DNA from: Naegleria gruberi
Lineage: Eukaryota
Strand: one strand, 5' to 3'
Assembly (NCBI GenBank): GCA_000004985.1
Contig: GG738861.1
DNA: 64,000 nucleotides
Translations under genes and position numbers: made by a program
The notes under the pieces: model-generated
The model's database searches: none
What the model saw: the letters and a program-made list of their open reading frames with translations, nothing else
Told to the model about the DNA's origin: nothing
In this document: positions 1 to 64,000 of the stretch, in pieces
Numbering within the stretch: the first letter of the stretch is position 1
How the letters are laid out: the number at the start of each line of letters is the position of its first letter

Positions 1-200
1 ATCAAAAATAAATTTACAATTGTATTTTAGAGATCTTGGTTTACAATATTTTTAGGAGCGGAAAGAAATCCAAAGCATATGTCAAAATATTACTTTTTTT
101 ATTTCGAAAGGAGCCCAGCTCAATATTTGGAGACAATTTGTAAAGAAAGGTATCAGCTTATTATTTTGCCAAAGCAACACAATAGGACAGCCTTAAAAAA

Positions 201-3034
201 ATGTCTACAAAGGACGAAAGTGAATCACCACAAATTTCTGAAGAAAATACAGCTTCACCGCAAGCAACAAACTCTACCTATCAGAGAAGAATAGAATCTC
301 TTCATCAGGAGCACAATAACGGCATCAAAAACTACTTAATTACTTTGGATCCTGCCGAATATAAATGTTGGTCAACAGAGGAAATATGTGCATTGTTGGT
401 GTCGAGCAAATGTTTAGTGCTAGAAGATGTGCAACCACTACTTCAAGCCAAATTTAGAGGGGGAAGTATTGATAACATTATAATCGATATAAAACAAAAA
501 GCTGGAAACTTAGAAGCAATATACGAAATAGAGCATAGATCCTTCCCCTCTGTTCCAATAGACACCCTTAAAAGCGTCGTAAATTGGATCAACTTTAATC
601 TGATTCCAAACCTGTATCACAAATGGAGTGTTGCCCAAGTGAAAGAACTTTTGTGTTCAAATGGTGGATTGAGCGAACAAGAGTACTTGCCATTATGTGA
701 GATCTCAGGTCAAGACTTGGTGAAAATAGTTCCATATGTAATTGATTGTCAACATGTATATATTAGGGAAAAGAAAATAGAATTATCCCCAAAAGCTTGC
801 AAGAGAATTATTAGTACCCAATTCCACACTTTCCCAATAGAAAATTTACTATTTCAGTATGACATTGCTGGTCAAGAAAATAGACTCCTAAGACTAAAGA
901 AACTTGGAATTGTGTGCTACGACAAGAAAATGTTGGGTTGTGTTCATGATTTGCTGATACTCTTAGAAAAATTAGAAATTGCAATCCAAGAATATGAAAA
1001 AAGAAAAACAAGTTCAATATCTGTATTTAATGAGCAAATGGACAAGTTGGGTTTGAGCAAGTCAGATTCTTATATTTATTTATACCCTAAACTTGATTTT
1101 GAAGATGAAGATGAAGAAACCTCTTTTTCTTGCGAACACGTTGTGTGCTCATTTGCTCCAACATTTCCTTACAATAAGTATGAGGATAGAGAAACTTATT
1201 TAAAGAGAAGAAATGTATTGACATTTACAGAACCTCCAGGAACAGGAAAAACTCATTCTGCTTTTCACTTAACGAGTTGTGGGAGAATGGTAATTCCTGT
1301 ATCACCAAAGCATATTTCCAGATTATTTCAACAATTATCCTTTTGTGGTGATTCACGTTTTGATTTGGACAGAATCACCCAAAAATTCACAGAGTTTTAT
1401 CACAGATTGGGTTGTTTTTTGATCAAGTATGCTGAATTGTATGTAAGGGAGACTAATCCACTCTCTTCATCTTCCATAATGCAATATATTTTGAGATTCC
1501 TTTGGAGCGGTGGGGGAAACTGGATTGGTGAGCAAGATTTGAGACTTTTTCTTCTATTTTTCCTCAACCTCAGTATAATAGAACTGTTTGGATTTTAGAT
1601 GAGGTTCAATGTATTGATTATGAATGTGGTTTAAAGGTACCCCGTCGTGATGCTGAAAGTGGTGACGGTTCCTTGTTGACCTTACTAGTTTCTTGGCTGA
1701 GATTAAAGGGTGCAGTGGTGCTTACTACAACAAATTTCTCTGCAGTCAAAGGTAAAATTGAAAGATTAATTTCATCAGATACTGGAAAAGAGGTTTTGGA
1801 AAAGTGTTCATACGAATTCAAATTACTTCCACTGCTTAATCCAAAGCAAGTCATTGAGTTTTTGAGGTATTTCATTACGGTAGACTCAAGAAGATTGTGG
1901 GTTTATGTTTCCTTCTTTTTACAAGGCACAATAAGAAATGTTGAATCTTTCTTGCAGAAATTGTATTTTAAAGCAAGTGAAGAAAAAGCTGCAGGTTTAG
2001 GTGATGACTTTATATTGAGTGTTCTTCATTCTTTTTGTAGAGACAAGGTTTCACTTAAATTGAGTAGAAAGGAAGAAATGGGTTCAACATTTCCAAATTT
2101 TGAATACATATTTTACAAACTAGCAATAGCTGGGGAAGTTAATCTGCAAGAGTTAAATCTCACTGAAGAACAATGCGAACTAACCAAATTTTTAATTTGT
2201 AACGGAGTGAGCTTTATCTACATGCAAGAGTCTTATACATACAAGTTATCAAGTTGCCTTGAAAAAGGAAGAATGTTGAATTATGTATTTGACAAGTTTA
2301 CAAAGAAAAATTGGGTTGCAGAAATATTTACAATTTTAGTTAATAACAAGAATTCTACTTCCCAAGACATCTCATTGCTTGCAGAAGTATTTCTTGTAGA
2401 TATACTTATTAATCACTTTGGTTCATTAATTGCTCCACTTGTTAAAGGTTCATATGTCGACTCGTATGAATTACTGGCGAAGCACTATTTTGAAGATCCT
2501 CAATCATCTACCATCGATAAAGATAATGTTAAGATGTCTTCATTGATGATCGAATATCTTGCTGTCCAGACAAAGAGCAAGTATGACACAATCTGTCAAT
2601 TTTTGTCTCGCACAGGACAGTTTGCTGAAATTGACATACTGGGAATATTGTCAACAAAAGATAGCAAAAATTGTTTACCAAGCGCTATTCCACTAACTGT
2701 AGCCATTTCCAGAAGTAACGACAACCAGTCCAAGAAATTGAAAAAAGACTTTGCCAGTTCAATGTACAGAAATAACTCGACCAAAAGGAAGAGTGTAAGA
2801 ATGTTATTTCATCCTAATTGCTCATATTCAAAGAGTTTAAATGACAGAATTACTGAGGGAACGTTTAATAATGAAACAGAGAAGGTAACAATCAAACAGG
2901 TCCTTACAGACTATTCTGTAATTACTGGAGATGATCAGTGTGTTATTGAGATTAGTTCTGGAATTGAAAAACAATGGCCTGAATGGAAACCATTTATGGA
3001 CAGTTGGAGAAAGCTTTTTGTTGAGAATCAATAA
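201..3034 (+). CDS. Multi-domain protein: two N-terminal SAM-like repeats + P-loop NTPase (Walker A PPGTGKT, Walker B WIDEV) + long C-terminal helical region; at least one intron (~1529-1597, GTGAGC...TTTTAG) joining ORFs 201-1598 and 1673-3034
   Basis: ORF track 201..1598 and 1673..3034 in different frames; splicing GT..AG at ~1529/1597 restores frame giving ...GGNWIDEVQCIDYECG (hhhhDE Walker B) ~120 aa after Walker A LTFTEPPGTGKTHSAF; repeated motifs YKCWSTEEICALL...VVNWI and LYHKWSVAQVKELL resemble SAM-domain W-S-x-E-V-x-x-LL helices; paralogous to gene at 55497-57245. Confidence 0.55.
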
Positions 3035-3152
3035 ATATTGACACCTTAATAGTTGAAAGGGTTTATTGTGATAAACAAATCTGATATCTCCAAGTTAGTT
3101 AAAAAAATATAATTCAAATAACTAATAAATTTATTAAACTCGACTATTAAAA

Positions 3153-4592
3153 TTAAGCAATTTCGAGACCTTCAATCTTTTCATCAATAATCTTGGTTTC
3201 AGGAAGAAGAATCTTGTTGGTAGCAATGTCAAATACCATAATGTAACTTCTAATGGCATCATCAGTTTCTTCTGACTTGACAGCAACAATTTCATTTGGT
3301 CTACCAGGAATAAATTTCACACTAGAGAAACCACGAGCTGGTGAAATAATCTCACCAATTTTTGTCACTGTAATATCACTGAAATCTTCAGAGGCAGAAA
3401 TGACATGATTGGAACCTCTTTGTTCATCCTTCTTTTCGTCATAGGTTTCGAAAGAAACTCTTCTTGGAAGGAAGAACCATCTCTTATGGAAGTCGCTCCA
3501 TTCAGCAGCTTCATGAACCATATATCCAGTAGTCTTAATTCCAACAGCTCTGAGCATCTTTTTATAATTTGAAACCCAATTAACATGTTCAACATGACCT
3601 CTATTATCAATAGTCTTAATATACATTGGATCATGATTGAGAATTTTACCTTCACCAGTTGTCCATTCCTTACCAATACTACCAATATATAACTTGTTAT
3701 CCTTAACAGTTGCCCATTCACATTTGAAACCTTTAGCAGTTGTTTCTCCATTACCATCCGGTAAAATGTGACGAGCAATGGCTCTAACTTGAACATTTCC
3801 ATCACTTCCCTTTGAGGTAATCAATTGATAAACAATACCAGTACGATCATCAGCAGAATATAATTTTCCATTGAACATTTTCAATTCAGAAAGTTCCATA
3901 CCACGTGATCCTTCAACTAAAAGACCATTAATTTCCCATGGTTTTTCATTAAATGAAACTGAATAAGCTCCAGTTTGTTCATTTCTCTTCAAAAGCCCTT
4001 TCAATAAGACACTCTTCCATTGGGTTCCCTTCTTATCATCAGTAACTTTACTTGCCTTATCTCTATCGGCAACAAGTAAAATTGGGAATTCAAGTCTTGA
4101 ACTTTGTTGAGAACTAATTGATGATTTTGGCACCTTTCCAAAGAGAGTAGAAGCATCAGAAGAAGATGAAAGTTGGTTAACATTGAGAGTACTATCAGGA
4201 TTCGATGAATAAAAAGCTACAACTGTAATACCAAGAGTAATCAATACCAAGGCAATAAAAACAGGATATAATATACGTTTGTTCTTCAACACAAAAGCAA
4301 AAAGTGAAGAAGTAGAGGACTTAGAGCCAGTATTATTGGCTTGACCATTTTCAAGATCGGACGATAACATTTCTGTGAGTGATTCTTCTGAAGAAAAGTT
4401 TGAATTGGTTTGATAAATAATAGGGGATTGGATAATAGAGGAAGATGTTGCAATGTTGAGAGGAGATGTGATGGTGGTGGTTGTATTGGTTGGAATATTA
4501 ATTGATAAATTGGCAAGTGGATGAGAATGGTTATTGTGTTCCTCTGATAAAAGATTGGTCAATGATTGAGTGGAGAATGTTCTCTTATGCAT
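3153..4592 (-). CDS. CANT1: Calcium-activated nucleotidase 1 (CANT1 / Cimex-type apyrase), type II membrane anchor
   Basis: Single 479-aa ORF; N-terminal S/T-rich cytoplasmic tail then hydrophobic segment ILYPVFIALVLITLGITVVAF, then apyrase-family conserved blocks (LLKGLLKRNEQTGAYSV, GSRGMELSELKMFNGKLY, EWATVKDNKLYIGSIGKEWT, DPMYIKTID, HEAAEWSDFHKRWFFLPRR). Confidence 0.8.
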   Translation of the reverse strand: MHKRTFSTQSLTNLLSEEHNNHSHPLANLSINIPTNTTTTITSPLNIATSSSIIQSPIIYQTNSNFSSEESLTEMLSSDLENGQANNTGSKSSTSSLFAFVLKNKRILYPVFIALVLITLGITVVAFYSSNPDSTLNVNQLSSSSDASTLFGKVPKSSISSQQSSRLEFPILLVADRDKASKVTDDKKGTQWKSVLLKGLLKRNEQTGAYSVSFNEKPWEINGLLVEGSRGMELSELKMFNGKLYSADDRTGIVYQLITSKGSDGNVQVRAIARHILPDGNGETTAKGFKCEWATVKDNKLYIGSIGKEWTTGEGKILNHDPMYIKTIDNRGHVEHVNWVSNYKKMLRAVGIKTTGYMVHEAAEWSDFHKRWFFLPRRVSFETYDEKKDEQRGSNHVISASEDFSDITVTKIGEIISPARGFSSVKFIPGRPNEIVAVKSEETDDAIRSYIMVFDIATNKILLPETKIIDEKIEGLEIA

Positions 4593-5124
4593 ACGTTATA
4601 TATATACTATTTTGAGAGTGCACACAATTATATAATAATAATGGGAATCTTATTCTGTAAATTATTCCAATTATTATTATTAAATAGTTGTACAATCAGT
4701 GTTGTTGTGATGATTGTTGGTTATATATTATTACAATACAGATAAATATTGGGTCCAACTGTGTTGATGATGATGATAATTGTGTATTGATCCTCTCTTC
4801 CGAAATAAAGTTTTTATATTAATATCAACAACCACACTTTGATTTTAAACTGTTCAGGCTATGTGCAGTTGAAGTGTGTGGAGAGAATTTTTTCGTCACA
4901 ACTTTTAATTCGTGTCACCCAACGAATACCAACAACCATTTTCAACCTTGATTGCTTAGTTAAATTGACAATCAAAAGAGAAAACAAAATCTAGATATTA
5001 AAAAATCTGATGTTCTATAGTGTAATAATTCAAATCAGTTCATTTGCATTTAATAATATTTAATTGATTAATATTCAAAGTGAAACTATTCAATTTTTGA
5101 GAGAATATAAGATTACAGTAATAT

Positions 5125-6400
5125 TTATTCTAATTTGAGGAAAGGATTGGAGGTATTGACAGTAATTAAGACATAAGGAGCCCATTCCATACCATAAGTA
5201 CTCAACATCATGGCAGCAGAACCCAAAGATGAAGTATCAATGTCTTGAGAATATGATTGATCTTCCAAATGTCCATAGTTGTCACGGAAGTATTTGTGAA
5301 CCTTCTTTTCATTCTTCTTAATCTTCAACAAGGTTACTGTATAATTTGGTGGTAAACCATAACGTAAAATTGATTCAACATAAACACGAATAACCTTCAA
5401 GTGAATCCAAGCAGTAAAACATTCAGAGAAAGCCATGTTACACCAATCAATCAATTCATGCTTTGTTCTATCGAGTTTTTCAATCATTTCTTCCTTTTGC
5501 AATTTAGACAATTCAGCCTTTTCCTTATCATAACTAAATTCTCTAACGACATACTTCTTCTTTAAACAATTACTCTTAAAATCATCTGCAATCTTCTTCA
5601 AAACAACAACATTGTACAAAGCAGAGTCATTGTCTTCATAAATAAGTTCAGCAGAATCTGGAACAACAAAATCGGTCAATTCAGTGTAAGTAGTTTCCCA
5701 ATCCTTTTGCAAAGATTTTGGAATAACAACAAAGATTGTTTGCAAATATTCAGTATCTAAAACATGATCCTTTTGAATGATACCATCAAGACTACGAACA
5801 GTAAGGTTACCAGATATCTTTCTTTCAAGTTGTTGAACGTTTTGCTTCAAGTTGGTATATTCAGAAATCTTGAAACGAAGTTCTTCGTCAAGTTTGGCAG
5901 TCTTTTTGTGAATGTTATCGGCAATATCTCTAATTGGCTTGGTAACAAGGTATTGAGAGTCATCCCATTGGAAAAAGTCAAGATAGGTTTGGACTGGGAC
6001 AAAAGTATCTTCCTTCAAGATAATTTGTGGAACAAAATCACTAGTTTCAGTGAGTTCACCTAAAATTGTGTCAATTTAAACTAGAAATTAATAAATACGT
6101 ACTAGTATCAGCCAAAGTCTTTAAGGCTTTCATGGTAACTTGTTCACAGCTGCTGTCATACTTGTTGAAATCATCACTGAGTTGCAACAATTGATCAACT
6201 GTTCCGACCTTCAATCTTGGGAGTTTAATTTCAACGCATTCACAAGCGTTTTGTTGATGCTGCAGACTATTCTTGATTCTTCTAAAGGTTCCAGAAGCAT
6301 CTTCGGAAGGTTCATTAGGAACAGAAACAAGCCAATATACCTATTATCCACACATCATCATCCGAACAATTCAGTCCACAAAAATTTGTATAAATTCATC
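5125..6400 (-). CDS. VMA5: V-type H+-ATPase subunit C (V1 C); multi-exon (large 3' exon 5125-~6062; intron ~6063-6105 GTACGT..TTTTAG; upstream exon ~6106-6345 encoding YWLVSVPNEPSEDASGTFRRIKNSLQ...TMKALKTLADTS; start codon/first mini-exon unresolved)
   Basis: Translation matches conserved V1C blocks: FFQWDDSQY (RFQWDMAKYP), NLKQNVQQLERKISGNLTVRSL (NLKGNLQNLERKNAGSL), FSECFTAWIHLKVIRVYVESILRYGLP ([27 protein letters not shown]); N-terminal exon found by reading minus strand of 6106-6345 (FWLISAPG-like YWLVSVPN). Confidence 0.85.
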
Positions 6401-6774
6401 ATTATAAAATCATAATCATTAAAGGTGTTGTTGTTCAATATAAAAATATCAAGAGAGAATATGTAAATATTTCTGTGCTATTTTCAAGCTGAAAACTCAC
6501 CATCTTTGCTGCTACAAAAAAAACGGTGGGAAAGCTGTGGATATTTTTTTAAAATAAAATATTATTAATATTTTAATATTTTTATCATCTCCGGAGTTTA
6601 AAAACGGAAGACAGGCCAAAATAATTTTCTACTTTTTTCACTCCACTCCTGTCAATAAATATATTTAATAATAAATGTAATTTTCTTTGTAAAGCCAATA
6701 ATATCTATCTGACAATTTGTTCAGAGAATAATTTATGAAATTAATGTTAAAAAATCAATAAGTTTAGAATAAGG

Positions 6775-7962
6775 TTATTTATTCTTCTTTTCTTCAAAGG
6801 TTTCTTCCAAAGAGGAGGATTCTGTATTATTATTGAAATCATCGTCATCATCCTTTTCCCTATGGAAATATAAACGCTTATTTCGATTACTTGAATTGGA
6901 AGTCTTTTTAGTTGGGGTTGAATTCTTACTGCTAGTTTTTGTCATTCCATATCCACTTTCTGAGGCAATACCCTCGAGAACACTGATTGTAAGATTGAGA
7001 TCATTCTCTTGTTTTTCCAAACTTTCTTGAATTTCAATATCTTCCTCCAAATGTTCAGGTCTTTGTAAATGAGGTGGTAAAATCATTATTGAGGAGGGAA
7101 AATATTCCCTTCTCTTTTCATCAATACATTCATCCATAATTTGTACATCAGTATCGTCCACACTTGATAATTCATTTTCTCCCATTGAAGAATAAAAGGA
7201 GAGAGTTTTCATTGAGGATTCATTATTTTCATGATCCTCTTCGAGATGTTCTTGTTGTGTCGAGTTAAAATCGTTGGGTGTTGATTTTTGATAATCCTCC
7301 ATAATGGATGGTGGAATGGTGCTGCTGTTGGTGGTATTGTTGGAATCTTGATCCTCGTAGGCCTCTGGATTTTCACCTTCTGATGATTGTTGATCCTCTG
7401 CACCATTACTCATTTTCATTGCTGTTGGTGAGATAGTATCCAAATGGTATTGTGAAAATTCATGTTGTTGATAGTGTTGATTTGACAATTTGATCAATTT
7501 CAATGTATTCGGATTGAATTGAATATGAAATAAATATAAAGACATATTCAGACCATAGATATAATCACTGGCAAAATGTCTCTTTTGCTGAGTGAAAAAG
7601 TGCATAATCAGAAACAAGACAATCAAGAAAAAGGCAACTGCCGATATCAAATTACTCTCATATTGTTCCTGCTCAAGTTTAGCCTTTTCCAAATCTTTTG
7701 CTGTTGTACCACTCGGTTGAAATCTAACACAATTTTCGTGCCTTGTCGGAGATGATTTTGGCTTGGCTTGTTGCTGCTGATGATGACTTGAAGGATACTC
7801 GAATAGGCTATTGTTGTCATTATTGACTGAATTATTATTTGGTATTATTACATTGGTGCTATTGGTATTGGTGCTGTTATTGTGGATGAGAGAAGTGGGA
7901 CTCTCCACAATCTTGTATTTGTAATAATAAAAAGTGAAAAATCCTAGAATGAACAGTATCAA
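6775..7962 (-). CDS. Hypothetical low-complexity (N/S/E-rich) membrane protein with two predicted TM helices
   Basis: 395-aa ORF; hydrophobic N-terminus MILFILGFFTFYYY and internal LISAVAFFLIVLFLIMHFF; remainder acidic/Ser-rich with no recognisable domain. Confidence 0.35.
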   Translation of the reverse strand: MILFILGFFTFYYYKYKIVESPTSLIHNNSTNTNSTNVIIPNNNSVNNDNNSLFEYPSSHHQQQQAKPKSSPTRHENCVRFQPSGTTAKDLEKAKLEQEQYESNLISAVAFFLIVLFLIMHFFTQQKRHFASDYIYGLNMSLYLFHIQFNPNTLKLIKLSNQHYQQHEFSQYHLDTISPTAMKMSNGAEDQQSSEGENPEAYEDQDSNNTTNSSTIPPSIMEDYQKSTPNDFNSTQQEHLEEDHENNESSMKTLSFYSSMGENELSSVDDTDVQIMDECIDEKRREYFPSSIMILPPHLQRPEHLEEDIEIQESLEKQENDLNLTISVLEGIASESGYGMTKTSSKNSTPTKKTSNSSNRNKRLYFHREKDDDDDFNNNTESSSLEETFEEKKNK

Positions 7963-8351
7963 TATGGAATGATGTATAACTGTATATTAATTTCCGATGA
8001 TCGTTATTGATAATTATTATGATGATTAATATGAATACAATATATATTTAATACACTACATATCCACAGTCGTTGTACTCGCAATTTATCGGAATATCGT
8101 TGTGAGATGTGTCTTTCAAAGGTTCGTAAATCTAATTTGAAGATAATACTCTTGTTAATTTTCTAATATATTCCTATTTACCTCTTTTCCGCTCTTTTGA
8201 TAATTGTATTGTCATTGGTTGAGTGATTGAGTCTTGTTCAAATATTTTTTTTGTTTGTTAATTTGTGTGCTCCTCATAAGCAGCTTTGGGGTTTTTGAGT
8301 TGTCAAACAAAAGGAAAATTAAATGTTTTTAAGGTTTTATTATTATCAAAA

Positions 8352-10457
8352 TTATTCGACAGCAACATGGGTTGCCTTTCTATTCTTTGAGAGGATGGCA
8401 TAGGCTTCATCGAGAGTAAGTCCCTTTTCCTCCATACATTTGAGTAATTCATCTTTTGGTACATTGACCTTCTTCTTGACAAAGAATGTCAAAATGAAAC
8501 TGAGAATACCAGTACCACCAATAATATAAAAGACAAAACGATGGTCAATTGGGAAGCCAATTCCACTTGAAACAATTGAGGCAAATGTAATACCAATGAA
8601 AAGTGGACCAATCATTCTTGCAATTGATACCAAGGATTGAGCAGTACCATTCAAAACACCTTGAGCACTGTTGGTAACAGAATTTGAGGTGAAAGTGAAT
8701 GAGCAAGAGAACATGAGACCAATACCAATTTGTCTAACCAAGAGAGTAATACTCATAAAGCTCCATAATACAATAGTTTTCCATAATTGATAATCTTCTG
8801 GATCATTTCCAAACCAGCAAACTTCTGGGAATGCAATAAGGGCAGCAGTGTGAATGACTAAACCAACACGGAAAGCGTTCAATGAACCCAATCTTGACAT
8901 GAGCAATGGAACGAATACCAATTGATTAAGGAAAATAAATCCACCAGTAATGGCACCAACAACTTTTTGAGAATTAATATTACTAAAATAATTAAGAATA
9001 CTTACTACCAACTATTAGTATTTGGGATATTATTCAACATGTTAAAAAAATGTTTAGAAATAGCTCAGTTTTAAAAAAATCAAAATAGATCCACTTACTT
9101 TCATAAGGTGTAAAATTCAAGCCATTGTCAGAGATTGGTAACATGGCATAGAGAGGGAAAACTTCATCAAACATGACTTGCATGAAACCAACAGACATGT
9201 ACAAGACACATGTCAAAAGAGGATCAAAACCATGGAAAATTTCATGTTTGAAGAATGATTTGAGTTTTCCCTTTGTAGTTACAGGTTCTTCATCAAGACC
9301 TGCCTTTGAAGCAAGTGATTTCTTAGATTCCTTTTCAATTTCTGCAATTTCAGAAGCAGGTTTTTTAGATAAAACATATTTTCTATAATATGAACTGTTG
9401 ACATTGGTTTCCTCCAAGAAAAAGTATCCCAAAACAACAGCAAGCAATCCCAAAACAGTGACAAGGATATTTGGAATCAAGTAAGGGAAAACTTCACACC
9501 AATCATAAATCCACTCAGGGAACAATTTCATAAATTCAGGATATTGAATGTTAGGTCTAGAGAAGACACCACCAACTACAAATTGTTCTAATCGGGCTGA
9601 AAGATAATTGAAAAAAACTTACTGAGCGGACCTACTACAGCAGCCAAACCAAAAGTAACACCTACTACACTGAAAGCTCTTCCTCTATTCGAACCATCTG
9701 TAATTTCAGTCAGATAACTCTTTGTTACACCAAGATTACCATTCAACAAACCAAATAAGAAACGTGAAAGAATAGCCCACCACAACCATTTAGAAAATCC
9801 GAATAGACCACATGATAATGAACCCAAAGTAACACCAATAAGCAAAATTGGTCTTCTTCCTATTTAATATTTTCCACAAGAATAATTTAATGAATTATTT
9901 TGATTTGAATCTCTAATAATTAGAGAGCTGACAACTTACCAATTTTATCACTCAAATATCCCCAAAAGAAACTAGAGAACAATTGAGAAAGATAATAGGA
10001 TGAAGCAATAATACCAGCAAAATAACCCAATTGTTGTGTATCCTCTATAAATAATTATTCAATAGAAATTACATAATAATTGCAATATTCACCAAGTTGA
10101 ATAAAGATGAAGAATGGTATTATTATTATCAAGATGACAAAGACCAAGTAAAAACATACCAACAATATGAAAGTCGGCAACCATAAATCCGATGTATGCA
10201 AAAATTGAAGTAATACTCAAACTATCTACTAGATAAATAAAGAAAACAATAGAAATTTGTTTCCAAGGTAATGGTGTTTCTTGTTTTGGTGCATTTGTTG
10301 CAGCACCATTGGCATCATCACTTGGTGTTAATTGCAAATTCTTTTTCTTTGCATTAATTTCCTCCAACTCGATATCGTGCATTTCATCCGAAGGGCTGGG
10401 CTGATGAGCAGAATGTTGTGTATTTGTATCTTCTTCATCTTCTAATCGTAGAGACAT
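8352..10457 (-). CDS. Major facilitator superfamily transporter (HIAT1/MFSD14- or ZIF-like), ~5 exons (10089-10457, ~9880-10055, 9588-9845, 9034-9531, 8352-9011)
   Basis: Consecutive minus-strand ORFs encode hydrophobic TM-rich segments; MFS signature loop G-R-R-P-I-L-L-I-G (read across 9845/9588 exon), FGLLNGNLGVTKSYLTEITD, long central cytoplasmic loop, C-terminal six-TM half (8352-9011). Confidence 0.7.
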
Positions 10458-11356
10458 TTTTTGTTATTATTATTATTTGGGTTATGATTGTTGGTGAAGG
10501 TTGGTGAATAAAAGAAGGAATTGAGTGACTCTGCCTTTTTCTTATCGAAGAAATATTTGATGATGGTCGGGAGAATGGTTTTTTTGCAATTCGGTTTTGT
10601 TATTCCTCCCACGAACAGCATTCCTCCTTCAAATAGATACCTGCCTCAAATCACACACATTGACATGTGAGGAATTGGCAAGAGAGCAATACCTTCCCTT
10701 TTGAATAACATCGTGGCCATAGCATGAGATTCGGCAATGTATGATTAAGCAACGCATTTGCATGACAACCATTCAATCAGTCATTTGTTTTATGAAAGAA
10801 GTGAAATCTTGTTAAGGTTAAAGAGATAATGTTATTTTCTTTACTACTATTAAAACTCTCAATCATAACATTCTCATCAAATCTGAGAGACGGATTGGAT
10901 TGGAGTGAAGACATTTTTCTTTTTGCTTTCTCAATCTTTAGGAGTTCTTATGATGGAGTGGTGGAGTAATTGGAGGAGTTTCCATGAGTTCAGTCAATGA
11001 AATACAGGTTTGATGGAATAGTGTGTTGCTATTCACATTCTAGGATTGTAAAAGCTTCTTTTTATTGAACTTGTACAGTAAGAATGAGAAGTATTCAACC
11101 TCCTTGGAATTGGGGAGTGAGATGAATGCTTTCACCATTCTTTAAGCCAGTGTCGATTATTGAGGAATCGTCTGGGAGAATCTTTCCATTCGAGACTAAT
11201 CACACTGTTAGGTCATAGTTATATCATAACCGTGTTCAAATGAGTGGAAACTATTGTGTAAATCGGAATAATTCCATTATACACTCACTCGGGTGAAATT
11301 ATGTTAACTCGCGCTTGATTCATAACTGGTCCTTAAATGAGAAAAATTAATTTTAT

Positions 11357-12105
11357 TCAACAATAACTGTGGCCACTACAAAATTCAGAAATTGATTGAG
11401 AATCAACCATTTGCTCCATTAAGGTGATACCACACAGTGATTTTGTTGAAAGTCTGCAAGCGAGCCCAACAGAGTGAAGCCCATCATTGAATGGAGAGCA
11501 AATATCCTTCATCGAGTCCGAGCACCTCATTGTTGAATCGACAGTCCTCAATGCTTTCAAATATTGAACTGCTCCTTTGCAAACGGCACAGGCTGTTGTT
11601 GAAGATTTCACATCAAAATCCGAATAGTTATTGATACAGGTAGTTTTTGCTGTATCCGTAGTTTCTAGTCTACAATTACATCTCAGTTTGTGATCCAAAT
11701 ACATGGAAAATTGAGCAATACCTTTGGCAAATTGATATTTTGCCTCCGTCAGGTTTGTCTTGATTGTAATAGCTGTTACTTGTGGAACGATATTATATTG
11801 AATGACCGAGTCTTGAAAATCTGATAACATTGCAGAGAGCTATTATAAATTGTTGATGATCAGAAATTAATACATTATGTTTTGTTGTAGTTATTATTAA
11901 CATAGTTTAACGATTTGTGATGAAAATTATTTAAAAGGTTATTTCATGTTCCCGTCATTACATGATTAAGGACGTGATATATGACCAAAACCTACCTCAC
12001 TTATTGACTGTCCATTAACTTTTCCTCCCTTAAAAGAACTCAATAATCCAATCATAACAAAAAATATCATCACCAATACCACCATAACCTCATTCCTCAA
12101 CATTG
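11357..12105 (-). CDS. Secreted cysteine-rich protein, saposin-like cysteine spacing; 2 exons (signal-peptide exon ~12000-12105, main exon 11357-11830)
   Basis: Exon 1 encodes MLRNEVMVVLVMIFFVMIGLLSSFKGGKVNGQ (signal peptide) followed by GT donor; exon 2 ORF has ~12 Cys in paired pattern (CNC, CAVCKGAVQYLKAL, CSDSMKDIC, CRLSTKSLCGI, C...C). Confidence 0.4.
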
Positions 12106-12123
12106 AATTTTTCCTTCTTATTG

Positions 12124-14260
12124 ATGAAGAACAACATGACGATGAAAACAACATCTTCCCAGCAGCTTTCAAAAAATCAAAACTTTCTCCAACAGAGTAA
12201 TCCGCTATTTTTAAAAAAGATAGAATATTTAAAAATGCCCTCTTGTACAGCAGGCAACAACAGCTTGAGCTGCAACAGTAGTACAACAACAACCACGAAC
12301 GAAGCCTCACCTCGACAACACAATGTGATACCTTCAGCAAACTATAATAGTAGTAGGTCCAAGTTGACTATTGTTTCCTCTCTCACACAACAATTAACTC
12401 TTCCATTGAATGGTATTATTGGAAATATTTCGAATAATGGGCATAATGAACACGATGGAGTGAATAAGGAACATTCTCAAACAAAAACAACAACTACAAC
12501 AGTGAACAATACTTCTAATAATAATAATAATAATAATCAACATTCAATTGTTGATGATCATCAACAAAATAATCAACCACAACAACCGAAGGAACATCAA
12601 AATAGAGATTTTACAAAATTAGGACTAAGAATATCAATGGACAAAGTTAATGGATGTGATAATGCTGCCGATGATGAGGTTGCCAATGTAAATAGTTTTA
12701 AACAAAGCCATGTAATTCCGATTGGACAATCGGATAATGATTCGAAATTTTTTGGATCACCATCACAATCACTCTTTGTCTACTCTGATTCTACTGTTTG
12801 TGAGTCGTACAGTAAGAGATTATTGAGTATTAAATCACCTAGATATGGATCGGATTTTAAAATTACAGAGGAGGGAATCAAAATCAAGGGAATGAGTGTA
12901 TTGGAGTATAGAAAGTTTTGCCAACCAGAATCAGTTTCAGTTCCAGTTGGCGATAATAATGTTGTTTCCTCATCGACTACGGTAGCAACATCTCCTTCCG
13001 TTAATTTTCCTCTCAATTTCAATGTATATAGTGTTGATGAGTTTCACAACTTTCCAATGAAAGGTAAGTGTTAAAAGTAGTACCAAATATATTGAAAATT
13101 ACAAATATGGATAGAGCTTGGAAATGGTTCATTTGGAAGTGTATATAGAGTAGCAATTGCTAATCCAAAAACCAATGAAAAACTCTTTTTTGCAGAGAAG
13201 CGAGTAACAGACACCTCGCAAAAACAATTGGATTTAATATTTAAGGAGGTGAAGACTATTTTCGAGTGTGATTCACCTTACCTTGTTAAGTTACACGAAT
13301 GTTTCTACAAGGAATGTACATATTATAGTAAGTTGAAGTTAATTATTTGAATTTGTTACCAATTATTAAAAAAGTGTAAGTATTTAAAGTTCTAATCTCA
13401 AATATAATATATAATAGGATTATGGATTTCATGTCACTAGGATCCCTCCACAAAATGTATACAAATTACAAGAAATATCTAGCTCAAGTAGAAAAGAAGA
13501 ACTACTCAATGCCAGAGCCTGTAATTAGTGTTATTATCAGTAAGACATTGAAAGGTTTGATTTATTTGCATGTTAAAAAACATATCATTCACAGAGATTT
13601 GGTAAGCTTCAATTTTCTTTAACATGTTTACATTTAAAATAATTAAGAAACCAGCAAATATATTAATTGATGACAAGGGATATGTCAAAATTTCAGATTT
13701 TGGACTTGTTGGAATTAAAGAAGGAAGTGAATATTCTAAAAAGTCCCACGACACAGCTCTTACTATATGGGATACATTTACAGGATCTGTTACTTATATG
13801 AGTCCAGAAAGATTGAATAATGAATGTATGTATAATGTTTCATTTACTAATTTTTAATATTATATAGCTTACAGTTATAACAGTGACATTTGGTCAATTG
13901 GTATTATTACAGTGGAACTTTTCCTTGGACAGTAAGTTTTTCAAATGAATTTATTCCAACCACTTTTCTAGTCATCCACTTTCGAATGAGAACTTTTTCA
14001 GTTTGGGATCCATGACAAGGGAGGAAATTCATGATCAATGCATTAAAAAAATTAGGGATGCTGGTGCTAGCGAAGATTTGTGCTCCTTCATTGATACATG
14101 CTTATTGAAATATAAGGATTTAGGTGAGAGACCTGATATTAATGGTATCATTCTTAAACATCCCTTCATTAAGAATCATGAACAGTTCCAATTTAGAAAT
14201 TGGATAAAGAATGAATACATTTCCAAGTTGTACCAAAAATCTTCCCAAAATAAGAATTAA
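12124..14260 (+). CDS. Dual-specificity MAP kinase kinase (MEK/STE7 family) with ~310-aa low-complexity N-terminal extension; ~6 exons (12124-13063, ~13115-13327, ~13418-13608, ~13640-13828, ~13868-13930, ~13995-14260)
   Basis: Kinase subdomains across exons: ELGNGSFGSVYRV (G-loop), AEKRV (VAIK-like), HIIHRDL / KPANILID, ISDFG, activation segment SKKSHDTALTIWDTFTGSVTYMSPERL (MAP2K-type S/T-xxx-S/T and GTxxYMSPER), DIWSIG; introns begin GTAAGT. Confidence 0.75.
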
Positions 14261-14680
14261 ACACTGTTTAATAAAGTTATGCAATGAGTTGGGAGCAGTT
14301 TGTCCAACACACATGTAATGGTAATCATTGTTTTGGTCAATGACAATTCTGTTATTACACAAGGTTTTTAATGGTTACCATTCTAATAATATGAGTGAAA
14401 TTGCCAAGTTTATTCTTACACAATATTTTCAATACCAACCCTTTCATTTTCTAATTCTTCCTTTAGTTGACTATTAATCTCCAAAGCTCTCTTGTAAGCG
14501 ATTTGAATTTCATTCAGAATTTGTTTTTTTTCTCTTTGTTAATAATGCTGCTCTTGTCTCTACTGTTTTCTCTAAAACATTATCTGATGCTTCTATCACT
14601 AAACCAAGATCTTCGCTTTAATATCAATCAACTCGAGGTTGGCAATGCTAGTTTCCCTTTCCCTCCTCACGACAGGAAGG

Positions 14681-15570
14681 TTAAGACAAACAATAGCACT
14701 TAACATGTTTTTTAGTGGTGAAACCTTCTAATGCTCTTGGAACCCAAGCATCGATTGGAGATGAAACTCTTTTATTGAGCCAGAGTTTATCACCTTTGAA
14801 AGATTTTTGCATTAGGTTAAAATAACAAATGCAGTGGGGAGAATTGACGTTTTCATTGGGAGCAGAAACTCCCAGCGTTAAATATCTACTATTCGAATCT
14901 TGGAGTTGTTCAATTCTTGAAAGAAGAAGCTGAGCAAGTAATTGGATCTTTTCTTGATTACTTGAGAGAATTAGCAAGCAAAAAGCACCAAGAGGAATGT
15001 TGACAGCCATTTTCTTATTACCTTCATCCTTTAGAATGGCATTTCCACTTGCAAACTGATTATCCTACATATTCGAGAGAGAAACGCACACTCTTCATAC
15101 GATCCAACATGCCAATGAAATGCACTTCCCTTAATATGTCCATAGAAAGTTGACCTTTCATTAGCCAATGAAAATTCATGTAATAGCACGACAAGTTGAG
15201 TGAGATGTTGGAATGAGAATTTAGATGTGTCGAATTGAGAATAGATACTTCTTTCAAATTCTGATCTTGGATCTAACGTGCTTCTTCGTCTTAATCTTCC
15301 AACTTTGGAAATTCTTGGAATTGATTTGGAGAAATATTTGAATAATTCGAAATGATAACAGAAAAGTTGGCCCGAATGTTGGATAAAACTATCCTTGCAA
15401 ATGAATAAATCACTTTCCCATTTGAAAAAATCAGAAAGGAATAGTCCATTAAACATTCCCTTCCAGATACAATCATTTTCAAGAATGAAAGATTGGAAGA
15501 CTTGGATACTAGTTGAGTAATAAATCTGGAGGAGGAATGAAGGAGAGAATAATGCAAATTTCCTGATCAC
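14681..15570 (-). CDS. Hypothetical conserved-looking protein, at least 2 exons (15031-15570 and 14681-15010)
   Basis: Two adjacent minus-strand ORFs (179 and 109 aa) separated by ~20 nt with GT/AG-compatible junction; no domain recognised by eye. Confidence 0.3.
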
Positions 15571-15744
15571 ACAATTTTGAGAGATTCATTTCGAATAGTT
15601 TTTTTCAAAACATAACTTAAAGTTCAACAATGTATGTAATATATTAATTTTCATCAAACTTGAACACTGAACACTAGCTATTCCAATATTAATGAAAATC
15701 AACTGTTAATCCAAATTCAAAGTAACCCAAACAAATTTTCATGT

Positions 15745-15756
15745 TTCCCGCCAAAT
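15745..15756 (+). promoter_or_regulatory. E2F-like site TTTCCCGCCAAA ~65 bp upstream of MUS81 ATG
   Basis: GC-rich dodecamer embedded in very AT-rich promoter; matches E2F/DP consensus TTTSSCGCSAAA; related GGCGCC motifs recur in other promoters of this window. Confidence 0.3.
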
Positions 15757-15817
15757 ACAATCTATCCAAATTTAAAAACACTTCCAGTAAAAATTAGAAG
15801 TGTAACAAGAAAAAAAA

Positions 15818-18742
15818 ATGCCCAACAATAACCAGGCATCATCTTCATCACAACAGACGATTCCAATCGGAAGAACACTCAATCCGGAGATGATTGCTTG
15901 TCTGGAGGAGGAACTACAAAGATGCTCCAAAAACACAAGGAATAATGGTGCCAAGCATTATGTTTTGGGGTTACGGAAGGCAATATCTTCCTTGGAAAAG
16001 TATCCAAAGAAATTGTATAATGGAAATGAAGCTAAAACTCTGAAGGGAATTGGAGATAAGATGGCCTATAGAATTGATAAATATTTGAAGGATAATAATA
16101 TTGATTTGGGGACTCCACCTCCGAATGCTGGAAATAATAGTAATCATAATAATAATAATGGAGGTGAAACAGATGGACAATCTGTGTCACAAGATGAATC
16201 GAATAATGATCAAACAGCAAAGAAGAGGAAAAGAACAAATAGAAAATACATTCCGAAATTTAAAACTGCTGCCTGGGCGATTATGATATCACTGTACAGA
16301 CATATTAAGAGTAGTGAAAAGGATTATGCTACAAAAACACAATTGATTGCTCTATGTGAAACACTGACTGATGTACCTATGGAACAATCAACCAATGCAT
16401 CTAAATATACTGGCTGGAGCTCAATGAAAACTCTAATGGAAAAAGAATTGATAACCTCAGAGAAGAAGGGAAGATCGAATGGTTTCATGCTCACTCCTAG
16501 AGGTAGAAAACTGGCAAGAAAACTTCACACAGCTGAGAAGGAAGTATCTGAACTTGAGTTTGAATGGGAAGAATCAGAGGAGGAAATGTCATCTGAAGAG
16601 GAACCAGAAGAACCAAAAGAAAAACCAAAAAAGAAAAAGAAACAACCAGTTAGCTCAGCAGAATCAGAGTCTCTTTCAAACTTTGAAGCAAGTCAATCCA
16701 GCCAACAATCAGACAGTGAAATAATTAGTCGTAGTTATGATTCCGATCCAGAGCTATGTGAAGATATATTCACTCAACTTGGATTTTCACAAAGAAAAAA
16801 CAATCCACCATCAATAACCAATGAACTCTCTCAATCATCACAAACAAGCTATAGTGAGCTTAGTGATGACGATGATGATATTCTACTCCACGAGAAAGAC
16901 GCCTCCCCAAAGCCCTCCATATCATCCAATACTTCATCTCAGAATCCTGTATATATGATCCTTTCAGATGATGAAGATGAGGATGTTGCATTTGATTATA
17001 GTAAGCTTCCTCTCAAATTCAGCTATATGGACAAACTAGATAAACCGGTCAATCGAATAGAGGATGCCAAGTTTCATTTCAGTACTTCAGCTGGTGAAAT
17101 AAGAATCAAGGTTCTACTCAAAAGTCCTTTGAAAAATGAAGAGACCCTTGCTGATCTATTTGATGAAATAATCGAAAAGAAGCGTGTAAATAATGAACTA
17201 ACAGTCACTGGCTTCATAAAGGAGTCGAGATGTGTACCTTATGCGAGCAATTTAGCTAAAAATCTGATTATTGATCCAGCTATTTTCAAATTCTATTCAA
17301 CAAATGAGATTGAGAACACTAGCAACAAGAAGAAATCATCAAAGGATAATATCAGTAGTGCTACCATATTTAATACAGATTTACAGACATGTAATCCTAT
17401 TGAGCGCGCACCATCCAGAGCCATCCAGCCATCCAAGCCAACCGTTGTACCTCTCGATATTGAACTAAGTGATGACGAAGATGTAACACTTGAGAAACCA
17501 GTCACTCAGAAAAAAACAAAGAAAAAGAAACACCTAGCCGAATCTTCAGAACCCTCTTCCTCCCAACAACAAACACAATATCGACCAGCAATTCCTGTGC
17601 CTAGACCAAGAGAAATGATGAGATCTATAGATTTTTCAATGCCACCACCATCCTTTGTTCCAGCCAGAAGTCTTGTTACTAACAACCAAATTAGCTCGTC
17701 CTCTACCTCCACAGCAAGTACATCAAGTAGTTCTCAATCCATACCGAATAGCACCCAAATTACCACCTCTAACCACATACCAACGAATCCAGTAATTCTC
17801 CAATCCAATAGACAACCCAAGACAATTGTAAACCTAAAGAGCTTTTTAGAAAATCCAGAACCTAATCCCTCCTTCGCCTTTTCAGCTGCTGACAGCAATA
17901 CTACCTCCACAAAATCAAATGATTTACCAAAAGTACCTTACAAGATTCACCTTATTATAGATCAAAGAGAGAGAACAGGACATAATGATAGAAAATCATT
18001 CTGTGACACACTTAAAAAACGAGGTGTAGATGCACTGATTTCACAACTTGGAATGGGAGATGTTATTTGGACACTCACAACTGAAGAGAGATCATATGTG
18101 TTGAATTATGTTTTGGAGAGAAAGGATATTAATGATCTAGCTGGAAGTATTAAGGATGGAAGATATAAGGAACAAAAATTCAGAATGAACAATTCTAATT
18201 GTTCCAATATTTTTTATTTGATTGAAAGAGGTTTCAAACACCAAGATCAACTCTCTCAGTCTTCACTTGAAACCTCCATTAGAAAGATTTTAACAGATGG
18301 CATTTGTGTAAAACATACTGCATCATTGGAAGCATCCATTAATTTTCTTGTCATCATGAACTCTCTCATTATAGAATTAGTTGAAAGAGATGGCCTTACA
18401 CCACACCAACTACTCATTCCACACGAAATTACTGGCGAAATGTACAATCCCTCACTCGAACAGTACAATGTTCTTTTCAAAAAGAATAATGACATTTCCA
18501 AGAATGAATTATTTGGCAGACAGCTCACTACCATCCAAGGTGTATCCTCTCAAATAGCAGAATCAATCATTAAGAAACATCCAACACCAACCTCCCTGTG
18601 TCAAGTCTTTCTGGACTCATCAACACCTCATGACCTGGCTCTGAAAAACTTTGCCATCGAATCATCAGTTGAAGGTGTTTGCACTCGTAAAATTGGAGCG
18701 AAACTCTCCCAGAAAATTTATCAATACTTTTTCCAAGATTAA
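15818..18742 (+). CDS. MUS81: Crossover junction endonuclease MUS81 (ERCC4/XPF-family nuclease) with long disordered S/E-rich middle region
   Basis: N-terminal helix-hairpin-helix/winged-helix blocks (LNPEMIACLEE...EKYPKKLYNGNEAKTLKGIGDKMAYRID); C-terminal ERCC4 domain with MUS81 signature ERKDINDLAGSIKDGRYKEQKFRM, IDQRER, GDVIWTL. Confidence 0.8.
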   Translation: MPNNNQASSSSQQTIPIGRTLNPEMIACLEEELQRCSKNTRNNGAKHYVLGLRKAISSLEKYPKKLYNGNEAKTLKGIGDKMAYRIDKYLKDNNIDLGTPPPNAGNNSNHNNNNGGETDGQSVSQDESNNDQTAKKRKRTNRKYIPKFKTAAWAIMISLYRHIKSSEKDYATKTQLIALCETLTDVPMEQSTNASKYTGWSSMKTLMEKELITSEKKGRSNGFMLTPRGRKLARKLHTAEKEVSELEFEWEESEEEMSSEEEPEEPKEKPKKKKKQPVSSAESESLSNFEASQSSQQSDSEIISRSYDSDPELCEDIFTQLGFSQRKNNPPSITNELSQSSQTSYSELSDDDDDILLHEKDASPKPSISSNTSSQNPVYMILSDDEDEDVAFDYSKLPLKFSYMDKLDKPVNRIEDAKFHFSTSAGEIRIKVLLKSPLKNEETLADLFDEIIEKKRVNNELTVTGFIKESRCVPYASNLAKNLIIDPAIFKFYSTNEIENTSNKKKSSKDNISSATIFNTDLQTCNPIERAPSRAIQPSKPTVVPLDIELSDDEDVTLEKPVTQKKTKKKKHLAESSEPSSSQQQTQYRPAIPVPRPREMMRSIDFSMPPPSFVPARSLVTNNQISSSSTSTASTSSSSQSIPNSTQITTSNHIPTNPVILQSNRQPKTIVNLKSFLENPEPNPSFAFSAADSNTTSTKSNDLPKVPYKIHLIIDQRERTGHNDRKSFCDTLKKRGVDALISQLGMGDVIWTLTTEERSYVLNYVLERKDINDLAGSIKDGRYKEQKFRMNNSNCSNIFYLIERGFKHQDQLSQSSLETSIRKILTDGICVKHTASLEASINFLVIMNSLIIELVERDGLTPHQLLIPHEITGEMYNPSLEQYNVLFKKNNDISKNELFGRQLTTIQGVSSQIAESIIKKHPTPTSLCQVFLDSSTPHDLALKNFAIESSVEGVCTRKIGAKLSQKIYQYFFQD

Positions 18743-18899
18743 ACAGTATTCAAATTATTCAGATTCCATATTATTCCAACCCAGTCATTCTCTCCATCAT
18801 GGTGAATTTTTAAATTTATTATCATCATAGCATCGGAAGAAAATTATTGCAATGTGATTCATCAATTTGTTTGATTTTTAAAAATTGAAGTAGAAAAAA

Positions 18900-20714
18900 A
18901 TGACCCAAACATCATCAACACCATCCAAACTCAAGAACTTGTTGAAGAAGGTGAAAGCAAAGGCTGAAGAAGAACCTTCAACAACAACAACTTCTGAAGA
19001 AGCCACCAAGAATGTAGTAGTTGAAGAAACCAAGAATATTGAAGAAAATGAATCATCCCGAGAAGAACCAACAACAACAACTACTAACGAATCAAAATCA
19101 AGTGATAATAATGATTACTATAAGAGCTATGGATATACTATTGAAGATACAGCAGTTTCATCAAAAACATCAACCACTTCATCTTTTTTAACCAATGTAC
19201 ACATTAACAAACTTGCTTTATGCGAACCACTCACAAAAGCATTGTCAAATGAAGATTCTGGACTTTCCTTTGAATATATGACACCTATCCAAGCTCGTTC
19301 TATTCCAATTGCTTTGGCAGGTAAGGATTTACTTGCTCAAGCTAAAACTGGTAGTGGTAAAACATTGGCATTCCTTTTGCCATGTTTAGAGTTATTATAC
19401 AGAGCTGAATTTAAACCTAGAAATGGTACAGGAGTTATTATTTTGAGTCCAACTAGAGAATTGGCTATTCAAACCTATGCTGTTTGTAAATCATTAATGA
19501 CATTTATGAAACAAACTCATTGTTTGTTGATTGGTGGTCAATCTAAACATCAAGAAGGAGAAAAACTTGTTAAGGGTTGTAATATTGTCATTGCCACTCC
19601 AGGTAGATTGTTGGATCACTTACTTCACACAAAAGGATTTGTTTATTCTAATTTGATTTCACTTGTTTTGGATGAAGCTGATAGAATGTTGGATGATGGT
19701 TTTGAGGAAGAATTGAAAGCTATTGTTAAATTATTACCAACTAAAGGAAGACAAACTCTCTTATTCAGTGCCACTCAAACAACAAAGGTCGCTGATATTG
19801 CCAGAGTTAGTATTAAAAGAGATCCAGTTTTTGTTGGAATTGAAGATTTGAATAAGATTACCAAGACTGAAGAAACTGAAGAATATTCAACTGCTACAAA
19901 TTTGGAACAAGGATATGTTGTTGTTCCAGCAAGTGAAAAATTTGTTCTCCTCTATTCATTCCTTAAAAAGACAATGGCAACAACTCCTGGAAAGAAGGGA
20001 AAGAAGATTATCGTCTTTTTCAGTAGTTGTGCTGCTGTTAAATATTATTCAGAATTATTGAACTATATTAACGTTTCAGTGACACCTCTCCATGGTAAAA
20101 TGAAGCAAAATAAGAGAACACAAGCATTTATGAACTTTTGTGGTGCTGAAAGTGGTGTGTTACTTTCCACTGATGTTGCTGCTAGAGGTTTGGATATTCC
20201 AAAGGTTGACTGGATTGTTCAATATGATCCACCAGAAGCTCCAAAAGAATATATTCACCGTGTTGGTCGTACTGCTCGTGCTGGAAATGTTGGACGTGCT
20301 TTGCTCTTCCTCCTTCCATCTGAAACAGGATTTTTGAAATATTTGAGTGAATCAAACATTCCATTGAATGAATTGGATTTCCCTCGAACAAAGATGTCAA
20401 ATATTCAAGATCAACTCGAAAAGATTATTTCTTCCAATTACTATTTATTCAAGAATGCTGAAGAAGCATTCAAAGGTTTTATCAAATCGTATGCTTCACA
20501 TCCATTGAAGGATATTTTCTCATTCCAATTATTAGATGTTGCTGGTATTACCAAATCATTTGGTCTCAAGAATACTCCATATGTGGATTTGAAGAGTTTA
20601 GAAGTTGGTGCTTCAAGTGCCATTGAAAAGAAGAGAAAGAGCGACAATAAGTGGATTAAGAGTGGTGTTTCTCAAAAGAAGAAGGAAGATAAAAAGAAGA
20701 GAAAGACTGAATAA
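18900..20714 (+). CDS. HAS1: ATP-dependent DEAD-box RNA helicase DDX18/Has1 (ribosome biogenesis)
   Basis: Q motif FEYMTPIQ, motif I AKTGSGKTLAFLLP, Ia PTRELA, FKPRNGTGVIILSPTRELAIQTY, ATPGRLLDHL, DEAD (VLDEADRML), SAT (LFSATQT), HRVGRTARAG; N-terminal K/E-rich and C-terminal K-rich tails. Confidence 0.9.
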   Translation: MTQTSSTPSKLKNLLKKVKAKAEEEPSTTTTSEEATKNVVVEETKNIEENESSREEPTTTTTNESKSSDNNDYYKSYGYTIEDTAVSSKTSTTSSFLTNVHINKLALCEPLTKALSNEDSGLSFEYMTPIQARSIPIALAGKDLLAQAKTGSGKTLAFLLPCLELLYRAEFKPRNGTGVIILSPTRELAIQTYAVCKSLMTFMKQTHCLLIGGQSKHQEGEKLVKGCNIVIATPGRLLDHLLHTKGFVYSNLISLVLDEADRMLDDGFEEELKAIVKLLPTKGRQTLLFSATQTTKVADIARVSIKRDPVFVGIEDLNKITKTEETEEYSTATNLEQGYVVVPASEKFVLLYSFLKKTMATTPGKKGKKIIVFFSSCAAVKYYSELLNYINVSVTPLHGKMKQNKRTQAFMNFCGAESGVLLSTDVAARGLDIPKVDWIVQYDPPEAPKEYIHRVGRTARAGNVGRALLFLLPSETGFLKYLSESNIPLNELDFPRTKMSNIQDQLEKIISSNYYLFKNAEEAFKGFIKSYASHPLKDIFSFQLLDVAGITKSFGLKNTPYVDLKSLEVGASSAIEKKRKSDNKWIKSGVSQKKKEDKKKRKTE

Positions 20715-20876
20715 ATCTTATATAAGATTCTTTCAAGATGAATTTTGATCTTTTTGTAATTTTTCACACCTGACTTTAAAAACATGTGATGACATAAATA
20801 GTGATCCAATACTTTCTTGATTAAATAACAACAAATATTAATATTCAAACAATAATGAAATAAATTAACAATCTAT

Positions 20877-21656
20877 TTAAAATCTCTTCTTATTTTCCGA
20901 CCATTCCACACTCAACAACAAGTGGTTCAAACTGAATCTTTCGAATTTTTCGATAGCTTCTTCAGCTTCTTCGACTGTGCTATATGTGATGAGAGCAAAA
21001 CCTCTATTTCTTCCTCTGTCTCCAGGAACGAAAACTTTGATAATTCTACCAACTTGACCGAACAAGAGTCTCAAATCTTGTTCTGTTGCCTTTACATCAA
21101 GATTACTAACCTTGATTGTTGTATTGACTTCACTATCGGTACGACCACCTCCGAATCCTCCTGTTGTTCTATTCTTCATACTTGGTGGAACGTAGGCATT
21201 AGAGCTTGGAGCCTTAAGTTTGTTTTCATCTTCTTCGGTATTTTCTGGTGTAGTTTCTTGTTCAGTTGCTTCTGTAGCTTCTTTGGCCAATTGCATTTGA
21301 ATTCTGTTGAGTAAGACTTCTTGTTCATCCATTGCTGTTTGTGTGGTTGTTGTAGACTTCTTATTATTTGTATATTCAAAGTGAATTGGTTCTCCTACTG
21401 ATGTAACATCAGGTAAAAGTCCAGCTTGTCCAGCTTGTCCAAACTTCTTCCATTTACGACGTTCTTCAACAATTGGAATATTCTTCTTTTGTACTTTAAC
21501 AGTTTTAACTTTCTTTGTGATTCTAACTTTCTTTCCGTCTTTTATCTTTTCTTCAACAATTGTTTTTATTCCATTTTCTTCGCTGACTTGAACAATGGTG
21601 CCGTCTTGTTCTTCTTGTTGGTCGGCCCAGGATTTGTTTGATGATGTTGCGAGCAT
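20877..21656 (-). CDS. EIF3G: Translation initiation factor eIF3 subunit g (C-terminal RRM)
   Basis: VRITKKVKTVKVQKKNIPIVEERRKWKKFG block, SNAYVPPSMKNR, RRM TTIKVSNLDVKATEQDLRLLFGQVGRIIKVFVPGDRGRNRGFALITYSTVEEAEEAI...LLLSVEWS. Confidence 0.75.
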   Translation of the reverse strand: MLATSSNKSWADQQEEQDGTIVQVSEENGIKTIVEEKIKDGKKVRITKKVKTVKVQKKNIPIVEERRKWKKFGQAGQAGLLPDVTSVGEPIHFEYTNNKKSTTTTQTAMDEQEVLLNRIQMQLAKEATEATEQETTPENTEEDENKLKAPSSNAYVPPSMKNRTTGGFGGGRTDSEVNTTIKVSNLDVKATEQDLRLLFGQVGRIIKVFVPGDRGRNRGFALITYSTVEEAEEAIEKFERFSLNHLLLSVEWSENKKRF

Positions 21657-21907
21657 ATTTTTTAAAGATTCAAAAATAAAATATTTTTATTTAAATTTAT
21701 CTTTTTTCAAACAACTCAATGATGGAATTGATATCAAGCCATTATTATTATTAATAATAAGAATACAAAATCACTCAAGATTGAATTTTTTAATATTCCA
21801 TCCAGATCGAAATAAACTATTTGATCATCGTCCGATTACTTGAATTTCATCAATTTTTAATAATAAAAAAAATTTCAAAGCCTAATTTCTTCAAAAGCTT
21901 CAAATAA

Positions 21908-23866
21908 TTGATAGAAGAGAGAATGTTTTCTAGTTTCGGAAATTCAGGGGAAGGTATTTCATTTGATGATTTCTTTGGATTTTCAGAGGATACATCATCA
22001 ACAGCAGCAACATCATCTACTCTGAATGTTGTTGTTCAGCAACAATCTGTCGCAGCTTCAATTGTTAATACGAATGAGAAGAAACAAGCTCAACCTTTGT
22101 TGCCTAAAAACAAGACACTTACTCATCAGCAACAACAGCAGCCATCTGTTGCTACTATGCCAAAGAAACCAGCAAAGGAAGTCATCGGTAGCAGTGAGGA
22201 AGAATCATCTTCCGATGATGATGAGGAAATGAAGGATAAGGTACAGCCTGGTGATGATTCCGATGAAGATGAAGAAATGAAAGAGAAGGAATATTCTTCT
22301 TCCTCCTCGAGTAGTGAGAGTAGCCAAGATGAGATTGAGGATATATCAATTCGGAAATCAACAAATATTGGAAAGCAAATTGTAAATGGTAATAAGGAGA
22401 ATCATAAACAATCAGTGAATACTGTGAAAAAAGCTCCTCCAAAGCAATCTAATATTCAACACATTTTGAATAAGGTGCCATCATCATCTAGTTCAGTACC
22501 GCAAATTGGAACGAAAAAGAAATTGTCACCACTCAAAGAAAAGAGAAATATCAAGGAAAAGACCGATAATTCAAAAAGAAAATTTATTCAAACCAAACTG
22601 GATAAGAGCATGTTTGAAAGGAGAGTTGAGCAGACACCTATGGATTCATCACTCTTTTGCATGTGCTGCAATACATTTGTTGCCTTAACAGGTGCATCAT
22701 CTCAAAACTCAGCAAAAAGAGTAAAGAAAGGTTCTTCTAAATATGAAGAATGGGATAAACATATAGAAAGTGAGGACCACTTGTTGAGGAAGGAGAGGCT
22801 GCAAAGACTCAATGTACTTTGCTTTATGAATAGCCCAACAAATAAGAGGTTTCATCATTTTGTAAATTCATTCTGTCTAATGTTTTTCCACCGAATTGAA
22901 ACACTAGCTATTGAATTTGCAAAAAAGAATAGAAAGAGAAAGTTTGAAATTTATGAGGAACATGAGGATTATATTCTGTTGGACTATGTCATTAATTTTA
23001 TTTATGCTCGAGTTGCAAATTTGCAATACGCAACCGATTTTGAAAAGATTTTGAAACAATTCTTAAATAATATGAGACAAGGCTCATTAAAGATTGCCAC
23101 CACAATTTGGGAACAATATAAGGAATTTTATTCCAAGATGAATGATGATGAGTTTGGTTATTTGCTCTCTGATATTGTACATCGAGCTTGGGATTGCATG
23201 AGACATTTGGCTTACTTTGGGAAAATTCAGGATCCAACTCAATTATTCATTGACGAGCCATTGGAATTCAAAGATTTTAAGAGTGAGAAAAAAGAATCAA
23301 GAGATGAAAGTGATTCTAGCTCCGATGATGAAGACTATGAAGAGCCAGAATATGACGAAGATGAGGAAGAGGAGGAGGACATTTTCAATGGTCAGCATCC
23401 TTACTTTGAAATGTTTATGAAAATGTACATTCAACACTTCTTATTTTTAAAGCCAATTGAGAAAATAATAAGTGAAGCTCTCGAACAATACAAATCCATT
23501 CTAGAAAAGGAGACCTTTTTCAATGAGTGGGAAGAAGAAATAGTGAAGAGAAAGAAGCTATTAATTTCACAGCAACAGATGTCAAGTAATGGCGGTAGTG
23601 CTGTAGATGATGAATCAAGTGATGAGAGTCCAACAATACCTCCACCAAAACCACAAGCTCCAAAGCAAAAATCAATTGAAGATTTGCTGTTTGGTTCAGC
23701 AGCCAACAATACCTTTGAGAGCTTCTTTTCTGTTAATACTACACCTCAAAAGGTAACAACTACAATCCAAACTCAAAGTAAGAAGAAGGCAGGAATATCA
23801 ACGCACGAGAATGAAACAATGGAAGAGGATGAAATGTGGAATTTACTAAGAAGAGATAATATTTGA
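21908..23866 (+). CDS. Hypothetical acidic/Ser-rich nuclear-type protein
   Basis: 652-aa ORF, long D/E/S tracts and K-rich stretches; conserved-looking central region (CMCCNTF...HIESEDH possible C2H2/matrin-like finger); no confident domain call. Confidence 0.35.
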   Translation: MIEERMFSSFGNSGEGISFDDFFGFSEDTSSTAATSSTLNVVVQQQSVAASIVNTNEKKQAQPLLPKNKTLTHQQQQQPSVATMPKKPAKEVIGSSEEESSSDDDEEMKDKVQPGDDSDEDEEMKEKEYSSSSSSSESSQDEIEDISIRKSTNIGKQIVNGNKENHKQSVNTVKKAPPKQSNIQHILNKVPSSSSSVPQIGTKKKLSPLKEKRNIKEKTDNSKRKFIQTKLDKSMFERRVEQTPMDSSLFCMCCNTFVALTGASSQNSAKRVKKGSSKYEEWDKHIESEDHLLRKERLQRLNVLCFMNSPTNKRFHHFVNSFCLMFFHRIETLAIEFAKKNRKRKFEIYEEHEDYILLDYVINFIYARVANLQYATDFEKILKQFLNNMRQGSLKIATTIWEQYKEFYSKMNDDEFGYLLSDIVHRAWDCMRHLAYFGKIQDPTQLFIDEPLEFKDFKSEKKESRDESDSSSDDEDYEEPEYDEDEEEEEDIFNGQHPYFEMFMKMYIQHFLFLKPIEKIISEALEQYKSILEKETFFNEWEEEIVKRKKLLISQQQMSSNGGSAVDDESSDESPTIPPPKPQAPKQKSIEDLLFGSAANNTFESFFSVNTTPQKVTTTIQTQSKKKAGISTHENETMEEDEMWNLLRRDNI

Positions 23867-23894
23867 ATATTTTCCAATAATTTTATTGAACTTG

Positions 23895-25184
23895 TTACCA
23901 ATCTCCATCTCTTACATCATTTGGATTCCAAACAGTTTTTGTTGTAATGACATTATTAATCTTTACAGATTGATTGTTTTGGGTTGAATAGCCATACTTT
24001 TGGATATCAACTTGCTTGACACTCTTTACATTGGAAAGAATGGAGCTTTCTCCAATAGTTCCCAAATTTTCATTATAGTGATCAAACCATGGATATTTGT
24101 ATGAAGAATAAGTCTTTGCACTGATTGGACATGGAGGGGCTTTTTCTCCTGTTATTTGTTGATACATGTCAGAGTTGACAATATGTACAAATACTCTTGA
24201 CTTGGTTCTTTCATCCCAAAATGATGGGCCATAAGGATCTTTAGCAATATCTTGTTTCATTTTACCTCCTGCTGCCAATCCCAATTCTTGTGCATTGCTG
24301 GATTGAGATCTACTTCTTTTTTCTTCACATTTAAGACTTGAAAGTGAACTTCTTGGCATTGCTGGTGAGCAACATTTCATTTGTGGAATACTTGCGGTTG
24401 AAGAAGTTGAAAACATTGTTGGTATTGGATAAGCTTGAGAAACTGGAGGAGAGTATGCAACAATGGATTTCTTTGTTGGAATGATTGAATGTTTCTTCTT
24501 TGGAGATGACCATGTTGTTTCATTCATTTCTGGAAACATTGATTTTGCCTTTTCTGAGAATGGATTGTAACAAATAATTTGAGCACCTCCTACTTTATCT
24601 TCTCCAGTAACCTGTGATTCGACAGTATATCCTTGTCCAAGTGGCATGGCAATGAATTGTTTGATTGTTCCATTTCCATTATTAATACCATCTAACCATT
24701 TTTGAGCTGGAGTGACACAATAATCTTGAACTTTTCTTGATTTGATTTCTTCATCCCATTGTTCTCCACTTAAAGCATTCACTTTACCAACAGCAACTTT
24801 GAGAGCATGAGGATTTGTGGAATTTTCAAATTCCATCCACATGGCTTCACGTTGGTGTAAACAAACAAATACACCACCTTTTTGTTTCCAGCTTTCAGGG
24901 ACTTTGTTAATATAATCATCTACTCTTTTGATTGGGAAGGTCCCCAAAGATGGAGGCAAGGGATAGATTTTCCCATCGTCAGGTATTCTTAAAGTTCTAT
25001 GTAATTTGATTTTCAATTCGTTTTTAGAGGTTTTGGCACTGTAAAATACAATCGAGTCATTGACAACCTTAATGGAAAGTTTGTTAGTTGGTTCTGAACT
25101 TGGAGGTTCGATTGGAAATTTAGGTGGACAATAAGTTGAGTTGGCATGCATAGGAGGACATGAAATTGGTATTCCAGTAAACAT
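23895..25184 (-). CDS. Hypothetical protein (429 aa), no recognisable domain
   Basis: Single long ORF with non-repetitive composition (MFTGIPISCPPMHANSTYCPPKFP...), convergent with upstream gene; likely real gene but function unassignable by eye. Confidence 0.4.
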   Translation of the reverse strand: MFTGIPISCPPMHANSTYCPPKFPIEPPSSEPTNKLSIKVVNDSIVFYSAKTSKNELKIKLHRTLRIPDDGKIYPLPPSLGTFPIKRVDDYINKVPESWKQKGGVFVCLHQREAMWMEFENSTNPHALKVAVGKVNALSGEQWDEEIKSRKVQDYCVTPAQKWLDGINNGNGTIKQFIAMPLGQGYTVESQVTGEDKVGGAQIICYNPFSEKAKSMFPEMNETTWSSPKKKHSIIPTKKSIVAYSPPVSQAYPIPTMFSTSSTASIPQMKCCSPAMPRSSLSSLKCEEKRSRSQSSNAQELGLAAGGKMKQDIAKDPYGPSFWDERTKSRVFVHIVNSDMYQQITGEKAPPCPISAKTYSSYKYPWFDHYNENLGTIGESSILSNVKSVKQVDIQKYGYSTQNNQSVKINNVITTKTVWNPNDVRDGDW

Positions 25185-25484
25185 TTTTGTTGAGTTGTTT
25201 GATTTGTTGATCAGGTTGTTTTTTTTGATATTGTTATTACATGATTTTCAAGCCTTTTTATTTAATAAAAAAAGGAGAAAAAAGGGAGTTCTGTGTTCTT
25301 CCTTTTGTCTCTTGATAAAAAAGGCAAATAACAATATTTAGTACAAGTGGTTAAGAAATATTAACAATCTCGTCTGATGCAACAACATTTTAAAGGATTC
25401 CAAAACTTTTGTGCAATAGATTCAAACAAAAATTACAAAATACTCCAAAAAGACAAAAGAATTAAATTTCAATAAGTAGAAAAT

Positions 25485-28400
25485 TTATCTAAATTTTGGT
25501 TTTTCGTCAACTTCTGTTGGCTTGACCTTCTTAGTTGAAGATTCTGTTACATCAGCATCAAATAATGCTGAAGTTTCGTTTGGATTGGAATCACCAATAT
25601 TCCTTCTCTTTCTGTTTCCTCCAAACAATGACGATGTATTCAAAGAAGCAGTTTGAGGTGTTTTCAGTTCTTCAACATTTTCCTTATCTACTGGAGAAAA
25701 GTTTCTTGTTGTAATATTGGAAACTAACATCTTGGATCTTCCCATAATTGGTCTATCTTTGGTGAGGGCCGATTGGTTGAGATTGAGTGGAGTTGGAAGT
25801 GAAGCTGATTCACTTGTTGTTGGTCCTCGTTTAATGTAGAATGAGGTTCTGTCTCTGAGAGGTACTTCTGTTGGTGAGTGATTCTTCTCAAAATTGGTAT
25901 TTCCAAACAGAGCTGGTCTTGGTGGAGGATTAAATTGTCGTTTCATATCAGAAAGTTCTTTTTGAGCTCTTTGTAATTCATCCCTCAATTCATCATTTTC
26001 TCTCTTAATCTTTAATTGATATTGAATCTTTTGCTTGTGATTGTTGTGTCCAATTATCTTTTCATGATCTTTTCTTAATGATTCAAGCTCTTCCTTTAGA
26101 CTATTAACTTCAGTGACACTATCTGCATACTTTTGTCTCAAGCTTTCCAATGAAGCCTCTAATTGGTTCTTTTCCGATTTGTATTTTTCTTTCAACTTTT
26201 TCAATGTCTCTTCGTGAATCATTTGTTGTGAGAGGCTTCGTTTTTCGAGGGTAGATAATTGTTCTTTGCTCTCATCATAGTTATTTCTCAAATCGTTAAG
26301 GTCAGACTCTTTTCTCAAGAGGGTTTCTCTTTCAGTTTGAAGAGTTTTGACCAGACTTTCACACTTCTTTTCTACAGTGTTTAATTTTTCAGTCAATCTG
26401 GTGAATTCTTCTCCTGATTGCAATGAACGAATAGATTCCAATTGTTGTTCAATTTCATTTTGCTTGGATTTGATTTGATCTTCTAGAGATTCAATTGTGC
26501 TCAACAGCTTGATATTCTCATTGGAAGCACCATCACTTGAGGTTTTCAAAGCTTCTAATTGTCTTAGAGTTGAATTGAGTTTTTGATTGCTATTGTTCAA
26601 CTCTTGGCCTTTGCTATCGAGCTCAGTCTCGAGGTTAGACACTTGTTCTTCGAGTTTTTGCACTTCCTGTTCACGTTCTTGCAACTTTTCAATGCTCTCT
26701 TCAGCGAGTTGTGTAATGCTTTCATTGTGTTGTTGTACCTCAGAATACTTGCGCTTGAAACTTTCAAGTTCAGAGGTCAAATTAGAGATTTCTGTTTCCT
26801 TCAATTTGAGTTCAATATTTTCATTGATTAATTTATCGTTCAATTCTCTGAACATGGAGTCCTTTTCAGAGGAAATATTGTTGACAAGTTGAACTTGTTT
26901 CTCAAGAGCCAAGGTCAGTTCAGAAATTTGATCGGTGAATTGTGATTTGGATTGTTCCAATTCTTCATTGAGAATCTTGTTTGCTTCCATATTTTCGCCA
27001 AGTTCGAATTTCAATGCCTCAATCAATTCTTGAAGAGAATTGATTTGTTCCTCTCTTTCTCTTCTTAACTGTTCTTCGTTTTCCAATAGTTGTTTCTTTT
27101 CTTCCTCGGAGGTATTACCCATAGAGCTCAAGTGTTGTAAAAGGTCATCATTTCGTTCTTGTTCCAGAGCTAAGCATTGTTTAAGGTTGTTGATAGCATC
27201 TTCATGGGTTGATTTGATGGTTTGGAGAGTATTGAGGGCACTTTGATATTTTTCAGTCATTTCAATCAATTCCCTTTCCGATACTCGAGCACATTCCTTT
27301 AGTTTTTCATTTTCTTCAATGTAGGTAGTGATTTTACCGTTCATGGTTTGAATTTCTTCTACAAGTTGATTTTCACGATCTTGTAACTTGACAATACTTT
27401 CTTCAGCAAGTTGTGTAATACTTTCATAATTTTGCTCTGATTCAGAGAAGTTAATCTTAAGGGTCTCAATTTCGGAGGTTAGCTTTGATAATTCTGCTTC
27501 CTTCATTTTCAGGATTATATTTTCATTGTGAAGTTTTTCATTCAATTCTCTCAGTGTGATATCTTTTTCAGAGGAAATATTGTTGACAAGTTGAACTTGT
27601 TTCTCAAGAGCCAAGGTCAGTTCAGAAATTTGGTCGGTGAACTGTGATTTGGATTGTTCCAATTCTTCATTGAGAATCTTGTTTGCTTCCATATTTTCGC
27701 CAAGTTCGAATTTCAATGCCTCAATCAATTCTTGAAGAGAATTGATTTGTTCTTCGCTTTCTCTTCTAGATTTATCCTCGCTTTCAAGGAATTCTTTGTG
27801 AATTGTGTTGAGCTGTTCAAGTTCGTCGATTGTACTTTGGTATTTATCTTTCATTTCTGCCAAGTCTCTTTCAGATACTTGAATAGAATCCTTTAGCTTA
27901 TCATTGGCTTCACCATAGTGTTTGATTTGTTCAAAGGAGCTCATCAAAGCCTTCTCCTTCTCATCAAGTGCAGACATAAGCATACACTTGGTTGCCACTT
28001 CCTGTTCTAATTGAGAGGATAGAACAGTTTCCTTTTGTTGAGTTTGTTCAGCAAACATTGATTCTTTAGATTTGACTTCTTCAAGTTGAGACTTTAAAGA
28101 TTCAATGCTGGCATCTCTTTCAGATATAGATAGAAGTAACTCTTGCTCTCTGAAAGACAAAGTATCAATACTGGTATTAAGAGTTTCTATTACTACTTTC
28201 AGTTTGGATATTTCCTCATTGGATTGTTCATTCTCCTGCATAGATTCTCCAAATAGCTGTTCTGTGCTTTCTAACTGTTGTTTGAGAGCTTCAATCTCTT
28301 GGTGTGCGAGTATTAATTTAGACTCTGCCTCGTGTTTGGCCATTTCCTCACGTTCTCTCATTTCCTCCAACATTCTAATAGTTTCTTCTTGACCTTTTTG

Positions 28401-30773
28401 GACCATTTGTTGGTTTTCCAAACCTTCCAACATTGCTTCAATTTGAGTCCTCTCCTCTTTTAATTTGATATTTTCTGAAAGCATATTCTCCTTATCAGAT
28501 GCTACTTGTTCTAAAAGTTGCTTGATGCTCTCAAGCTCGCTCCATGCCATTTGCTCCTTTTCTTGGCTTTGTGTTATATCCTTCTTAAGTGAGGCAATAG
28601 TTTCCAAGGATTCCTCATACATTTGTTCTAACCTTGTTATTTCTCCTAACAGTGTTTGATTTTCACTGATTGCTACTTGTTCTTGGAGTATTGAAGAGTT
28701 TCTTCTGTGGCTCTTTTCCATGTCTTGAATTTTGTTGGCAAGTTGTTCCTTTTCGCCAGTTAAATGTCTGATTGAAAGCTCTAAACTTTGAATGTAGGAA
28801 TGTAATTCCTTAAACAACTCCTTGTTAGCTCCAAATTGCTTGGAAAATTGGGATTCATATGAATTAAGTTGATCTTTCAGTTCCATATTTTCAATCTTGA
28901 GCTGAATAACATCTGGATGTTGTTCAGGTGAGAGGGCCTTTTGGAGGGCACTGTCGGCTATAGAGAGGAATTGTTCTTCATTATCAAGTGTGAAATTTTC
29001 AAAATTGAATTTGGAAAACTTTTGTGGTGATTGTGGTCTATCAAAGTCAAAATCTAAACCAGAGACAAAATCTTGTTTTGGATTTTTCACTGATTTTCCA
29101 GTGAGTCTAGCGATCTTTGCCTCTCGCAATCTTAGCAAAAATCTAGTTGATGTTAATAAGCGATCCTTTGAGGATGCAACCTTCTTGAGCTCTTCAACAC
29201 GATGAGTAAGAATGGAATTCTTCTCCTCGTGTTCATCTGTCTGAGCAGAGAGATATACATGTTGTTGTTGTAATGCTATAATATATTGTTCCTTTTCATT
29301 TTCATCCATAGAAAGTTGTGGAGTAGGAGTTTGTGGAACTTCTGAAACTCGTTTGTTTGCCTCCAATAACTGTTTCCTCAGGAGTTTAATTTGTTCTTGC
29401 AAAAATGTAATACTTCCAGATGTCTCTTCATTGATTTTAGCTTCATTCTTAATTCGTTTAGCTCTTTGAGCAAATGTAAGAGTTGACAAGGATTCTGATA
29501 ATGAATTAATGGCAGGACTAATGTTCGCAATAACACAAGTCTTAGAATTCCCTCCAAGAGAATCCTTAAGTAAGAATGTTAATTTGCTATCTCTGTATTG
29601 TACATGCCTAGAAATACCATTAGCAACGTCAACTAGATCCTTGATAACTTTTCCTAGAGTAGAAAGAGACTTATTGATAGAACAAGCTTCTTTCAATCTG
29701 TCTCCTTCGGTATTAGATGTTGATTGTCTTTCCGAACCAGCAAGATCGATAAGATTAAGCCTAGATGTACGCGTTTTTGTTCCTCCCTCTGATGTTTCTT
29801 GTGATTTCATATAGATGGTAAAAACAGAATGAGAACGTGATGATTGATTATTCATAGATGTTGAGCCAACATGTCTATTTGATAGACCCTTCTTCAAAAT
29901 GGCTAAAGCTTCAACTGGTGTTGCAATATCCTCATGAATTAATTGTTCAACATAAACTCCAGATTTGATATCCTCTCTTAAATTTAAACTCTTGGATACA
30001 GTACCACCATTAAAAAGAGGTAATTTAGGTGTTGAATCCAATAAATCTGTAATTCTTTCGTTGTAAATTTCCAGAAATGAGCAACTGACAATAAACTTGA
30101 TTTCTTTTTGTTGTCTTTTCTTTTCAATTTCTGAAAATATGTATGATAGAACTCTTGGTATTAAACCTGCAGATGAAGGCAAGTGTAAATTGTGCATTGA
30201 TGACAACAAGTCATCTTCCATTACGTCGTCATTGTGTGACGTTCCCATAGTAAAAGTTTTACCACTTCCTGTTTGCCCATAACAAAAGATTGTACCGTTA
30301 TATCCAGCTAGATAACTATCCACTATTGGTTTGCCACAAAACTCGAACATATCTTTTTGTGTTGTTGTTGGGCTTGCTACGTGGTCGAAAGTAAAGGTTT
30401 TTGGTTTCTCTTTTGGATTATTGCTAATAACTTGAAGTGATCTTTTTGTTGCTGGATCTACTTGGATGCAATTTTGTGTTTCATTGTCAAAGAGTGGTCT
30501 AACTCTTACTACCACTCTCACACTCGATTTATCGTCATCATCTTTTGAAAATATTTCTGTCCTGTTGGTTGCAGACAGAGTTTCGTCATCACCTAAAGAA
30601 GGAAGAGGTGAGAATAATCCTCCTCTTGAGACTATTGGAGACACCATAAAGGATGGAGTTTGAATGTTTTGTCTTCTTGTTGTGAAGGAACTTGTTGTTG
30701 GAGAGGCAAGCATTCGTTCCAAATCTTGGGACGGAGAAAACACGCCACTCAAATTATTTAAATTATTCCTCAT
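25485..30773 (-). CDS. Kinesin heavy chain-like protein: N-terminal motor domain followed by ~1300 aa coiled-coil stalk (kinesin-12/KIF15- or CENP-E-like), contains internal tandem duplication
   Basis: Motor motifs SSVRVVVRVRPL, GQTGSGKTFTM (P-loop), SSRSHSVFTIY (switch I), LNLIDLAGSE (switch II); rest heptad-rich E/K/L/Q; segment REREEQINSLQELIEALKFELGENMEANKILNEELEQSKSQFTDQISELTLALEKQVQLVNNISSEKD occurs twice. Confidence 0.9.
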   Translation of the reverse strand: MRNNLNNLSGVFSPSQDLERMLASPTTSSFTTRRQNIQTPSFMVSPIVSRGGLFSPLPSLGDDETLSATNRTEIFSKDDDDKSSVRVVVRVRPLFDNETQNCIQVDPATKRSLQVISNNPKEKPKTFTFDHVASPTTTQKDMFEFCGKPIVDSYLAGYNGTIFCYGQTGSGKTFTMGTSHNDDVMEDDLLSSMHNLHLPSSAGLIPRVLSYIFSEIEKKRQQKEIKFIVSCSFLEIYNERITDLLDSTPKLPLFNGGTVSKSLNLREDIKSGVYVEQLIHEDIATPVEALAILKKGLSNRHVGSTSMNNQSSRSHSVFTIYMKSQETSEGGTKTRTSRLNLIDLAGSERQSTSNTEGDRLKEACSINKSLSTLGKVIKDLVDVANGISRHVQYRDSKLTFLLKDSLGGNSKTCVIANISPAINSLSESLSTLTFAQRAKRIKNEAKINEETSGSITFLQEQIKLLRKQLLEANKRVSEVPQTPTPQLSMDENEKEQYIIALQQQHVYLSAQTDEHEEKNSILTHRVEELKKVASSKDRLLTSTRFLLRLREAKIARLTGKSVKNPKQDFVSGLDFDFDRPQSPQKFSKFNFENFTLDNEEQFLSIADSALQKALSPEQHPDVIQLKIENMELKDQLNSYESQFSKQFGANKELFKELHSYIQSLELSIRHLTGEKEQLANKIQDMEKSHRRNSSILQEQVAISENQTLLGEITRLEQMYEESLETIASLKKDITQSQEKEQMAWSELESIKQLLEQVASDKENMLSENIKLKEERTQIEAMLEGLENQQMVQKGQEETIRMLEEMREREEMAKHEAESKLILAHQEIEALKQQLESTEQLFGESMQENEQSNEEISKLKVVIETLNTSIDTLSFREQELLLSISERDASIESLKSQLEEVKSKESMFAEQTQQKETVLSSQLEQEVATKCMLMSALDEKEKALMSSFEQIKHYGEANDKLKDSIQVSERDLAEMKDKYQSTIDELEQLNTIHKEFLESEDKSRRESEEQINSLQELIEALKFELGENMEANKILNEELEQSKSQFTDQISELTLALEKQVQLVNNISSEKDITLRELNEKLHNENIILKMKEAELSKLTSEIETLKINFSESEQNYESITQLAEESIVKLQDRENQLVEEIQTMNGKITTYIEENEKLKECARVSERELIEMTEKYQSALNTLQTIKSTHEDAINNLKQCLALEQERNDDLLQHLSSMGNTSEEEKKQLLENEEQLRREREEQINSLQELIEALKFELGENMEANKILNEELEQSKSQFTDQISELTLALEKQVQLVNNISSEKDSMFRELNDKLINENIELKLKETEISNLTSELESFKRKYSEVQQHNESITQLAEESIEKLQEREQEVQKLEEQVSNLETELDSKGQELNNSNQKLNSTLRQLEALKTSSDGASNENIKLLSTIESLEDQIKSKQNEIEQQLESIRSLQSGEEFTRLTEKLNTVEKKCESLVKTLQTERETLLRKESDLNDLRNNYDESKEQLSTLEKRSLSQQMIHEETLKKLKEKYKSEKNQLEASLESLRQKYADSVTEVNSLKEELESLRKDHEKIIGHNNHKQKIQYQLKIKRENDELRDELQRAQKELSDMKRQFNPPPRPALFGNTNFEKNHSPTEVPLRDRTSFYIKRGPTTSESASLPTPLNLNQSALTKDRPIMGRSKMLVSNITTRNFSPVDKENVEELKTPQTASLNTSSLFGGNRKRRNIGDSNPNETSALFDADVTESSTKKVKPTEVDEKPKFR
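26590..27070 (-). repeat. Intragenic tandem duplication, copy 2 (within kinesin coiled-coil)
   Basis: ~200 nt (26861-27062) nearly identical to 27561-27762 (a few mismatches), flanks ~70-80% identical; period ~700 nt. Confidence 0.8.
27290..27770 (-). repeat. Intragenic tandem duplication, copy 1 (within kinesin coiled-coil)
   Basis: See copy 2; direct repeat in same reading frame preserving heptad register. Confidence 0.8.
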
Positions 30774-30894
30774 TATATTATTAATAATATACTATATGGT
30801 TGTTGAAAAAGCTTGTATGTACACAAAGGAATGGTGAGAGAATGGTTAATTTTGTGGTGTGATGTTTTTTTTTAATTTTTTTAAAGAACAAAAT

Positions 30895-30930
30895 TTTGGC
30901 GCCATCTAACAGACTAAAATTGGCGCCAAG
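30895..30930 (+). promoter_or_regulatory. Pair of E2F-like sites (TTTTGGCGCCATC and AATTGGCGCCAAG) ~125-150 bp upstream of kinesin start (minus-strand gene)
   Basis: Two GGCGCC cores 24 bp apart in an otherwise ~20% GC divergent promoter (kinesin - / Zn2Cys6 +). Confidence 0.3.
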
Positions 30931-31539
30931 ATTTAGGTTCTTCACAAATTTCAAAACAATAACAAGCATTTTAAAAATAAGAAAATCTCGTTAAATTCCT
31001 TCAATTTCATAATATTAATGATTGTGTTATAATTCTCTCAAAGCTGCTATTCATCTACGCTAAGAATTATCTGGTAGTGATCTTTCCTGTTTGATAAAAT
31101 ACTTCTCACATGGGATTCGCTTCCAGAACAAATTATTAAGTAATTTAAATTAAGCACAACTGCATACCTTAAACATGGAGATATATTAATACCAGAACCA
31201 CTTCTGAACAGGAAATTGATTATCTCCTTTCAAATTTCCATCTCTTCTTCTCAGACAAATTACTCGAGTTAATAAACACTTGCAGGTTGTGAATGAAGCA
31301 AGGCTATAATACCAACAAATTGTCATAATATCCAATTCAGAAAGAAGATATTTGCCAAATTACATTAAATAATTATCTTGGTCATCTACATTCCAATTTT
31401 GTTAAAAACCAAATTGTCTATTCATAACTCACAGTTTTGATCCTCAAATACATTACATACTCAACCCAGAGATAATTTAGTCCTTTTTCAGAATCGGCGA
31501 AAAATTAATTCGCCAACAACATTAGAAAAAATAGGCAAA

Positions 31540-33938
31540 ATGTACCCACACAGTGGAAGTATCAATACACCTGCTCATGATGAGTTTAATGATGATGAAT
31601 TCGACCGACTGGTGGGCCTATCACTGAATAAAATGTCTACGCTGACACCCAATAACAATAATAATCAACAAAATCAGTGGTATTTCTCTGATAATATGTT
31701 TGGAGATTTTAATTTAGGAGGAATGAATAATGGTGGTGTTACTAGTAGTTTGGATACAAGTCAGTTGGCTTTTACTCCACTCATTGAACAACATCGAAAT
31801 AATGATGATTGTTGCCAATTGAATACTACTAGCACTTTTGATATTGATAATGATATTGATGCCATGACAAACAAAACTACACCAACAACTCAAGGAAAAT
31901 CAAAGGAAAAGAAAAAGCCAAAGATTGCATGCGTTTATTGTAACAAATTGCACAGTATGTACTAGTCACAATATGAAATTCCTTAAACATTCAATTTTTC
32001 TCATTTTAGAAAAGTGTGATGGCGAATCTCCAAATGCTTGTACCAGATGTAAGAAGAAGGGTATTCCATGTGGTATGTAGTTTGTGTGAAAATCATTTTA
32101 AACTTATCATGTTAGTTTATTTACCACCTCAAAAGAGAGGTCCAAAGTCAAAGAAGAGAAAGGCAAATGATGGAGATGAGGAAGAATACACTGTAGAACA
32201 ATTAACATGTGCTGCTGGATTGTGTGCCAACCAAAATCAACAAATCCAACAAATTCAACAACAACAAGCTCAACAACAATTTAATGCTCCTGTATATTTC
32301 AATCAATCACCACCTCAACAAGCTCAACAAACTCAACAACAACAAATTGTACAACACCAAACTCAACAACCTCAAAAAATAGTTAGCTCTGTTGACTTGG
32401 ACTCTTACATTACTGAAGCTATTTTCTCTTCCAATAAGAATACTAATCCATCTACTGCTCTTACCAATTTCTATTCACAACCGCAACAACCTAGTCCACT
32501 TACAGGTCTCCAATTTGCAGTCAATGTTCATACAAGAACACTCGTCGATCAATTCTTAGAGTAAGTAGTATTTTCATGCATTCATGCATTAAACATTTCT
32601 AGTTCTGTGACATGCCACTCCCTTGTAGATAGAAACATGTTGGATAATGCCCTCAATAAGGCTGTTATTTTTTCATCTGAACCAACTGGTTACCAACTCT
32701 TAACAAATATTGTATGTGCAATGGGCGCTCAAAGATTAGAGGACAGAAAGAACTGTATTGAATTTTTCAATAGAGCAAGAAATCAAGCTAGTTACTTGTT
32801 TGATAAGCCATCTAGGGAAGCTTCATGTGCTTTGAGTTTGATGGGTATTTATGCTTGTTCAGAAGGTGAAAGAATCAAAGGTCACATGTACAACAGAATT
32901 GCTTTGGACATGTCTACGGACTTGTGTTCTTACCAAATTGAAACCGACAAGTATTACCAAACTCTTTCTGCTCTCTCATTGGCAACAACGTTCTCTAAAT
33001 GGTTGTTCGAGTTGAACATTCTCAAAGTTGAAGAAAATTCATTTGATTGCCTTCTTAAGAATGCCAATAATCCAAACCATCCTCAAATTCCATCCATTCG
33101 TGAACTTGTTAAAAATGTTAAAAACTATATTGGTTCTTCGAAGTGTATGCGCGAGATTGAAGAAATAGAAACCAAAATTGCCGATATGAGTCTTGTTAAG
33201 GGAAGTGAAGAAGTCTCTTTCACAGCCATTTTGGTTTACTACTTGTTGGTCTCAAGACTTGCCATGTTGACAAATAACCAAATCGAATATATCAAGATTT
33301 TGAGAAAATTAGAAACTATTGAAAAGTATATTGAATCAGAAAAGTTTAACAGAGATGATCTCCAAAAGAATGTGCACAGATTCTGTCTCTATTCTCTTAG
33401 ATCGGATATTTTGGTGAGATGTGGACTAGATAAGATGGGTTTACACTGTGCTACCAAGGCAACTGGTTTAGCAGCTAAGCCAACTTTCTGGAAGTCAGCA
33501 CCAGCTATTATTCTCTTCTTCCCTATCCTTATCAACATTAACCTTAGTGTTAATGATAGTAGTATGTCTATTGAAAATTACAAATCACTCAAGGTTATCA
33601 GCTCTAAATTTGTAGTTTTAAAATATACCCTATTTGATATGATTAATATCATGAATAAGAGATCAGAGTTTGCTGATCTCTTAGAGAGTGAAAGACAACA
33701 CGTTCCACAAGGTATTACAAATTCAAGTGGATATCTTCCATTCACTAATGATGTTCCTCAATGTGAATCATGTCCTCCACAGGATTGGAATACTAATATC
33801 TTTGACCAAAACAATAACAACGAGTCATGTTTCCCTAACTCTGATCTTACAGAATTATTGCAACAACTAGGAACTGTGAGCGATCATGAATCCTATCAGA
33901 ACAAGTTAGAATCGATATGGCAAACAATTGGTCAATAA
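31540..33938 (+). CDS. Zn(II)2Cys6 (Gal4-type) binuclear-cluster transcription factor with poly-Q region and C-terminal fungal-TF-like regulatory region; 4 exons (31540-~31953, ~32010-~32072, ~32107-32565, ~32605-33938)
   Basis: Spliced reading gives ACVYCNKLHSKCDGESPNACTRCKKKGIPC = CX2CX6CX5-8CX2CX6-8C Gal4 signature split by two GTATGT introns; followed by basic linker KRGPKSKKRK, Q-rich tract, and large C-terminal domain. Confidence 0.75.
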
Positions 33939-34140
33939 TAAATATATTGTAAATATTCAAAATTATTAAACATAAGAGCTTTTCAGTTTTAATAGAAATA
34001 TCTGACTGTTCCAATTATTTCTAAATTTGTTATTGTAATATTTTGTAAATAATTTTCTGAATTTTCTCCCTTATCCATTAGTGGCAATTCATCTGTTTGG
34101 AATTATTACTCGTGTAAACCCTCCAATAATATCTTGAAAA

Positions 34141-36277
34141 CTATTTAAAATTCTTCCAAAATCTGTCTCCATAAGAGAAGAGTAATTCTGAATGAATATC
34201 AATATCTTTCAATGCATAAATCCCAATCCTGTAATCATGTGAATTGGTGTCATACACAATTTTGGGGATGCAATTATTGGTTTTTGAAGTTCTAACCTTT
34301 CCTTGTGCATCATTGAGGAATCTTGATTCATTTCCTTTTCTAAACGCGTCCACACTCATATTTTCATTCAGTTCGAACAAATAACTCGATTCATACATGT
34401 CATAGATTACTGATCTTCTATTCTCTTCCAATATGGATACAATCTCACCAACATACTCCACTATCAGCTCGTCCTTTTTAATAGGCTCCAGAGAGAATAA
34501 ACCTAAACCATGCAGCTGACTGAATCCTACTGCACACCGTTTCATAAAGTGTTTAGAAAAACTATTCTGGCAACTATTCTTACAGTCACAATATCCAAAA
34601 CACGATCTCTGATACTTTTTACATGTACACTTAGCCCCTGCACAGTTGTGATTTTTGAATCTATTCTTTTCTGTAAAGCAATTACACAACTCTGTACAAA
34701 AGGTTCCATTCTTTACACAATTACATTCTGAAACGTTCATTATTGCACACTGACACGGGTTATAGAGCATTGGTTTGTGAAGATTGGGAAAGATAACCTT
34801 CTCAGGGTTGATTTTCTTAACAATTTGAGTTTCTAACATATCCAACTCTTCGGGCGTTAAGAATGATTTTGCCACACCTCTCATAATGGCCAACTCTTCT
34901 ACCTTGTTCTTGGGTGGAGATTTCCTTCTTGCCATTCTAATTTTGAAATTAAAGAACCAATCACAGATGAATTTCTTAATTTCTCTGCATGGACGAATGT
35001 GATGTTCTGCCATCTGACAAAAGACATCTCTATTGGAACACTTTGAATTGTTCATATTTTCCAAAAATCGTTCTCCATAGATAAAAACAGTATTAAGGGC
35101 AATTTCCTTATCATATTTCGTCCAATGGTCGTATGAATCTGATATTGATTCATCCTCAACACAATGCAGATAGCACTCTGATGAGCATGGTTTAAGAGAG
35201 TATTTTTTGTTGACAAGCAATGAGTTTTGAGTTTTGAATAGCTTTTCTAAAATAGAGCCAATAGATAATTCATTATTATATTCAGGGGTGGCTCTAGCAT
35301 CTTCTGGATCTCTAATGCATGTATCATACTCCACTCTGTGAATAGCACAATCAAATTTCATGCACTTGTAACAAAATAGCTTGGCTGTAATACTCCATAT
35401 CGATTCTAGTGATCCATTCCTATAAAATTCCCACAATAAATAATAATAATAATATGATGGATAAACTCTCAATAATTCACGTGTTAACCTACTTTGATTG
35501 AGATTTTTGCTCATTTTCCCTCTTGAAAATTGAATAGCTCGATAATTGTTCCTGGAACAGTTCCATAATTTTCAGTCTAAACTTTTTCCTATCATATTGT
35601 AAGTGTTCCTCTGCCATGACAAATAGTTCTTGATTCTCATTTTCATACTCCCTCATAAAATCCTCAGCCAGTAATTTTAACACTTCATCATTTTCACCAT
35701 ATTTTTCACTAATTCTTTCTACCATTGTTCGGTAAATAGTTTCGGCCCACAAATCCAAATAATATTTCATAAACTTGGAATATCCACTCTTTTTTGCAGA
35801 ATTATTTCCATTTTCTATAAAACTCAAATCATCAAAGTATTTCGAATATGATTGATAATCCACACAAAAATCATCATCCTTATATGGAATAAAGTCAACT
35901 GAAGCCTGTTCCTTTGCCATCTTATTCTTACACAAATATTCATAGTAGGTGTATTGTAATTGAAACATGCTATCAGGATACTCAGTTACTGATTTGTTTC
36001 TTCCTCTAGTTTTTGTTTTTAAAGTGATGGAAACTTGTTCCATTCCCTCTTTCTGTTCTTTCAATTGTTGAGAGTGCATATTTAGACTCTTTTGGAAAAT
36101 GGCCAAGTCTTTCATTCTGTGTTCCGTTTTGAATACATCGATATCCTCCTCTACTTGTTCCGAATCAATTTTGTGATGAGTTCTCTCTCGTTTACCTGAT
36201 GACGATGATATCTGGTTGTGGTGATGATTTTCCTGATGATGCATGCCGTCATAGTGATGGTGTGGAAGTAGATGCAT
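34141..36277 (-). CDS. Histone-lysine N-methyltransferase of the E(z)/EZH family (CXC pre-SET + SET domain); 2+ exons (35489-36277 N-terminal, 34141-35514 C-terminal)
   Basis: CXC-type Cys cluster CNCFTEKNRFKNHNCAGAKCTCKKYQRSCFGYCDCKNSCQNSF; SET domain GLGLFSLEPIKKDELIVEYVGEIV...RKGNESRFLNDA...NCIPKIVYDTNSHDYRIGIYALKDIDIHSELLFSYG matching EZH2 SET (RKGNKIRFANHS...GDHRIGIFAKRAI..EELFFDY). Confidence 0.75.
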
Positions 36278-36366
36278 TTTTTTGAATGATATTTAAAATG
36301 TTATTTATTACTACATAATTTTGTAACAATAGCATACTGATTGTTAACTATAAAGTATCTATTGAA

Positions 36367-38921
36367 TTATTGAGAATTTCCAATTAATTGATCAATGATA
36401 AAGGCATATCTGAAAGCAATTTCCTTATAACGACTGTATCTTCCTGAGCTACCTCCGTGACCTTGATCCATATTTGTCTTCATTAAAATCAAGTTGGTTT
36501 TTTGATTATTCTTCTTTGTAGCAAAGAAATGACGCATACTAGCAACATATTTAGCACCTTCCCAGTAATTAACTCTGGTATCATTGAAAGCGTGGTCAAT
36601 TAAAATGGCTGGATATTGTTTATCTACATTCTCATCTCTATCAATATTGTCGTATGGTGAATAAGAGTACATATAGTCAAAATAGGTCTTATCTTTTGGA
36701 TTACCCCACTCATCAAACTCAGTAACTGTGAGTGGAAGTGTCTCGTCCAACATGGTATTGATAACATCAACGAAAGGTACTTGCAAAATGGCAGCCTTAA
36801 ATAAATCAGGTCTTTCGTTTACAACAGCACCAATTAAAAGTCCACCTAATTATTATTATTTAAAAATTATCTCAATAAGAAATTATGATAAAAACTAACC
36901 TGCAGAACCTCCATAAATACACATACGATCCTTGTTAGTGTAGCCACTTTCAATCAAATGGGAAGCACTATCGATAAAATCAAAGAAAGTATTCTTCTTA
37001 TTCAATAATTTACCATCCTTATACCTAATATGGAAATAATAAAATAAATTAAAATAAAAAATAAAATAAAAATAATTACCATTTTCTTCCATTTTCAGCA
37101 CCTCCTCTAATAGCTGGAATAGCATAAATCATTCCTCTGTCGAGGAGACTGATAACAGAATAGGAGAAGTAAGCGTCCATACAACTATTTCCAATAGAGT
37201 TGAAATTGTGATAACATTAATAAAAATATGATTACAAATGACATACCTTCCATAAGAACCATATGCATAGAGTAAGAGAGGATTGGTTCCATCCAAAACG
37301 ATTGATTCATCTCCTGCCTTCTTCTTGTAGACTAAGCTGATTGGGATTTCAGTTTTACCATCTCTTGACTTGGCCACGATCTTTTCTTGTTTGTATTGAT
37401 TTTTATCAAATCCACCAAGAACTTCATCTTGCTTCAAAACAATGAACTCATTATTTTCCATGTCATAGTCATAAACTGTTGGCGGAGTTAAGAAGGAGGA
37501 ATATTCAATTCTGACCAATGAGGTTTCATATTCTCTGTTGTGGCTGACACTCAAATCATAACTTGGCTCTGGGAATACAACTTCCTATTTGTTGAATGAA
37601 TTCGAATGAGAACGCGAATCGAAAAGAAACATACCTTTGGTGGAGACTGTTTAGAAGGATCTAAAATAACCAACTTTGGAACACCATCTGCTCTACCAAA
37701 CAAGGCAATCTTGCTGGAGAATGAAATGAGATATTCACAATAGAATTTTTCATTGTATGGAACGAAATCCTCAGCACTGTCAAAGTCTGGATTTGAAATA
37801 GGAGTTCTGACAACTTTGAAATTTACATTTTCACCTTCATTGTGAATAATATAAAAGTAATCACCTTGATGTGAGACTGAAAATTCAACACCCTCTCTTC
37901 TAGGTCTATTACCAAATAATTTGAAAGTTCCAGTCTTTAAATCCTCACTCTTCAAATAGTGATACTCTGATGTAATATTTGAAGAAGATTCAATGAATAA
38001 ATATTGACCTGAAAGACTCTTTCTCACAGACACAAAATACTTTTCATCTTCATCAGTGAAGAGAAGTTCACAATTATCAACGAGAATTTCCTCACATTGT
38101 GATCTCTCATCTACAAGAGTATCAATATCAATATTAGCTCTATAAACCCTGTATGGTCTGTGTGTATGATCATAAGTTGTAAAGACAATGGTTTTAGAAT
38201 CAGAGCTGAATTCCAAAGAACGCCCACTTTTTTGAGATCTATCAATCTTATTTTTCAATAATTTTCCACATCTCAAATCCTTAATATACAAGTCATAATA
38301 TTCAGATCCATCGACATCAATAGAGTACGCTAAAAATTGTTCACATGGAGAAACCTTGAAAATGCCAATTGTCAAAAATGGGACTTTCAATTCCTCAACA
38401 AGTTGATTTTGATCTAACAAAATTTCTTCCTCTCCTCCAGCTGCTGGTTTTCTACAATAAATTGAGTATTGTTTTCCATCTTCAGTTTTGGAATAGTACA
38501 TGTAATTCTTATAACGATATGGAACACTTTCATCAGTTTGCTTAATTCTATTCTTAATTTCATTAAACAATACATCTTGAAGATTTTCAGTGTGATTCAT
38601 CTTTTGAGTGCAAAATTCATTCTCTGATTCCAAAAACTCTTTCACTTTCGGATTTGTTTTTTCTCTCAACCAAAAGTATGGATCATGCAATTCCAAACCA
38701 TGAATTGAAGTAGTACGATCAATTCTCTCAGCAATAACACTAGGATTCATCTTTTCTTTTTTTATGGTGGTGAAGTGATACAATTTGTTTGATCCCGTAT
38801 TAATTATCGTGTTGTTGTTCTTGTTGCTGGTCAATGATGATCTCCCTAACAAGGCAATGCAAAATTTTTTTCTTGTTATTTTAAGAATGGATTTGCGTGT
38901 TGTTGGGCAAATTGCTTTCAT
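36367..38921 (-). CDS. Prolyl oligopeptidase family serine peptidase (S9A; oligopeptidase B/prolyl endopeptidase-like), ~5 exons (37551-38921, 37129-37554, 36895-37125, ~36800-36890, 36367-36786)
   Basis: N-terminal beta-propeller region (DPYFWLRE...), catalytic Ser motif CIYGGSAGGLL read across 36895/36840 exons, C-terminal Asp/His region DQGHGGSSGRYSRYKEIAFRYAFIIDQL; introns GTAAGT/GTTAGT-type, 40-80 nt. Confidence 0.8.
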
Positions 38922-39118
38922 TTTTTCATTCCTTTATTCAAATCCATAGATGGTCATCTATGAAGAATATCATGATGGAAAAGATGATGGAGGTGGAAAG
39001 ATCGAGACACACTTATTGTCATCCAAGTCTAGATCTTCGTGGGTTTCATTATTATTTTTCATAATCATCATCAAGAAGATTTTATTGTGTCTCGGAGGAA
39101 GATTATCAACATCAAAAA

Positions 39119-40267
39119 ATGAAGAAACTCTTCTCGAGCATTATCAAACCACCATGTACTGTGGATATTGAGTTGGATCCTTCGGAGAAGTTTAAAAACG
39201 CCATCATTGAAATGAATAATCCAAAAGATAGATTTGGATTGGAAGGTGTTGAACAAAAGCTTATGGTTTTTGATAGAGACGATCCTATTCAAGGAAAGGT
39301 TAAAGTTACTGTAGATAAGCCTTTTGATCACTTGGGAATTACTATTGAATTAATTGGAGAAATTGGTATGTTTTTAAACTTGTTTGATGGAATTTAATTA
39401 TTTGATGAAATTTATTATAATTATTATAATAATATTAAAATGTGAATTATAATCTTATTATCAATGATGCTGATAACGCCATCAAACAACTCTAACACTT
39501 GATTGTAAATAGTTTCATTTGTTGAAGGAAAGAATGTAACTACTTTCCTTTCAATTTCAAAGGAGCTTGCTCCAGCAACAGCACCAAACATGAACTTGTC
39601 CCGAGATGCCGAATATGAATTTTGCTTTAAGAGTGTGGACAAGGAATGGGACAGTTATCGTGGAATTAATGTTGATGTGAGATATTTCTTGAGAGTAACA
39701 GTTAATAGATCCATGAAAGTTATCAATACAATTGTGAAGGAACTCGAATTCTGGGTTCAAAAGATTGTGGAAAAACCAAGTAATGAAGATCCAGGTATTG
39801 GAATGGAAGTTGGTTTGGAAGGTATTGTCCTGTTAAGTATCAAATATCATAGTGTTTATCATGATCTTAAGAATGGGTGTATTTTGGGAGAATTACAATT
39901 CTTCTTGGTCAATGTTAAAATTGACAAGGCAGAAGTTAGTATCATCAGAAAGGAAACACTAATTGGTACACCAAGCTTGCAAGGAACAACACCACAAACT
40001 ACCACAAATAACGGATTAGTTGAAGGGCATTCGGAACAAGAAGTTCTTCACAAATTTGAAATTATTGATGGCACTCCAGCTAAAGATGAAAAGGTTCCAG
40101 TCAGACTTTTCCTTAAAGCTGTTGATCCATGGAAGATGACAAGTACATGTGAAAATGTCAACAACAAATTCAATGTTAAATATTTCATTCACTTGGCATT
40201 GTGTGACACCAAGGGAAGAAGATTCTTCAAACAACGAGAAATTGTACTCTATCGTAGTGGTATTTAA
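39119..40267 (+). CDS. VPS26: Vacuolar protein sorting-associated protein 26 (retromer subunit), 2 exons (39119-~39366, ~39503-40267)
   Basis: Exon1 ...DDPIQGKVKVTVDKPFDHLGITIELIGEIG then GTATGT intron; exon2 ...EYEFCFKSVDKEWDSYRGINVDVRYFLRVTVNRSMKVINTIVKELEF..., VPVRLFLKAVD, RFFKQREIVLYRSG closely parallels VPS26 (YESYTGQNVKLRYFLRATISRR..., IPIRLFLAGYE, RYFKQQEVVLWRKG). Confidence 0.85.
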
Positions 40268-40272
40268 TAAAT

Positions 40273-41155
40273 TTATTTCCAACTTAATCCTGAAATACCA
40301 TGTAGTTGAGTGTGTAAAGATTTGGTATTAGCCCATCCACTATTTACATAGTTCAAATCTTCATCTTCAGCTAACTTTTTGTGTTCTTCTTGCTTTTTGT
40401 AATAGTAGGCCATCAATCGTTTTTGGTCAGCTTCAGAGACTGGTTCTTCTCTTGGAGGAGCTCCAGCCCCCTTTCTTCCAATTTTTGCAATAATTTGAGT
40501 CTTGTCATTCCTGCCAATTGATTTAGTATCCATAAGTTTCTTATCTCTTGGTAACTCCTTTCCACAAAACCAAAGTGTGCAAGTTTCTGGATCATACATT
40601 TCCTTCTAATGATTTTCAGTATTTCAGTAAATAAAAATCAATTAAAACCATTCAATAATTTAAACTTACAACTCTGAATTCATCACTGAAAATAAATGTA
40701 AGAGGATCGGATTGAGGGAGACCCATTGGATAGGCCATTGTCACAACACCCTTCACGTTCATTATACAATCAGTTAATTCCTTTTCAGTGGTTGAATCCT
40801 TTTTATCAGCTCTCTCATGTGAAAGAACTCTATTGCATTCCTCAATTACATTATTTACAGTTGTCAACAAGTTTTGATCAGTGATTTTAACTCCGAATGA
40901 TGGTTCATCCTTTTTCTTTGTGTTTTCATCTTCATCCAAAGATAACTCCTCAATTTTTGGAGTGTCTTCCTCTTCTTGTGGTAAAATTGGACCCTTATCC
41001 TTCAATCTAATCAGTTCGGAAACCAAATTCTTCAGTTTCACTCTCAAATTATTCAATTTTGCCAAATCCCTTATAATTGTGTCCAATTCAATATCATAGT
41101 GAGCTTCATGCATAAACATGTCCTTCTCGGAATGCTTGACTTTAATGTATACCAT
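40273..41155 (-). CDS. CFAP298: Cilia- and flagella-associated protein 298 (Kurly/C21orf59 family), 2 exons (~40674-41155, 40273-~40611)
   Basis: MVYIKVKHSEKDMF..., MAYPMGLPQSDP (IVYPMGLPPYDP), then after GTAAGT intron KTQIIAKIGRKGAGAPPREEPVSEADQKRLMAYYYKKQEEHKKLAEDEDLNYVNSGWANTKSLHTQLHGISGLSWK vs human KTKIIAKIQQRGQGAPAREPIISSEEQKQLMLYYHRRQEELKRLEENDDDAYLNSPWAD... Confidence 0.8.
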
Positions 41156-41254
41156 CCTCTATTTCTCAAGTTGTGCTATTTTTTATTGTTATCTTAATTA
41201 TCAACAACATACAACACTTTCCGAAAACCAACATTCATACAACGTTCCGTAGCA

Positions 41255-41272
41255 AAAATTGGCGCCATTTTT
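41255..41272 (+). promoter_or_regulatory. E2F-like site AAAATTGGCGCCATTTTT ~105 bp upstream of CFAP298 start
   Basis: GGCGCC core flanked by A/T runs in AT-rich intergenic region between CFAP298 (5' end) and Kae1 (3' end). Confidence 0.3.
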
Positions 41273-41357
41273 CAATTTTGTAATGGTCCTCATTCATATT
41301 ATCCCATTTAAAACATATTAGAAATTGAGAAGCTATTATCATTGGAAAAGAATTGAT

Positions 41358-42470
41358 TTATTGTTGTGGATTAGTACGCCAAATAACATCAACTTCATCT
41401 GTTCTATATCTTTGAGTCACAGAACATTCTTTCAATGGATACAATTCGTATAAAAGTTTGGTATTTTCCAAAACAGCTTGAGCTCCACCATGTTCCTTAG
41501 CAATGGCATTGAAATGTAAAATACCTGCATAGGCAATCATGCAACCATTATCAATACAATATCTATCATCCATGGCATGAAGTATACCTCCAGTTCTTTC
41601 AGAAACCATTTGTTGCATCATTTGTTGTAAACGTTCATTACAACCAACTCCACCAACGATTAAGACATCATTTGAGTTACAGTGAGCCATGGCTCTTTCT
41701 GTAATTTCAACAAGCATGGCAAATATTGTTTCTTGAAGTGAAAAACACAAATCTTCAGCTGTACATTCACCCTTCTTTAACATTTCCAAACCAAATTTTT
41801 CCAGCCATGATAAAATTCCTGAAAAACTAACATCCATTCCCTTTACAACATATGGCAGTTCAATATATTTCAAATCTGATCCATCTTCATTCTTTTTACG
41901 AGCCAGTTGTTCAATATTATATCCTGGACTTGGATCATTTGATAAATTTATCAGACGAGCAAATCTATCCAAACAATTACCAACAGCAATATCAATAGTT
42001 TCTCCAAAAATTCTATATTTTCCCATACTATAAGCAATAACTTGAGTATTACCTCCACTAACATATAATACTATTGGATTATCAGCTTTACAAACAACTC
42101 TTCCCATTTCAATATGTCCAATACAGTGATTGACAGGAATGAGAGGCTTTTTCCAGAGTTGAGCCAAAGTTCTTGCTACTACAGCTACAACATGTAGACA
42201 AGCACCCATTCCAGGTCCTTTAGTATAACATAAACAATCAACATCATCCTTTGTTATGTTAGCTTCCTTCAAGGCATTTTCAACCATGGAGAGAATGTGT
42301 TCCTTGTGATGGATTGCTGTTTCTCTCGGTAAAAATCCTGTTCCTGGTGGTGTGATGTAGGTATGTCTCAGATTACTTAAAATCTCACCATCCAATGTTA
42401 CCACTCCGATAGCTAATTTATTGGCACTTCCTTCAAATCCGAGAGCAATGATTCGTTTATTGTCAGACAT
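41358..42470 (-). CDS. KAE1: tRNA N6-adenosine threonylcarbamoyltransferase Kae1/OSGEP (KEOPS catalytic subunit)
   Basis: [52 protein letters not shown] (metal-binding HxxH), [25 protein letters not shown]; single exon 370 aa. Confidence 0.9.
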
Positions 42471-42586
42471 TTTTTAATAATATTTTAATTTAAAATAATT
42501 ATTGGATGATTTTAAAAATAGAGTTCTTAGATGTTTCAGAGCAGTGAGGTTTATTGATCTATTTCTTTAGATTATGAATTAAGAAA

Positions 42587-43747
42587 TTAATTCTTGTTAG
42601 TTGTTGGAAGAACAGGATTGCTTTCCAAGCTCATCTTGTATTTAACATAACTGTACCAAGCAACACCAACAAGTGTCAAAAAGACACCAAGCAAGTTCTT
42701 GGCTGAGATGGCAGATGTGAACAAAATAATACCACCAACAAAGACCAAGACTGTCTTGAAATAACCAACAACGTTGACAGAGAGTGGAGAAGTCTTACCA
42801 GCAACAAGGAAGAAACTGAAATTAACAAAGAAAGCAGTGATACAACTAGAAATAATCCAAAAAAGATTATTTCCATTTCCCCAATCATATTCAGAAATAA
42901 CTTCAGTATCATCAAAGAATGGAATTGTAAAGGCCAACATTACAGCACTAGTAATACTTTGATAGAGTAAAACTTGGAGAGAGTTTGCCTTCAATTCCTT
43001 TTGCTTTTCAGTACCATAAATTGTGTACAAGGAATTAGAGACGACAGCAAGAATTGCCATGAATGTTCCGTAGTAATTCATTTCCATATCTGTGAAAACT
43101 GTGATAAAAGTACCTAAACAAACAGGAATGAGAGTGTACAAAATTCTCTTATCTTGTGATTTTCTATAGAAGAAATATTCAATGGCAATAATTGTAGGAG
43201 TACACATAATTTTCATAACCTTTGGTTTTGCAATAATTTAGTTGCACATAATAAATCCGAATCATATCATCATTAATTATTATTATTTAAATATTATCAA
43301 AGTTCAAATCATCATATCACCACAATAATAATAATAATTATTTAATTCTATCACTCCACAACACAAAATTGTAAAACAAACCTGATAGAAGGAGACACTA
43401 TTATAGGCCAAACTAATATTATTGAAAACAACATAACCACAGAAAGCCAAACTGATTGGTAAAATCTTAATAATTGGAAGTCTCTTTGGTTGGAAAATAC
43501 CCAACATGGCTGCAACTGCAGTGAATCCGAAGCAAAATACAAAGTGGAACACTGTGAGAGTTGTTCCCAAACCAACAAAGCCTAGATTTTGGAACAAGTG
43601 CTTGTTGATAAAGATCGTACCAACAGATGCGGCAATATTAAGAGAGATCGATCCAATCACACTGGTCATTGTTGGTTCAGATGGTGAATCCACAGTTGCA
43701 TCACTCTGAACTGAATGTTTTTCCTCTGACGGATTGTTTCTGTTCAT
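42587..43747 (-). CDS. Nucleotide-sugar/triose-phosphate translocator family transporter (SLC35-like), 2 exons (43368-43747, 42587-~43221)
   Basis: ~10 TM helices; TPT-family features (FINKHLF, NISLAYNSVSFYQ|GT donor, ...KIMCTPTIIAIEYFFYRK, KTSPLSVNVVGYFKTVLVFVGGIILF). Confidence 0.7.
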
Positions 43748-43851
43748 TTTTTAATTTAATAAAGTTTCATCCAAACTTCAGTGCTTTGGATGACAACAAG
43801 GTACAGTATTTGATAGTTGTGGATGACAATATTTAATAGATTTGAGTTTAT

Positions 43852-46800
43852 TTAAAATAATTCAGAAGAAGAACCTTCAGTAATGTTGGTATGACACAGT
43901 GGACAATGTCTGTACTTGTAAATTTCATGCTCTACGGCTCTATGTTTACAGGTAGAACAAGTCCAGAAATCTTGATCTCCAATATTTCTACCACTCACAA
44001 TACAAGTATAGAATGGAGCATTGCAGGAGGCACATGACTGCTCGTAATCGAATGTTTCATTACTGCAGGTTGGACATGGTTTTGTTTCCAAATCTGTTGA
44101 GTTAACAGGGCTATCTCTGAAAATATCAATGGCCAATTGTTCATACTTTTCCTTATCGTGTTCTGATAAAGCATCCATTGATTCTAACTTGATGAAAGCT
44201 TTGGAGCAAACCTTGAATTCTCTAGCATAGAAACCTGCTAAAGCAAGGAGCGAGTACAATTCCTTTGGAACAAAGTATTCTTCATACGATGAAACCAGCC
44301 TCATTGTAGTATTCAAACAATCACTAAGTTTGAATTCGGTAAGTTGTTTTTGGGCAAGCAAGAAAAAGTGATAAGCCTCAGCTCCTCTCCATGGATTTTC
44401 AAAATTGGTAGAAGCATCATGAGAGAGCATGGTTTGAAGTGCCTTGTTTGGATTCATTCTTGTTGCTTGATCATTTAACAATCTGGCTCTATATCTATCA
44501 ATCTCCAAAGCTGAAAGAACATAGAATTTCTTTGCTCTCAGTGGATGTAATTTCATCTTTCCCTCTTCCTCACCAAGTTTGGCAAGAATCTTGGCTGACT
44601 CTGTATTTCTGTTAGCTTTTTGGTATAATTCGATTGCTGCTGTCATATCTCCTCTAGAAACTAGATGGTTGGCATACTTGTACAGAATATCTTCAATTTC
44701 ACTCATATTGTGCTTTTCAGCCAATGTAACAGCTTCATCCCATTGATTCAATTCAACACAAACGTCGATAGCTTGCTTGATCTTACCACCCTTGACGAGA
44801 GCTTGAATAGCTTGAGTACTCAAACCAACAGAAGCCAACTTTTCACCGATTGGATGTAAAAGTGGATTATTCTCTGGTAGGTCATCAACCATTCTTTCCA
44901 ATGACTCAAAGTCTCCAATCCTATAATAAGCTTCAATTAATTTTTCAAAGTTTCTTGCCTTAACATAAAATTGAATTGAACGTTCCCATTGTTGTCTCTC
45001 AGAATAGAAATCTCCCAAGTGATTAAACACATCAATCAACATTTCATCACTTCCATTCATTTCTCTGACAAGACTGAGAACTTTCTTCCAGTCCCCGTAT
45101 CTCTTTCTCAAATCGATGGCAAGATCCTTTCTATCGATGGAACGATAGATCTTTTCTGCTTCATCCAATCTGTGGAAGTATGCTTCTATTTCTGCCTTTT
45201 GCTTAGCTTCGTTATCCAATTGTTTGATTTGTTTTACAAAATATACACCATGGTAATCACCACATTGGATGTAAGCCTTGTAAGCCATATCCAATTCTAA
45301 TTCAGACATTGCTGCTTCTGCCAATAATCTCCACAATCTTGGGTGAGGATTATCTTTAACAAATTCGTTAGCATCCCTCAAGCTGACACTTCTGATAATT
45401 TCCTTTGTATCTCTCAACGAACGACTTTCATAAGTGATGGCACAGTCAGAATCTGGATTATCTGGATTTGCCATAATATCATCCATAAACACTGACTTAA
45501 TTTTAAGATTGTTGAAAGCACACATGTAAGCTGAGGTAACTACAGGTTCCTCAGGAGTTAAATCTCTGAATGTGTACATCTTGGTCTTTTCCATTATAGC
45601 AAATAATGATGGATTATCGTCAGCCCATCTCATATCCCAAACATCTTTCTTTTCCAAATCTGTTTTATCAGCCATGATATTACCCTTCTTTTTCTTCTTT
45701 TCGCTTTGTACCATTTGTTGGGCTGCAACAACAGAAGATAAACTGTAAACAGTGAAAGTACTGTTAATATCAATGAGTGACAATTTGGTGCAATCACAAT
45801 TGATAGCAATTTGGAGAGGTCTACACATGACAGAACATGATCCAAGATATGCCAAAGTTGGTAGAAGTGAATAAATATTCACAGTACCAGATTCTCTTGC
45901 AATAATAAGGAATTTCTCATTTGAAAATACAGCACAAATAGCGTCCTCGGTAGTAGTAAGTTCCAATTTTGTTTCATCTTCAATCTTTTTAAATTTGTTT
46001 TGATCAATGTGCATTAAATATTGTTCAGATTCTCCCTTAATATTCAATATGTTGCCTTGAGTATTTTGCTTTGCTCTATAATTCCAAACATAAACATTAC
46101 AATCAGAGCAAACAATTACGTGATACTTGGTCATGGTGACGAATTTTGGTTCAACAGATTGCGACTTTGTTTCCACTGGACTACCTATCGAGTTACAAAT
46201 AATTATGACGAATGCTTCCTTTGGTGTTTCTGTTTTGGTGAGCAAAACACAATTTTCTCCACAAGCACTCAAAGCTAATAATTTCTTAATGTACTTTACA
46301 TATTTTTGTCTAGTCTTGTGATTATAAAATACTACACATTGCTCTGGTCTTTCTAATTTGGTAAAGGCATATACTACAGTCTTTGAGAAATAGCCCCATC
46401 TATAACTTGGTCTGACATTGGCAAAGAAAATATTTGCATCTACACCTAGAGCCAATCTCAAACCAGATCCTTCCCAAGTTACACTCTTTACACCATTGCC
46501 AGGTACTTTGAGAGTCTTTAAATGTTTACCATAAGGGGAATAAAATTGAATGATACCCATTGGTTTTCCATCCAAGTCTTGTTGACCAGCAAGAGCTAAA
46601 ACAGTACCAGATGGATTCCATTTTGGTTCATTGATGAGCATACCAGCATCGATTAGGACTGGATCATCATCCAAGTCACCTCTCATCAATTGGCACCTTC
46701 CATTTCTATAACAAATTGCTAGTGTTGGAGCATTAAGATCTGGATAACCTTCTCTTCCATCATACCAGTCAACACCAGCCAAAATATTATTTGATTGAGG

Positions 46801-47520
46801 ATTCATATCTACACAAGTAATATTGATTGAATGCTAGAAGAGTAAGAAAATCTAGTGTAATTAAAATACTTACCAATTTGATTCCTGAATTGGCATCAAA
46901 TAACCAAACTTCTCCATTTCCAGTTCCGAAGAGCAAATATCTTGCATCGGGAGACCATTCAACATTAACCAATTGAGTTTTCAAACTCTTTCCCCAATTT
47001 CTATTTCCGTCCACTCCACCAACAATTACAGCACCTTTAAAAATTGTAAATATTTCAAAATCATTCGACAATTTCACTTACCATCATCGTAGACAATACA
47101 AATCTTTTGACCATCACTAGACCACTTTAAATCCTTCACCACTGATTTTTCTCTATTATTCAACATTTCCTCTTCCCATTCCTTCTTTTGCTTATTATAA
47201 TTCCAAACAATAATGAGACCACTAGCATCGCTAGAAGTTAATTTTTCATTTTCCTCATTCCAACTCACTCTCATTACATTGGATGGAAGCTGATCTTTAC
47301 TTTCCTTTCCGGAGTGGCCAGCAAGAGTTTGATTGAATTCTAAACTTGTTGGTGCTGTTACACCTCTTTGATTAATATCAGCCTTAGTTTCTAACTTTAA
47401 AACTTTTAATAAACCATTCTCACCTCCGCAAGCAATCCAACCATGATAGCCATTCCAAGATATGTGATTGAGCTTGAGCCCATTAGGTATGCTCACCTTC
47501 TTGTTCAAGTATACCCACAT
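43852..47520 (-). CDS. WDR35: Intraflagellar transport protein 121 (WDR35; IFT-A complex), 3 exons (~47081-47520, ~46863-47024, 43852-~46812)
   Basis: N-terminus [44 protein letters not shown] vs human WDR35 [44 protein letters not shown]; later [15 protein letters not shown] identical block, [11 protein letters not shown]-terminal Cys cluster; WD repeats then TPR-like helices. Confidence 0.9.
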
Positions 47521-47661
47521 TGTATTTTAATATATACACAACTAGATAATAATAGTATCTTCTTGTACCCTTGAGTGATGATGTAGATTAGATGTTTTTA
47601 CTCCACCAGCCAAAAAAACAAGTGTCCTGTCGATACAATTTTTTTGTAGTTTTGTATGGTT

Positions 47662-47678
47662 ACTATTGGCGCCAATGT
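47662..47678 (+). promoter_or_regulatory. Palindromic E2F-like site ATTGGCGCCAATG ~148 bp upstream of IFT121 start
   Basis: TTGGCGCCAA perfect palindrome in AT-rich intergenic region upstream of minus-strand IFT121. Confidence 0.3.
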
Positions 47679-47854
47679 TGTGCACAAACAAAAAAAGCCA
47701 ATCCAATAGCACAATTCAATACAACCAATACTGCCTTTACTAAGATATTTAAAATGATTTTATAAAAATAATAATAGAACTGTTTCAATATTGTCATTTT
47801 ACCAGAATAATTTGGAATGTATTGAAATAAATAGGAATTTCTCAAATAATTTAT

Positions 47855-49642
47855 TTAAGGTCTACATCTACCCATGAAACGAGGATACAAGCAAGTTTGT
47901 CTGACAGTTCTAACTCTGTTATGTTCATTCTTCAACAACCATAACATGTATCTTTCAAGACCCAAACCATAACCACCGTGTGGGCATGTACCATATTTTC
48001 TTTGGTCACTGTACCAATAGTATGGTTCAGCGCTGATTCCTTCCTTCTTGTATCCATCCATCATCTTGTCATATGATTCCAAACGCATACTTCCACCAAT
48101 AACTTCACCAACACCTGGGAGCAAAACGTCGACAGATTCAGTCAAAGTTGGTTCATCTTCACATCTCTTCATGTAGAAGGCCTTCATGTCACCTGGGAAT
48201 TTAATCATCAAAACTGGTTCACCAATCTTTTCCAACATCTTTCTTTCTGGAGCATCAGTAATATCATCACCAAATTCGAACAATTCCTTAGTTTCTTCAT
48301 CTTTGTAAACTTCGTTATTTCTACAGAATTCAATACAATCAGCATAGGTCATTCTCTTGAATGGTCTCTTAAGCTTCACAGCATCAGGTGTAATAACCAA
48401 TTTATCAGCAGTTTCTTCACCGACAACAGCCAAATGTTGACTCTTTGACAAAACTCTTTCAGTAACATCACAAACCAAATCTTCCAAAGTATTCAATAAA
48501 TCTTCAAATGTAATGAATGGTCTTTCAGCTTCAACGTGAGTGAATTCACTCAAGTGACGTGGAGTGTCAGACTTTTCAGCACGATATGATTGAGCAATAC
48601 AGAAGCTGTCACCAAGAGCTGGAATAACAGTTTCCAAATACAATTGACTTGATTGAGTCAAATAAGCATCTTCTCCAAAGTAATCAAATTTGAAAAGAGT
48701 TGAACCACCTTCAACTTGAGTTTGAACCATAGTTGGAGGAGTAATTTCAGTATAACCACGTGAATAATAATGTTCACGGAAACATTGTAAAATAATTGAA
48801 CGCATCTTTAAAATAGCAGAGGTCTTTTCTCCTCTTAAAATCAAGTGTCTTTGATCGAGTAAAATGTTTGGATCCTTAACATCTTCACCGAAAGGAAGAC
48901 TTTCAGGTGATGATCCGACCAATTTCCAATAATCAGCAACAAGTTCAAAGCCCATTGGAGCTCTTGGATCAGCTTTAACTGTACCCTTGATTGTTACTGA
49001 TGATTCCAAGTGAAGAGTCAAAGCTTCATAAGTTTGACATAAAACACCGCTCAATACAGTTTGGAGGAAACCAGTACCATCTCTCAATGTGATGAAAAGC
49101 AAACCCTTTCCTTGAATTCTAAGTCTGTGGCACCAACCAGAGACTTGAACTCTCTTTCCTTCAAAATCTTTAACTTGATGAACTTTAATTCTGGTAGCTT
49201 CTGGGAGAGTTGTATCTTCTTCAAAGGAAATCTTCTTAGCTTCTTCAAGTTTTTGTTGTTGTTGTTTTTCCTTTTCGTTTGTCTTTTCGAGTTCCTTTTG
49301 CATCTTTTCAATTCTCTTGGAGAGTTTCTTGGTTTGTGATTTGGCCATTGGTCTGGTCTTTAAGAATGTACCAACAAGGTTACACAATTCAGCAGATTCA
49401 CCGCCTTGATCTAAACCGGCTTCTCTCAGAGAGTTTTCGTTAACTTCACCAGCGAAGGAAGTTTGTGTCTTTGCTTGTTCAATAATAGGAGTCAAGAGGG
49501 CTTCAATAACCTTTTCTTGTTCTTCGCTCCATTGTCCTAATGTTTCCTTTTCTTGTTCCAACTTTTTGTTGGCTTCAGTGAAGAAAGCAACCAACAATGA
49601 CTTTGGGAGAGCTTCTGACATTTTTTGAATTTTTTTCAACAA
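47855..49642 (-). CDS. NARS1: Asparaginyl-tRNA synthetase, cytoplasmic (class IIb aaRS)
   Basis: Anticodon-binding OB region (KGLLFITLRDGTGFLQTVL), motif 2/3 and AsnRS-specific blocks TLFKFDYFGEDAYLTQSSQLYLE, CIAQSYRAEKS, GGSMRL, GTCPHGGYGLGLER, C-terminal LYPRF...RP; N-terminal eukaryote-specific extension. Confidence 0.9.
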   Translation of the reverse strand: MLKKIQKMSEALPKSLLVAFFTEANKKLEQEKETLGQWSEEQEKVIEALLTPIIEQAKTQTSFAGEVNENSLREAGLDQGGESAELCNLVGTFLKTRPMAKSQTKKLSKRIEKMQKELEKTNEKEKQQQQKLEEAKKISFEEDTTLPEATRIKVHQVKDFEGKRVQVSGWCHRLRIQGKGLLFITLRDGTGFLQTVLSGVLCQTYEALTLHLESSVTIKGTVKADPRAPMGFELVADYWKLVGSSPESLPFGEDVKDPNILLDQRHLILRGEKTSAILKMRSIILQCFREHYYSRGYTEITPPTMVQTQVEGGSTLFKFDYFGEDAYLTQSSQLYLETVIPALGDSFCIAQSYRAEKSDTPRHLSEFTHVEAERPFITFEDLLNTLEDLVCDVTERVLSKSQHLAVVGEETADKLVITPDAVKLKRPFKRMTYADCIEFCRNNEVYKDEETKELFEFGDDITDAPERKMLEKIGEPVLMIKFPGDMKAFYMKRCEDEPTLTESVDVLLPGVGEVIGGSMRLESYDKMMDGYKKEGISAEPYYWYSDQRKYGTCPHGGYGLGLERYMLWLLKNEHNRVRTVRQTCLYPRFMGRCRP

Positions 49643-49909
49643 TTTAATTTTAATAATTAGATAATTGAATTTTGCTGATGATGATTATTTATAATAATAA
49701 ATAGGTTCGTTTTTAGGTGTGCATTAATGTGTTAGTAGTACAGAAATCCATCCATCTTCTTCTTAATAATAAACAAGTCTATAATTACATGATGTTTCTT
49801 TAGAGTTTATTAATTGATTGAACACATCCAATCAAATTAAATAATAATTATTAATAAAACCAATTCACATTAAAATCATTTAACAATAACAATTTTAAAA
49901 AAAATAACA

Positions 49910-50851
49910 ATGACATCCACTCTCTCAAAAGTTGCCACACAAACAGGCAACAAATTCCGAATGATTTTATTAAAGAATAAATCATTTCCAATTTTTGACA
50001 TGCTGAAAATTGAAGAAAGTATTATGAGATGTGACCCATGCAGAGAGAATGTCTATATTTTCACAAATGAAGGAAATGTTAACAAGAGCATTGTGGTTGG
50101 ATCGAGTGGAGATGTTGAAAAATTAGTCTACACAGACAATACACTCCGGGATGACATTCCAATTATTAAGAGATTTTCTGGAGGTGGAACAGTTTTGGTG
50201 GATAATAATACAGTTTTTGTTTCAATTGTTGGAAGTCATAAATTTCTGAAACACATGTCATTCGATCCAGTTTTGAGTGAAAAGATTAGTCAGAGAGAGA
50301 ATGATGATTCTCTTCAATATAAAGCCTATCCAGAGGAAATTATGAATTGGAGTTATGGATTCTACAAACCAGTTTTTTCTCATCCAGACTTGAATTTCCA
50401 ATTGAGAGAGAATGATTATATTTTCTTTGGAGGAAAAAAGTTTGGAGGAAATGCTCAATATATTACCGGAGGTAAATCTCAGAGATGGGTCCACCACACT
50501 TCATTCTTATGGGATATGAATAGTGAAAATATGGAAAAGTATCTGAAAATGCCACAGAAGAAACCTCAATACAGGTCCTCAAGATCTCACACTGATTTTC
50601 TCGTAACTCTCAGGGATAGTTTCTCCAAGTGTGACGGAACAGTTAGAGAACCTTCAGATTTTACCAACCTCGTACACAAGAGAGTGTTGGATCTTACCAC
50701 TAATGAATGGAAGGAAAATATTGATGAAGTTATTCAATTGGAATCATTCAACGATGTTGCTCATTTTGTAAAGGAAAATACAATGGTTAGAACTCAACTT
50801 GTGGATAAGGAAGAAATTTTGAAAATAATAGAAAGGAACAGAAACAATTAA
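49910..50851 (+). CDS. Lipoate/octanoyl-protein ligase family protein (BPL_LplA_LipB catalytic domain)
   Basis: KRFSGGGTVLVDNNTVFVS resembles LplA RRxSGGGAVxHDxGN; FFGGKKFGGNAQYITGG resembles the lysine-containing GxKISGSAQ block; 313 aa single exon. Confidence 0.5.
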   Translation: MTSTLSKVATQTGNKFRMILLKNKSFPIFDMLKIEESIMRCDPCRENVYIFTNEGNVNKSIVVGSSGDVEKLVYTDNTLRDDIPIIKRFSGGGTVLVDNNTVFVSIVGSHKFLKHMSFDPVLSEKISQRENDDSLQYKAYPEEIMNWSYGFYKPVFSHPDLNFQLRENDYIFFGGKKFGGNAQYITGGKSQRWVHHTSFLWDMNSENMEKYLKMPQKKPQYRSSRSHTDFLVTLRDSFSKCDGTVREPSDFTNLVHKRVLDLTTNEWKENIDEVIQLESFNDVAHFVKENTMVRTQLVDKEEILKIIERNRNN

Positions 50852-51184
50852 GAATGTAATGGATTCGAATTGGTGTTTACTTTCCTTTGAAAAACACTGT
50901 ACAAGTAACTTGGACCTTAATAGGTTTCAATGTTGACAACATAAATAATGTTCTGTGCTAACCAACTTTTCAATTCCTTAAAAGGACTTGTTCATTCCTT
51001 CAAAAGTGCCAAGATTCATTGAAGGCAACTATTTGTAAGAGTGTCAACTGTATTGAGGGAGATATGAGAGAAGTGTTTTATAATTAGAAAACTTAGGTTG
51101 ATTTCTTTTCATTAAATTCAACTCAGTAAAAGAAAACAACAATCACAGCACTAACCTCAAGGAGTTAGTTTCCATAATTTATTT

Positions 51185-51198
51185 TTAGGCGCCAAAAA
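51185..51198 (+). promoter_or_regulatory. GGCGCCAAAA (E2F-like half-palindrome) in LplA-LKB1 intergenic region
   Basis: TTTTAGGCGCCAAAAATT; GGCGCC core in AT-rich DNA ~585 bp upstream of LKB1 ATG. Confidence 0.2.
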
Positions 51199-51772
51199 TT
51201 ACAACACAGAACACCAAATTATTGAAAAAAATTGAAACCAACTCTCGTTGAAGCAACGTTGCTTTTCATACAATTTCTATCAGATTGTGCAGAAGAAGAA
51301 TATAATTTTTTTGAGTATTGTAAAGCAAAATAAGGAAGACAATACGTTTGGAAGCACACCTATTTTAAAGGATAAATTACCAAAAATATTCAACAAGACA
51401 CAAAAAGCGTTTGTGCACAAAGCCTTTGATTACCTCATCGTAATACTCAACTCAAATTTCAAAGTTATTTTATTTTACCTAATTTTCAAAAAACACCACA
51501 GTATTATTATTGCAATCATTTAACAAACTATTTGGAAACGTATTATTAATTGGATTCACTAATAGCTATCCAGTGTTCATATTAATATTTCATCTATTTA
51601 TTACACTCCGAGTTGATAACATCCATCACACCGATAAAAAATTGTACAACACCTCTTTCCTGCATTACGCACTGTGTTGGAAAACTTGATTTAAAAAGGA
51701 AACCATCAATATTCTACTCAGTATTATTACAATCTTGAGTTTCCTCTCTGACACAAACTCTCACCATTTAAT

Positions 51773-53874
51773 ATGATATCTGGCGTGAATAGCAGAAAAT
51801 CATCATCATCAACTGGTATCACACTACCTTCTTTTTCATCATCACCAAACCATCCAATGTCCTCTCTTTCGAATCCAAGCTCATCACCGATGACTTCCCC
51901 TCTCCATAATGCTCACCACCAACAACCATCTTTTTTGAGCCATTCTTCCCAACCAACTTATACGGCACCAACAACTATGAATACCAATGTAGCCATGATG
52001 GGAAGGACTCTTAGCAATACGAGCATTGCCAGCGATGATCTGAATGAAATAACGTATGGCCAAAAACAAAAACCACACAAACAAGTTAAACAATATATAC
52101 TCGGCGAAGTTCTTGGAGAAGGTAAGTTTTATTAATAGGAAAATAATGGAAAATTAACATGCTCTATTAAATCTTTATGATTAACATTATCAATTCTACT
52201 ACTATTTGATTCTACTACCAATAATATAACAATGTAAAAACAATGATAATATTTATGTGGATATTGTGGAAAATAGGAGCTTTTGGTAAGGTTCGGGAAG
52301 CCATTGATTCTAACTCACTGAAGAGAGTTGCCATCAAGATTATAAAACGAGACAAGCTCAAACGTATCAAGAATGGTGAAACACTTCTCAAGAATGAAAT
52401 TAACATTATGAGAAAATTAAAGTCTCACAAGAATATTATCAAACTTATCGAGGTCATACATGTGGAAGGAGGAGCTGCATCAGGACATTCATCTGTATCA
52501 TCAGTTAGTGGTGCTGGTAGAATGAGCATTTCTAACATATTTGTAAATCAGTCAGCATCAAGTACCGAGAAGGTACCAACAAATTCTCAGACACAACCAA
52601 ATGGAGCAAACACTTCTTTTAATTCAAAGAAAGCCAGAACGTATATGGTTATCGAATTTGCTGGTGCAGGAAGCTTGCAACAGTTAATGAATTCACAACC
52701 AAATAATCGTTTACCTGTAAATGAAGTTTGGCACTATTTTAGACAATTAATTGATGGATTAGAATATATGCACAGTCTGGGAATAATTCACAGAGATATC
52801 AAACCAGCTAATTTGATGATTACTCCAGATAGAGTTCTTAAAATTAGTGATTTTGGTACAGCAATTGAACTCGACCACTTCTCTCCAAGTGACGAATGTA
52901 CACAAAGCTTTGGTACACCTCATTTTCAATCGCCACAAATTGCTACAGGTTTGAAACAATTTTCAGGTTACAAGTTGGATATTTGGGCTTGTGGTGTTTC
53001 CTTATATGTATTGATTGTTGGAAAACAACCATTCCATGATGATGGTAATATTATGAATTTGTATGAACAAATTGCCTTAGGAAAATATGAAATACCTGAT
53101 TGGGTTGAAAACGATCTTAAGGTTCTCATTAAGGGAATGATGACAGTTGATGAAGATCAAAGATGGACTATTGAGGCCATTAAATCCAGTGAATGGTTTA
53201 ATACAACAAGATATAGTGATACAATGACTGATAGAAATTCTATCGACTCTCACCAATCGATTGGTCGTGAATCAACTAATTCTGCCAAGCTTTCTTCGGC
53301 CAACATTTCACGAACCAATTCTAGGGTTGGTGCAGCCAAGAAGATTCTTGTCGATAGATGGAAGAGTTTTACCTTACTTCCCTATTTGGCCAAAGCAGTT
53401 AATACTGAAGCTAGTGCCATGACTCCAACAACCACCCAACAACAACCTCTCTCAGCTAGAAGTACAACAAGTGTTAGTTCTGGAAATCTTGATCAATTGG
53501 AAAGAAAATCCATCGGACAAGTACCTCCACAACCAAGTACAACACCTCACAAGAGTCTCAATCTTAGTGATTATGCTACTCTTCAACAAGGAGGAGCAAA
53601 TATTGATTCAATGAGTATTGATGGAAGTAATGACAGTTTTGATCATCACAATACAAAGGATGGTATGTCTGACGATGGAAATGCAACTCCAAATGCTGAG
53701 AATGCTGATGACATTATGACCTTAAAGCTTACAACTCCAGCTGCCTCTAAAGGAACGTCAAAGGGATCAAAATCTTCAAAACGAAAGTTAAATGTTACCT
53801 CTTCTAATGCAAACAATACTGCTACAGAGAGTCAGAGCCAGGGAGAACAAGATAAAAAGTGCACCATCATGTAA
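51773..53874 (+). CDS. STK11: Serine/threonine kinase LKB1/STK11 orthologue, 2 exons (51773-52112, 52277-53874) with S/T-rich N- and C-terminal extensions
   Basis: Splice (GTAAGT at 52113; acceptor AAATAG at 52276) gives LGEGAFGKVREA G-loop; LKRVAIKIIKRDKLKRIKNGETLLKNEINIMRKLKSHKNIIKLIEV vs LKB1 [108 protein letters not shown] (LKB1 [24 protein letters not shown]). Confidence 0.85.
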
Positions 53875-54246
53875 AATAATTTATAATCTGGTGGAAAGTT
53901 ACACTTGGAGCTTAATGCTCTCATTTTTGAAAATGGCAGTCATTTCATTTTCTTTTGAATCAACAATGGATGCAAGTTTAAAGAATAAATGGATTGAACA
54001 AGCAATAAACTCAATACTGTAAAACCTTGTACGTAAGAAACAAGCGAGGGTAAATAAGTTATAAACGAACCAAATTACCAACCATACGCAGATAACTGAT
54101 TCACAAAGGCACTCAAATATTGATTTAATTTCATATAAGTTAGAGTGGAAACACCAAATTGAACTGGAATTTCACTTTCAATACCCATAAAATATCATCT
54201 TGAAATCAGCCTCTACTTCATTTTTATAAACTGTAATAACATCATC

Positions 54247-54441
54247 TCATAACTGTTCCCACCATTTGCTGTTGGAGCTATAATTGTCTAAGTAGAAAAG
54301 TTCAAAAACGGTTGAAGCAATCTCTTCATATTTTTCCCATCTGCCTGTATGAGCATTGATTTGAAAATTAATCATCTTTTGGTTCTCAGTAAAGTTCACT
54401 AAAAAACCATCAACATGTTGCTCATTTGGAAAGCACATCAT
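54247..54441 (-). CDS. Small ORF (64+ aa; reading frame open further upstream to ~54540), possible small protein gene
   Basis: MMCFPNEQHVDGFLVNFTENQKMINFQINAHTGRWEKYEEIASTVFELFYLDNYSSNSKWWEQL; non-low-complexity, frame stays open upstream (VYSIVVFKKHYFISVNFDKNTKSKAIDGI); no domain recognised. Confidence 0.2.
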   Translation of the reverse strand: MMCFPNEQHVDGFLVNFTENQKMINFQINAHTGRWEKYEEIASTVFELFYLDNYSSNSKWWEQL

Positions 54442-54789
54442 TATTCCATCAATAGCTTTGGATTTTGTGTTCTTATCGAAGTTTACTGAGATAAAGTAGT
54501 GTTTCTTGAAAACAACAATTGAATAAACTAATAATAGAAAGTATGCTCAAAAAAATTGTCATACTATGGTCCCACCCTTGCCCACCCTCTATTATTATTA
54601 GTTTATTCAAATCAAAGGTTCTAACCTTTGTCCTTAATACTTTGGAATGTGATTTTTTAACCAATCCTCAAATATTTTCTCAATTGATTGAAAGATTTCA
54701 CTTTATTTGTATTATTGAAAGATGATTGTTATCATCTTTTTATCTTTGTATTATTATTTGATATTTGACATCATTTATTGATGTTTTTT

Positions 54790-55040
54790 ATCATGATTGG
54801 TGATCTAAAACCAATTGTTGGTGATCTAAAACCGACAGATCAACTTTATGTTGATTAGAAGGTATCTGATACCTTTCCCTTACTATTAGTAAGGCAATAT
54901 GTACTGAACATACCTCTTTTCTCATTCTCGTTTTGATTCGTAAGTGTCAAGACGGTTGAGTAGGTTTTTTAATTCTTAACTTTTTGGTTTTTACCGATTT
55001 TTTTTTTTTTCCTACAAGAGTAGGTTTTTTTATATGGGAG
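54790..55040. repeat. Intergenic block with direct repeats and two adjacent 17-bp palindromes
   Basis: GGTGATCTAAAACC x2 (54799-54836); palindromes AAGGTATCTGATACCTT (~54858-54874) and CCTTACTATTAGTAAGG (~54884-54900); GAGTAGGTTTTTT x2 (54959/55019) flanking a T16 run. Confidence 0.5.
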
Positions 55041-55496
55041 TTGTTTCTCCAAAAAACAACTTGGTTTATTGTCAGATTGCTTTAATTTAGTTTAGTTTTT
55101 GCTTTTTGTTAAGAAATCATAGTATGATTGTATTGATTAGTTTATTTAATTTCTGGACCTGCTGAATAAAGCTTAATGCCTAAAAACAGCAGTAACCAGG
55201 CTACAAACTACCTAAGAATAGGTAGAAGTTGTAGTGTGAGCTTTATATCCATTAGTTTATTTATTGTTGGTTTTTTTTTAAGAAACATAAATAATGTTCC
55301 CAATAAAGTTTGCTAGGAGATGAGTATTGTGTTTTTAGACACATCCAAGCAGTAAAGTTTGTACCTACAGTATAAGTGTTTCAATAGTAAACACACAAAA
55401 TAAAGTTCAAATAATATTTAGACAATTGAATATTAAAACTCAGAAACCACCTTAATAATGAAACAACCTGGAATCTGCTTTGAAGGATATAAATCT

Positions 55497-57245
55497 TTAT
55501 TGAGCAGGATCCATTTTGAGATGAAGATGATATAGTATATTGTTTCCTTTGTGGAGTTCTTTTTTTGTTGAATAATAAGTAAGGTTGTTAATTAATGTTG
55601 CTTCTTGAGCAAGAATGTTCATCAGGGATCGCTGATTGCTACTTGGGTTAAGTAGTTTTGATAGAATGGAATATGATGAAGAAACGAAACTGTTTGCTTC
55701 ATCAATAGCAATAATAAAAGCTTGTGTTTCTTTAGTTTCTTTAAGCCCAAAATAATAACGATTATCTTTTAACAAATCTCCTATTTGCATAATAAGGTAA
55801 CCAGTATAGTCTCTTAAAGATTTTGAGTTGCAGTATTCATACTTTAGTAATTCTTTAAAAACTAATACACTTGCCAACTTGTCATTTGCTTGCATGTATG
55901 CTAAGTAAGGATAAAGTCCACCAAAATCTTTAAAAACATCCCTATTATTTTTGGCATGTTGGATGACTTTTAAAACATAAATCAGTCTTGCAATAAATAC
56001 CATCTGCACTATTTGATGAACACTTGCATACAAATCAATAAGGGTCTTTGATATCAAAACAGAATATGCTTCTCTCATCAACTCGTCGGCTACTATTGTA
56101 TCAACAGGCTCGCTCTTTAATGTACAGCTTAAATATATACCTGATACTGTTGACATTAATCTATTAATTGTTCTTAAACATTATTAATAGCTTGTTAGTT
56201 AGAAAATAAAAAGTACTTACCTGGTCTTACCGATGCCTGATGATTCTATTTCAATTTTTTCAAGTAATTTTTGTGTTAAATTTAATGGTAATTCTATATT
56301 TTTCCAACCAGTCATTATTAATCTTGCTCTTTCATAAAATTCTTCAACACACTCATACACCATTTTCCTTGTTAAATCTTTTTCTGAAAAATTGTTAATT
56401 TCATTCAATAGTTTCTTTGATAATTCAAATACGATAGAGTCACCCAATAACATCCCATGAGGAATGGTAATAATGAATCTCTCTAAATAATCAGTTATCT
56501 TTTTGTTACATTCCATGTTGGCACCAACAATGCTGCCTTTTTCAATCTTTAAATTATCAATTTCAAACTTGGTCAAACCAACACCGCCTTCATTAACAGG
56601 TTTACTAAGTTGCTCTCTAATTTTTTCAACTTCCCACAAATGATAGAGTCTTGTTTTGTATAAATCATCAACCCAATTTACAACAATATCCAATGTATCC
56701 AACAAGTCAACTGTTAAAGTATGGCCCGAGTTTTGGTATTTTGATTTGAGTTTTTGATAGGCATAATCTGTTCCCTTTTGTAAACCAACAACAATACAGG
56801 CAAGAGATTTACCATTAAAACTAGCCTTATATAATAGCTCGACATTACGAACGGTCAAACCGGCTCCTCCATTCTTCTGGTCAGTGCAAAGTAAGGCGCA
56901 TACTTCTTCTTTAGACCATAAATCATATTCCATTGGGTTTAATTTTGCGTAGGGTGATTCGGAAGTAGTAGGTATGGAATTTTGTTTTTGGTTAGAAATG
57001 TTATTATTACCCGTTGGAGTAGTGGAATAGTTTTTGGTGGAGTTATTGAATTGTGCTGCAAAATTGTTCTTAACTAAATAATAACAACTATTACAATTGT
57101 TCTTGTTATTAACTACAGATCTCCTAGAGTGAATATTCAAGTTTCCGATGGAGTTGTTAAATTGTTGAGTTTGAATGGTAGTTGGTTTTAAGGTAATTCG
57201 TTTTGATATTTTGTTAAACCATTTATTTTTCGTGAGCGATTTCAT
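55497..57245 (-). CDS. Paralogue of the 201-3034 gene: two SAM-like repeats + P-loop NTPase (Walker A SSGIGKTR at exon end, Walker B FIIAIDEANSF), 2 exons (56217-57245, 55497-~56156)
   Basis: YDLWSKEEVCALL...VVNWVDDLYKTRLYHLWEVEKIREQL parallels YKCWSTEEICALL...VVNWINFNLIPNLYHKWSVAQVKELL of gene 201-3034; exon1 ends ...ESSGIGKTR followed by GT donor; exon 2 continues NTPase. Confidence 0.55.
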
Positions 57246-57654
57246 GATGTATTTTTTGTATTTTTTTTAATATGTTGTTTCTTCTCATACATTTAATAGA
57301 GCAAAATTAGAAAATTTGAAATTCTGGCTTCAGCTACATCAACAGAAAGCTGGGTTCTAAACTTGGATAAAAAATTACATGTTATTTGCACACTTAAAGA
57401 GCTAGACTTTATTAATTAGGAATTAAGAAACCTTCCAAGATTTATTGTAGAGTTTATGGAATTTTGACAACATAATTCTGGGGTTTTACTACAAGATTTG
57501 AATTATGTGACTATTTCTTACGAGTGTTTTGAGTCAAACGTACAAGTTGTTACAATAGTTTACCTTTAAATTTAGAACCTATTCATTCTATTTATTGAAG
57601 TAAAGGCAAATGAGCCATCAAATAATAGAATTCTTTTAAAACAAATTTAAAAAA

Positions 57655-58764
57655 ATGAAAAACAAACCTCAACAACAAAGAGGGCTCGGATTGGATGCAT
57701 ATAATTCCGATAATGAAGAAGGTGAATCCTCTTCATCATCTAATGCACCTTCGGAGGATTATAAATCAAAGAAAAAAGGAGTTGCCAATAAGAGGAGTCA
57801 AGAGGAAATTAAAAACAAAATTGTTACATTAACTAAAAAACGAAAACAAGACGTTGGAAGTAGCGAACAAAATTGTACAATTTCAAAAATTGATGATAGT
57901 TTCGATTCCTTCAAAACCTATATTTATTTACCTTGTAAATTTTTGGATGATTCCACGTCATTAATTGAGATGTTACTGAGGGATGTTCTTTATAGAGATC
58001 CGTATAATTTATTATTATTTTCACCTTGTACTACAGATCCGTTCTTTGTTGGACATCATGTGAGTCTTTCAAAGACATTTAATGTTAAAAAGAATTTAGC
58101 TTCTGAATTTAGACTCTCTTTGGGAGAGGTAATGCGAGTAAATACACGCCTTCCAATCAAGATTGCATTTAAAAGTATAAGCATGTATTTGGGATCCAAT
58201 GTAGCAGCAAAATCAGATATTACACCGACATATGCTATTTATTTAGCATTTGACTTGACAGATGAATACGAAGAAAGAATTGTATCTTCTCTTTCAAAAG
58301 CATTCTGTACCAAAGGTGATTATTTCGATAATGGAATGCATGCCTTAATTGACGAGGAAAGCTTATGGTTTTCCAAACTTCACGTATCGTTCGCATGTAG
58401 ATTATTCAAAGATAGGGAATCACAGGTTGAATATTACAAGGAATGCCTCACAAATATCAGCAAAATTGACTACCAGGATAATAGTGACTATCCAACATCT
58501 TTCAAAATTTGTTCCATTAACACAGCTGTACAACACATGGTTGGATCTGATCTTTCACAATCTAAAGAAAATAGAATAAGTGTCACAGATGCACGAAAGA
58601 AAATACTCTCCACAACACAAGTCGAAACAATTGAGATTGTAATGGGTTCCAAAACATTCAGCGTCGACATTCCTCATTTGGAAGAGCCTCAAATGATCAA
58701 AGAAACTTGGCAAATAACTTTGAGTATTAATAGGTCGGAAAGTGATTCAGATTCGGATGGTTAA
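57655..58764 (+). CDS. USB1: 2H phosphoesterase, USB1-like (U6 snRNA 3'-end processing phosphodiesterase) with acidic/basic N-terminal extension
   Basis: Two H-x-S-x motifs at appropriate spacing: FFVGHHVSLSK and WFSKLHVSFACRL (~90 aa apart), preceded by KRKQD-rich N-terminus; size of catalytic region ~250 aa. Confidence 0.5.
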   Translation: MKNKPQQQRGLGLDAYNSDNEEGESSSSSNAPSEDYKSKKKGVANKRSQEEIKNKIVTLTKKRKQDVGSSEQNCTISKIDDSFDSFKTYIYLPCKFLDDSTSLIEMLLRDVLYRDPYNLLLFSPCTTDPFFVGHHVSLSKTFNVKKNLASEFRLSLGEVMRVNTRLPIKIAFKSISMYLGSNVAAKSDITPTYAIYLAFDLTDEYEERIVSSLSKAFCTKGDYFDNGMHALIDEESLWFSKLHVSFACRLFKDRESQVEYYKECLTNISKIDYQDNSDYPTSFKICSINTAVQHMVGSDLSQSKENRISVTDARKKILSTTQVETIEIVMGSKTFSVDIPHLEEPQMIKETWQITLSINRSESDSDSDG

Positions 58765-59071
58765 TAAATACGTTTGTCTTCACATTGTTCGATTAATCCC
58801 CTTTTCAGAAGTAAGGATGAAATTCGAAAGGCTTTCTATATTCAGACGCAAGATATTTCAACTTGATATTCAACTTGTTTCTGCTCATTGATACTGTAGT
58901 TTTATTAATAGTCCAACACCTTGCCCAACATTGTTGAGAGGAAACCTGAATTGTTTAACAACTAATCTTGCATGTTTATTGTAAAGTCAATGCGCACGTA
59001 ATAATAGTTTAGCCGCCAGATTCTGAAATAAAAAGCCTACTGCCCTTTCTCCAATTCGATAATCAAAAAAA

Positions 59072-62000
59072 ATGGTCACACTAATTGTCAATCCTGCCAA
59101 TAGGGATTGGTTGCCACCTTCTATTGTTGGTGGGCTATCAACCTCGGAAGCAGAAATGTTTGTCGATAAAAATTCTTCATGTGGATGTTCCTGCTCCTCA
59201 TGTCAATGTACCTCCGTTATCAAGGGATATTTTGATGATAGTGAGGAGGTGAGTGCAAATGCAGTTGCATCATCACCAGGTTGTGGATGTTCTTCATCAT
59301 GTTGCGGAACTTTAAATTCTGTTAATGCTGATAATACTTCTTCTTCTGTTAGTGGTAGTAATAGTTGTAGTACTACTAATAGTAGTGGAGGTGGTGGTGG
59401 TTGCATTGCTAATTGTTTCATGAAGAGAATTAGACAAATTTATCACTTTGAAATTGTTTTGGTTCGTAGAAAGAATGAAAATATGAATGCTTTGGAAATT
59501 ATTGAAAGTTTAAAGGATCAAGCATTCATTTCCATTGCTGAAAATGAACAAGAATTGAAGGTCTATGTTTCTGGATATGTTTCCTTGTTTGAATTGATGA
59601 GAAATTTGTATGAAAATAACAAGAAACAATTTCGTATCAAGAGTGCAAGAACTATGAAAGTTCACCAAGTTAAATTTGATGATTCCTGTAAGATGAAATG
59701 TAGAGGATGCAGTTCTCGTGTTGAAAAGGCTTTTGCTGATATGGATGATATTGCTCATTTGTATTGTGATTTAGATGATCAAACTGTCATCTTCTTTTTC
59801 AATAAGGAGAATACTAGATCTTTGATTAATGATATTCTTACAAATGATTTGAAAAAGACTTTTAATATTTTGAATACTGATATTGAAATTCAAAATCATC
59901 CATCTCAAGATGACAATACTTCTCTCACTTTGAAAGTTGAAGGAATGAGATGTGGAGGTTGTAGCTCAAAGGTTAAAAAATTGTTAAAAGAGAGCTATGG
60001 TACTGAAAATGTTGATATTGATCTCAATTCTAAAAAGGTAATTGTTAGAGGTGTTGATGCCAAATTAGAATCAAAGATTATTGAAGATATTGAAATGTTG
60101 GGCTTTACTTGTTCCAGATTTTCTGAATACAAGGAACACAACATTACTGTTAATGGTATGAAATGTGGAGGATGTAAGAATAAGATTACCAAAGCTCTTG
60201 AATCTGATGAAAAGATTCACTTTGTGGATGTTAATTTGGAAAGCAAACTCGTTAGTGTTCAATGTGATTATGAGGAACCTGGTCCAATTATTCAAAAAAT
60301 TGAAGAGCTTGGTTTTACTTGTGAAGGAAAGGTAGAAATTTATTCTGTAAAGACTTCCAAATCTGTTCCAACTTCTTCCTACAGAAAGGAAGTTGAGGAG
60401 GATCGTTCCTTCTATCAACCATCACCAACAAGTGAAATGAATCAATACTCTGCTATTGATCTACACGAAGATGGTGATGAAGAAATTGAGATGCATGATG
60501 TGAGATTACTCTCCAATAAGGAGGGTGCCAATGTACCTCATGATGAATCAGCTGAACACTCATCTAATAAGAAGTGTGTTCTCTCCATTGACGGAATGAG
60601 TTGTGCCTCATGTGTTTCCAAGATTGAGAGAAATGTTAGAGAATTGAACGGTGTCAGCAAGTGCTCAGTCAATCTCATCATGCAAAAAGGTGAAATTTTA
60701 TATGATGAGTCTGTCATTTCAGAACGTGAGTTGATAAAGAAGGTCGAATCTCTTGGTTTTCAAGTTACCAGTCTAACTGATCAGCTCAATAATGAAAAGA
60801 ACAAGCTCATGGTTAGTATCGGCACATCAAGTAAGGAATCTTTTGTTGATTTCCTCACTGGTGTTAAAGGAGTTTTTGATATTGGACAAAGTGTTGAAGA
60901 TGGTAATCCTAACAATACCATTCTTACCATTCTATTCGATGATAAGACAACCAAATGCAGAACTATCTTTGACCAGCTTGTTCATAAAGCTGCAGAAGGT
61001 CAATTGGGTGAGGTCAAGATTGTTAAATCTTCCTTGATGAAGAACCAGATGGATACTCTCCAAAGAAAACATGAAATTAGAAAATGGGCTTTTTATTTTG
61101 GATTTTCTGCTCTATTGACCATTCCTGCAATGGTTCTCATGATGTTATTTGGTAATATTCATTACACCAAGATGGCACTCATGAATGAGGTCTTCCCTGG
61201 CTTATCTATCATGAGCTTGGTCATGTTTTTACTTGTTACTCCAGTTCAAATCATTGGTGGATATCCGTTCTATCTCCTCTCTTTGAAAGCATTGAAATCC
61301 TTCTCTTTGGATATGAATGTTCTCATTGCTATTGCTACTACTGAGGCTTATGGTTACTCTCTCTTTACCAATATTTACAATTTGAGTGTTGGAAAGATTA
61401 CAATTGAACATGATTACTTTGAGACAGCTGCTGCATTGATCATGTTCTTGTCACTTGGTAGATTGTTAGAAAGTGTTGCCAAGGGAAAGACCTCATCTGC
61501 CCTAGTTACTCTTTTGGATCTTCAACCAAGTGTTGCCATTCTCGTTGGTGAAAATAATACTGAGAGCGAAATTGATGTTGATCTAGTTCAAGAGGGTGAT
61601 ATTTTGAAAGTCATTCGTGCCTCAAAGGTTCCTGTCGATGGTGTTATTGTCTCTCTCGATGGTGATGCCCTCGTTGATGAACAAATGATTACTGGTGAAT
61701 CAATGCCAGTCACTAAGAAAGTTGGTTCTGAAGTTATTGGTGGCACTGTCAATGTTGGTGATACCTATTTCTTTATGAGAGCTACTCGTGTTGGCTCCGA
61801 TAGTACTCTCTCTGGAATAGCCAAACTTGTTGAACAAGCCCAAACTGACAAGCCACAAATTCAAGGATTGGCTGATAAGGTCTCTGCTTGGTTTGTTCCA
61901 CTTGTTATCATTCTCAGTCTTGTAGTATTTGCTGTTTGGGCCATTTTGGGAGCTTTTAACTTGTATCCAAAGGAGTGGAGAGCTGACGATATGAGCCCTT

Positions 62001-63139
62001 ACATTTTTGCACTCCTATTGAGTACATCGACTGTTATCATTTCTTGTCCGTGTGCTCTTGGATTGGCTGTTCCAACTGCAACAATGGTTGGTACTGGATT
62101 AGGTGCTAAACATGGTATTCTCATTAAGGGAGGAAGTCCAATTGAAATTGTCAAGAAGGCCACATGTGTAACCTTTGATAAGACTGGTACTTTAACAAAG
62201 GGAGAGTTGGTTGTTGATCAAATTGAAATGTTTGACACTGATGTTTCAGATGATGATATTTTCAGATGGACAGCAGTTGCCGAGTCAAGCAGTGAACACC
62301 CAATTGGTAAGGCCATTGTCAAGTATTGTAAGCAACATTCAAGTCATAGTGAGGATACATTTGTAAAGACATCTGGAACCATGTCTGAATTTAGTGCAGT
62401 TTCTGGAAGAGGTCTCACTTGCATTATTGAGGGAAAGAGAGTTGATATTGGAAATGAACAATTCATGTATGATCAACATGTGAACATGATGTCATTCAGC
62501 GATTCTAGTCGTTATCAAACTCTAGTATTTGTTTCAATTGACAAAAAGTTGAAGGCTCTTTTCAGTTTATCAGATGAAGTCAGAGAAGAATCCTATCAAG
62601 TTGTTAGTGAATTACAAAAGAAGGGTCTCAAAGTTTACATGCTCACCGGCGATAATCAATGTGTAGCCAATTTTGTTGGTGACAAATTGGGTATTCCACA
62701 AGAAAATATCTTTTCACAACTCACTCCAGTTGGAAAGACCAACAAGGTTAAGGAATTACAAGAATCCAAGGAAATTGTCATTATGATTGGAGATGGTATC
62801 AATGATTCACCATCTCTCATTCAGGCTGATGTTGGTATCTCAGTTGGTCAGGGAACAGATGTTGCCATTGAATGTGCTCAAATTATCTTGATGAAAAATG
62901 ATTTGAGAGCTCTCCTCTCCACCATTTCACTCTGCAGAAGTATCTATAATAGAATTGTTATGAATTTTGTTTGGGCATTTGGATATAATATTATTGCCAT
63001 TCCATTTGCTGCTGGTATTTTCTTCCCATTGATTCAAGTTATGATCCCACCTTGGGTTGCAGGTATTGCCATGGTTTCATCTTCTATTTGTGTATTGCTT
63101 TCTTCTCTTTCTTTGAGATTTCACAAGATGAAATATTAA
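59072..63139 (+). CDS. CCC2: Copper-transporting P1B-type ATPase (ATP7/Ccc2-like) with Cys-rich N-terminus and four heavy-metal-associated domains
   Basis: HMA motifs MKCRGCSSRV, GMRCGGCSSKV, GMKCGGCKNKI, GMSCASCVSKI; TGES, CPC (SCPCALGLAVPTA), DKTGTLT, HP (SEHPIGKAI), GDGINDSP, 8 TM helices; single 1355-aa exon. Confidence 0.95.
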   Translation: MVTLIVNPANRDWLPPSIVGGLSTSEAEMFVDKNSSCGCSCSSCQCTSVIKGYFDDSEEVSANAVASSPGCGCSSSCCGTLNSVNADNTSSSVSGSNSCSTTNSSGGGGGCIANCFMKRIRQIYHFEIVLVRRKNENMNALEIIESLKDQAFISIAENEQELKVYVSGYVSLFELMRNLYENNKKQFRIKSARTMKVHQVKFDDSCKMKCRGCSSRVEKAFADMDDIAHLYCDLDDQTVIFFFNKENTRSLINDILTNDLKKTFNILNTDIEIQNHPSQDDNTSLTLKVEGMRCGGCSSKVKKLLKESYGTENVDIDLNSKKVIVRGVDAKLESKIIEDIEMLGFTCSRFSEYKEHNITVNGMKCGGCKNKITKALESDEKIHFVDVNLESKLVSVQCDYEEPGPIIQKIEELGFTCEGKVEIYSVKTSKSVPTSSYRKEVEEDRSFYQPSPTSEMNQYSAIDLHEDGDEEIEMHDVRLLSNKEGANVPHDESAEHSSNKKCVLSIDGMSCASCVSKIERNVRELNGVSKCSVNLIMQKGEILYDESVISERELIKKVESLGFQVTSLTDQLNNEKNKLMVSIGTSSKESFVDFLTGVKGVFDIGQSVEDGNPNNTILTILFDDKTTKCRTIFDQLVHKAAEGQLGEVKIVKSSLMKNQMDTLQRKHEIRKWAFYFGFSALLTIPAMVLMMLFGNIHYTKMALMNEVFPGLSIMSLVMFLLVTPVQIIGGYPFYLLSLKALKSFSLDMNVLIAIATTEAYGYSLFTNIYNLSVGKITIEHDYFETAAALIMFLSLGRLLESVAKGKTSSALVTLLDLQPSVAILVGENNTESEIDVDLVQEGDILKVIRASKVPVDGVIVSLDGDALVDEQMITGESMPVTKKVGSEVIGGTVNVGDTYFFMRATRVGSDSTLSGIAKLVEQAQTDKPQIQGLADKVSAWFVPLVIILSLVVFAVWAILGAFNLYPKEWRADDMSPYIFALLLSTSTVIISCPCALGLAVPTATMVGTGLGAKHGILIKGGSPIEIVKKATCVTFDKTGTLTKGELVVDQIEMFDTDVSDDDIFRWTAVAESSSEHPIGKAIVKYCKQHSSHSEDTFVKTSGTMSEFSAVSGRGLTCIIEGKRVDIGNEQFMYDQHVNMMSFSDSSRYQTLVFVSIDKKLKALFSLSDEVREESYQVVSELQKKGLKVYMLTGDNQCVANFVGDKLGIPQENIFSQLTPVGKTNKVKELQESKEIVIMIGDGINDSPSLIQADVGISVGQGTDVAIECAQIILMKNDLRALLSTISLCRSIYNRIVMNFVWAFGYNIIAIPFAAGIFFPLIQVMIPPWVAGIAMVSSSICVLLSSLSLRFHKMKY

Positions 63140-63249
63140 AATTGAAATATAAACTGACTTGTCTTTCATCTCAACTTTTTATGTTAATAATTTTAGTTAA
63201 GTTTGAAAGAAGCTATCTAATTAAGCAAGTAAACTAAAAAAATTGCAAC

Positions 63250-63322
63250 CGCCCCACGTGGGGCTCGAACCCACGACCGTTGGATTAAAAGTCCAACGCT
63301 CTACCGACTGAGCTAGCGGGGC
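63250..63322 (-). tRNA. tRNA-Lys (anticodon UUU), no encoded CCA, no intron
   Basis: Minus-strand read GCCCCGC-TA-GCTC-AGTCGGTA-GAGC-G-TTGGA-CTTTTAA-TCCAA-CGGTC-GTGGG-TTCGAGC-CCCAC-GTGGGGC-G: 7-bp acceptor (one G-U), D arm, anticodon loop CUUUUAA, T arm GGGTTCGAGCCC; 73 nt. Confidence 0.85.
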
Positions 63323-63507
63323 TGCTCTCTTGTGGTTAATTTTGTTTCAAAATAAATAAGTGTTAACATTGTAATAGATTTCTGCCCAATGTGGCATGTA
63401 TTTTTTATTAAGGATATTTTGCGTTGTCAACACGATGTGTTTGAGCGGCCTACCCAATTACCAGCAATTTCTGTCCAACTTTTCTCATCAACAATACAGA
63501 ATAAAAA

Positions 63508-64000
63508 ATGCTTAAGGGGACAGCATCTATTGAGGAGTTAGAATCGAGGCTTCCTCCAGAAACATTGAAGGTATATCGCGAAGCTTTCAGTGTCTATGAT
63601 ATAAACGGTGATGGAGTTATCGAAACTCATGAGTTGGTTCAAGTGATGAAGAATATTGGTGCTTCCATGACAGAGAACGATCTACATAATCTCCTTCAAG
63701 AAGCTGGAGTTGGTGATAATGTGGATTTTCATGCCTTTTTGCAAATCATGTTCTCTACATCTGGTGATGCAACCGATGATATTGAGCAAAGCATTAGAGC
63801 CTCATTCAGAGTTTTGGATGCCGACGGTGATGGCTTAATAGGAATTGAAGAGTGTAAGTTATATAACTACCAAAATTATTTTTAAGAATCTATTCATCCT
63901 CTTGCCAAATATTAATATTTCCAACTATTCTTACTCATTAGTAAAACTCATGCTTCAAAAACTAGGAGAAGAAATAAGCGACGCTCAATTGGAACAAGTG
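63508..64000 (+). CDS. EF-hand calcium-binding protein (calmodulin-like), partial: exon 1 63508-~63857, intron GTAAGT ~63858-63939, exon 2 continues to window end
   Basis: EF-hand loops DINGDGVIETHEL and DADGDGLIGIEE; FSVYD, MKNIGASMTENDL; second exon KLMLQKLGEEISDAQLEQ... Confidence 0.65.

What the first reader, a model, noticed from the sequence alone, without database searches (positions are those of the whole stretch)
201..3034. Divergent paralogue pair: tandem SAM-like repeats fused to a P-loop NTPase (candidate NLR/STAND-like architecture)
Genes at 201-3034 (+) and 55497-57245 (-) share the same N-terminal layout: two repeats with W-S-x-E-E-[IV]-C-A-L-L and VVNW[IV] / LYH-W-x-V helices typical of SAM-type adaptor domains. 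Each is followed by an NTPase. The first has Walker A PPGTGKTH and Walker B WIDEV; the second has Walker A SGIGKTR and Walker B IIAIDEA. The A-to-B spacing is about 120-150 aa, longer than in classical AAA+ proteins. Gene A then continues for about 450 aa of helical sequence. An adaptor domain plus NTPase plus C-terminal sensor is the architecture of STAND/NLR-type immune or signalling switches, and a SAM-NTPase fusion is not a commonly described family. The two copies lie 52 kb apart in opposite orientation.
Basis: partly seen in the sequence, partly recalled or inferred. Interest (0 to 1): 0.6.

Follow-up and report, generated by a model that had tools for sequence, protein, structure and literature searches.

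The report
Naegleria SAM-like adaptor fused to STAND-like ATPases
Two Naegleria gruberi genes share a previously undescribed helical N-terminal module, probably SAM-like in fold, attached to two unrelated-looking AAA+/STAND-type ATPases; they belong to a small family found only in Naegleria and Willaertia, and both copies in this window look damaged.

Summary
The window is Naegleria gruberi nuclear DNA. Both genes exist at the stated coordinates. They share a real N-terminal module of about 90 residues (BLASTP E=2e-14; family HMM 1e-26 and 1e-37). Gene A has two tandem copies. Gene B has one full copy and a stub.

Both genes carry P-loop motifs, but their ATPase halves cannot be aligned beyond the P-loop. 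They are therefore not full-length paralogues.

Only 27 relatives exist among 1.84 billion proteins. Every relative with an organism name is from Naegleria or Willaertia. The same module is joined to at least five very different ATPase modules.

Both window copies look defective. Gene B is cut off at 55578 compared with its orthologue.

Verdict: an undescribed, lineage-restricted, STAND-like family. Its function is untested.

The parts
201..3034 (+). Gene A. NCBI lists it as 'predicted protein' of Naegleria gruberi (P0001, 896 aa). It reads as one continuous 944-aa frame if a T is added at 1546-1550.
345..605 (+). Gene A, SAM-like unit 1 (residues 49-135; WSTEEICALL ... VVNWIN)
606..833 (+). 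Gene A, SAM-like unit 2 (residues 136-211; LYHKWSVAQVKELL ...), more divergent than unit 1
   Evidence: HMM iE 4e-4. Modelled as helical, pLDDT about 85 falling towards the end.
1161..1181 (+). Conserved TFPxxKY motif just upstream of the P-loop in the A subfamily. The gene B orthologue has a counterpart, 'QPNFDPKYF'.
1233..1256 (+). Gene A Walker A, PPGTGKTH
1546..1550 (+). T5 run where the reading frame shifts from frame 0 to frame 2. One extra T restores a gap-free match to all orthologues. This is either an assembly error or a very recent frameshift.
1586..1606 (+). Gene A true Walker B, VWILDEV, read in frame 2
1715..1732 (+). Strand 4 / sensor-1-like motif VVLTTT, conserved as 'VILTTT' in the orthologues
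1916..1936 (+). Lid-helix motif FLQGTIR. Orthologues read FLQGPxR, which resembles the STAND GxP motif.
2357..3031 (+). C-terminal alpha/beta domain. It has a conserved E-helix (LLAEVF) and a D-strand (AEIDILG, 2624-2644). The QxK seen in other subfamilies is missing.
   Evidence: for secondary structure. for the motif comparison. No Pfam or PDB hit.
55497..57245 (-). Gene B, 562 aa. Exon 1 is 57245-56221, the intron is 56220-56161, and exon 2 is 56160-55497. No NCBI protein for it was returned by the search.
56961..57245 (-). Gene B N-terminal 95 residues: no D or E, 13 K+R, ending near a conserved KNYST motif. It looks like an organellar presequence.
56652..56942 (-). Gene B, SAM-like unit 1 (residues 102-198)
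   Evidence: HMM iE 7e-39
56550..56645 (-). Gene B, stub of a second unit (residues 201-232)
   Evidence: HMM iE 0.005
56160..56243 (-). Gene B Walker A, SSGIGKTR, interrupted by the 60-nt GT..AG intron. The ORF of the orthologue P0003 stops after the same GKTR, consistent with an intron at the same position.
55695..55718 (-). Gene B Walker B, FIIAIDEA
55578..55578 (-). Point where similarity to the orthologue (L001) ends. The orthologue's ORF runs on for about 200 more residues (sensor-1 strand and beyond), which have no counterpart anywhere in the window.

Best explanation
Gene A belongs to a small multigene family found only in vahlkampfiid amoebae (Naegleria and Willaertia). A family-specific helical module of about 90 residues, probably SAM-like in fold and present in 1-3 tandem copies, is fused to an AAA+/STAND-type P-loop NTPase. 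That NTPase consists of a nucleotide-binding base, a helical lid and a probable winged helix. A helical region and a C-terminal alpha/beta domain follow.

The same N-terminal module is attached to at least five ATPase modules that are very divergent from one another. Gene B carries one of these, so the A/B pair shares an adaptor rather than a whole gene.

Inferred mechanism: these are nucleotide-dependent switch or oligomerisation proteins. NTP binding drives assembly, the SAM-like units provide homotypic contacts or recruit partners, and the C-terminal part senses or acts on a target, possibly nucleic acid.

Shown: the family, its modularity, the motifs and the AAA+-type fold. Inferred: the SAM identity, STAND-type switching, and any immune or cell-death role.

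In this assembly gene A needs a 1-nt correction to be read through, and gene B is a 3'-truncated copy.
For: MODULE AND REPEATS
- establish the shared module and its tandem repeats.

FOLD OF THE MODULE
- The AF2 model has pLDDT 80.9.
- The non-significant Foldseek list is also enriched in SAM domains.

ATPASE
- Walker A, Walker B, a sensor-1-like TTT and a QGP lid motif are conserved across orthologues.
- The AF2 model contains a beta-alpha core, a lid and a helix-helix-hairpin element, with pLDDT about 70-80 in the core.
- Relatives give near-threshold Pfam hits: AAA_22 (P0015, 29 bits against a 27-bit cut-off), NPHP3_N (23.5 against 24.8), ATPase_2 and AAA_16.

RESTRICTED RANGE AND MODULARITY
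- Only 27 hits in 1.84e9 proteins.
- All members that carry a source name are from N. fowleri (at least 8), N. lovaniensis, W. magna or N. gruberi.
- Only subfamilies D and E align over their full length (hhalign 95.9%). The other pairs match only at motifs.
Against: - No sequence profile for SAM, NACHT, NB-ARC or any nSTAND family reaches threshold on gene A. The best is nSTAND3 at E=0.097.
- Foldseek finds nothing significant for the N-terminal module.
- No LRR, TPR or WD40 sensor is present.
- PADLOC defence models do not hit.
- Most members carry a presequence-like N-terminus, which does not fit a cytosolic receptor.
- There are no expression, interaction or infection data.
- Both window copies may be non-functional.
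Confidence: 0.55

Rival explanations
1. The family consists of organelle-targeted (probably mitochondrial) nucleic-acid-handling ATPases. A presequence delivers the protein to the organelle. The ATPase loads or remodels on DNA or RNA, and the C-terminal domain is a PD-(D/E)xK-type (Mrr-like) nuclease or an inactive derivative of one. On this reading the proteins serve genome maintenance or organelle quality control rather than NLR-like signalling.
For: - Most full-length members, including gene B, begin with 40-95 residues that lack D and E, contain 7-16 K+R, and end near a conserved (K/R)NYS(T/S) motif.
- Subfamily D ends in a ComEA-like helix-hairpin-helix: HHH_3 E=1e-3 and TIGR01259 E=2e-4.
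- Subfamilies C, D and E share an 'E-helix ... G-x-D strand ... hhhhQxK' pattern. K, D, Q and K are invariant across D and E.
- ORC/Cdc6, RFC, IstB, MuB and DnaA are among the structural neighbours.
Against: - No targeting predictor could be run.
- Gene A itself has an acidic N-terminus and lacks the QxK.
- No Pfam, PDB or hhalign evidence supports a nuclease fold.
- The HhH hits are below Pfam thresholds.
- This rival is compatible with the STAND-like switch rather than exclusive of it.
Confidence: 0.2
2. The genes are remnants of a selfish or mobile genetic element whose helper ATPase (IstB- or MuB-like) has been multiplied and is decaying in these genomes.
For: - The family is multicopy and lineage-restricted.
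- One window copy is frameshifted and the other truncated.
Against: - There is no transposase, and no repeat of the region downstream of gene B (53876-55580) elsewhere in the window.
- The flanking genes are ordinary: apyrase, a kinase and a Cu-ATPase.
- The orthologue's ORF breaks after the same GKTR codons, consistent with a conserved intron.
- The gene B structure is identical in a second strain, and its exons (1.5% divergence) are more conserved than its intron (6.7%).
- IstB and MuB score no better than other AAA+ proteins.
Confidence: 0.07
3. Gene A is an ordinary housekeeping AAA+ paralogue (RFC, ORC or Cdc48 type) with a fast-evolving N-terminus.
Against: - No Pfam AAA, RFC or ORC hit.
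- No PDB sequence hit, even with a profile.
- Only 27 relatives in 1.84e9 proteins, all with an organism name from two genera.
- The Walker A to Walker B spacing of 117 aa is atypical.
Confidence: 0.03

Closest known systems
SAMD9 / SAMD9L (vertebrate antiviral STAND-like NTPases with an N-terminal SAM domain)
   Same: [quoted passage not shown]
   Different: [quoted passage not shown] The Naegleria proteins have none of these, keep an intact GKT, and have no detectable sequence relationship to SAMD9.
SARM1 / TIR-1 (mitochondrial signal, ARM, tandem SAM, TIR)
   Different: SARM1 has no P-loop NTPase. Its effector is a TIR NADase and its SAM units form an octameric ring. Nothing equivalent was tested here.
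STAND NTPases (Apaf-1/CED-4, NLRs, bacterial Avs, MalT)
   Different: No STAND Pfam model reaches threshold. There is no LRR, WD40 or TPR sensor. The sensor-1 position reads TTT rather than TTR. Gene A has QGT where its orthologues have QGP.
Archaeal ATPase_2 (PF01637; PAB2304 2qen, SSO1545 2fna) and ORC/Cdc6 AAA+ proteins with a winged helix
   Different: All hits are below Pfam thresholds. Gene A itself has no such hit. These proteins have no SAM-like N-terminus, and their taxonomic range is different.

Membership tests
SAM domain superfamily | Sequence-profile match to a SAM family (SAM_1, SAM_2, SAM_PNT and others) | tested here: not met
   No SAM model hits genes A or B, or the 13 full-length relatives, at E<=1. 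Of 21 N-terminal segments, one hits SAM_Exu at E=0.18, which is noise. A profile search of PDB sequences gives only a 15-residue stretch of the SAM-domain protein liprin-beta-1 at E=0.49.
SAM domain superfamily | Compact five-helix bundle of about 65-70 residues that superposes on solved SAM domains | tested here: inconclusive
   [not shown]
SAM domain superfamily | Homotypic or heterotypic oligomerisation through SAM surfaces | not testable with these tools
   Requires biochemistry or complex modelling.
STAND NTPases | P-loop NTPase with Walker A GxxxxGK[ST] and Walker B hhhhD[DE] | tested here: met
   Gene A has PPGTGKTH and VWILDEV; gene B has SSGIGKTR and FIIAIDEA. Both pairs are conserved in orthologues.
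STAND NTPases | Match to a STAND-type profile (NACHT, NB-ARC, nSTAND, AAA_16, NPHP3_N) | tested here: not met
   Gene A: nSTAND3 at E=0.097, 12.8 bits against a 27.2 cut-off. Relatives: NPHP3_N at 23.5 against 24.8, and AAA_16 at E 0.004-0.02. None reaches its threshold.
STAND NTPases | Tripartite NBD, helical domain (GxP) and winged-helix module, structurally closer to STAND than to other AAA+ clades | tested here: inconclusive
   [not shown]
STAND NTPases | C-terminal superstructure-forming repeat sensor (LRR, WD40, TPR, HEAT) | tested here: not met
   No repeat family is found in Pfam. The model shows helices followed by an alpha/beta domain.
Classical AAA / RFC / Cdc48 housekeeping ATPases | Pfam AAA (PF00004) or RFC-type profile match and broad eukaryotic orthology | tested here: not met
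   No such hit. Only 27 relatives in 1.84e9 proteins, and all that carry an organism name are Naegleria or Willaertia.
PD-(D/E)xK (Mrr-like) nuclease, for the C-terminal domain | Catalytic E ... D ... (E/Q)xK on an alpha-beta-beta-beta-alpha-beta core | tested here: inconclusive
   The motif pattern is present in subfamilies C, D and E, with K, D, Q and K invariant across D and E. The QxK is absent in gene A and its orthologues. There is no Pfam or PDB hit, and hhalign finds no link between subfamilies. No separate model of the domain could be made.
Full-length paralogy of gene A and gene B | Significant similarity outside the N-terminal module | tested here: not met
   BLASTP, phmmer and hhalign find only the P-loop, at E 0.04-0.05 over 16-17 columns.

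The most novel reading that the evidence does not exclude
Vahlkampfiid amoebae (Discoba) have independently built an NLR-like repertoire. A new SAM-like homotypic adaptor, in variable copy number, is shuffled onto several fast-diverging STAND-type ATPases. Some of these carry Mrr-like nuclease or helix-hairpin-helix ends, and most carry a mitochondrial-type presequence. On this reading the family is a conflict or cell-death system acting at or in the mitochondrion of a free-living protist.
Probability: 0.15. Interest if true: 0.75.

Novelty: new variant of a known kind. Interest (0 to 1): 0.4.

Why it matters
If the reading holds, it adds a Discoba lineage to the eukaryotes that pair a homotypic adaptor with STAND-type ATPases. 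This would bear on whether NLR-like logic arose repeatedly.

It also defines two domains that currently have no family assignment: the N-terminal module and the A-type ATPase with its C-terminal domain. These occur in Naegleria fowleri, a human pathogen, where at least eight members are annotated only as hypothetical.

On the practical side, the public gene model for gene A (P0001) is probably wrong. Its intron removes a conserved helix. Gene B also appears to lack an annotated protein in NCBI, since none was returned.

Tried and rejected
SEARCHES THAT FOUND NOTHING USEFUL
- Pfam, NCBIfam and PADLOC on genes A and B and on relatives gave nothing above threshold.
- PDB sequence searches, with single sequences and with profiles of the N-terminus, the ATPase plus C-terminus, and the D/E C-terminus, gave nothing.
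- An exact look-up of the 465-aa frame-0 ORF in other assemblies, meant to test whether the frameshift is real, found no record.
- A scan of JGI metagenome contigs for gene A relatives found none.
- A literature check for a prior description of this family found none.
- A search on the fold of NdhN was uninformative.

TESTS THAT FAILED OR WERE BLOCKED
- Subfamily HMMs run against six-frame translations downstream of gene B, to find missing exons, gave nothing significant. The ORF at 54441-54247 that looked like a 'G-x-D ... QxK' remnant is not supported.
- hhalign between the C-terminal domains of subfamilies A, C and D/E found no detectable relationship.
The model therefore uses P0001, which lacks 48 residues of the ATPase insert.

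REJECTED
- My own first splice model (1527 joined to 1599, 920 aa).
- The NCBI intron (1439-1581).
Both are rejected in favour of a single-base frame correction.
Full report
IDENTITY OF THE WINDOW AND THE TWO GENES

The window is AT-rich eukaryotic DNA, 30-38% GC. A homologue search with gene A returns a single protein, 'predicted protein [Naegleria gruberi]' (P0001, 896 aa).

Gene A occupies 201-3034 on the + strand as two long ORFs in different frames (201-1598 and 1673-3034). Gene B occupies 57245-55497 on the - strand as two ORFs separated by a 60-nt GT..AG intron (56220-56161). That intron splits the Walker A codons. The homologue search returned no NCBI protein for gene B. Its only near-identical relative is an ORF from an environmental assembly.

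The flanking genes are ordinary: an apyrase, a protein kinase and a copper P-type ATPase.

THE OBSERVATION

The N-terminal similarity is real. BLASTP aligns A residues 49-158 with B residues 102-223 at 31% identity, E=2e-14. An HMM built from first units of 13 family members scores unit 1 of A at 8.5e-28 and of B at 7e-39. It also finds a second unit in A (136-211, 4e-4) and a 32-residue stub in B (201-232, 0.005). Nothing else in the 64 kb matches this HMM.

Outside this module the two proteins cannot be aligned. phmmer with the rest of B finds only B's own orthologues. hhalign between the A subfamily and B, with or without B's orthologue, matches only 16-17 columns at the P-loop (E 0.04-0.05). 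The pair shares a domain, not a whole gene.

GENE A'S READING FRAME

The A-subfamily alignment shows two conserved elements between Walker A and Walker B:
- a helix ending in 'hWNGG';
- about 25 residues later, the strand hhhhDE.

Both are present in the window but in different frames. FLWSGGGNWIGEQDLRLF is in frame 0, and ...SSIFPQPQYNRTVWILDEVQC is in frame 2.

Adding one T to the T5 run at 1546-1550 gives a 944-aa frame. This frame aligns without a gap to the N. fowleri, N. lovaniensis, Willaertia and environmental orthologues.

Two published or proposed readings are therefore artefacts of bridging a frameshift:
- The NCBI intron (1439-1581) drops the WNGG helix.

The downstream frame stays open for more than 1,400 nt in AT-rich DNA. 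I therefore think an assembly error or a very recent mutation is more likely than an old pseudogene, but I could not test this.

With the repaired frame, Walker A K350 and Walker B D467 are 117 residues apart. In B the spacing is 155.

GENE B IS A SHORTENED COPY

B's orthologue in another Naegleria (locus L001) is 72% identical through exon 2, up to '...QEATLINN' (window 55578). Its ORF then continues for about 200 more residues, starting with the sensor-1 strand 'FSIALYAGT'. These residues have no counterpart anywhere in the window. DNA similarity stops at the same base.

B also lacks about 65 residues that the orthologue has just before the P-loop. These include 'QPNFDPKYF', the counterpart of the A subfamily's TFPxxKY motif.

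An independent environmental strain (L002) has the same two ORFs with the same stop codon. It differs at 25 of 1,689 exon positions (10 synonymous and 14 non-synonymous codons) and at 4 of 60 intron positions. The truncation is therefore real. The short form may still be under some constraint.

THE FAMILY

A full HMMER scan of 1.84 billion representative proteins finds only 27 proteins at E<=1e-3. Every member that carries an organism name is from N. fowleri (at least eight genes), N. lovaniensis, Willaertia magna or N. gruberi. All are annotated as 'hypothetical'. The rest come from unlabelled environmental assemblies.

Six to ten hits are full-length or partial A-type proteins. The others share only the N-terminal module, in one to three tandem copies, and carry different ATPase regions:
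- subfamily C: FGFGKTR ... YFVVIDE
- subfamily D: AAPGVGKSR ... FFIAIDEAH
- subfamily E: GGSGSGKSR ... ILAFDEFQ
- subfamily F: GQVHTGKT ... IFIVLDE
- the B type

Only D and E align over their full length (hhalign 95.9%, 518 columns).

Some relatives give weak Pfam hits in the STAND/ORC-like part of the P-loop clan:
- AAA_22: 29 bits against a cut-off of 27
- NPHP3_N: 23.5 against 24.8
- ATPase_2: E=5e-4
- AAA_16: E=0.004 for B's orthologue

Gene A itself has only nSTAND3 at E=0.097.

FOLD OF THE N-TERMINAL MODULE

An AlphaFold2 model of A residues 40-235, built with a 21-row alignment, has mean pLDDT 80.9 and exceeds 90 across unit 1. Unit 1 contains six helices.

Foldseek finds nothing significant (best E=0.8, TM 0.40-0.49), although its list is again rich in SAM domains and Nab2-N.

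No SAM sequence profile matches.

I conclude the module is SAM-like in fold with moderate support. It is not a demonstrable member of the SAM superfamily.

FOLD OF THE ATPASE AND C-TERMINUS

The model of P0001 residues 225-896, built with a 10-row alignment, has pLDDT 64, with 70-85 in the ATPase core and in parts of the C-terminal domain. Its secondary structure gives, in order:
- a long helix and a disordered acidic linker;
- a beta-alpha P-loop core;
- a four-helix lid containing FLQGTIR (QGP in the orthologues);
- a helix-helix-hairpin element consistent with a winged helix;
- further helices;
- an alpha/beta domain.

- classical AAA: Trip13-like, Vps4, p97;
- STAND: EfAvs5 8.9; CED-4 8.0 with 283 aa aligned; Avs4 7.8 with 278 aa aligned; MalT 7.6;
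- ORC/Cdc6 and RFC;
- archaeal ATPase_2 proteins PAB2304 (8.4) and SSO1545 (7.8).

This rules out a non-AAA+ fold. Together with the lack of any Pfam AAA or RFC hit and the very narrow taxonomic range, it also rules out an ordinary housekeeping paralogue. It does not discriminate STAND from ORC-like AAA+. No repeat-type sensor is present.

THE C-TERMINAL DOMAIN

Subfamilies C, D and E share a pattern: a helix with a conserved E, a 'G-x-D' strand, and 'hhhhQxK'. K, D, Q and K are invariant across D and E. From memory, this resembles Mrr-type PD-(D/E)xK nucleases.

Subfamily D also ends in a ComEA-like helix-hairpin-helix, below threshold.

Gene A and its orthologues keep the E-helix and the D-strand but not the QxK.

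A FEATURE THAT CUTS ACROSS THE NLR READING

Most full-length members begin with 40-95 residues that lack any D or E, contain 7-16 K+R, and end near a conserved (K/R)NYS(T/S) motif. This group includes gene B, its orthologue, P0004, P0015, P0020-23, P0025, P0028 and P0029. From general knowledge, this looks like a mitochondrial-type presequence with an R-3 processing site. Gene A lacks it. No targeting predictor was available.

INTERPRETATION

The best-supported reading is a lineage-restricted family of AAA+/STAND-like nucleotide-dependent switches. They use a new, probably SAM-like, tandem module as a homotypic adaptor, and the module has been recombined with several ATPase lineages. I give this a confidence of 0.55.

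What the proteins respond to and what they do is unknown. A decaying mobile-element helper (0.07) and a housekeeping AAA+ (0.03) are unlikely.

SAM plus STAND is not unprecedented, since SAMD9/9L has it (PMC5445408). However, the Naegleria proteins share none of SAMD9's other domains and have no detectable sequence relationship to it.

I found no prior description of the family. I rate it a new variant of a known kind, of moderate interest. That interest is lowered because both copies in this window look defective and no functional evidence exists.

Noticed in passing
window 56961-57245 (-), and the N-termini of P0004, P0015, P0020-23, P0025, P0028, P0029 and L001:4881-5040: The N-terminal extension is 40-95 residues long, has no acidic residue, contains 7-16 K+R, and ends near a conserved (K/R)NYS(T/S) motif. 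It looks like a mitochondrial-type presequence with an R-3 cleavage site. Gene A lacks it.
   Followed up: partly
window 1439-1581 and 1546-1550: The public gene model for gene A (P0001) uses a 143-nt 'intron' that removes a helix conserved in all orthologues. A single-T correction in a T5 run gives a continuous 944-aa frame instead.
   Followed up: yes
window 55497-57245 (-): No NCBI protein for gene B was returned by the homologue search, although the same two-exon ORF structure is present at about 98.5% nucleotide identity in an environmental assembly (L002, ERR1078381).
   Followed up: yes
window 53875-55578: About 1.7 kb downstream of the gene B breakpoint has no long ORF and no similarity to the orthologous locus or to the rest of the window. 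Its origin (deletion scar or insertion) is unknown.
   Followed up: partly
P0016 residues 877-937 and P0021 residues 800-853 (relatives, not in the window): Subfamily D proteins end in a ComEA-like helix-hairpin-helix (HHH_3 E=1e-3; TIGR01259 E=2e-4), which hints at DNA binding.
   Followed up: no
[not shown]
   Followed up: partly
window 63250-63322 (-): tRNA-Lys (UUU) gene immediately downstream of the copper P-type ATPase gene (59072-63139).
   Followed up: no
window 57655-58764 (+): A 369-aa ORF next to gene B, with an acidic and serine-rich N-terminus, has no Pfam match at E<=1e-5.
   Followed up: no
N. fowleri contigs: Some family members lie close together in N. fowleri: FDP41_011171 and FDP41_011172 are adjacent, and FDP41_012640 and FDP41_012661 are on one contig. 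This suggests local duplication.
   Followed up: no

What the first reader, a model, noticed from the sequence alone, without database searches (positions are those of the whole stretch)
15745..47678. Recurrent GGCGCC (E2F/DP-like) promoter motif upstream of MUS81, a mitotic-type kinesin, CFAP298 and IFT121
Intergenic DNA in this window is about 20% GC. The hexamer GGCGCC or CCCGCC, flanked by T or A runs, nevertheless appears five to six times, all in 5' intergenic regions:
- TTTCCCGCCAAA, 65 bp upstream of MUS81
- TTTTGGCGCCATC and AATTGGCGCCAAG, about 125-150 bp upstream of the kinesin
- AAATTGGCGCCATTTTT, about 105 bp upstream of CFAP298
- ATTGGCGCCAATG, a perfect palindrome, about 148 bp upstream of IFT121
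- TTTTAGGCGCCAAAAATT, in the LplA-LKB1 spacer

All fit the E2F/DP consensus TTTSSCGCSAAA. The apparent targets are a DNA repair gene, a mitotic motor and two cilium genes, which would be a coherent cell-cycle or basal-body and flagellar-assembly regulon. Chance expectation for GGCGCC in 64 kb at this base composition is under one occurrence, and none were seen inside coding sequence.
Basis: partly seen in the sequence, partly recalled or inferred. Interest (0 to 1): 0.55.

Follow-up and report, generated by a model that had tools for sequence, protein, structure and literature searches.

The report
Conserved E2F-type promoter sites in Naegleria
Short GC-rich sequences that match the binding site of the cell-cycle regulator E2F sit just upstream of a mitotic motor gene, a DNA-repair gene and two flagellum genes in the amoeboflagellate Naegleria gruberi, and most recur upstream of the same genes in related species, so they are probably real switches and a candidate for the unknown control of flagellar genes.

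Summary
The window is Naegleria gruberi. GGCGCC occurs 5 times against 0.5 expected. All five copies are in non-coding DNA, where only 0.07 are expected. A sixth site, TTTCCCGCCAAA, lies 66 bp upstream of MUS81. The broader E2F core SSCGCS occurs at only 7 places in 64 kb, none of them coding.

The gene labels are right: MUS81, a KIF15-like kinesin, CFAP298, IFT121 and an LKB1-like kinase. Five sites lie 66-149 bp upstream of start codons; the sixth is 580 bp upstream.

N. gruberi encodes E2F, DP, an E2F7/8-like protein and RB. The recognition helix of its E2F is identical to that of human E2F4.

In 10 orthologous loci from five other Heterolobosea sources, 9 of 10 matching spacers carry an E2F core. 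Site density there is 2.8 per kb, against 0.34 per kb in other intergenic DNA. Paired sites precede the kinesin in all four species examined.

These are most likely working E2F/DP sites, which is an expected kind of element. The less expected part is that they are conserved upstream of two flagellar genes, in an organism whose cilia-gene regulators are unknown. Binding, direction of regulation and genome-wide scope remain untested.

The parts
15744..15755 (+). TTTCCCGCCAAA, an E2F-type site 66 bp upstream of the MUS81 ATG (15818). It lies in a divergent spacer shared with an unannotated ORF, 15031-15570(-).
   Evidence: This is the only perfect match to TTTSSCGCSAAA in the window, and the complementary strand reads GCGGGAAA. 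An orthologous site, TTTTGGCGCCAATC, lies 40 bp upstream of MUS81 in an ENA heterolobosean, but N. fowleri has none.
30895..30906 (-). GATGGCGCCAAA in gene orientation: the proximal E2F-type site, 125 bp upstream of the kinesin ATG (30773).
   Evidence: It is one of a pair of sites whose centres are 24 bp apart.
30919..30930 (-). CTTGGCGCCAAT in gene orientation: the distal E2F-type site, 149 bp upstream of the kinesin ATG.
   Evidence: It aligns as a conserved island, TTG[G/C]CGCC, with N. lovaniensis and Willaertia. Paired sites are also present in the ENA heterolobosean L009.
41258..41269 (-). AATGGCGCCAAT in gene orientation: an E2F-type site 106 bp upstream of the CFAP298 ATG (41155) and 92 bp downstream of the Kae1 stop.
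   Evidence: N. fowleri has GAATCGCGCCACA 81 bp upstream of its CFAP298, the only SGCGCS in 9.1 kb. N. lovaniensis has only a weak TTGACCGCCATT.
47665..47676 (.). ATTGGCGCCAAT, a perfect 12-bp palindrome: an E2F-type site 148 bp upstream of the IFT121 ATG (47520).
   Evidence: It aligns with N. fowleri CTTTGGCGCCATG (133 bp upstream, the only GGCGCC in 13.7 kb) as an island in otherwise diverged spacer. Acrasis kona has TTTGGCGC 11 bp upstream of its IFT121 although the upstream neighbour gene is different.
51185..51196 (+). TTAGGCGCCAAA, an E2F-type site in the 921-bp LplA-LKB1 spacer. It is 337 bp after the LplA stop and 580 bp before the LKB1-like ATG (51773). Its target gene is uncertain.
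   Evidence: No orthologous locus was available for comparison.
59009..59020 (+). TTAGCCGCCAGA, a weak candidate site (two mismatches) about 55 bp upstream of a copper-ATPase ORF. It is probably not a member of the set.
   Evidence: It is the only other SSCGCS core in the window. The gene was identified.
15818..18742 (+). MUS81 gene (NAEGRDRAFT_48155).
   Evidence: Pfam domains ERCC4, HHH_8, MUS81 winged helix and EME1/MUS81_C. Accession.
25485..30773 (-). KIF15-like (kinesin-12-like) kinesin gene, 1762 aa (XP_002678628.1).
   Evidence: Pfam Kinesin domain. It is 100% identical to N. gruberi D2VBC5, and the best named relatives outside Heterolobosea are mostly KIF15.
40273..41155 (-). CFAP298 gene with two exons, 40652-41155 and 40273-40599 (NAEGRDRAFT_66170; the public model covers exon 1 only).
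   Evidence: Pfam PF11069 CFAP298 at E=4.8e-35 on exon 2. ORFs, identifier.
43852..47520 (-). IFT121/WDR35 gene with at least three exons (NAEGRDRAFT_32701).
   Evidence: Pfam WDR35 and IFT121 domains. The N-terminal exon 47074-47520 matches the profile from position 1. It is 100% identical to P0121.
51773..53874 (+). LKB1/STK11-like kinase gene with two exons.
   Evidence: Pfam Pkinase domain. The best solved-structure hit is STK11 at 8e-74, against 5e-43 for the next family.

Best explanation
The GGCGCC hexamers, and the CCCGCC at MUS81, are the cores of genuine cis-regulatory elements under purifying selection. They are of the E2F/DP type: TTGGCGCCAA or TTTCCCGCCAAA, with half-site TTTSSCGC = GCGSSAAA. 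They lie in the proximal promoters of a KIF15-like kinesin, MUS81, CFAP298 and IFT121 of Naegleria gruberi.

The most likely mechanism is as follows. The single Naegleria E2F pairs with DP, or alternatively the E2F7/8-like DEL protein with two DNA-binding domains acts alone. The winged-helix RRXYD recognition helices bind the GCGC core. The RB pocket protein, whose binding motif is present at the E2F C-terminus, switches the complex between repression and activation according to CDK activity. This would tie the expression of these genes to entry into, or exit from, the cell cycle.

Shown here:
- the sites exist, are far above chance and are non-coding;
- they are proximal to start codons;
- they recur upstream of the orthologous genes in other Heterolobosea;
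- the factor family is encoded in the genome, with an unchanged recognition helix.

Inferred:
- that E2F/DP is the protein that binds;
- that RB controls it;
- the sign of regulation;
- that the flagellar genes belong to a wider E2F-controlled differentiation programme.
For: **Enrichment.**
- GGCGCC occurs 5 times against 0.52 expected.
- In non-coding DNA it is 5 against 0.07 expected, and GGCGCCAA is 7 against 0.02-0.03 expected. These are the top non-repetitive words.
- The SSCGCS core occurs at only 7 places in the window, all non-coding.

**Consensus.**
- TTSSCGCSAA matches at three of the sites (5 matches counting both strands), against 0.13 expected.
- GCGSSAAW gives 8 matches against 2.25 expected, 7 of them at the six sites.
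- The literature consensus is GCGSSAAA, with RRXYD contacting GCGC (PMC4862756).

**Factor.**
- NgruE2F, NgruDP, NgruDEL and NgruRB sequences are given in PMC4862756 source data.
- Pfam finds E2F_TDP plus CC-MB in the E2F, and DP plus E2F_TDP in the DP.
- The best solved relative of the E2F DNA-binding domain is human E2F4, chain 1CF7_A. The stretch [24 protein letters not shown] is identical.

**Conservation.**
- Kinesin: paired sites in N. lovaniensis, Willaertia and the ENA heterolobosean L009, although the neighbouring genes differ.
- IFT121: N. fowleri and Acrasis kona.
- CFAP298: N. fowleri.
- MUS81: the ENA heterolobosean L010.
- Pooled over 10 loci and 108 kb, there are 8 SSCGCS sites in 2.84 kb of target spacers, against 0.34 per kb in other intergenic DNA (P about 8e-6). 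The SGCGS core is present in 9 of 10 target spacers.

**Not a repeat.** The flanks of the six sites are unrelated, with identity about 0.3.
Against: - No binding or expression data could be obtained. The supplementary expression tables are not held.
- The N. fowleri MUS81 promoter has no core in 572 bp.
- The Willaertia IFT121 and N. lovaniensis CFAP298 spacers have only degenerate versions, AAGCGCC and GACCGCC.
- No canonical G1/S target (MCM, PCNA, RNR, CDC6) lies in any sequence available, so the expected core regulon could not be checked.
- Transcription start sites are unknown.
- Flagellar genes are induced when Naegleria leaves the cell cycle. In the classical model that is when E2F-RB represses, so the direction of control at IFT121 and CFAP298 is not obvious.
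- The sample is small: six sites and four or five genes.
Confidence: 0.7

Rival explanations
1. The sites are real, conserved promoter elements, but they are bound by a lineage-specific or otherwise non-E2F factor that happens to prefer a GGCGCC palindrome flanked by A/T. The resemblance to E2F sites would then be coincidental.
For: Conservation and enrichment show function, not the identity of the factor. N. lovaniensis uses GCCGCC variants, which also resemble GCC-box-type motifs. Flagellar genes are not classical E2F targets. The regulators of Naegleria cilia genes are unknown (PMC12183034).
Against: - The full 10-12 bp sites, not just the hexamer, follow the E2F consensus. This includes the asymmetric form TTTCCCGCCAAA.
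- Orthologous sites swap between GGCGCC, CCCGCC, CGCGCC and GCCGCC cores. That is exactly the S-degeneracy of TTTSSCGC.
- The genome encodes E2F and DP with unchanged DNA-contacting helices.
- Two of the four genes, a mitotic-type kinesin and MUS81, are ordinary cell-cycle genes.
Confidence: 0.17
2. The sites are E2F sites, but some serve other genes than those named. The site at 51188 may belong to an unannotated transcript or to no gene. The MUS81 and kinesin sites may serve the divergent neighbours. The CFAP298 and IFT121 sites may act on the 3' ends of Kae1 and AsnRS. On this reading the 'ciliary' association is accidental.
For: The MUS81 and kinesin spacers are divergent promoters. The site at 51188 is 580 bp from the LKB1-like ATG. 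The Kae1-CFAP298 and AsnRS-IFT121 gene pairs are syntenic in Naegleria and Willaertia, so linkage alone cannot separate them.
Against: - In Acrasis kona the gene upstream of IFT121 is an MSP-domain gene, not AsnRS. TTTGGCGC still sits 11 bp before the IFT121 ATG.
- The kinesin keeps paired sites in four species with four different upstream neighbours.
- The sites are closer to the named genes than to the divergent partners.
- With about 38 promoters in the window and 5 carrying sites, the chance that both cilium genes are among them is about 0.014 (own calculation).
Confidence: 0.1
3. Chance or compositional artefact: a rare GC-rich word that happens to fall in spacers, or remnants of a repeat or mobile element.
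For: With an order-3 background over the whole window, the hexamer alone reaches only P=0.003. That does not survive correction for 2080 words. CCCGCC alone is at expectation.
Against: - All copies are non-coding, and the longer word GGCGCCAA has P of 1e-14 to 6e-8 depending on the background model.
- The motif recurs at the orthologous spacers in other species, where it is often the only such word in 9-14 kb.
- The flanks share no similarity.
- There is no tRNA or Rfam family at the sites.
Confidence: 0.03

Closest known systems
Canonical E2F/DP sites of animal and plant cell-cycle promoters (TTTSSCGC / GCGSSAAA; E2F4-DP2-DNA structure 1CF7)
   Same: - The sequence is the same. This includes the palindromic form TTGGCGCCAA and the asymmetric form TTTCCCGCCAAA.
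- The position is the same, in proximal promoters, often as paired sites.
- The factor family is present, with an identical recognition helix.
- Two of the target genes, a mitotic-type kinesin and MUS81, are typical proliferation genes.
   Different: - The organism is a heterolobosean, very distant from animals and plants. I found no description of E2F sites for it.
- Two targets are flagellar genes with no role in an amoeba that lacks microtubules in interphase.
- Binding and RB dependence are not shown.
E2F4/5-DP with Multicilin/GEMC1 in vertebrate multiciliated cells
   Same: In that system an E2F-DP complex is redeployed to drive de novo basal-body and cilium assembly in cells that have left the cell cycle (PMC12183034). 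This is the same cell-biological situation as Naegleria differentiation. The closest solved relatives of the Naegleria E2F are E2F4 and E2F5.
   Different: - The vertebrate programme depends on geminin-family co-activators, which were not looked for here.
- As the review describes it, that programme acts mainly on centriole expansion and on the downstream factors FOXJ1 and RFX. The review names no IFT-A or CFAP298-type genes among its targets, and Naegleria lacks FOXJ1 and RFX.
- The Naegleria link rests on two promoters.
RFX (X-box) and FOXJ1 ciliary regulons of animals; XAP5 in Chlamydomonas
   Same: Each is a short promoter-proximal motif shared by IFT and motility genes that coordinates cilium assembly.
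   Different: The motif and the factor family are different. RFX, FOXJ1 and XAP5 are reported absent from Naegleria (PMC12183034). The sites here are not X-boxes.
Fungal SBF/MBF cell-cycle boxes (CGCGAA / ACGCGT)
   Same: They are functionally equivalent G1/S promoter elements with an overlapping CGCG-containing consensus (PMC4862756).
   Different: SBF and MBF are KilA-N-derived factors confined to fungi. The Naegleria sites have the G at the position that E2F strictly requires (SGCGS) and are mostly GGCGCC.

Membership tests
E2F/DP binding site | The sequence fits TTTSSCGC / GCGSSAAA with an SGCGS core. | tested here: met
   Three sites are perfect 8-mers. The other three match 7 of 8 positions (GCGCCAAT). 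One perfect 12-mer, TTTCCCGCCAAA, is present. Consensus taken from PMC4862756.
E2F/DP binding site | The organism encodes E2F and DP proteins with the RRXYD DNA-recognition motif. | tested here: met
   NgruE2F (RRIYD), NgruDP (RRVYD), NgruDEL and NgruRB are given in PMC4862756 source data. Pfam finds the E2F_TDP, CC-MB and DP domains. The recognition helix is identical to human E2F4, chain 1CF7_A.
E2F/DP binding site | Promoter-proximal location. | tested here: met
   Five of six sites lie 66-149 bp upstream of start codons, in spacers of 202-766 bp. One site is 580 bp upstream. Transcription start sites are not known.
E2F/DP binding site | Over-represented relative to background, and retained at orthologous promoters. 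| tested here: met
   (within the window). (10 loci; 2.8 per kb against 0.34 per kb; 9 of 10 target spacers hold a core).
E2F/DP binding site | Present upstream of canonical G1/S genes (MCM2-7, PCNA, RNR, CDC6, ORC1) in the same genome. | not tested
   No such gene lies in the window or in any fetched locus, and the whole genome was not available through the tools.
E2F/DP binding site | Physical occupancy by E2F/DP, and RB- or CDK-dependent, cell-cycle-linked expression of the target genes. | not testable with these tools
   The expression tables of the Naegleria mitosis and differentiation RNA-seq studies are not held. No binding data exist in the searched library.
Ciliogenic E2F4/5-Multicilin programme | E2F-DP sites at genes needed for de novo basal-body or cilium assembly. 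| tested here: inconclusive
   E2F-type sites are conserved upstream of IFT121 (3 of 4 species) and CFAP298 (2 of 3 species). That is only two genes, and neither is a centriole-duplication gene.
Ciliogenic E2F4/5-Multicilin programme | A geminin-family co-activator (MCIDAS/GEMC1). | not tested
RFX X-box ciliary regulon | An X-box motif upstream of IFT genes, and an RFX factor in the genome. | tested here: not met
   The shared motif upstream of IFT121 and CFAP298 is TTGGCGCCAA, not an X-box. RFX is reported absent from Naegleria (PMC12183034).

The most novel reading that the evidence does not exclude
In Naegleria, and more widely in Heterolobosea, the E2F-DP-RB module directly controls the flagellar and basal-body assembly regulon that is switched on when amoebae leave the cell cycle and differentiate. 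E2F would then be the missing cilia-gene regulator in a lineage that lacks RFX, FOXJ1 and XAP5. The E2F-ciliogenesis link known from vertebrate multiciliated cells would reflect an ancestral coupling between cell-cycle exit and cilium assembly, not a vertebrate invention.
Probability: 0.25. Interest if true: 0.8.

Novelty: new member of a known kind. Interest (0 to 1): 0.5.

Why it matters
E2F sites upstream of a mitotic kinesin and a repair nuclease simply extend a LECA-old circuit to a new lineage. That is expected once E2F, DP and RB are known to be present.

The value lies in the two flagellar genes. Naegleria builds basal bodies and flagella from nothing within about an hour, with a large wave of transcription. 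A 2025 review states that the factors responsible are unknown, because RFX, FOXJ1 and XAP5 are all missing (PMC12183034).

A conserved, sharply defined 10-bp element upstream of IFT121 and CFAP298, together with a named candidate factor, turns that open question into a test. The test needs only existing data: the genome sequence and the published differentiation and mitosis RNA-seq.

Tried and rejected
- **Look-up of the N. gruberi contig.** An exact-product look-up of the kinesin found nothing on record. No N. gruberi sequence beyond the window could be read, so no genome-wide count was possible.
- **Expression class of the genes.** The supplements of Fritz-Laylin & Cande 2010 and Kennard et al. 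2025 are not held. The preprint text does not mention kinesin-12/KIF15 or IFT.
- **Whole-window hexamer scan with an order-3 background.** GGCGCC reaches only P=0.003, which is not significant after correction. I replaced this with the scan of non-coding DNA only.
- **CCCACG.** This word also looked enriched in non-coding DNA. Three copies are inside the tRNA-Lys gene and the others lie in likely unmasked exons, so I dropped it.
- **tRNA or ncRNA explanation.** There is only one tRNA in the window, far from the sites, and no Rfam family matches.
- **Repeat or mobile-element explanation.** The flanks are unrelated.
- **Orientation bias.** All six sites read SSCGCCAA towards the gene. Only three sites are asymmetric, and the orthologues do not keep the orientation, so I make no claim.
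- **Prior reports.** Searches for E2F motifs in Naegleria promoters, or E2F control of cilia genes in protists, found none.
- **CFAP298 homologue search.** It returned few named relatives. Orthologous loci were reached through the syntenic Kae1 gene instead.

Full report
**Source and genes.** The window is from Naegleria gruberi. The 1762-aa ORF at 25485-30773(-) is 100% identical to N. gruberi kinesin D2VBC5 / XP_002678628.1, which lies on a 507-kb contig.

| Gene | Coordinates | Evidence |
|---|---|---|
| MUS81 | 15818-18742(+) | ERCC4, HHH_8 and MUS81 winged-helix domains |
| Kinesin | 25485-30773(-) | Named relatives outside Heterolobosea are mostly KIF15 |
| CFAP298 | exons 40652-41155 and 40273-40599(-) | PF11069 at E=5e-35 on exon 2 |
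| IFT121/WDR35 | 43852-47520(-) | First exon matches the WDR35 N-terminal profile from position 1 |
| LKB1/STK11-like kinase | 51773-53874(+) | Best solved-structure hit is STK11 |

The neighbours that lack the motif are housekeeping genes: V-ATPase subunit C, apyrase, a DEAD-box helicase, eIF3g, a SET-domain gene, prolyl oligopeptidase, Vps26, Kae1, a TPT transporter, AsnRS and LplA. The copper ATPase has only a weak two-mismatch candidate site (GCCGCC at 59012).

**The observation.**
- GGCGCC occurs five times, at 30898, 30922, 41261, 47668 and 51188, against 0.52 expected. No shuffle out of 100 reaches five.
- CCCGCC occurs once, against 1.17 expected. It is not enriched as a hexamer.
- The 12-mer at that place, TTTCCCGCCAAA, is the only perfect match to TTTSSCGCSAAA in the window.
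- About 80% of the window is ORF-like, and all six sites lie in the remaining 12.8 kb.
- An unbiased word scan of that 12.8 kb gives GGCGCC 5 against 0.07 expected, and GGCGCCAA 7 against 0.02-0.03 expected with order-1 and order-2 background models. Only AAT/TAA-type low-complexity words rank higher.
- The generalised E2F core SSCGCS is found at just seven places in 64 kb, all non-coding. These are the six reported sites plus GCCGCC at 59012, about 55 bp upstream of the copper ATPase.
- Over the whole window with an order-3 model the hexamer alone reaches only P=0.003. The case therefore rests on the restriction to non-coding DNA, the extended word and conservation.
- Distances to start codons are 66 bp (MUS81), 125 and 149 bp (kinesin), 106 bp (CFAP298), 148 bp (IFT121) and 580 bp (LKB1-like).
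- The spacers are 25-31% GC, not 20%.
- The flanks of the six sites share no similarity beyond tTGGCGCCAA. None lies in a tRNA or a known RNA family. They are therefore not copies of a repeat.

**What the motif is.** The literature consensus for E2F is GCGSSAAA (= TTTSSCGC). The invariant RRXYD helix of E2F and DP contacts the GCGC core (PMC4862756).
- Three of the sites are perfect 8-mers.
- The other three read GCGCCAAT.
- TTSSCGCSAA matches at three of the sites (5 matches counting both strands), against 0.13 expected.

N. gruberi has the factors. The source data of PMC4862756 contain NgruE2F, NgruDP, NgruDEL (E2F7/8-like, with two DNA-binding domains) and NgruRB. Pfam confirms E2F_TDP plus the CC-MB domain in the E2F, and DP plus E2F_TDP in the DP. 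The closest solved structure to the E2F DNA-binding domain is human E2F4 in the E2F4-DP2-DNA complex. The stretch [24 protein letters not shown] is identical. The C-terminus, DDFMFEMESGEGVSDLFL, resembles the pocket-protein-binding tail of E2Fs. That last point rests on my own knowledge and was not tested.

**Conservation.** I fetched ten orthologous loci, 108 kb in all. They come from N. fowleri, N. lovaniensis, Willaertia magna, Acrasis kona and one ENA metagenome sample containing a heterolobosean.

| Gene | Species or sample | Site found |
|---|---|---|
| Kinesin | N. lovaniensis | TTTGCCGCC twice, 14 bp apart |
| Kinesin | Willaertia | CCCGCCAAAAGTTGGCGCCAT, holding the only GGCGCC in 13.8 kb |
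| Kinesin | ENA heterolobosean | CCCCGCCAAAACTTTCCCGCTCGAAAA |
| IFT121 | N. fowleri | CTTTGGCGCCATG, 133 bp upstream; the only GGCGCC in 13.7 kb; aligns with the N. gruberi site as an island in diverged spacer |
| IFT121 | Acrasis kona | TTTGGCGC, 11 bp before the ATG in a 57-bp spacer; the upstream neighbour is a different gene |
| IFT121 | Willaertia | Only a degenerate TTAAGCGCCTAAAA |
| CFAP298 | N. fowleri | GAATCGCGCCACA, 81 bp upstream; the only SGCGCS in 9.1 kb |
| CFAP298 | N. lovaniensis | Only a weak TTGACCGCCATT |
| MUS81 | ENA heterolobosean | TTTTGGCGCCAATC, 40 bp upstream |
| MUS81 | N. fowleri | No core in 572 bp |

The kinesin therefore has paired sites in four of four species, counting N. 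gruberi, and each species has a different upstream neighbour.

Pooled, the SSCGCS core occurs 8 times in 2.84 kb of target spacers (2.8 per kb). The rate is 0.34 per kb in other intergenic DNA and 0.13 per kb in genes. This gives P of about 8e-6 against other intergenic DNA and 3e-8 against all other sequence. The 5-mer core SGCGS is present in 9 of 10 target spacers. The cores drift between GGCGCC, CCCGCC, CGCGCC and GCCGCC among orthologues, which is the degeneracy the E2F consensus allows.

**Mechanism.** The best-supported reading is that these are working E2F/DP (or DEL) sites under RB control. For the KIF15-like kinesin and MUS81 this is the ordinary proliferation regulon.

For IFT121 and CFAP298 it is less ordinary. 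Naegleria amoebae have no basal bodies or cytoplasmic microtubules, and they induce flagellar genes only when they stop cycling and differentiate (bioRxiv 10.1101/2024.01.08.573270; PMC12183034). Whether the sites repress these genes in cycling amoebae or activate them at differentiation cannot be decided here.

With roughly 38 promoters in the window and 5 carrying sites, the chance that both cilium genes are among them is about 0.014. This is my own calculation, and it is suggestive only.

**Comparison with what is known.** In kind, these are E2F sites. I found no report of E2F sites in Naegleria promoters, and none of E2F control of cilia genes in a protist. The nearest functional parallel is the E2F4/5-Multicilin programme of vertebrate multiciliated cells. 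Its defining co-activators were not examined here. RFX, FOXJ1 and XAP5, the known cilia-gene regulators, are reported absent from Naegleria, and its cilia-gene factors are stated to be unknown.

**Limits.**
- No whole-genome scan was possible.
- No canonical G1/S gene could be examined.
- No expression tables were available.
- No transcription start sites are known.
- The site at 51188 has no secure target.
- Two ciliary promoters are a small base for claiming a regulon.

**Verdict.** It is a new member of a known kind of element. It also gives a specific, cheaply testable lead on an open question about flagellar gene control.

Noticed in passing
L011:6742-6781 (N. fowleri, VFQX01000027.1): A pair of E2F-type sites, TCTCCCGCCAAAT and TTTCGCGGCAAAAA, lies 63 and 37 bp upstream of the gene after MUS81. 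That gene encodes a 659-aa coiled-coil protein with no Pfam family. These are the only such cores in the 9.5-kb locus, while the N. fowleri MUS81 promoter itself has none.
   Followed up: partly
window 59009-59020: TTAGCCGCCAGA is the seventh and last SSCGCS core in the window. It sits about 55 bp upstream of a 1355-aa copper-transporting P-type ATPase ORF (59072-63139). It has two mismatches to the E2F 12-mer and is probably chance.
   Followed up: partly
window 31540-33938 (+): The gene divergent from the kinesin has cysteine patterns (CVYCNKLH...; CDGESPNACTRCKKKGIPC) that look like a fungal-type Zn2Cys6 cluster split by an intron. Pfam did not match the separate exons. A Zn_clus gene is also present in the Acrasis locus L005.
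   Followed up: no
window 47620-47650 (-) and L003:4895-4915: About 20-30 bp downstream of the IFT121 E2F-type site, N. gruberi and N. fowleri share CTACAAAAAA(A)TTG. The CFAP298 spacers of N. fowleri and N. lovaniensis share AAAAAATACAACAAC. These may be core-promoter or start-site elements.
   Followed up: no
window 63250-63322 (-): A tRNA-Lys(UUU) gene, the only tRNA or Rfam hit in the window. It accounts for half of the apparent CCCACG enrichment in non-coding DNA.
   Followed up: yes
window 40273-41155 (-): The public N. gruberi model for CFAP298 (NAEGRDRAFT_66170, 155 aa, 'predicted protein') covers only the first exon. The second exon, which carries the CFAP298 Pfam domain, is missing from the model. 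In N. lovaniensis the CFAP298 model is fused to the downstream RFWD3-like gene.
   Followed up: partly
L002:13737-13765 (Willaertia magna): TTTCCCGC and CCCGCG lie within about 45 bp upstream of a TPR-repeat gene (12044-13714, minus strand). This is another candidate E2F-type promoter site outside the orthologue set.
   Followed up: no
L003, L004, L007, L008 versus the window: Local gene order AsnRS-IFT121 is kept between N. gruberi, N. fowleri and Willaertia, and Kae1-CFAP298 is kept between N. gruberi, N. fowleri and N. lovaniensis. The neighbourhoods of the kinesin and MUS81 are not conserved.
   Followed up: yes

What the first reader, a model, noticed from the sequence alone, without database searches (positions are those of the whole stretch)
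26590..27770. Kinesin coiled-coil carries a recent ~700-nt tandem duplication with a ~200-nt near-identical core
Nucleotides 26861-27062 and 27561-27762 are almost identical. The flanking parts of the two repeat units are only about 70-80% identical. At the protein level, REREEQINSLQELIEALKFELGENMEANKILNEELEQSKSQFTDQISELTLALEKQVQLVNNISSEKD is duplicated exactly, while the remainder of each unit has diverged (ITLRELNEKLHNENIILKMKEAELSK against SMFRELNDKLINENIELKLKETEISN). The pattern suggests an old duplication with later gene conversion of the core. Alternatively it is an assembly collapse or expansion artefact in a repeat-rich stalk.
Basis: seen in the sequence. Interest (0 to 1): 0.5.

Follow-up and report, generated by a model that had tools for sequence, protein, structure and literature searches.

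The report
Gene-converted repeat in Naegleria kinesin-12 stalk
The stalk of a Naegleria gruberi kinesin-12 (KIF15-like) motor gene contains an old in-frame tandem duplication in which a roughly 200-base patch was later copied from one repeat to the other, a real but ordinary example of intragenic gene conversion.

Summary
The gene is an intronless 1762-codon ORF (window 25485-30773, minus strand), 100% identical to Naegleria gruberi kinesin D2VBC5, a KIF15/kinesin-12-like motor. Its helical stalk holds two head-to-tail units: unit 1 (aa 953-1150) and unit 2 (aa 1151-~1384).

A 207-nt core (27561-27767 and 26859-27065, offset 702 nt, not 700) differs at 6 third-codon positions. The flanks are 64-71% identical. 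Synonymous divergence is 0.06-0.14 in the core and about 1.5 (saturated) in the flanks. The boundaries are sharp. None of 100,000 permutations reproduces the patch.

The core is not especially conserved between species (28% aa identity to N. lovaniensis), so protein-level selection cannot explain it.

N. lovaniensis, a second Naegleria-like sequence and Willaertia each carry one copy, colinear with unit 2. Unit 1 is the derived copy and lacks a conserved 36-aa segment. An unidentified metagenomic relative independently amplified part of the same module 4-5 times.

Best reading: an old duplication specific to the N. gruberi lineage, followed by a recent gene conversion of about 190-207 nt. The title's word "recent" fits only the core. 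An assembly artefact is unlikely but cannot be excluded without reads. This is a known process, so interest is low.

The parts
25485..30773 (-). Intronless ORF of 1762 codons plus stop: Naegleria gruberi kinesin D2VBC5, kinesin-12/KIF15-like
   Evidence: ORF list. 100% identity and coverage to P0001, 'kinesin [Naegleria gruberi]'.
29451..30506 (-). Kinesin motor domain (aa 90-441)
   Evidence: Pfam PF00225, E = 1.7e-109. The best solved-structure match is the KIF15 motor at 333 bits, against 256 bits for the next family.
27324..27917 (-). Repeat unit 1 (aa 953-1150, 198 aa): the derived copy, lacking the 36-aa conserved segment
   Evidence: Local protein self-alignment, phmmer domains and alignment with orthologues.
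26622..27323 (-). Repeat unit 2 (aa 1151-~1384; homology to unit 1 is detectable to about aa 1379, window 26637): the ancestral-like copy, colinear with the single-copy orthologue segment
   Evidence: Unit 2 aligns over positions 4-231 to P0002 1167-1387 and P0003 967-1187. It aligns over positions 4-234 to P0005 1198-1434 in the pairwise alignment and over 4-194 to 1198-1395 by phmmer.
27561..27767 (-). Near-identical core, copy 1 (aa 1003-1071): the maximal conversion tract. The inner tract 27565-27752 has only 2 differences.
   Evidence: Codon-by-codon comparison, 30-nt identity bins and mismatch coordinates, dS 0.056-0.14.
26859..27065 (-). Near-identical core, copy 2 (aa 1237-1305), 702 nt from copy 1
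   Evidence: The 110-nt exact match is 26941-27050 = 27643-27752.
27096..27203 (-). 36-codon segment (aa 1191-1226, EDAINNLKQCLALEQERNDDLLQHLSSMGNTSEEEK). It is present only in unit 2 and holds the motif conserved in all orthologues.
   Evidence: The AlphaFold2 single-sequence model puts a helix break at SSMGN, aa 1218-1222.
27723..27747 (.). Perfect 10-bp stem with 5-nt loop (AATCAATTCT-TGAAG-AGAATTGATT) inside core copy 1. An identical hairpin lies at 27021-27045 in core copy 2.
   Evidence: Inverted-repeat scan. These are the longest perfect short-range inverted repeats in the gene. No function was tested.
25956..26195 (-). C-terminal coiled-coil motif shared with KIF15 (aa 1527-1606, ...GHNNHKQKIQYQLKIKRENDEL...)
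   Evidence: BLASTP to KIF15 (P0072) aa 1297-1376, E = 6e-10. Weak Pfam HMMR_C hit of 19.7 bits, below the 28.6-bit cut-off.

Best explanation
In the lineage leading to Naegleria gruberi, after its split from the N. lovaniensis-type lineage, about 200-234 codons of the kinesin-12 stalk were duplicated head-to-tail and in frame. The two units then diverged for a long time. Synonymous sites became saturated, unit 1 lost a conserved 36-codon segment, and unit 1 drifted further from the orthologues than unit 2.

Much later, one or more non-reciprocal homologous-recombination events (intragenic, ectopic gene conversion) copied a patch of about 190-207 nt from one unit onto the other. That erased both synonymous and non-synonymous differences in the patch. 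Since then only 2 differences (inner 188 nt) to 6 differences (full 207 nt) have accumulated.

Shown: the duplication, its restriction to this lineage, the mosaic identity, the sharp boundaries, and the lack of special protein conservation in the core.

Inferred: the conversion mechanism. The direction of conversion is undetermined. So is whether the edge differences reflect two nested events or patchy mismatch repair. The consequence for the protein is also inferred: the stalk is longer by about 198 helical residues, roughly 29 nm if it forms a coiled coil.
For: - Mosaic identity. The core has 6/207 nt differences, and NG86 over codons 1004-1071 gives dS 0.14 and dN 0.006. For the inner 62 codons dS is 0.056. 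The flanks have dS about 1.5 and dN 0.28.
- Significance. 0 of 100,000 permutations match the patch; Fisher p = 6e-20; for synonymous changes only, p = 2e-4.
- Sharp boundaries. Identity jumps from 0.60 to 0.93-1.0 and back to 0.67 between adjacent 30-nt bins.
- No special conservation of the core between species. N. gruberi against N. lovaniensis is 28% in the core and 37% in the flanks.
- Lineage-specific duplication. In flank columns, unit 1 against unit 2 is 54% aa identical. Unit 2 against orthologues is 37-44% and unit 1 against orthologues is 31-32%.
- Copy number. There is a single copy, colinear with unit 2, in P0002, P0003 and P0005. In 1.84 billion representative proteins, only P0001 matched with several strong stretches.
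- Reading frame. The offsets are multiples of 3 (594 and 702 nt) and the ORF stays open.
- Machinery. Recombination and mismatch-repair genes are reported in Naegleria genomes (PMC9928731).
- Precedent in a relative. An independent expansion of the same module in a relative shows that this stalk segment tolerates repeat gain.
Against: - Only one assembly of one strain is available, and no reads or second N. gruberi sequence could be found. The physical reality of the two near-identical cores therefore rests on that assembly.
- With only two copies and no close outgroup, the direction and number of conversion events cannot be resolved.
- A double unequal crossover cannot be formally separated from conversion.
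Confidence: 0.8

Rival explanations
1. Assembly or consensus artefact. The two units exist, but their cores were homogenised by pooling reads, or a unit was spuriously inserted or expanded by the assembler.
For: Repeats in coiled-coil stalks are classic trouble spots for assemblers. No independent N. gruberi sequence of this gene was found in any collection searched.
Against: - The units have unique flanks 29-36% diverged at the nucleotide level, plus a 36-codon indel. They are therefore neither alleles nor a duplicated read pile.
- The cores retain six differences, so they were assembled separately.
- The window has no Ns.
- The genome was Sanger-sequenced (PMC9928731). Sanger reads of about 700 nt (my own knowledge) would span the 207-nt core into unique sequence.
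- The frame is preserved over 5.3 kb.
Confidence: 0.07
2. Two reciprocal exchanges (a double unequal crossover), or a more recent partial re-duplication that replaced the homologous segment, rather than a single non-reciprocal conversion.
For: The end product, a patch with two boundaries, is the same as. The clustering of four of the six differences within 15 nt of the tract ends hints at more than one event.
Against: - A single unequal crossover gives one breakpoint and changes copy number. Here there are two sharp breakpoints and the register is preserved exactly.
- Two crossovers only 200 nt apart are less parsimonious than one conversion tract. That judgement rests on established knowledge of recombination and was not tested here.
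Confidence: 0.07
3. The core is held identical by selection at the nucleotide or protein level, for example through an embedded RNA or DNA element or a strictly constrained binding site, rather than by a recent copying event.
For: - A perfect 10-bp hairpin lies in each core.
- The ELIEALK-type motif at the start of the core recurs in orthologues and in every well-matching P0004 copy.
Against: - Synonymous sites are also identical (5 of 67 identical-aa codons differ in the core, against 23 of 67 in the flanks).
- The core protein is only 24-31% identical to orthologues, no better than the flanks.
- The core RNA does not fold unusually well (z = -1.21).
- In P0004 the equivalent copies have pS of 0.57-0.74.
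Confidence: 0.04

Closest known systems
Intragenic concerted evolution of tandem repeat units by gene conversion or unequal crossing-over. Examples are spider AcSp1 silk repeats (PMC3933166, PMC3563967) and the WD repeats of Podospora hnwd genes (PMC2873952). All three papers were seen only as titles and abstracts.
   Same: In-frame tandem units inside one coding sequence are homogenised at the nucleotide level, synonymous sites included, by homologous recombination between units.
   Different: Here there are only two units, and only a patch of about 200 nt (roughly 30% of the unit) is homogenised. The remainder is saturated with substitutions. This is a single conversion island in an otherwise old duplication, not array-wide homogenisation.
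Kinesin-12 / KIF15 (Xklp2) family
   Same: - The N-terminal motor is most similar to KIF15: best PDB hits at 333 bits, and the best non-heterolobosean database hits are named KIF15.
- It has a long helical stalk.
- It has a C-terminal motif, GH(N/Q)N..QKIQY..K.EN, that aligns to the C-terminal end of KIF15.
   Different: - At 1762 aa it is longer than animal KIF15 (about 1390 aa).
- About 150 further residues follow the C-terminal motif.
- The Pfam HMMR_C match is below threshold.
- The duplicated stalk module has detectable relatives only in Naegleria and Willaertia.
- No functional data on this protein were found in the papers searched.
Interlocus (ectopic) gene-conversion tracts between diverged paralogues, detected as mosaic identity by GENECONV-type run tests (own knowledge of the method)
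   Same: A short tract (tens to hundreds of nt) of near-identity with sharp ends is embedded in diverged homologous sequence and detected by excess run length.
   Different: Donor and acceptor lie 702 nt apart within the same exon rather than in separate genes.

Membership tests
Kinesin superfamily | Kinesin motor domain (PF00225) above the curated threshold | tested here: met
   366 bits against a cut-off of 29.3, covering aa 90-441 and the full profile (1-327 of 327).
Kinesin-12 (KIF15/Xklp2) | Motor domain closer to KIF15 than to any other kinesin family | tested here: met
   KIF15 chains score 333 bits; the next family (kinesin-2 OSM-3/KIF3B) scores 253-256 bits. The best annotated hits outside Heterolobosea are KIF15. 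No formal phylogeny was built.
Kinesin-12 (KIF15/Xklp2) | C-terminal coiled-coil / leucine-zipper motif of the KIF15/HMMR type (PF15908) | tested here: inconclusive
   The pairwise alignment to KIF15 aa 1297-1376 has E = 6e-10 and shares GHxNxxQKIQY..K.EN. The Pfam HMMR_C score is 19.7 bits, below the 28.6-bit gathering cut-off.
Kinesin-12 (KIF15/Xklp2) | Spindle function and TPX2-dependent targeting | not testable with these tools
   Needs localisation and biochemistry. No data on this protein appeared in the papers searched.
In-frame intragenic tandem duplication | Two adjacent, head-to-tail homologous units in one ORF, with an offset that is a multiple of 3 | tested here: met
   Unit 1 is aa 953-1150 and is followed directly by unit 2, which starts at aa 1151. 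Offsets are 198 and 234 codons. phmmer E-values are 1.7e-57 and 2.4e-58.
In-frame intragenic tandem duplication | Single copy in outgroups (lineage-specific gain) | tested here: met
   There is one matching segment in each of N. lovaniensis P0002, P0003 and Willaertia P0005. The two units are closer to each other (54%) than to any orthologue (at most 44%).
Gene conversion tract | Significant excess of identity in a contiguous tract relative to the flanks, including synonymous sites | tested here: met
   Core dS is 0.056-0.14 and flank dS is about 1.5. 0 of 100,000 permutations match. For synonymous changes only, Fisher p = 2e-4.
Gene conversion tract | Identity not explained by stronger functional constraint on that tract | tested here: met
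   Core aa identity to orthologues is 24-31%, not higher than the flanks at 28-44%. RNA folding z = -1.21.
Gene conversion tract | Phylogenetic incongruence: the tract groups by species while the flanks group by copy, in two or more species that carry both copies | not testable with these tools
   No second species or strain carrying both units was found.
Gene conversion tract | Both copies physically verified by reads | not testable with these tools
   No read data are accessible. The exact protein is not in the contig index.

The most novel reading that the evidence does not exclude
The converted patch may not be a neutral accident. It could mark a partner-binding or register-setting module of the kinesin-12 stalk whose presence in two identical copies per chain is favoured. 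In that case repeated conversion, perhaps initiated at the perfect 10-bp hairpin inside the core, keeps the copies matched. The same stalk segment would then be a recurrent hotspot of repeat gain in heteroloboseans, as the independent 4-5-copy expansion in a metagenomic relative suggests. The nested pattern of edge differences would then record ongoing homologous recombination in an organism whose sexual cycle has never been observed.
Probability: 0.1. Interest if true: 0.35.

Novelty: new member of a known kind. Interest (0 to 1): 0.2.

Why it matters
The finding matters little beyond this gene.

It is a clean, statistically unambiguous example of an intragenic conversion island inside an old stalk duplication. 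It also shows that the length and repeat content of the kinesin-12 stalk vary among Naegleria-type amoebae (one, two, or four to five copies of the module).

There are three practical consequences:
- Annotators and anyone designing primers, probes or knock-down reagents for this gene should know about the 110-nt exact repeat.
- Short-read assemblies will break at that repeat.
- The derived unit lacks the most conserved motif of the module, which is a useful handle if the stalk is ever dissected functionally.

The finding does not open or settle a long-standing question.

Tried and rejected
(1) Stalk-only protein search. Searching aa 940-1400 in the word-indexed database returned nothing, not even the protein itself. 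I take this to be a tool limitation with low-complexity coiled-coil words, not a biological result.

(2) Exact-protein look-up of P0001 in the contig index: not on record.

(3) Scan of JGI metagenome contigs with the two-unit protein. It gave 29 pattern matches, none confirmed. No independent N. gruberi or close-relative sequence was obtained, so neither the assembly nor the timing of the conversion could be cross-checked.

(4) Tandem Repeats Finder. Its longest period is 500, so it did not report the repeat. The repeat was found by the repeat finder and by direct alignment instead.

(5) A whole-protein BLASTP self-comparison returned only the trivial self-hit. It was replaced by a split local alignment.

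(6) Structured-RNA hypothesis for the core: rejected, z = -1.21.

(7) Bacterial promoter and terminator scan. It is irrelevant to a eukaryote and was at chance level.

(8) Recent conversion among the repeats of P0004. There is only a mild dip in pS (0.31-0.40) around the ELIEALK motif, against 0.57-0.74 overall. That is not convincing.

(9) Direction of conversion. It cannot be inferred, because the core is equally distant from the orthologues in both copies.

(10) Literature. No mention of this gene, of kinesin-12 or of KIF15 was found in the two Naegleria cytoskeleton papers checked.

(11) The 101-codon antisense ORF at 26587-26892 (+) overlaps only unit 2 and has no counterpart in unit 1. 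I treated it as spurious.

Full report
**What is there**

The finding lies inside one long ORF on the minus strand, window 25485-30773, of 1762 codons. The product is 100% identical over its full length to the annotated Naegleria gruberi kinesin D2VBC5 (P0001). The gene model is therefore a single exon.

Pfam finds a kinesin motor domain at aa 90-441 (366 bits). The closest solved structures are KIF15 motor domains at 333 bits, against 256 bits or less for any other family. The best annotated hits outside Heterolobosea are KIF15.

A tail motif at aa 1527-1606 (...GHNNHKQKIQYQLKIKRENDEL...) aligns to the C-terminal end of KIF15 with E = 6e-10. The Pfam HMMR_C model stays below its threshold, at 19.7 bits against 28.6. 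I therefore call the protein kinesin-12-like, with the tail criterion only partly met.

The region around the finding (aa 940-1400) is predicted to be almost entirely alpha-helical (single-sequence AlphaFold2, mean pLDDT 74.7). That fits a stalk.

**Checking the observation**

The two quoted ranges do not align at the stated 700-nt offset: only 49 of 202 positions match. At an offset of 702 nt the identity is 97.5%.

Codon-by-codon comparison gives a core of 207 nt at 27561-27767 (aa 1003-1071) and 26859-27065 (aa 1237-1305). It has six differences, all at third-codon positions. Five are synonymous and one changes Ser1006 to Arg1240. The longest exact nucleotide match is 110 nt.

Outside the core, identity is 64-71%, with 30-nt bins ranging from 0.47 to 0.80. 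The transitions are abrupt: 0.60 to 0.93-1.0 on one side and 0.87 to 0.67 on the other.

Unit 1 is aa 953-1150 (window 27324-27917). Unit 2 follows it directly, at aa 1151-~1384 (window 26622-27323). A 36-codon segment is present only in unit 2, so the offset is 594 nt at first and 702 nt afterwards.

This is the only long direct repeat in the 64-kb window, and the window contains no Ns.

**Is it more than chance or constraint?**

- Nei-Gojobori estimates give dS = 0.14 and dN = 0.006 for the core. For the inner 62 codons dS is 0.056. The flanks give dS about 1.5 (saturated) and dN = 0.28.
- In 100,000 permutations of the 129 differences over 579 aligned positions, no replicate had a 204-nt window with 5 or fewer differences (the minimum seen was 22). 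No replicate had an identical run of 110 nt or more (the maximum seen was 57).
- Fisher's exact test gives p = 6e-20. Restricted to codons with identical amino acids, the core has 5 of 67 codons differing and the flanks 23 of 67 (p = 2e-4).
- The core is not a specially conserved part of the protein. Across species it is 24-31% identical, no better than the flanks at 28-44%.
- The core RNA does not fold unusually well (z = -1.21).

Protein-level or RNA-level constraint therefore does not explain the patch.

**History of the duplication**

Four full-length orthologues were recovered:
- N. lovaniensis (P0002)
- a Logan-assembled relative about 75-79% identical to N. lovaniensis in this segment (P0003)
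- Willaertia magna (P0005)
- an ENA metagenome contig (P0004)

Unit 2 aligns end to end with a single segment in each of P0002, P0003 and P0005. Unit 1 matches the same segment more weakly. An exhaustive HMMER search of 1.84 billion representative proteins with unit 2 found four proteins at E <= 0.001: P0001 with 3 stretches, P0003 and P0005 with one each, and a weak fourth hit (P0121, 322 aa, E = 3.2e-06, 23% identity).

In flank columns the two N. gruberi units are 54% identical to each other. Identity to the orthologues is only 37-44% for unit 2 and 31-32% for unit 1. The duplication therefore arose in the N. gruberi lineage after it separated from the N. lovaniensis-type lineage.

Unit 2 keeps the ancestral layout. 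Unit 1 is the derived copy. It has lost the 36-aa segment that carries the motif best conserved among orthologues (ND.L...S[IM]G..SEEEK), which coincides with a predicted helix break. Because flank dS is saturated, the duplication is old. The word 'recent' fits only the core.

**Repeat number among orthologues**

P0004 carries four to five tandem copies of a ~99-aa unit (297-300 nt period). This unit corresponds to the first half of the N. gruberi module, including the ELIEALK-type motif. Those copies are old (pS 0.57-0.74) and show at most a mild dip in pS around the motif. The same stalk segment has therefore expanded independently in two lineages and is single-copy in three others.

**Mechanism**

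The most economical account is an old in-frame tandem duplication followed by a recent intragenic gene conversion.

The minimal tract is 27565-27752 (188 nt, 2 differences). The maximal tract is 27561-27767 (207 nt, 6 differences). Four of the six differences lie within 15 nt of the tract ends. That could reflect two nested events or patchy mismatch repair; this is inference.

Naegleria genomes are reported to encode the recombination and mismatch-repair proteins needed (PMC9928731). Direction cannot be inferred, because the core is equally distant from the orthologues in both copies. A perfect 10-bp hairpin lies inside each core, but I have no evidence that it plays a role.

**Rivals**

- *Assembly or consensus artefact.* This is the only rival that would make the feature unreal. 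Against it, the units have unique, strongly diverged flanks and an indel, the cores retain six differences, the frame is intact, and the genome was Sanger-sequenced (PMC9928731). I could not examine reads, and I found no independent N. gruberi sequence. I leave it about 7%.
- *Double crossover or partial re-duplication.* This gives the same product and is hard to separate from conversion (about 7%).
- *Nucleotide-level selection.* The tests above argue against it (about 4%).

**Comparison with what is known, and verdict**

Intragenic homogenisation of tandem units by conversion or unequal exchange is well documented. Examples are spider AcSp1 silk repeats (PMC3933166, PMC3563967) and Podospora WD repeats (PMC2873952), all seen as search results.

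The present case differs only in scale. There are two units, and about 30% of the unit is homogenised. I found no description of this gene's repeat in the literature searched. It is therefore a new instance of a known process in a kinesin-12-like gene.

The feature is real with high probability, but ordinary. Interest 0.2.

Noticed in passing
L001:5067-6365 (P0004 aa 1023-1455; ENA metagenome ERZ27315067, contig k141_2142091): An unidentified Naegleria-like orthologue has 4-5 tandem copies of a ~99-aa unit (297-300 nt period). The unit is homologous to the first half of the N. gruberi repeat unit. This is an independent, old expansion (pS 0.57-0.74) of the same stalk segment.
   Followed up: yes
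window 27723-27747 and 27021-27045: A perfect 10-bp stem with a 5-nt loop (AATCAATTCT TGAAG AGAATTGATT) lies inside each converted core and encodes INSLQELI. These are the longest perfect short-range inverted repeats in the gene. Whether the hairpin relates to recombination initiation is unknown.
   Followed up: partly
window 27096-27203 (aa 1191-1226): The motif ND.L...S[IM]G..SEEEK is the best-conserved part of the module across Naegleria and Willaertia. It coincides with a predicted helix break (SSMGN). It is deleted from unit 1. It may be a hinge or an acidic Ser-rich phosphorylation site; this was not tested.
   Followed up: partly
window 27711-27770 vs 27009-27068 (aa 1067-1087 vs 1301-1321): The single-sequence AlphaFold2 model gives a low-confidence, broken helix just after core copy 1 (aa 1067-1087). 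The equivalent stretch after core copy 2 is modelled as continuous helix. This may be a modelling artefact.
   Followed up: no
window 26587-26892 (+): A 101-codon antisense ORF overlaps unit 2 only and has no counterpart in unit 1. It is probably spurious.
   Followed up: no
window 31540-33938 (+): Three consecutive ORFs on the + strand (141, 182 and 443 aa) look like exons of one intron-containing gene. The middle ORF (182 aa) is Gln-rich. The first and third ORFs have no Pfam match; the middle one was not scanned.
   Followed up: partly
window 21908-25184: Two neighbouring ORFs (652 aa on +, 429 aa on -) immediately downstream of the kinesin have no Pfam family at E <= 0.001. The first is rich in acidic and serine runs.
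   Followed up: partly
window 34141-35514 (-): A 457-aa ORF with a C-terminal SET domain (PF00856, E = 1.7e-16).
   Followed up: no
window 63250-63322 (-): A tRNA-Lys (anticodon TTT), the only tRNA gene in the window.
   Followed up: no
(query window 26574-27956, minus strand): The word-indexed protein search with the stalk segment returned no hit at all, not even the source protein P0001. The exhaustive HMMER search with unit 2 did find P0001. Negative results from the word-indexed tool on coiled-coil queries should not be trusted.
   Followed up: partly
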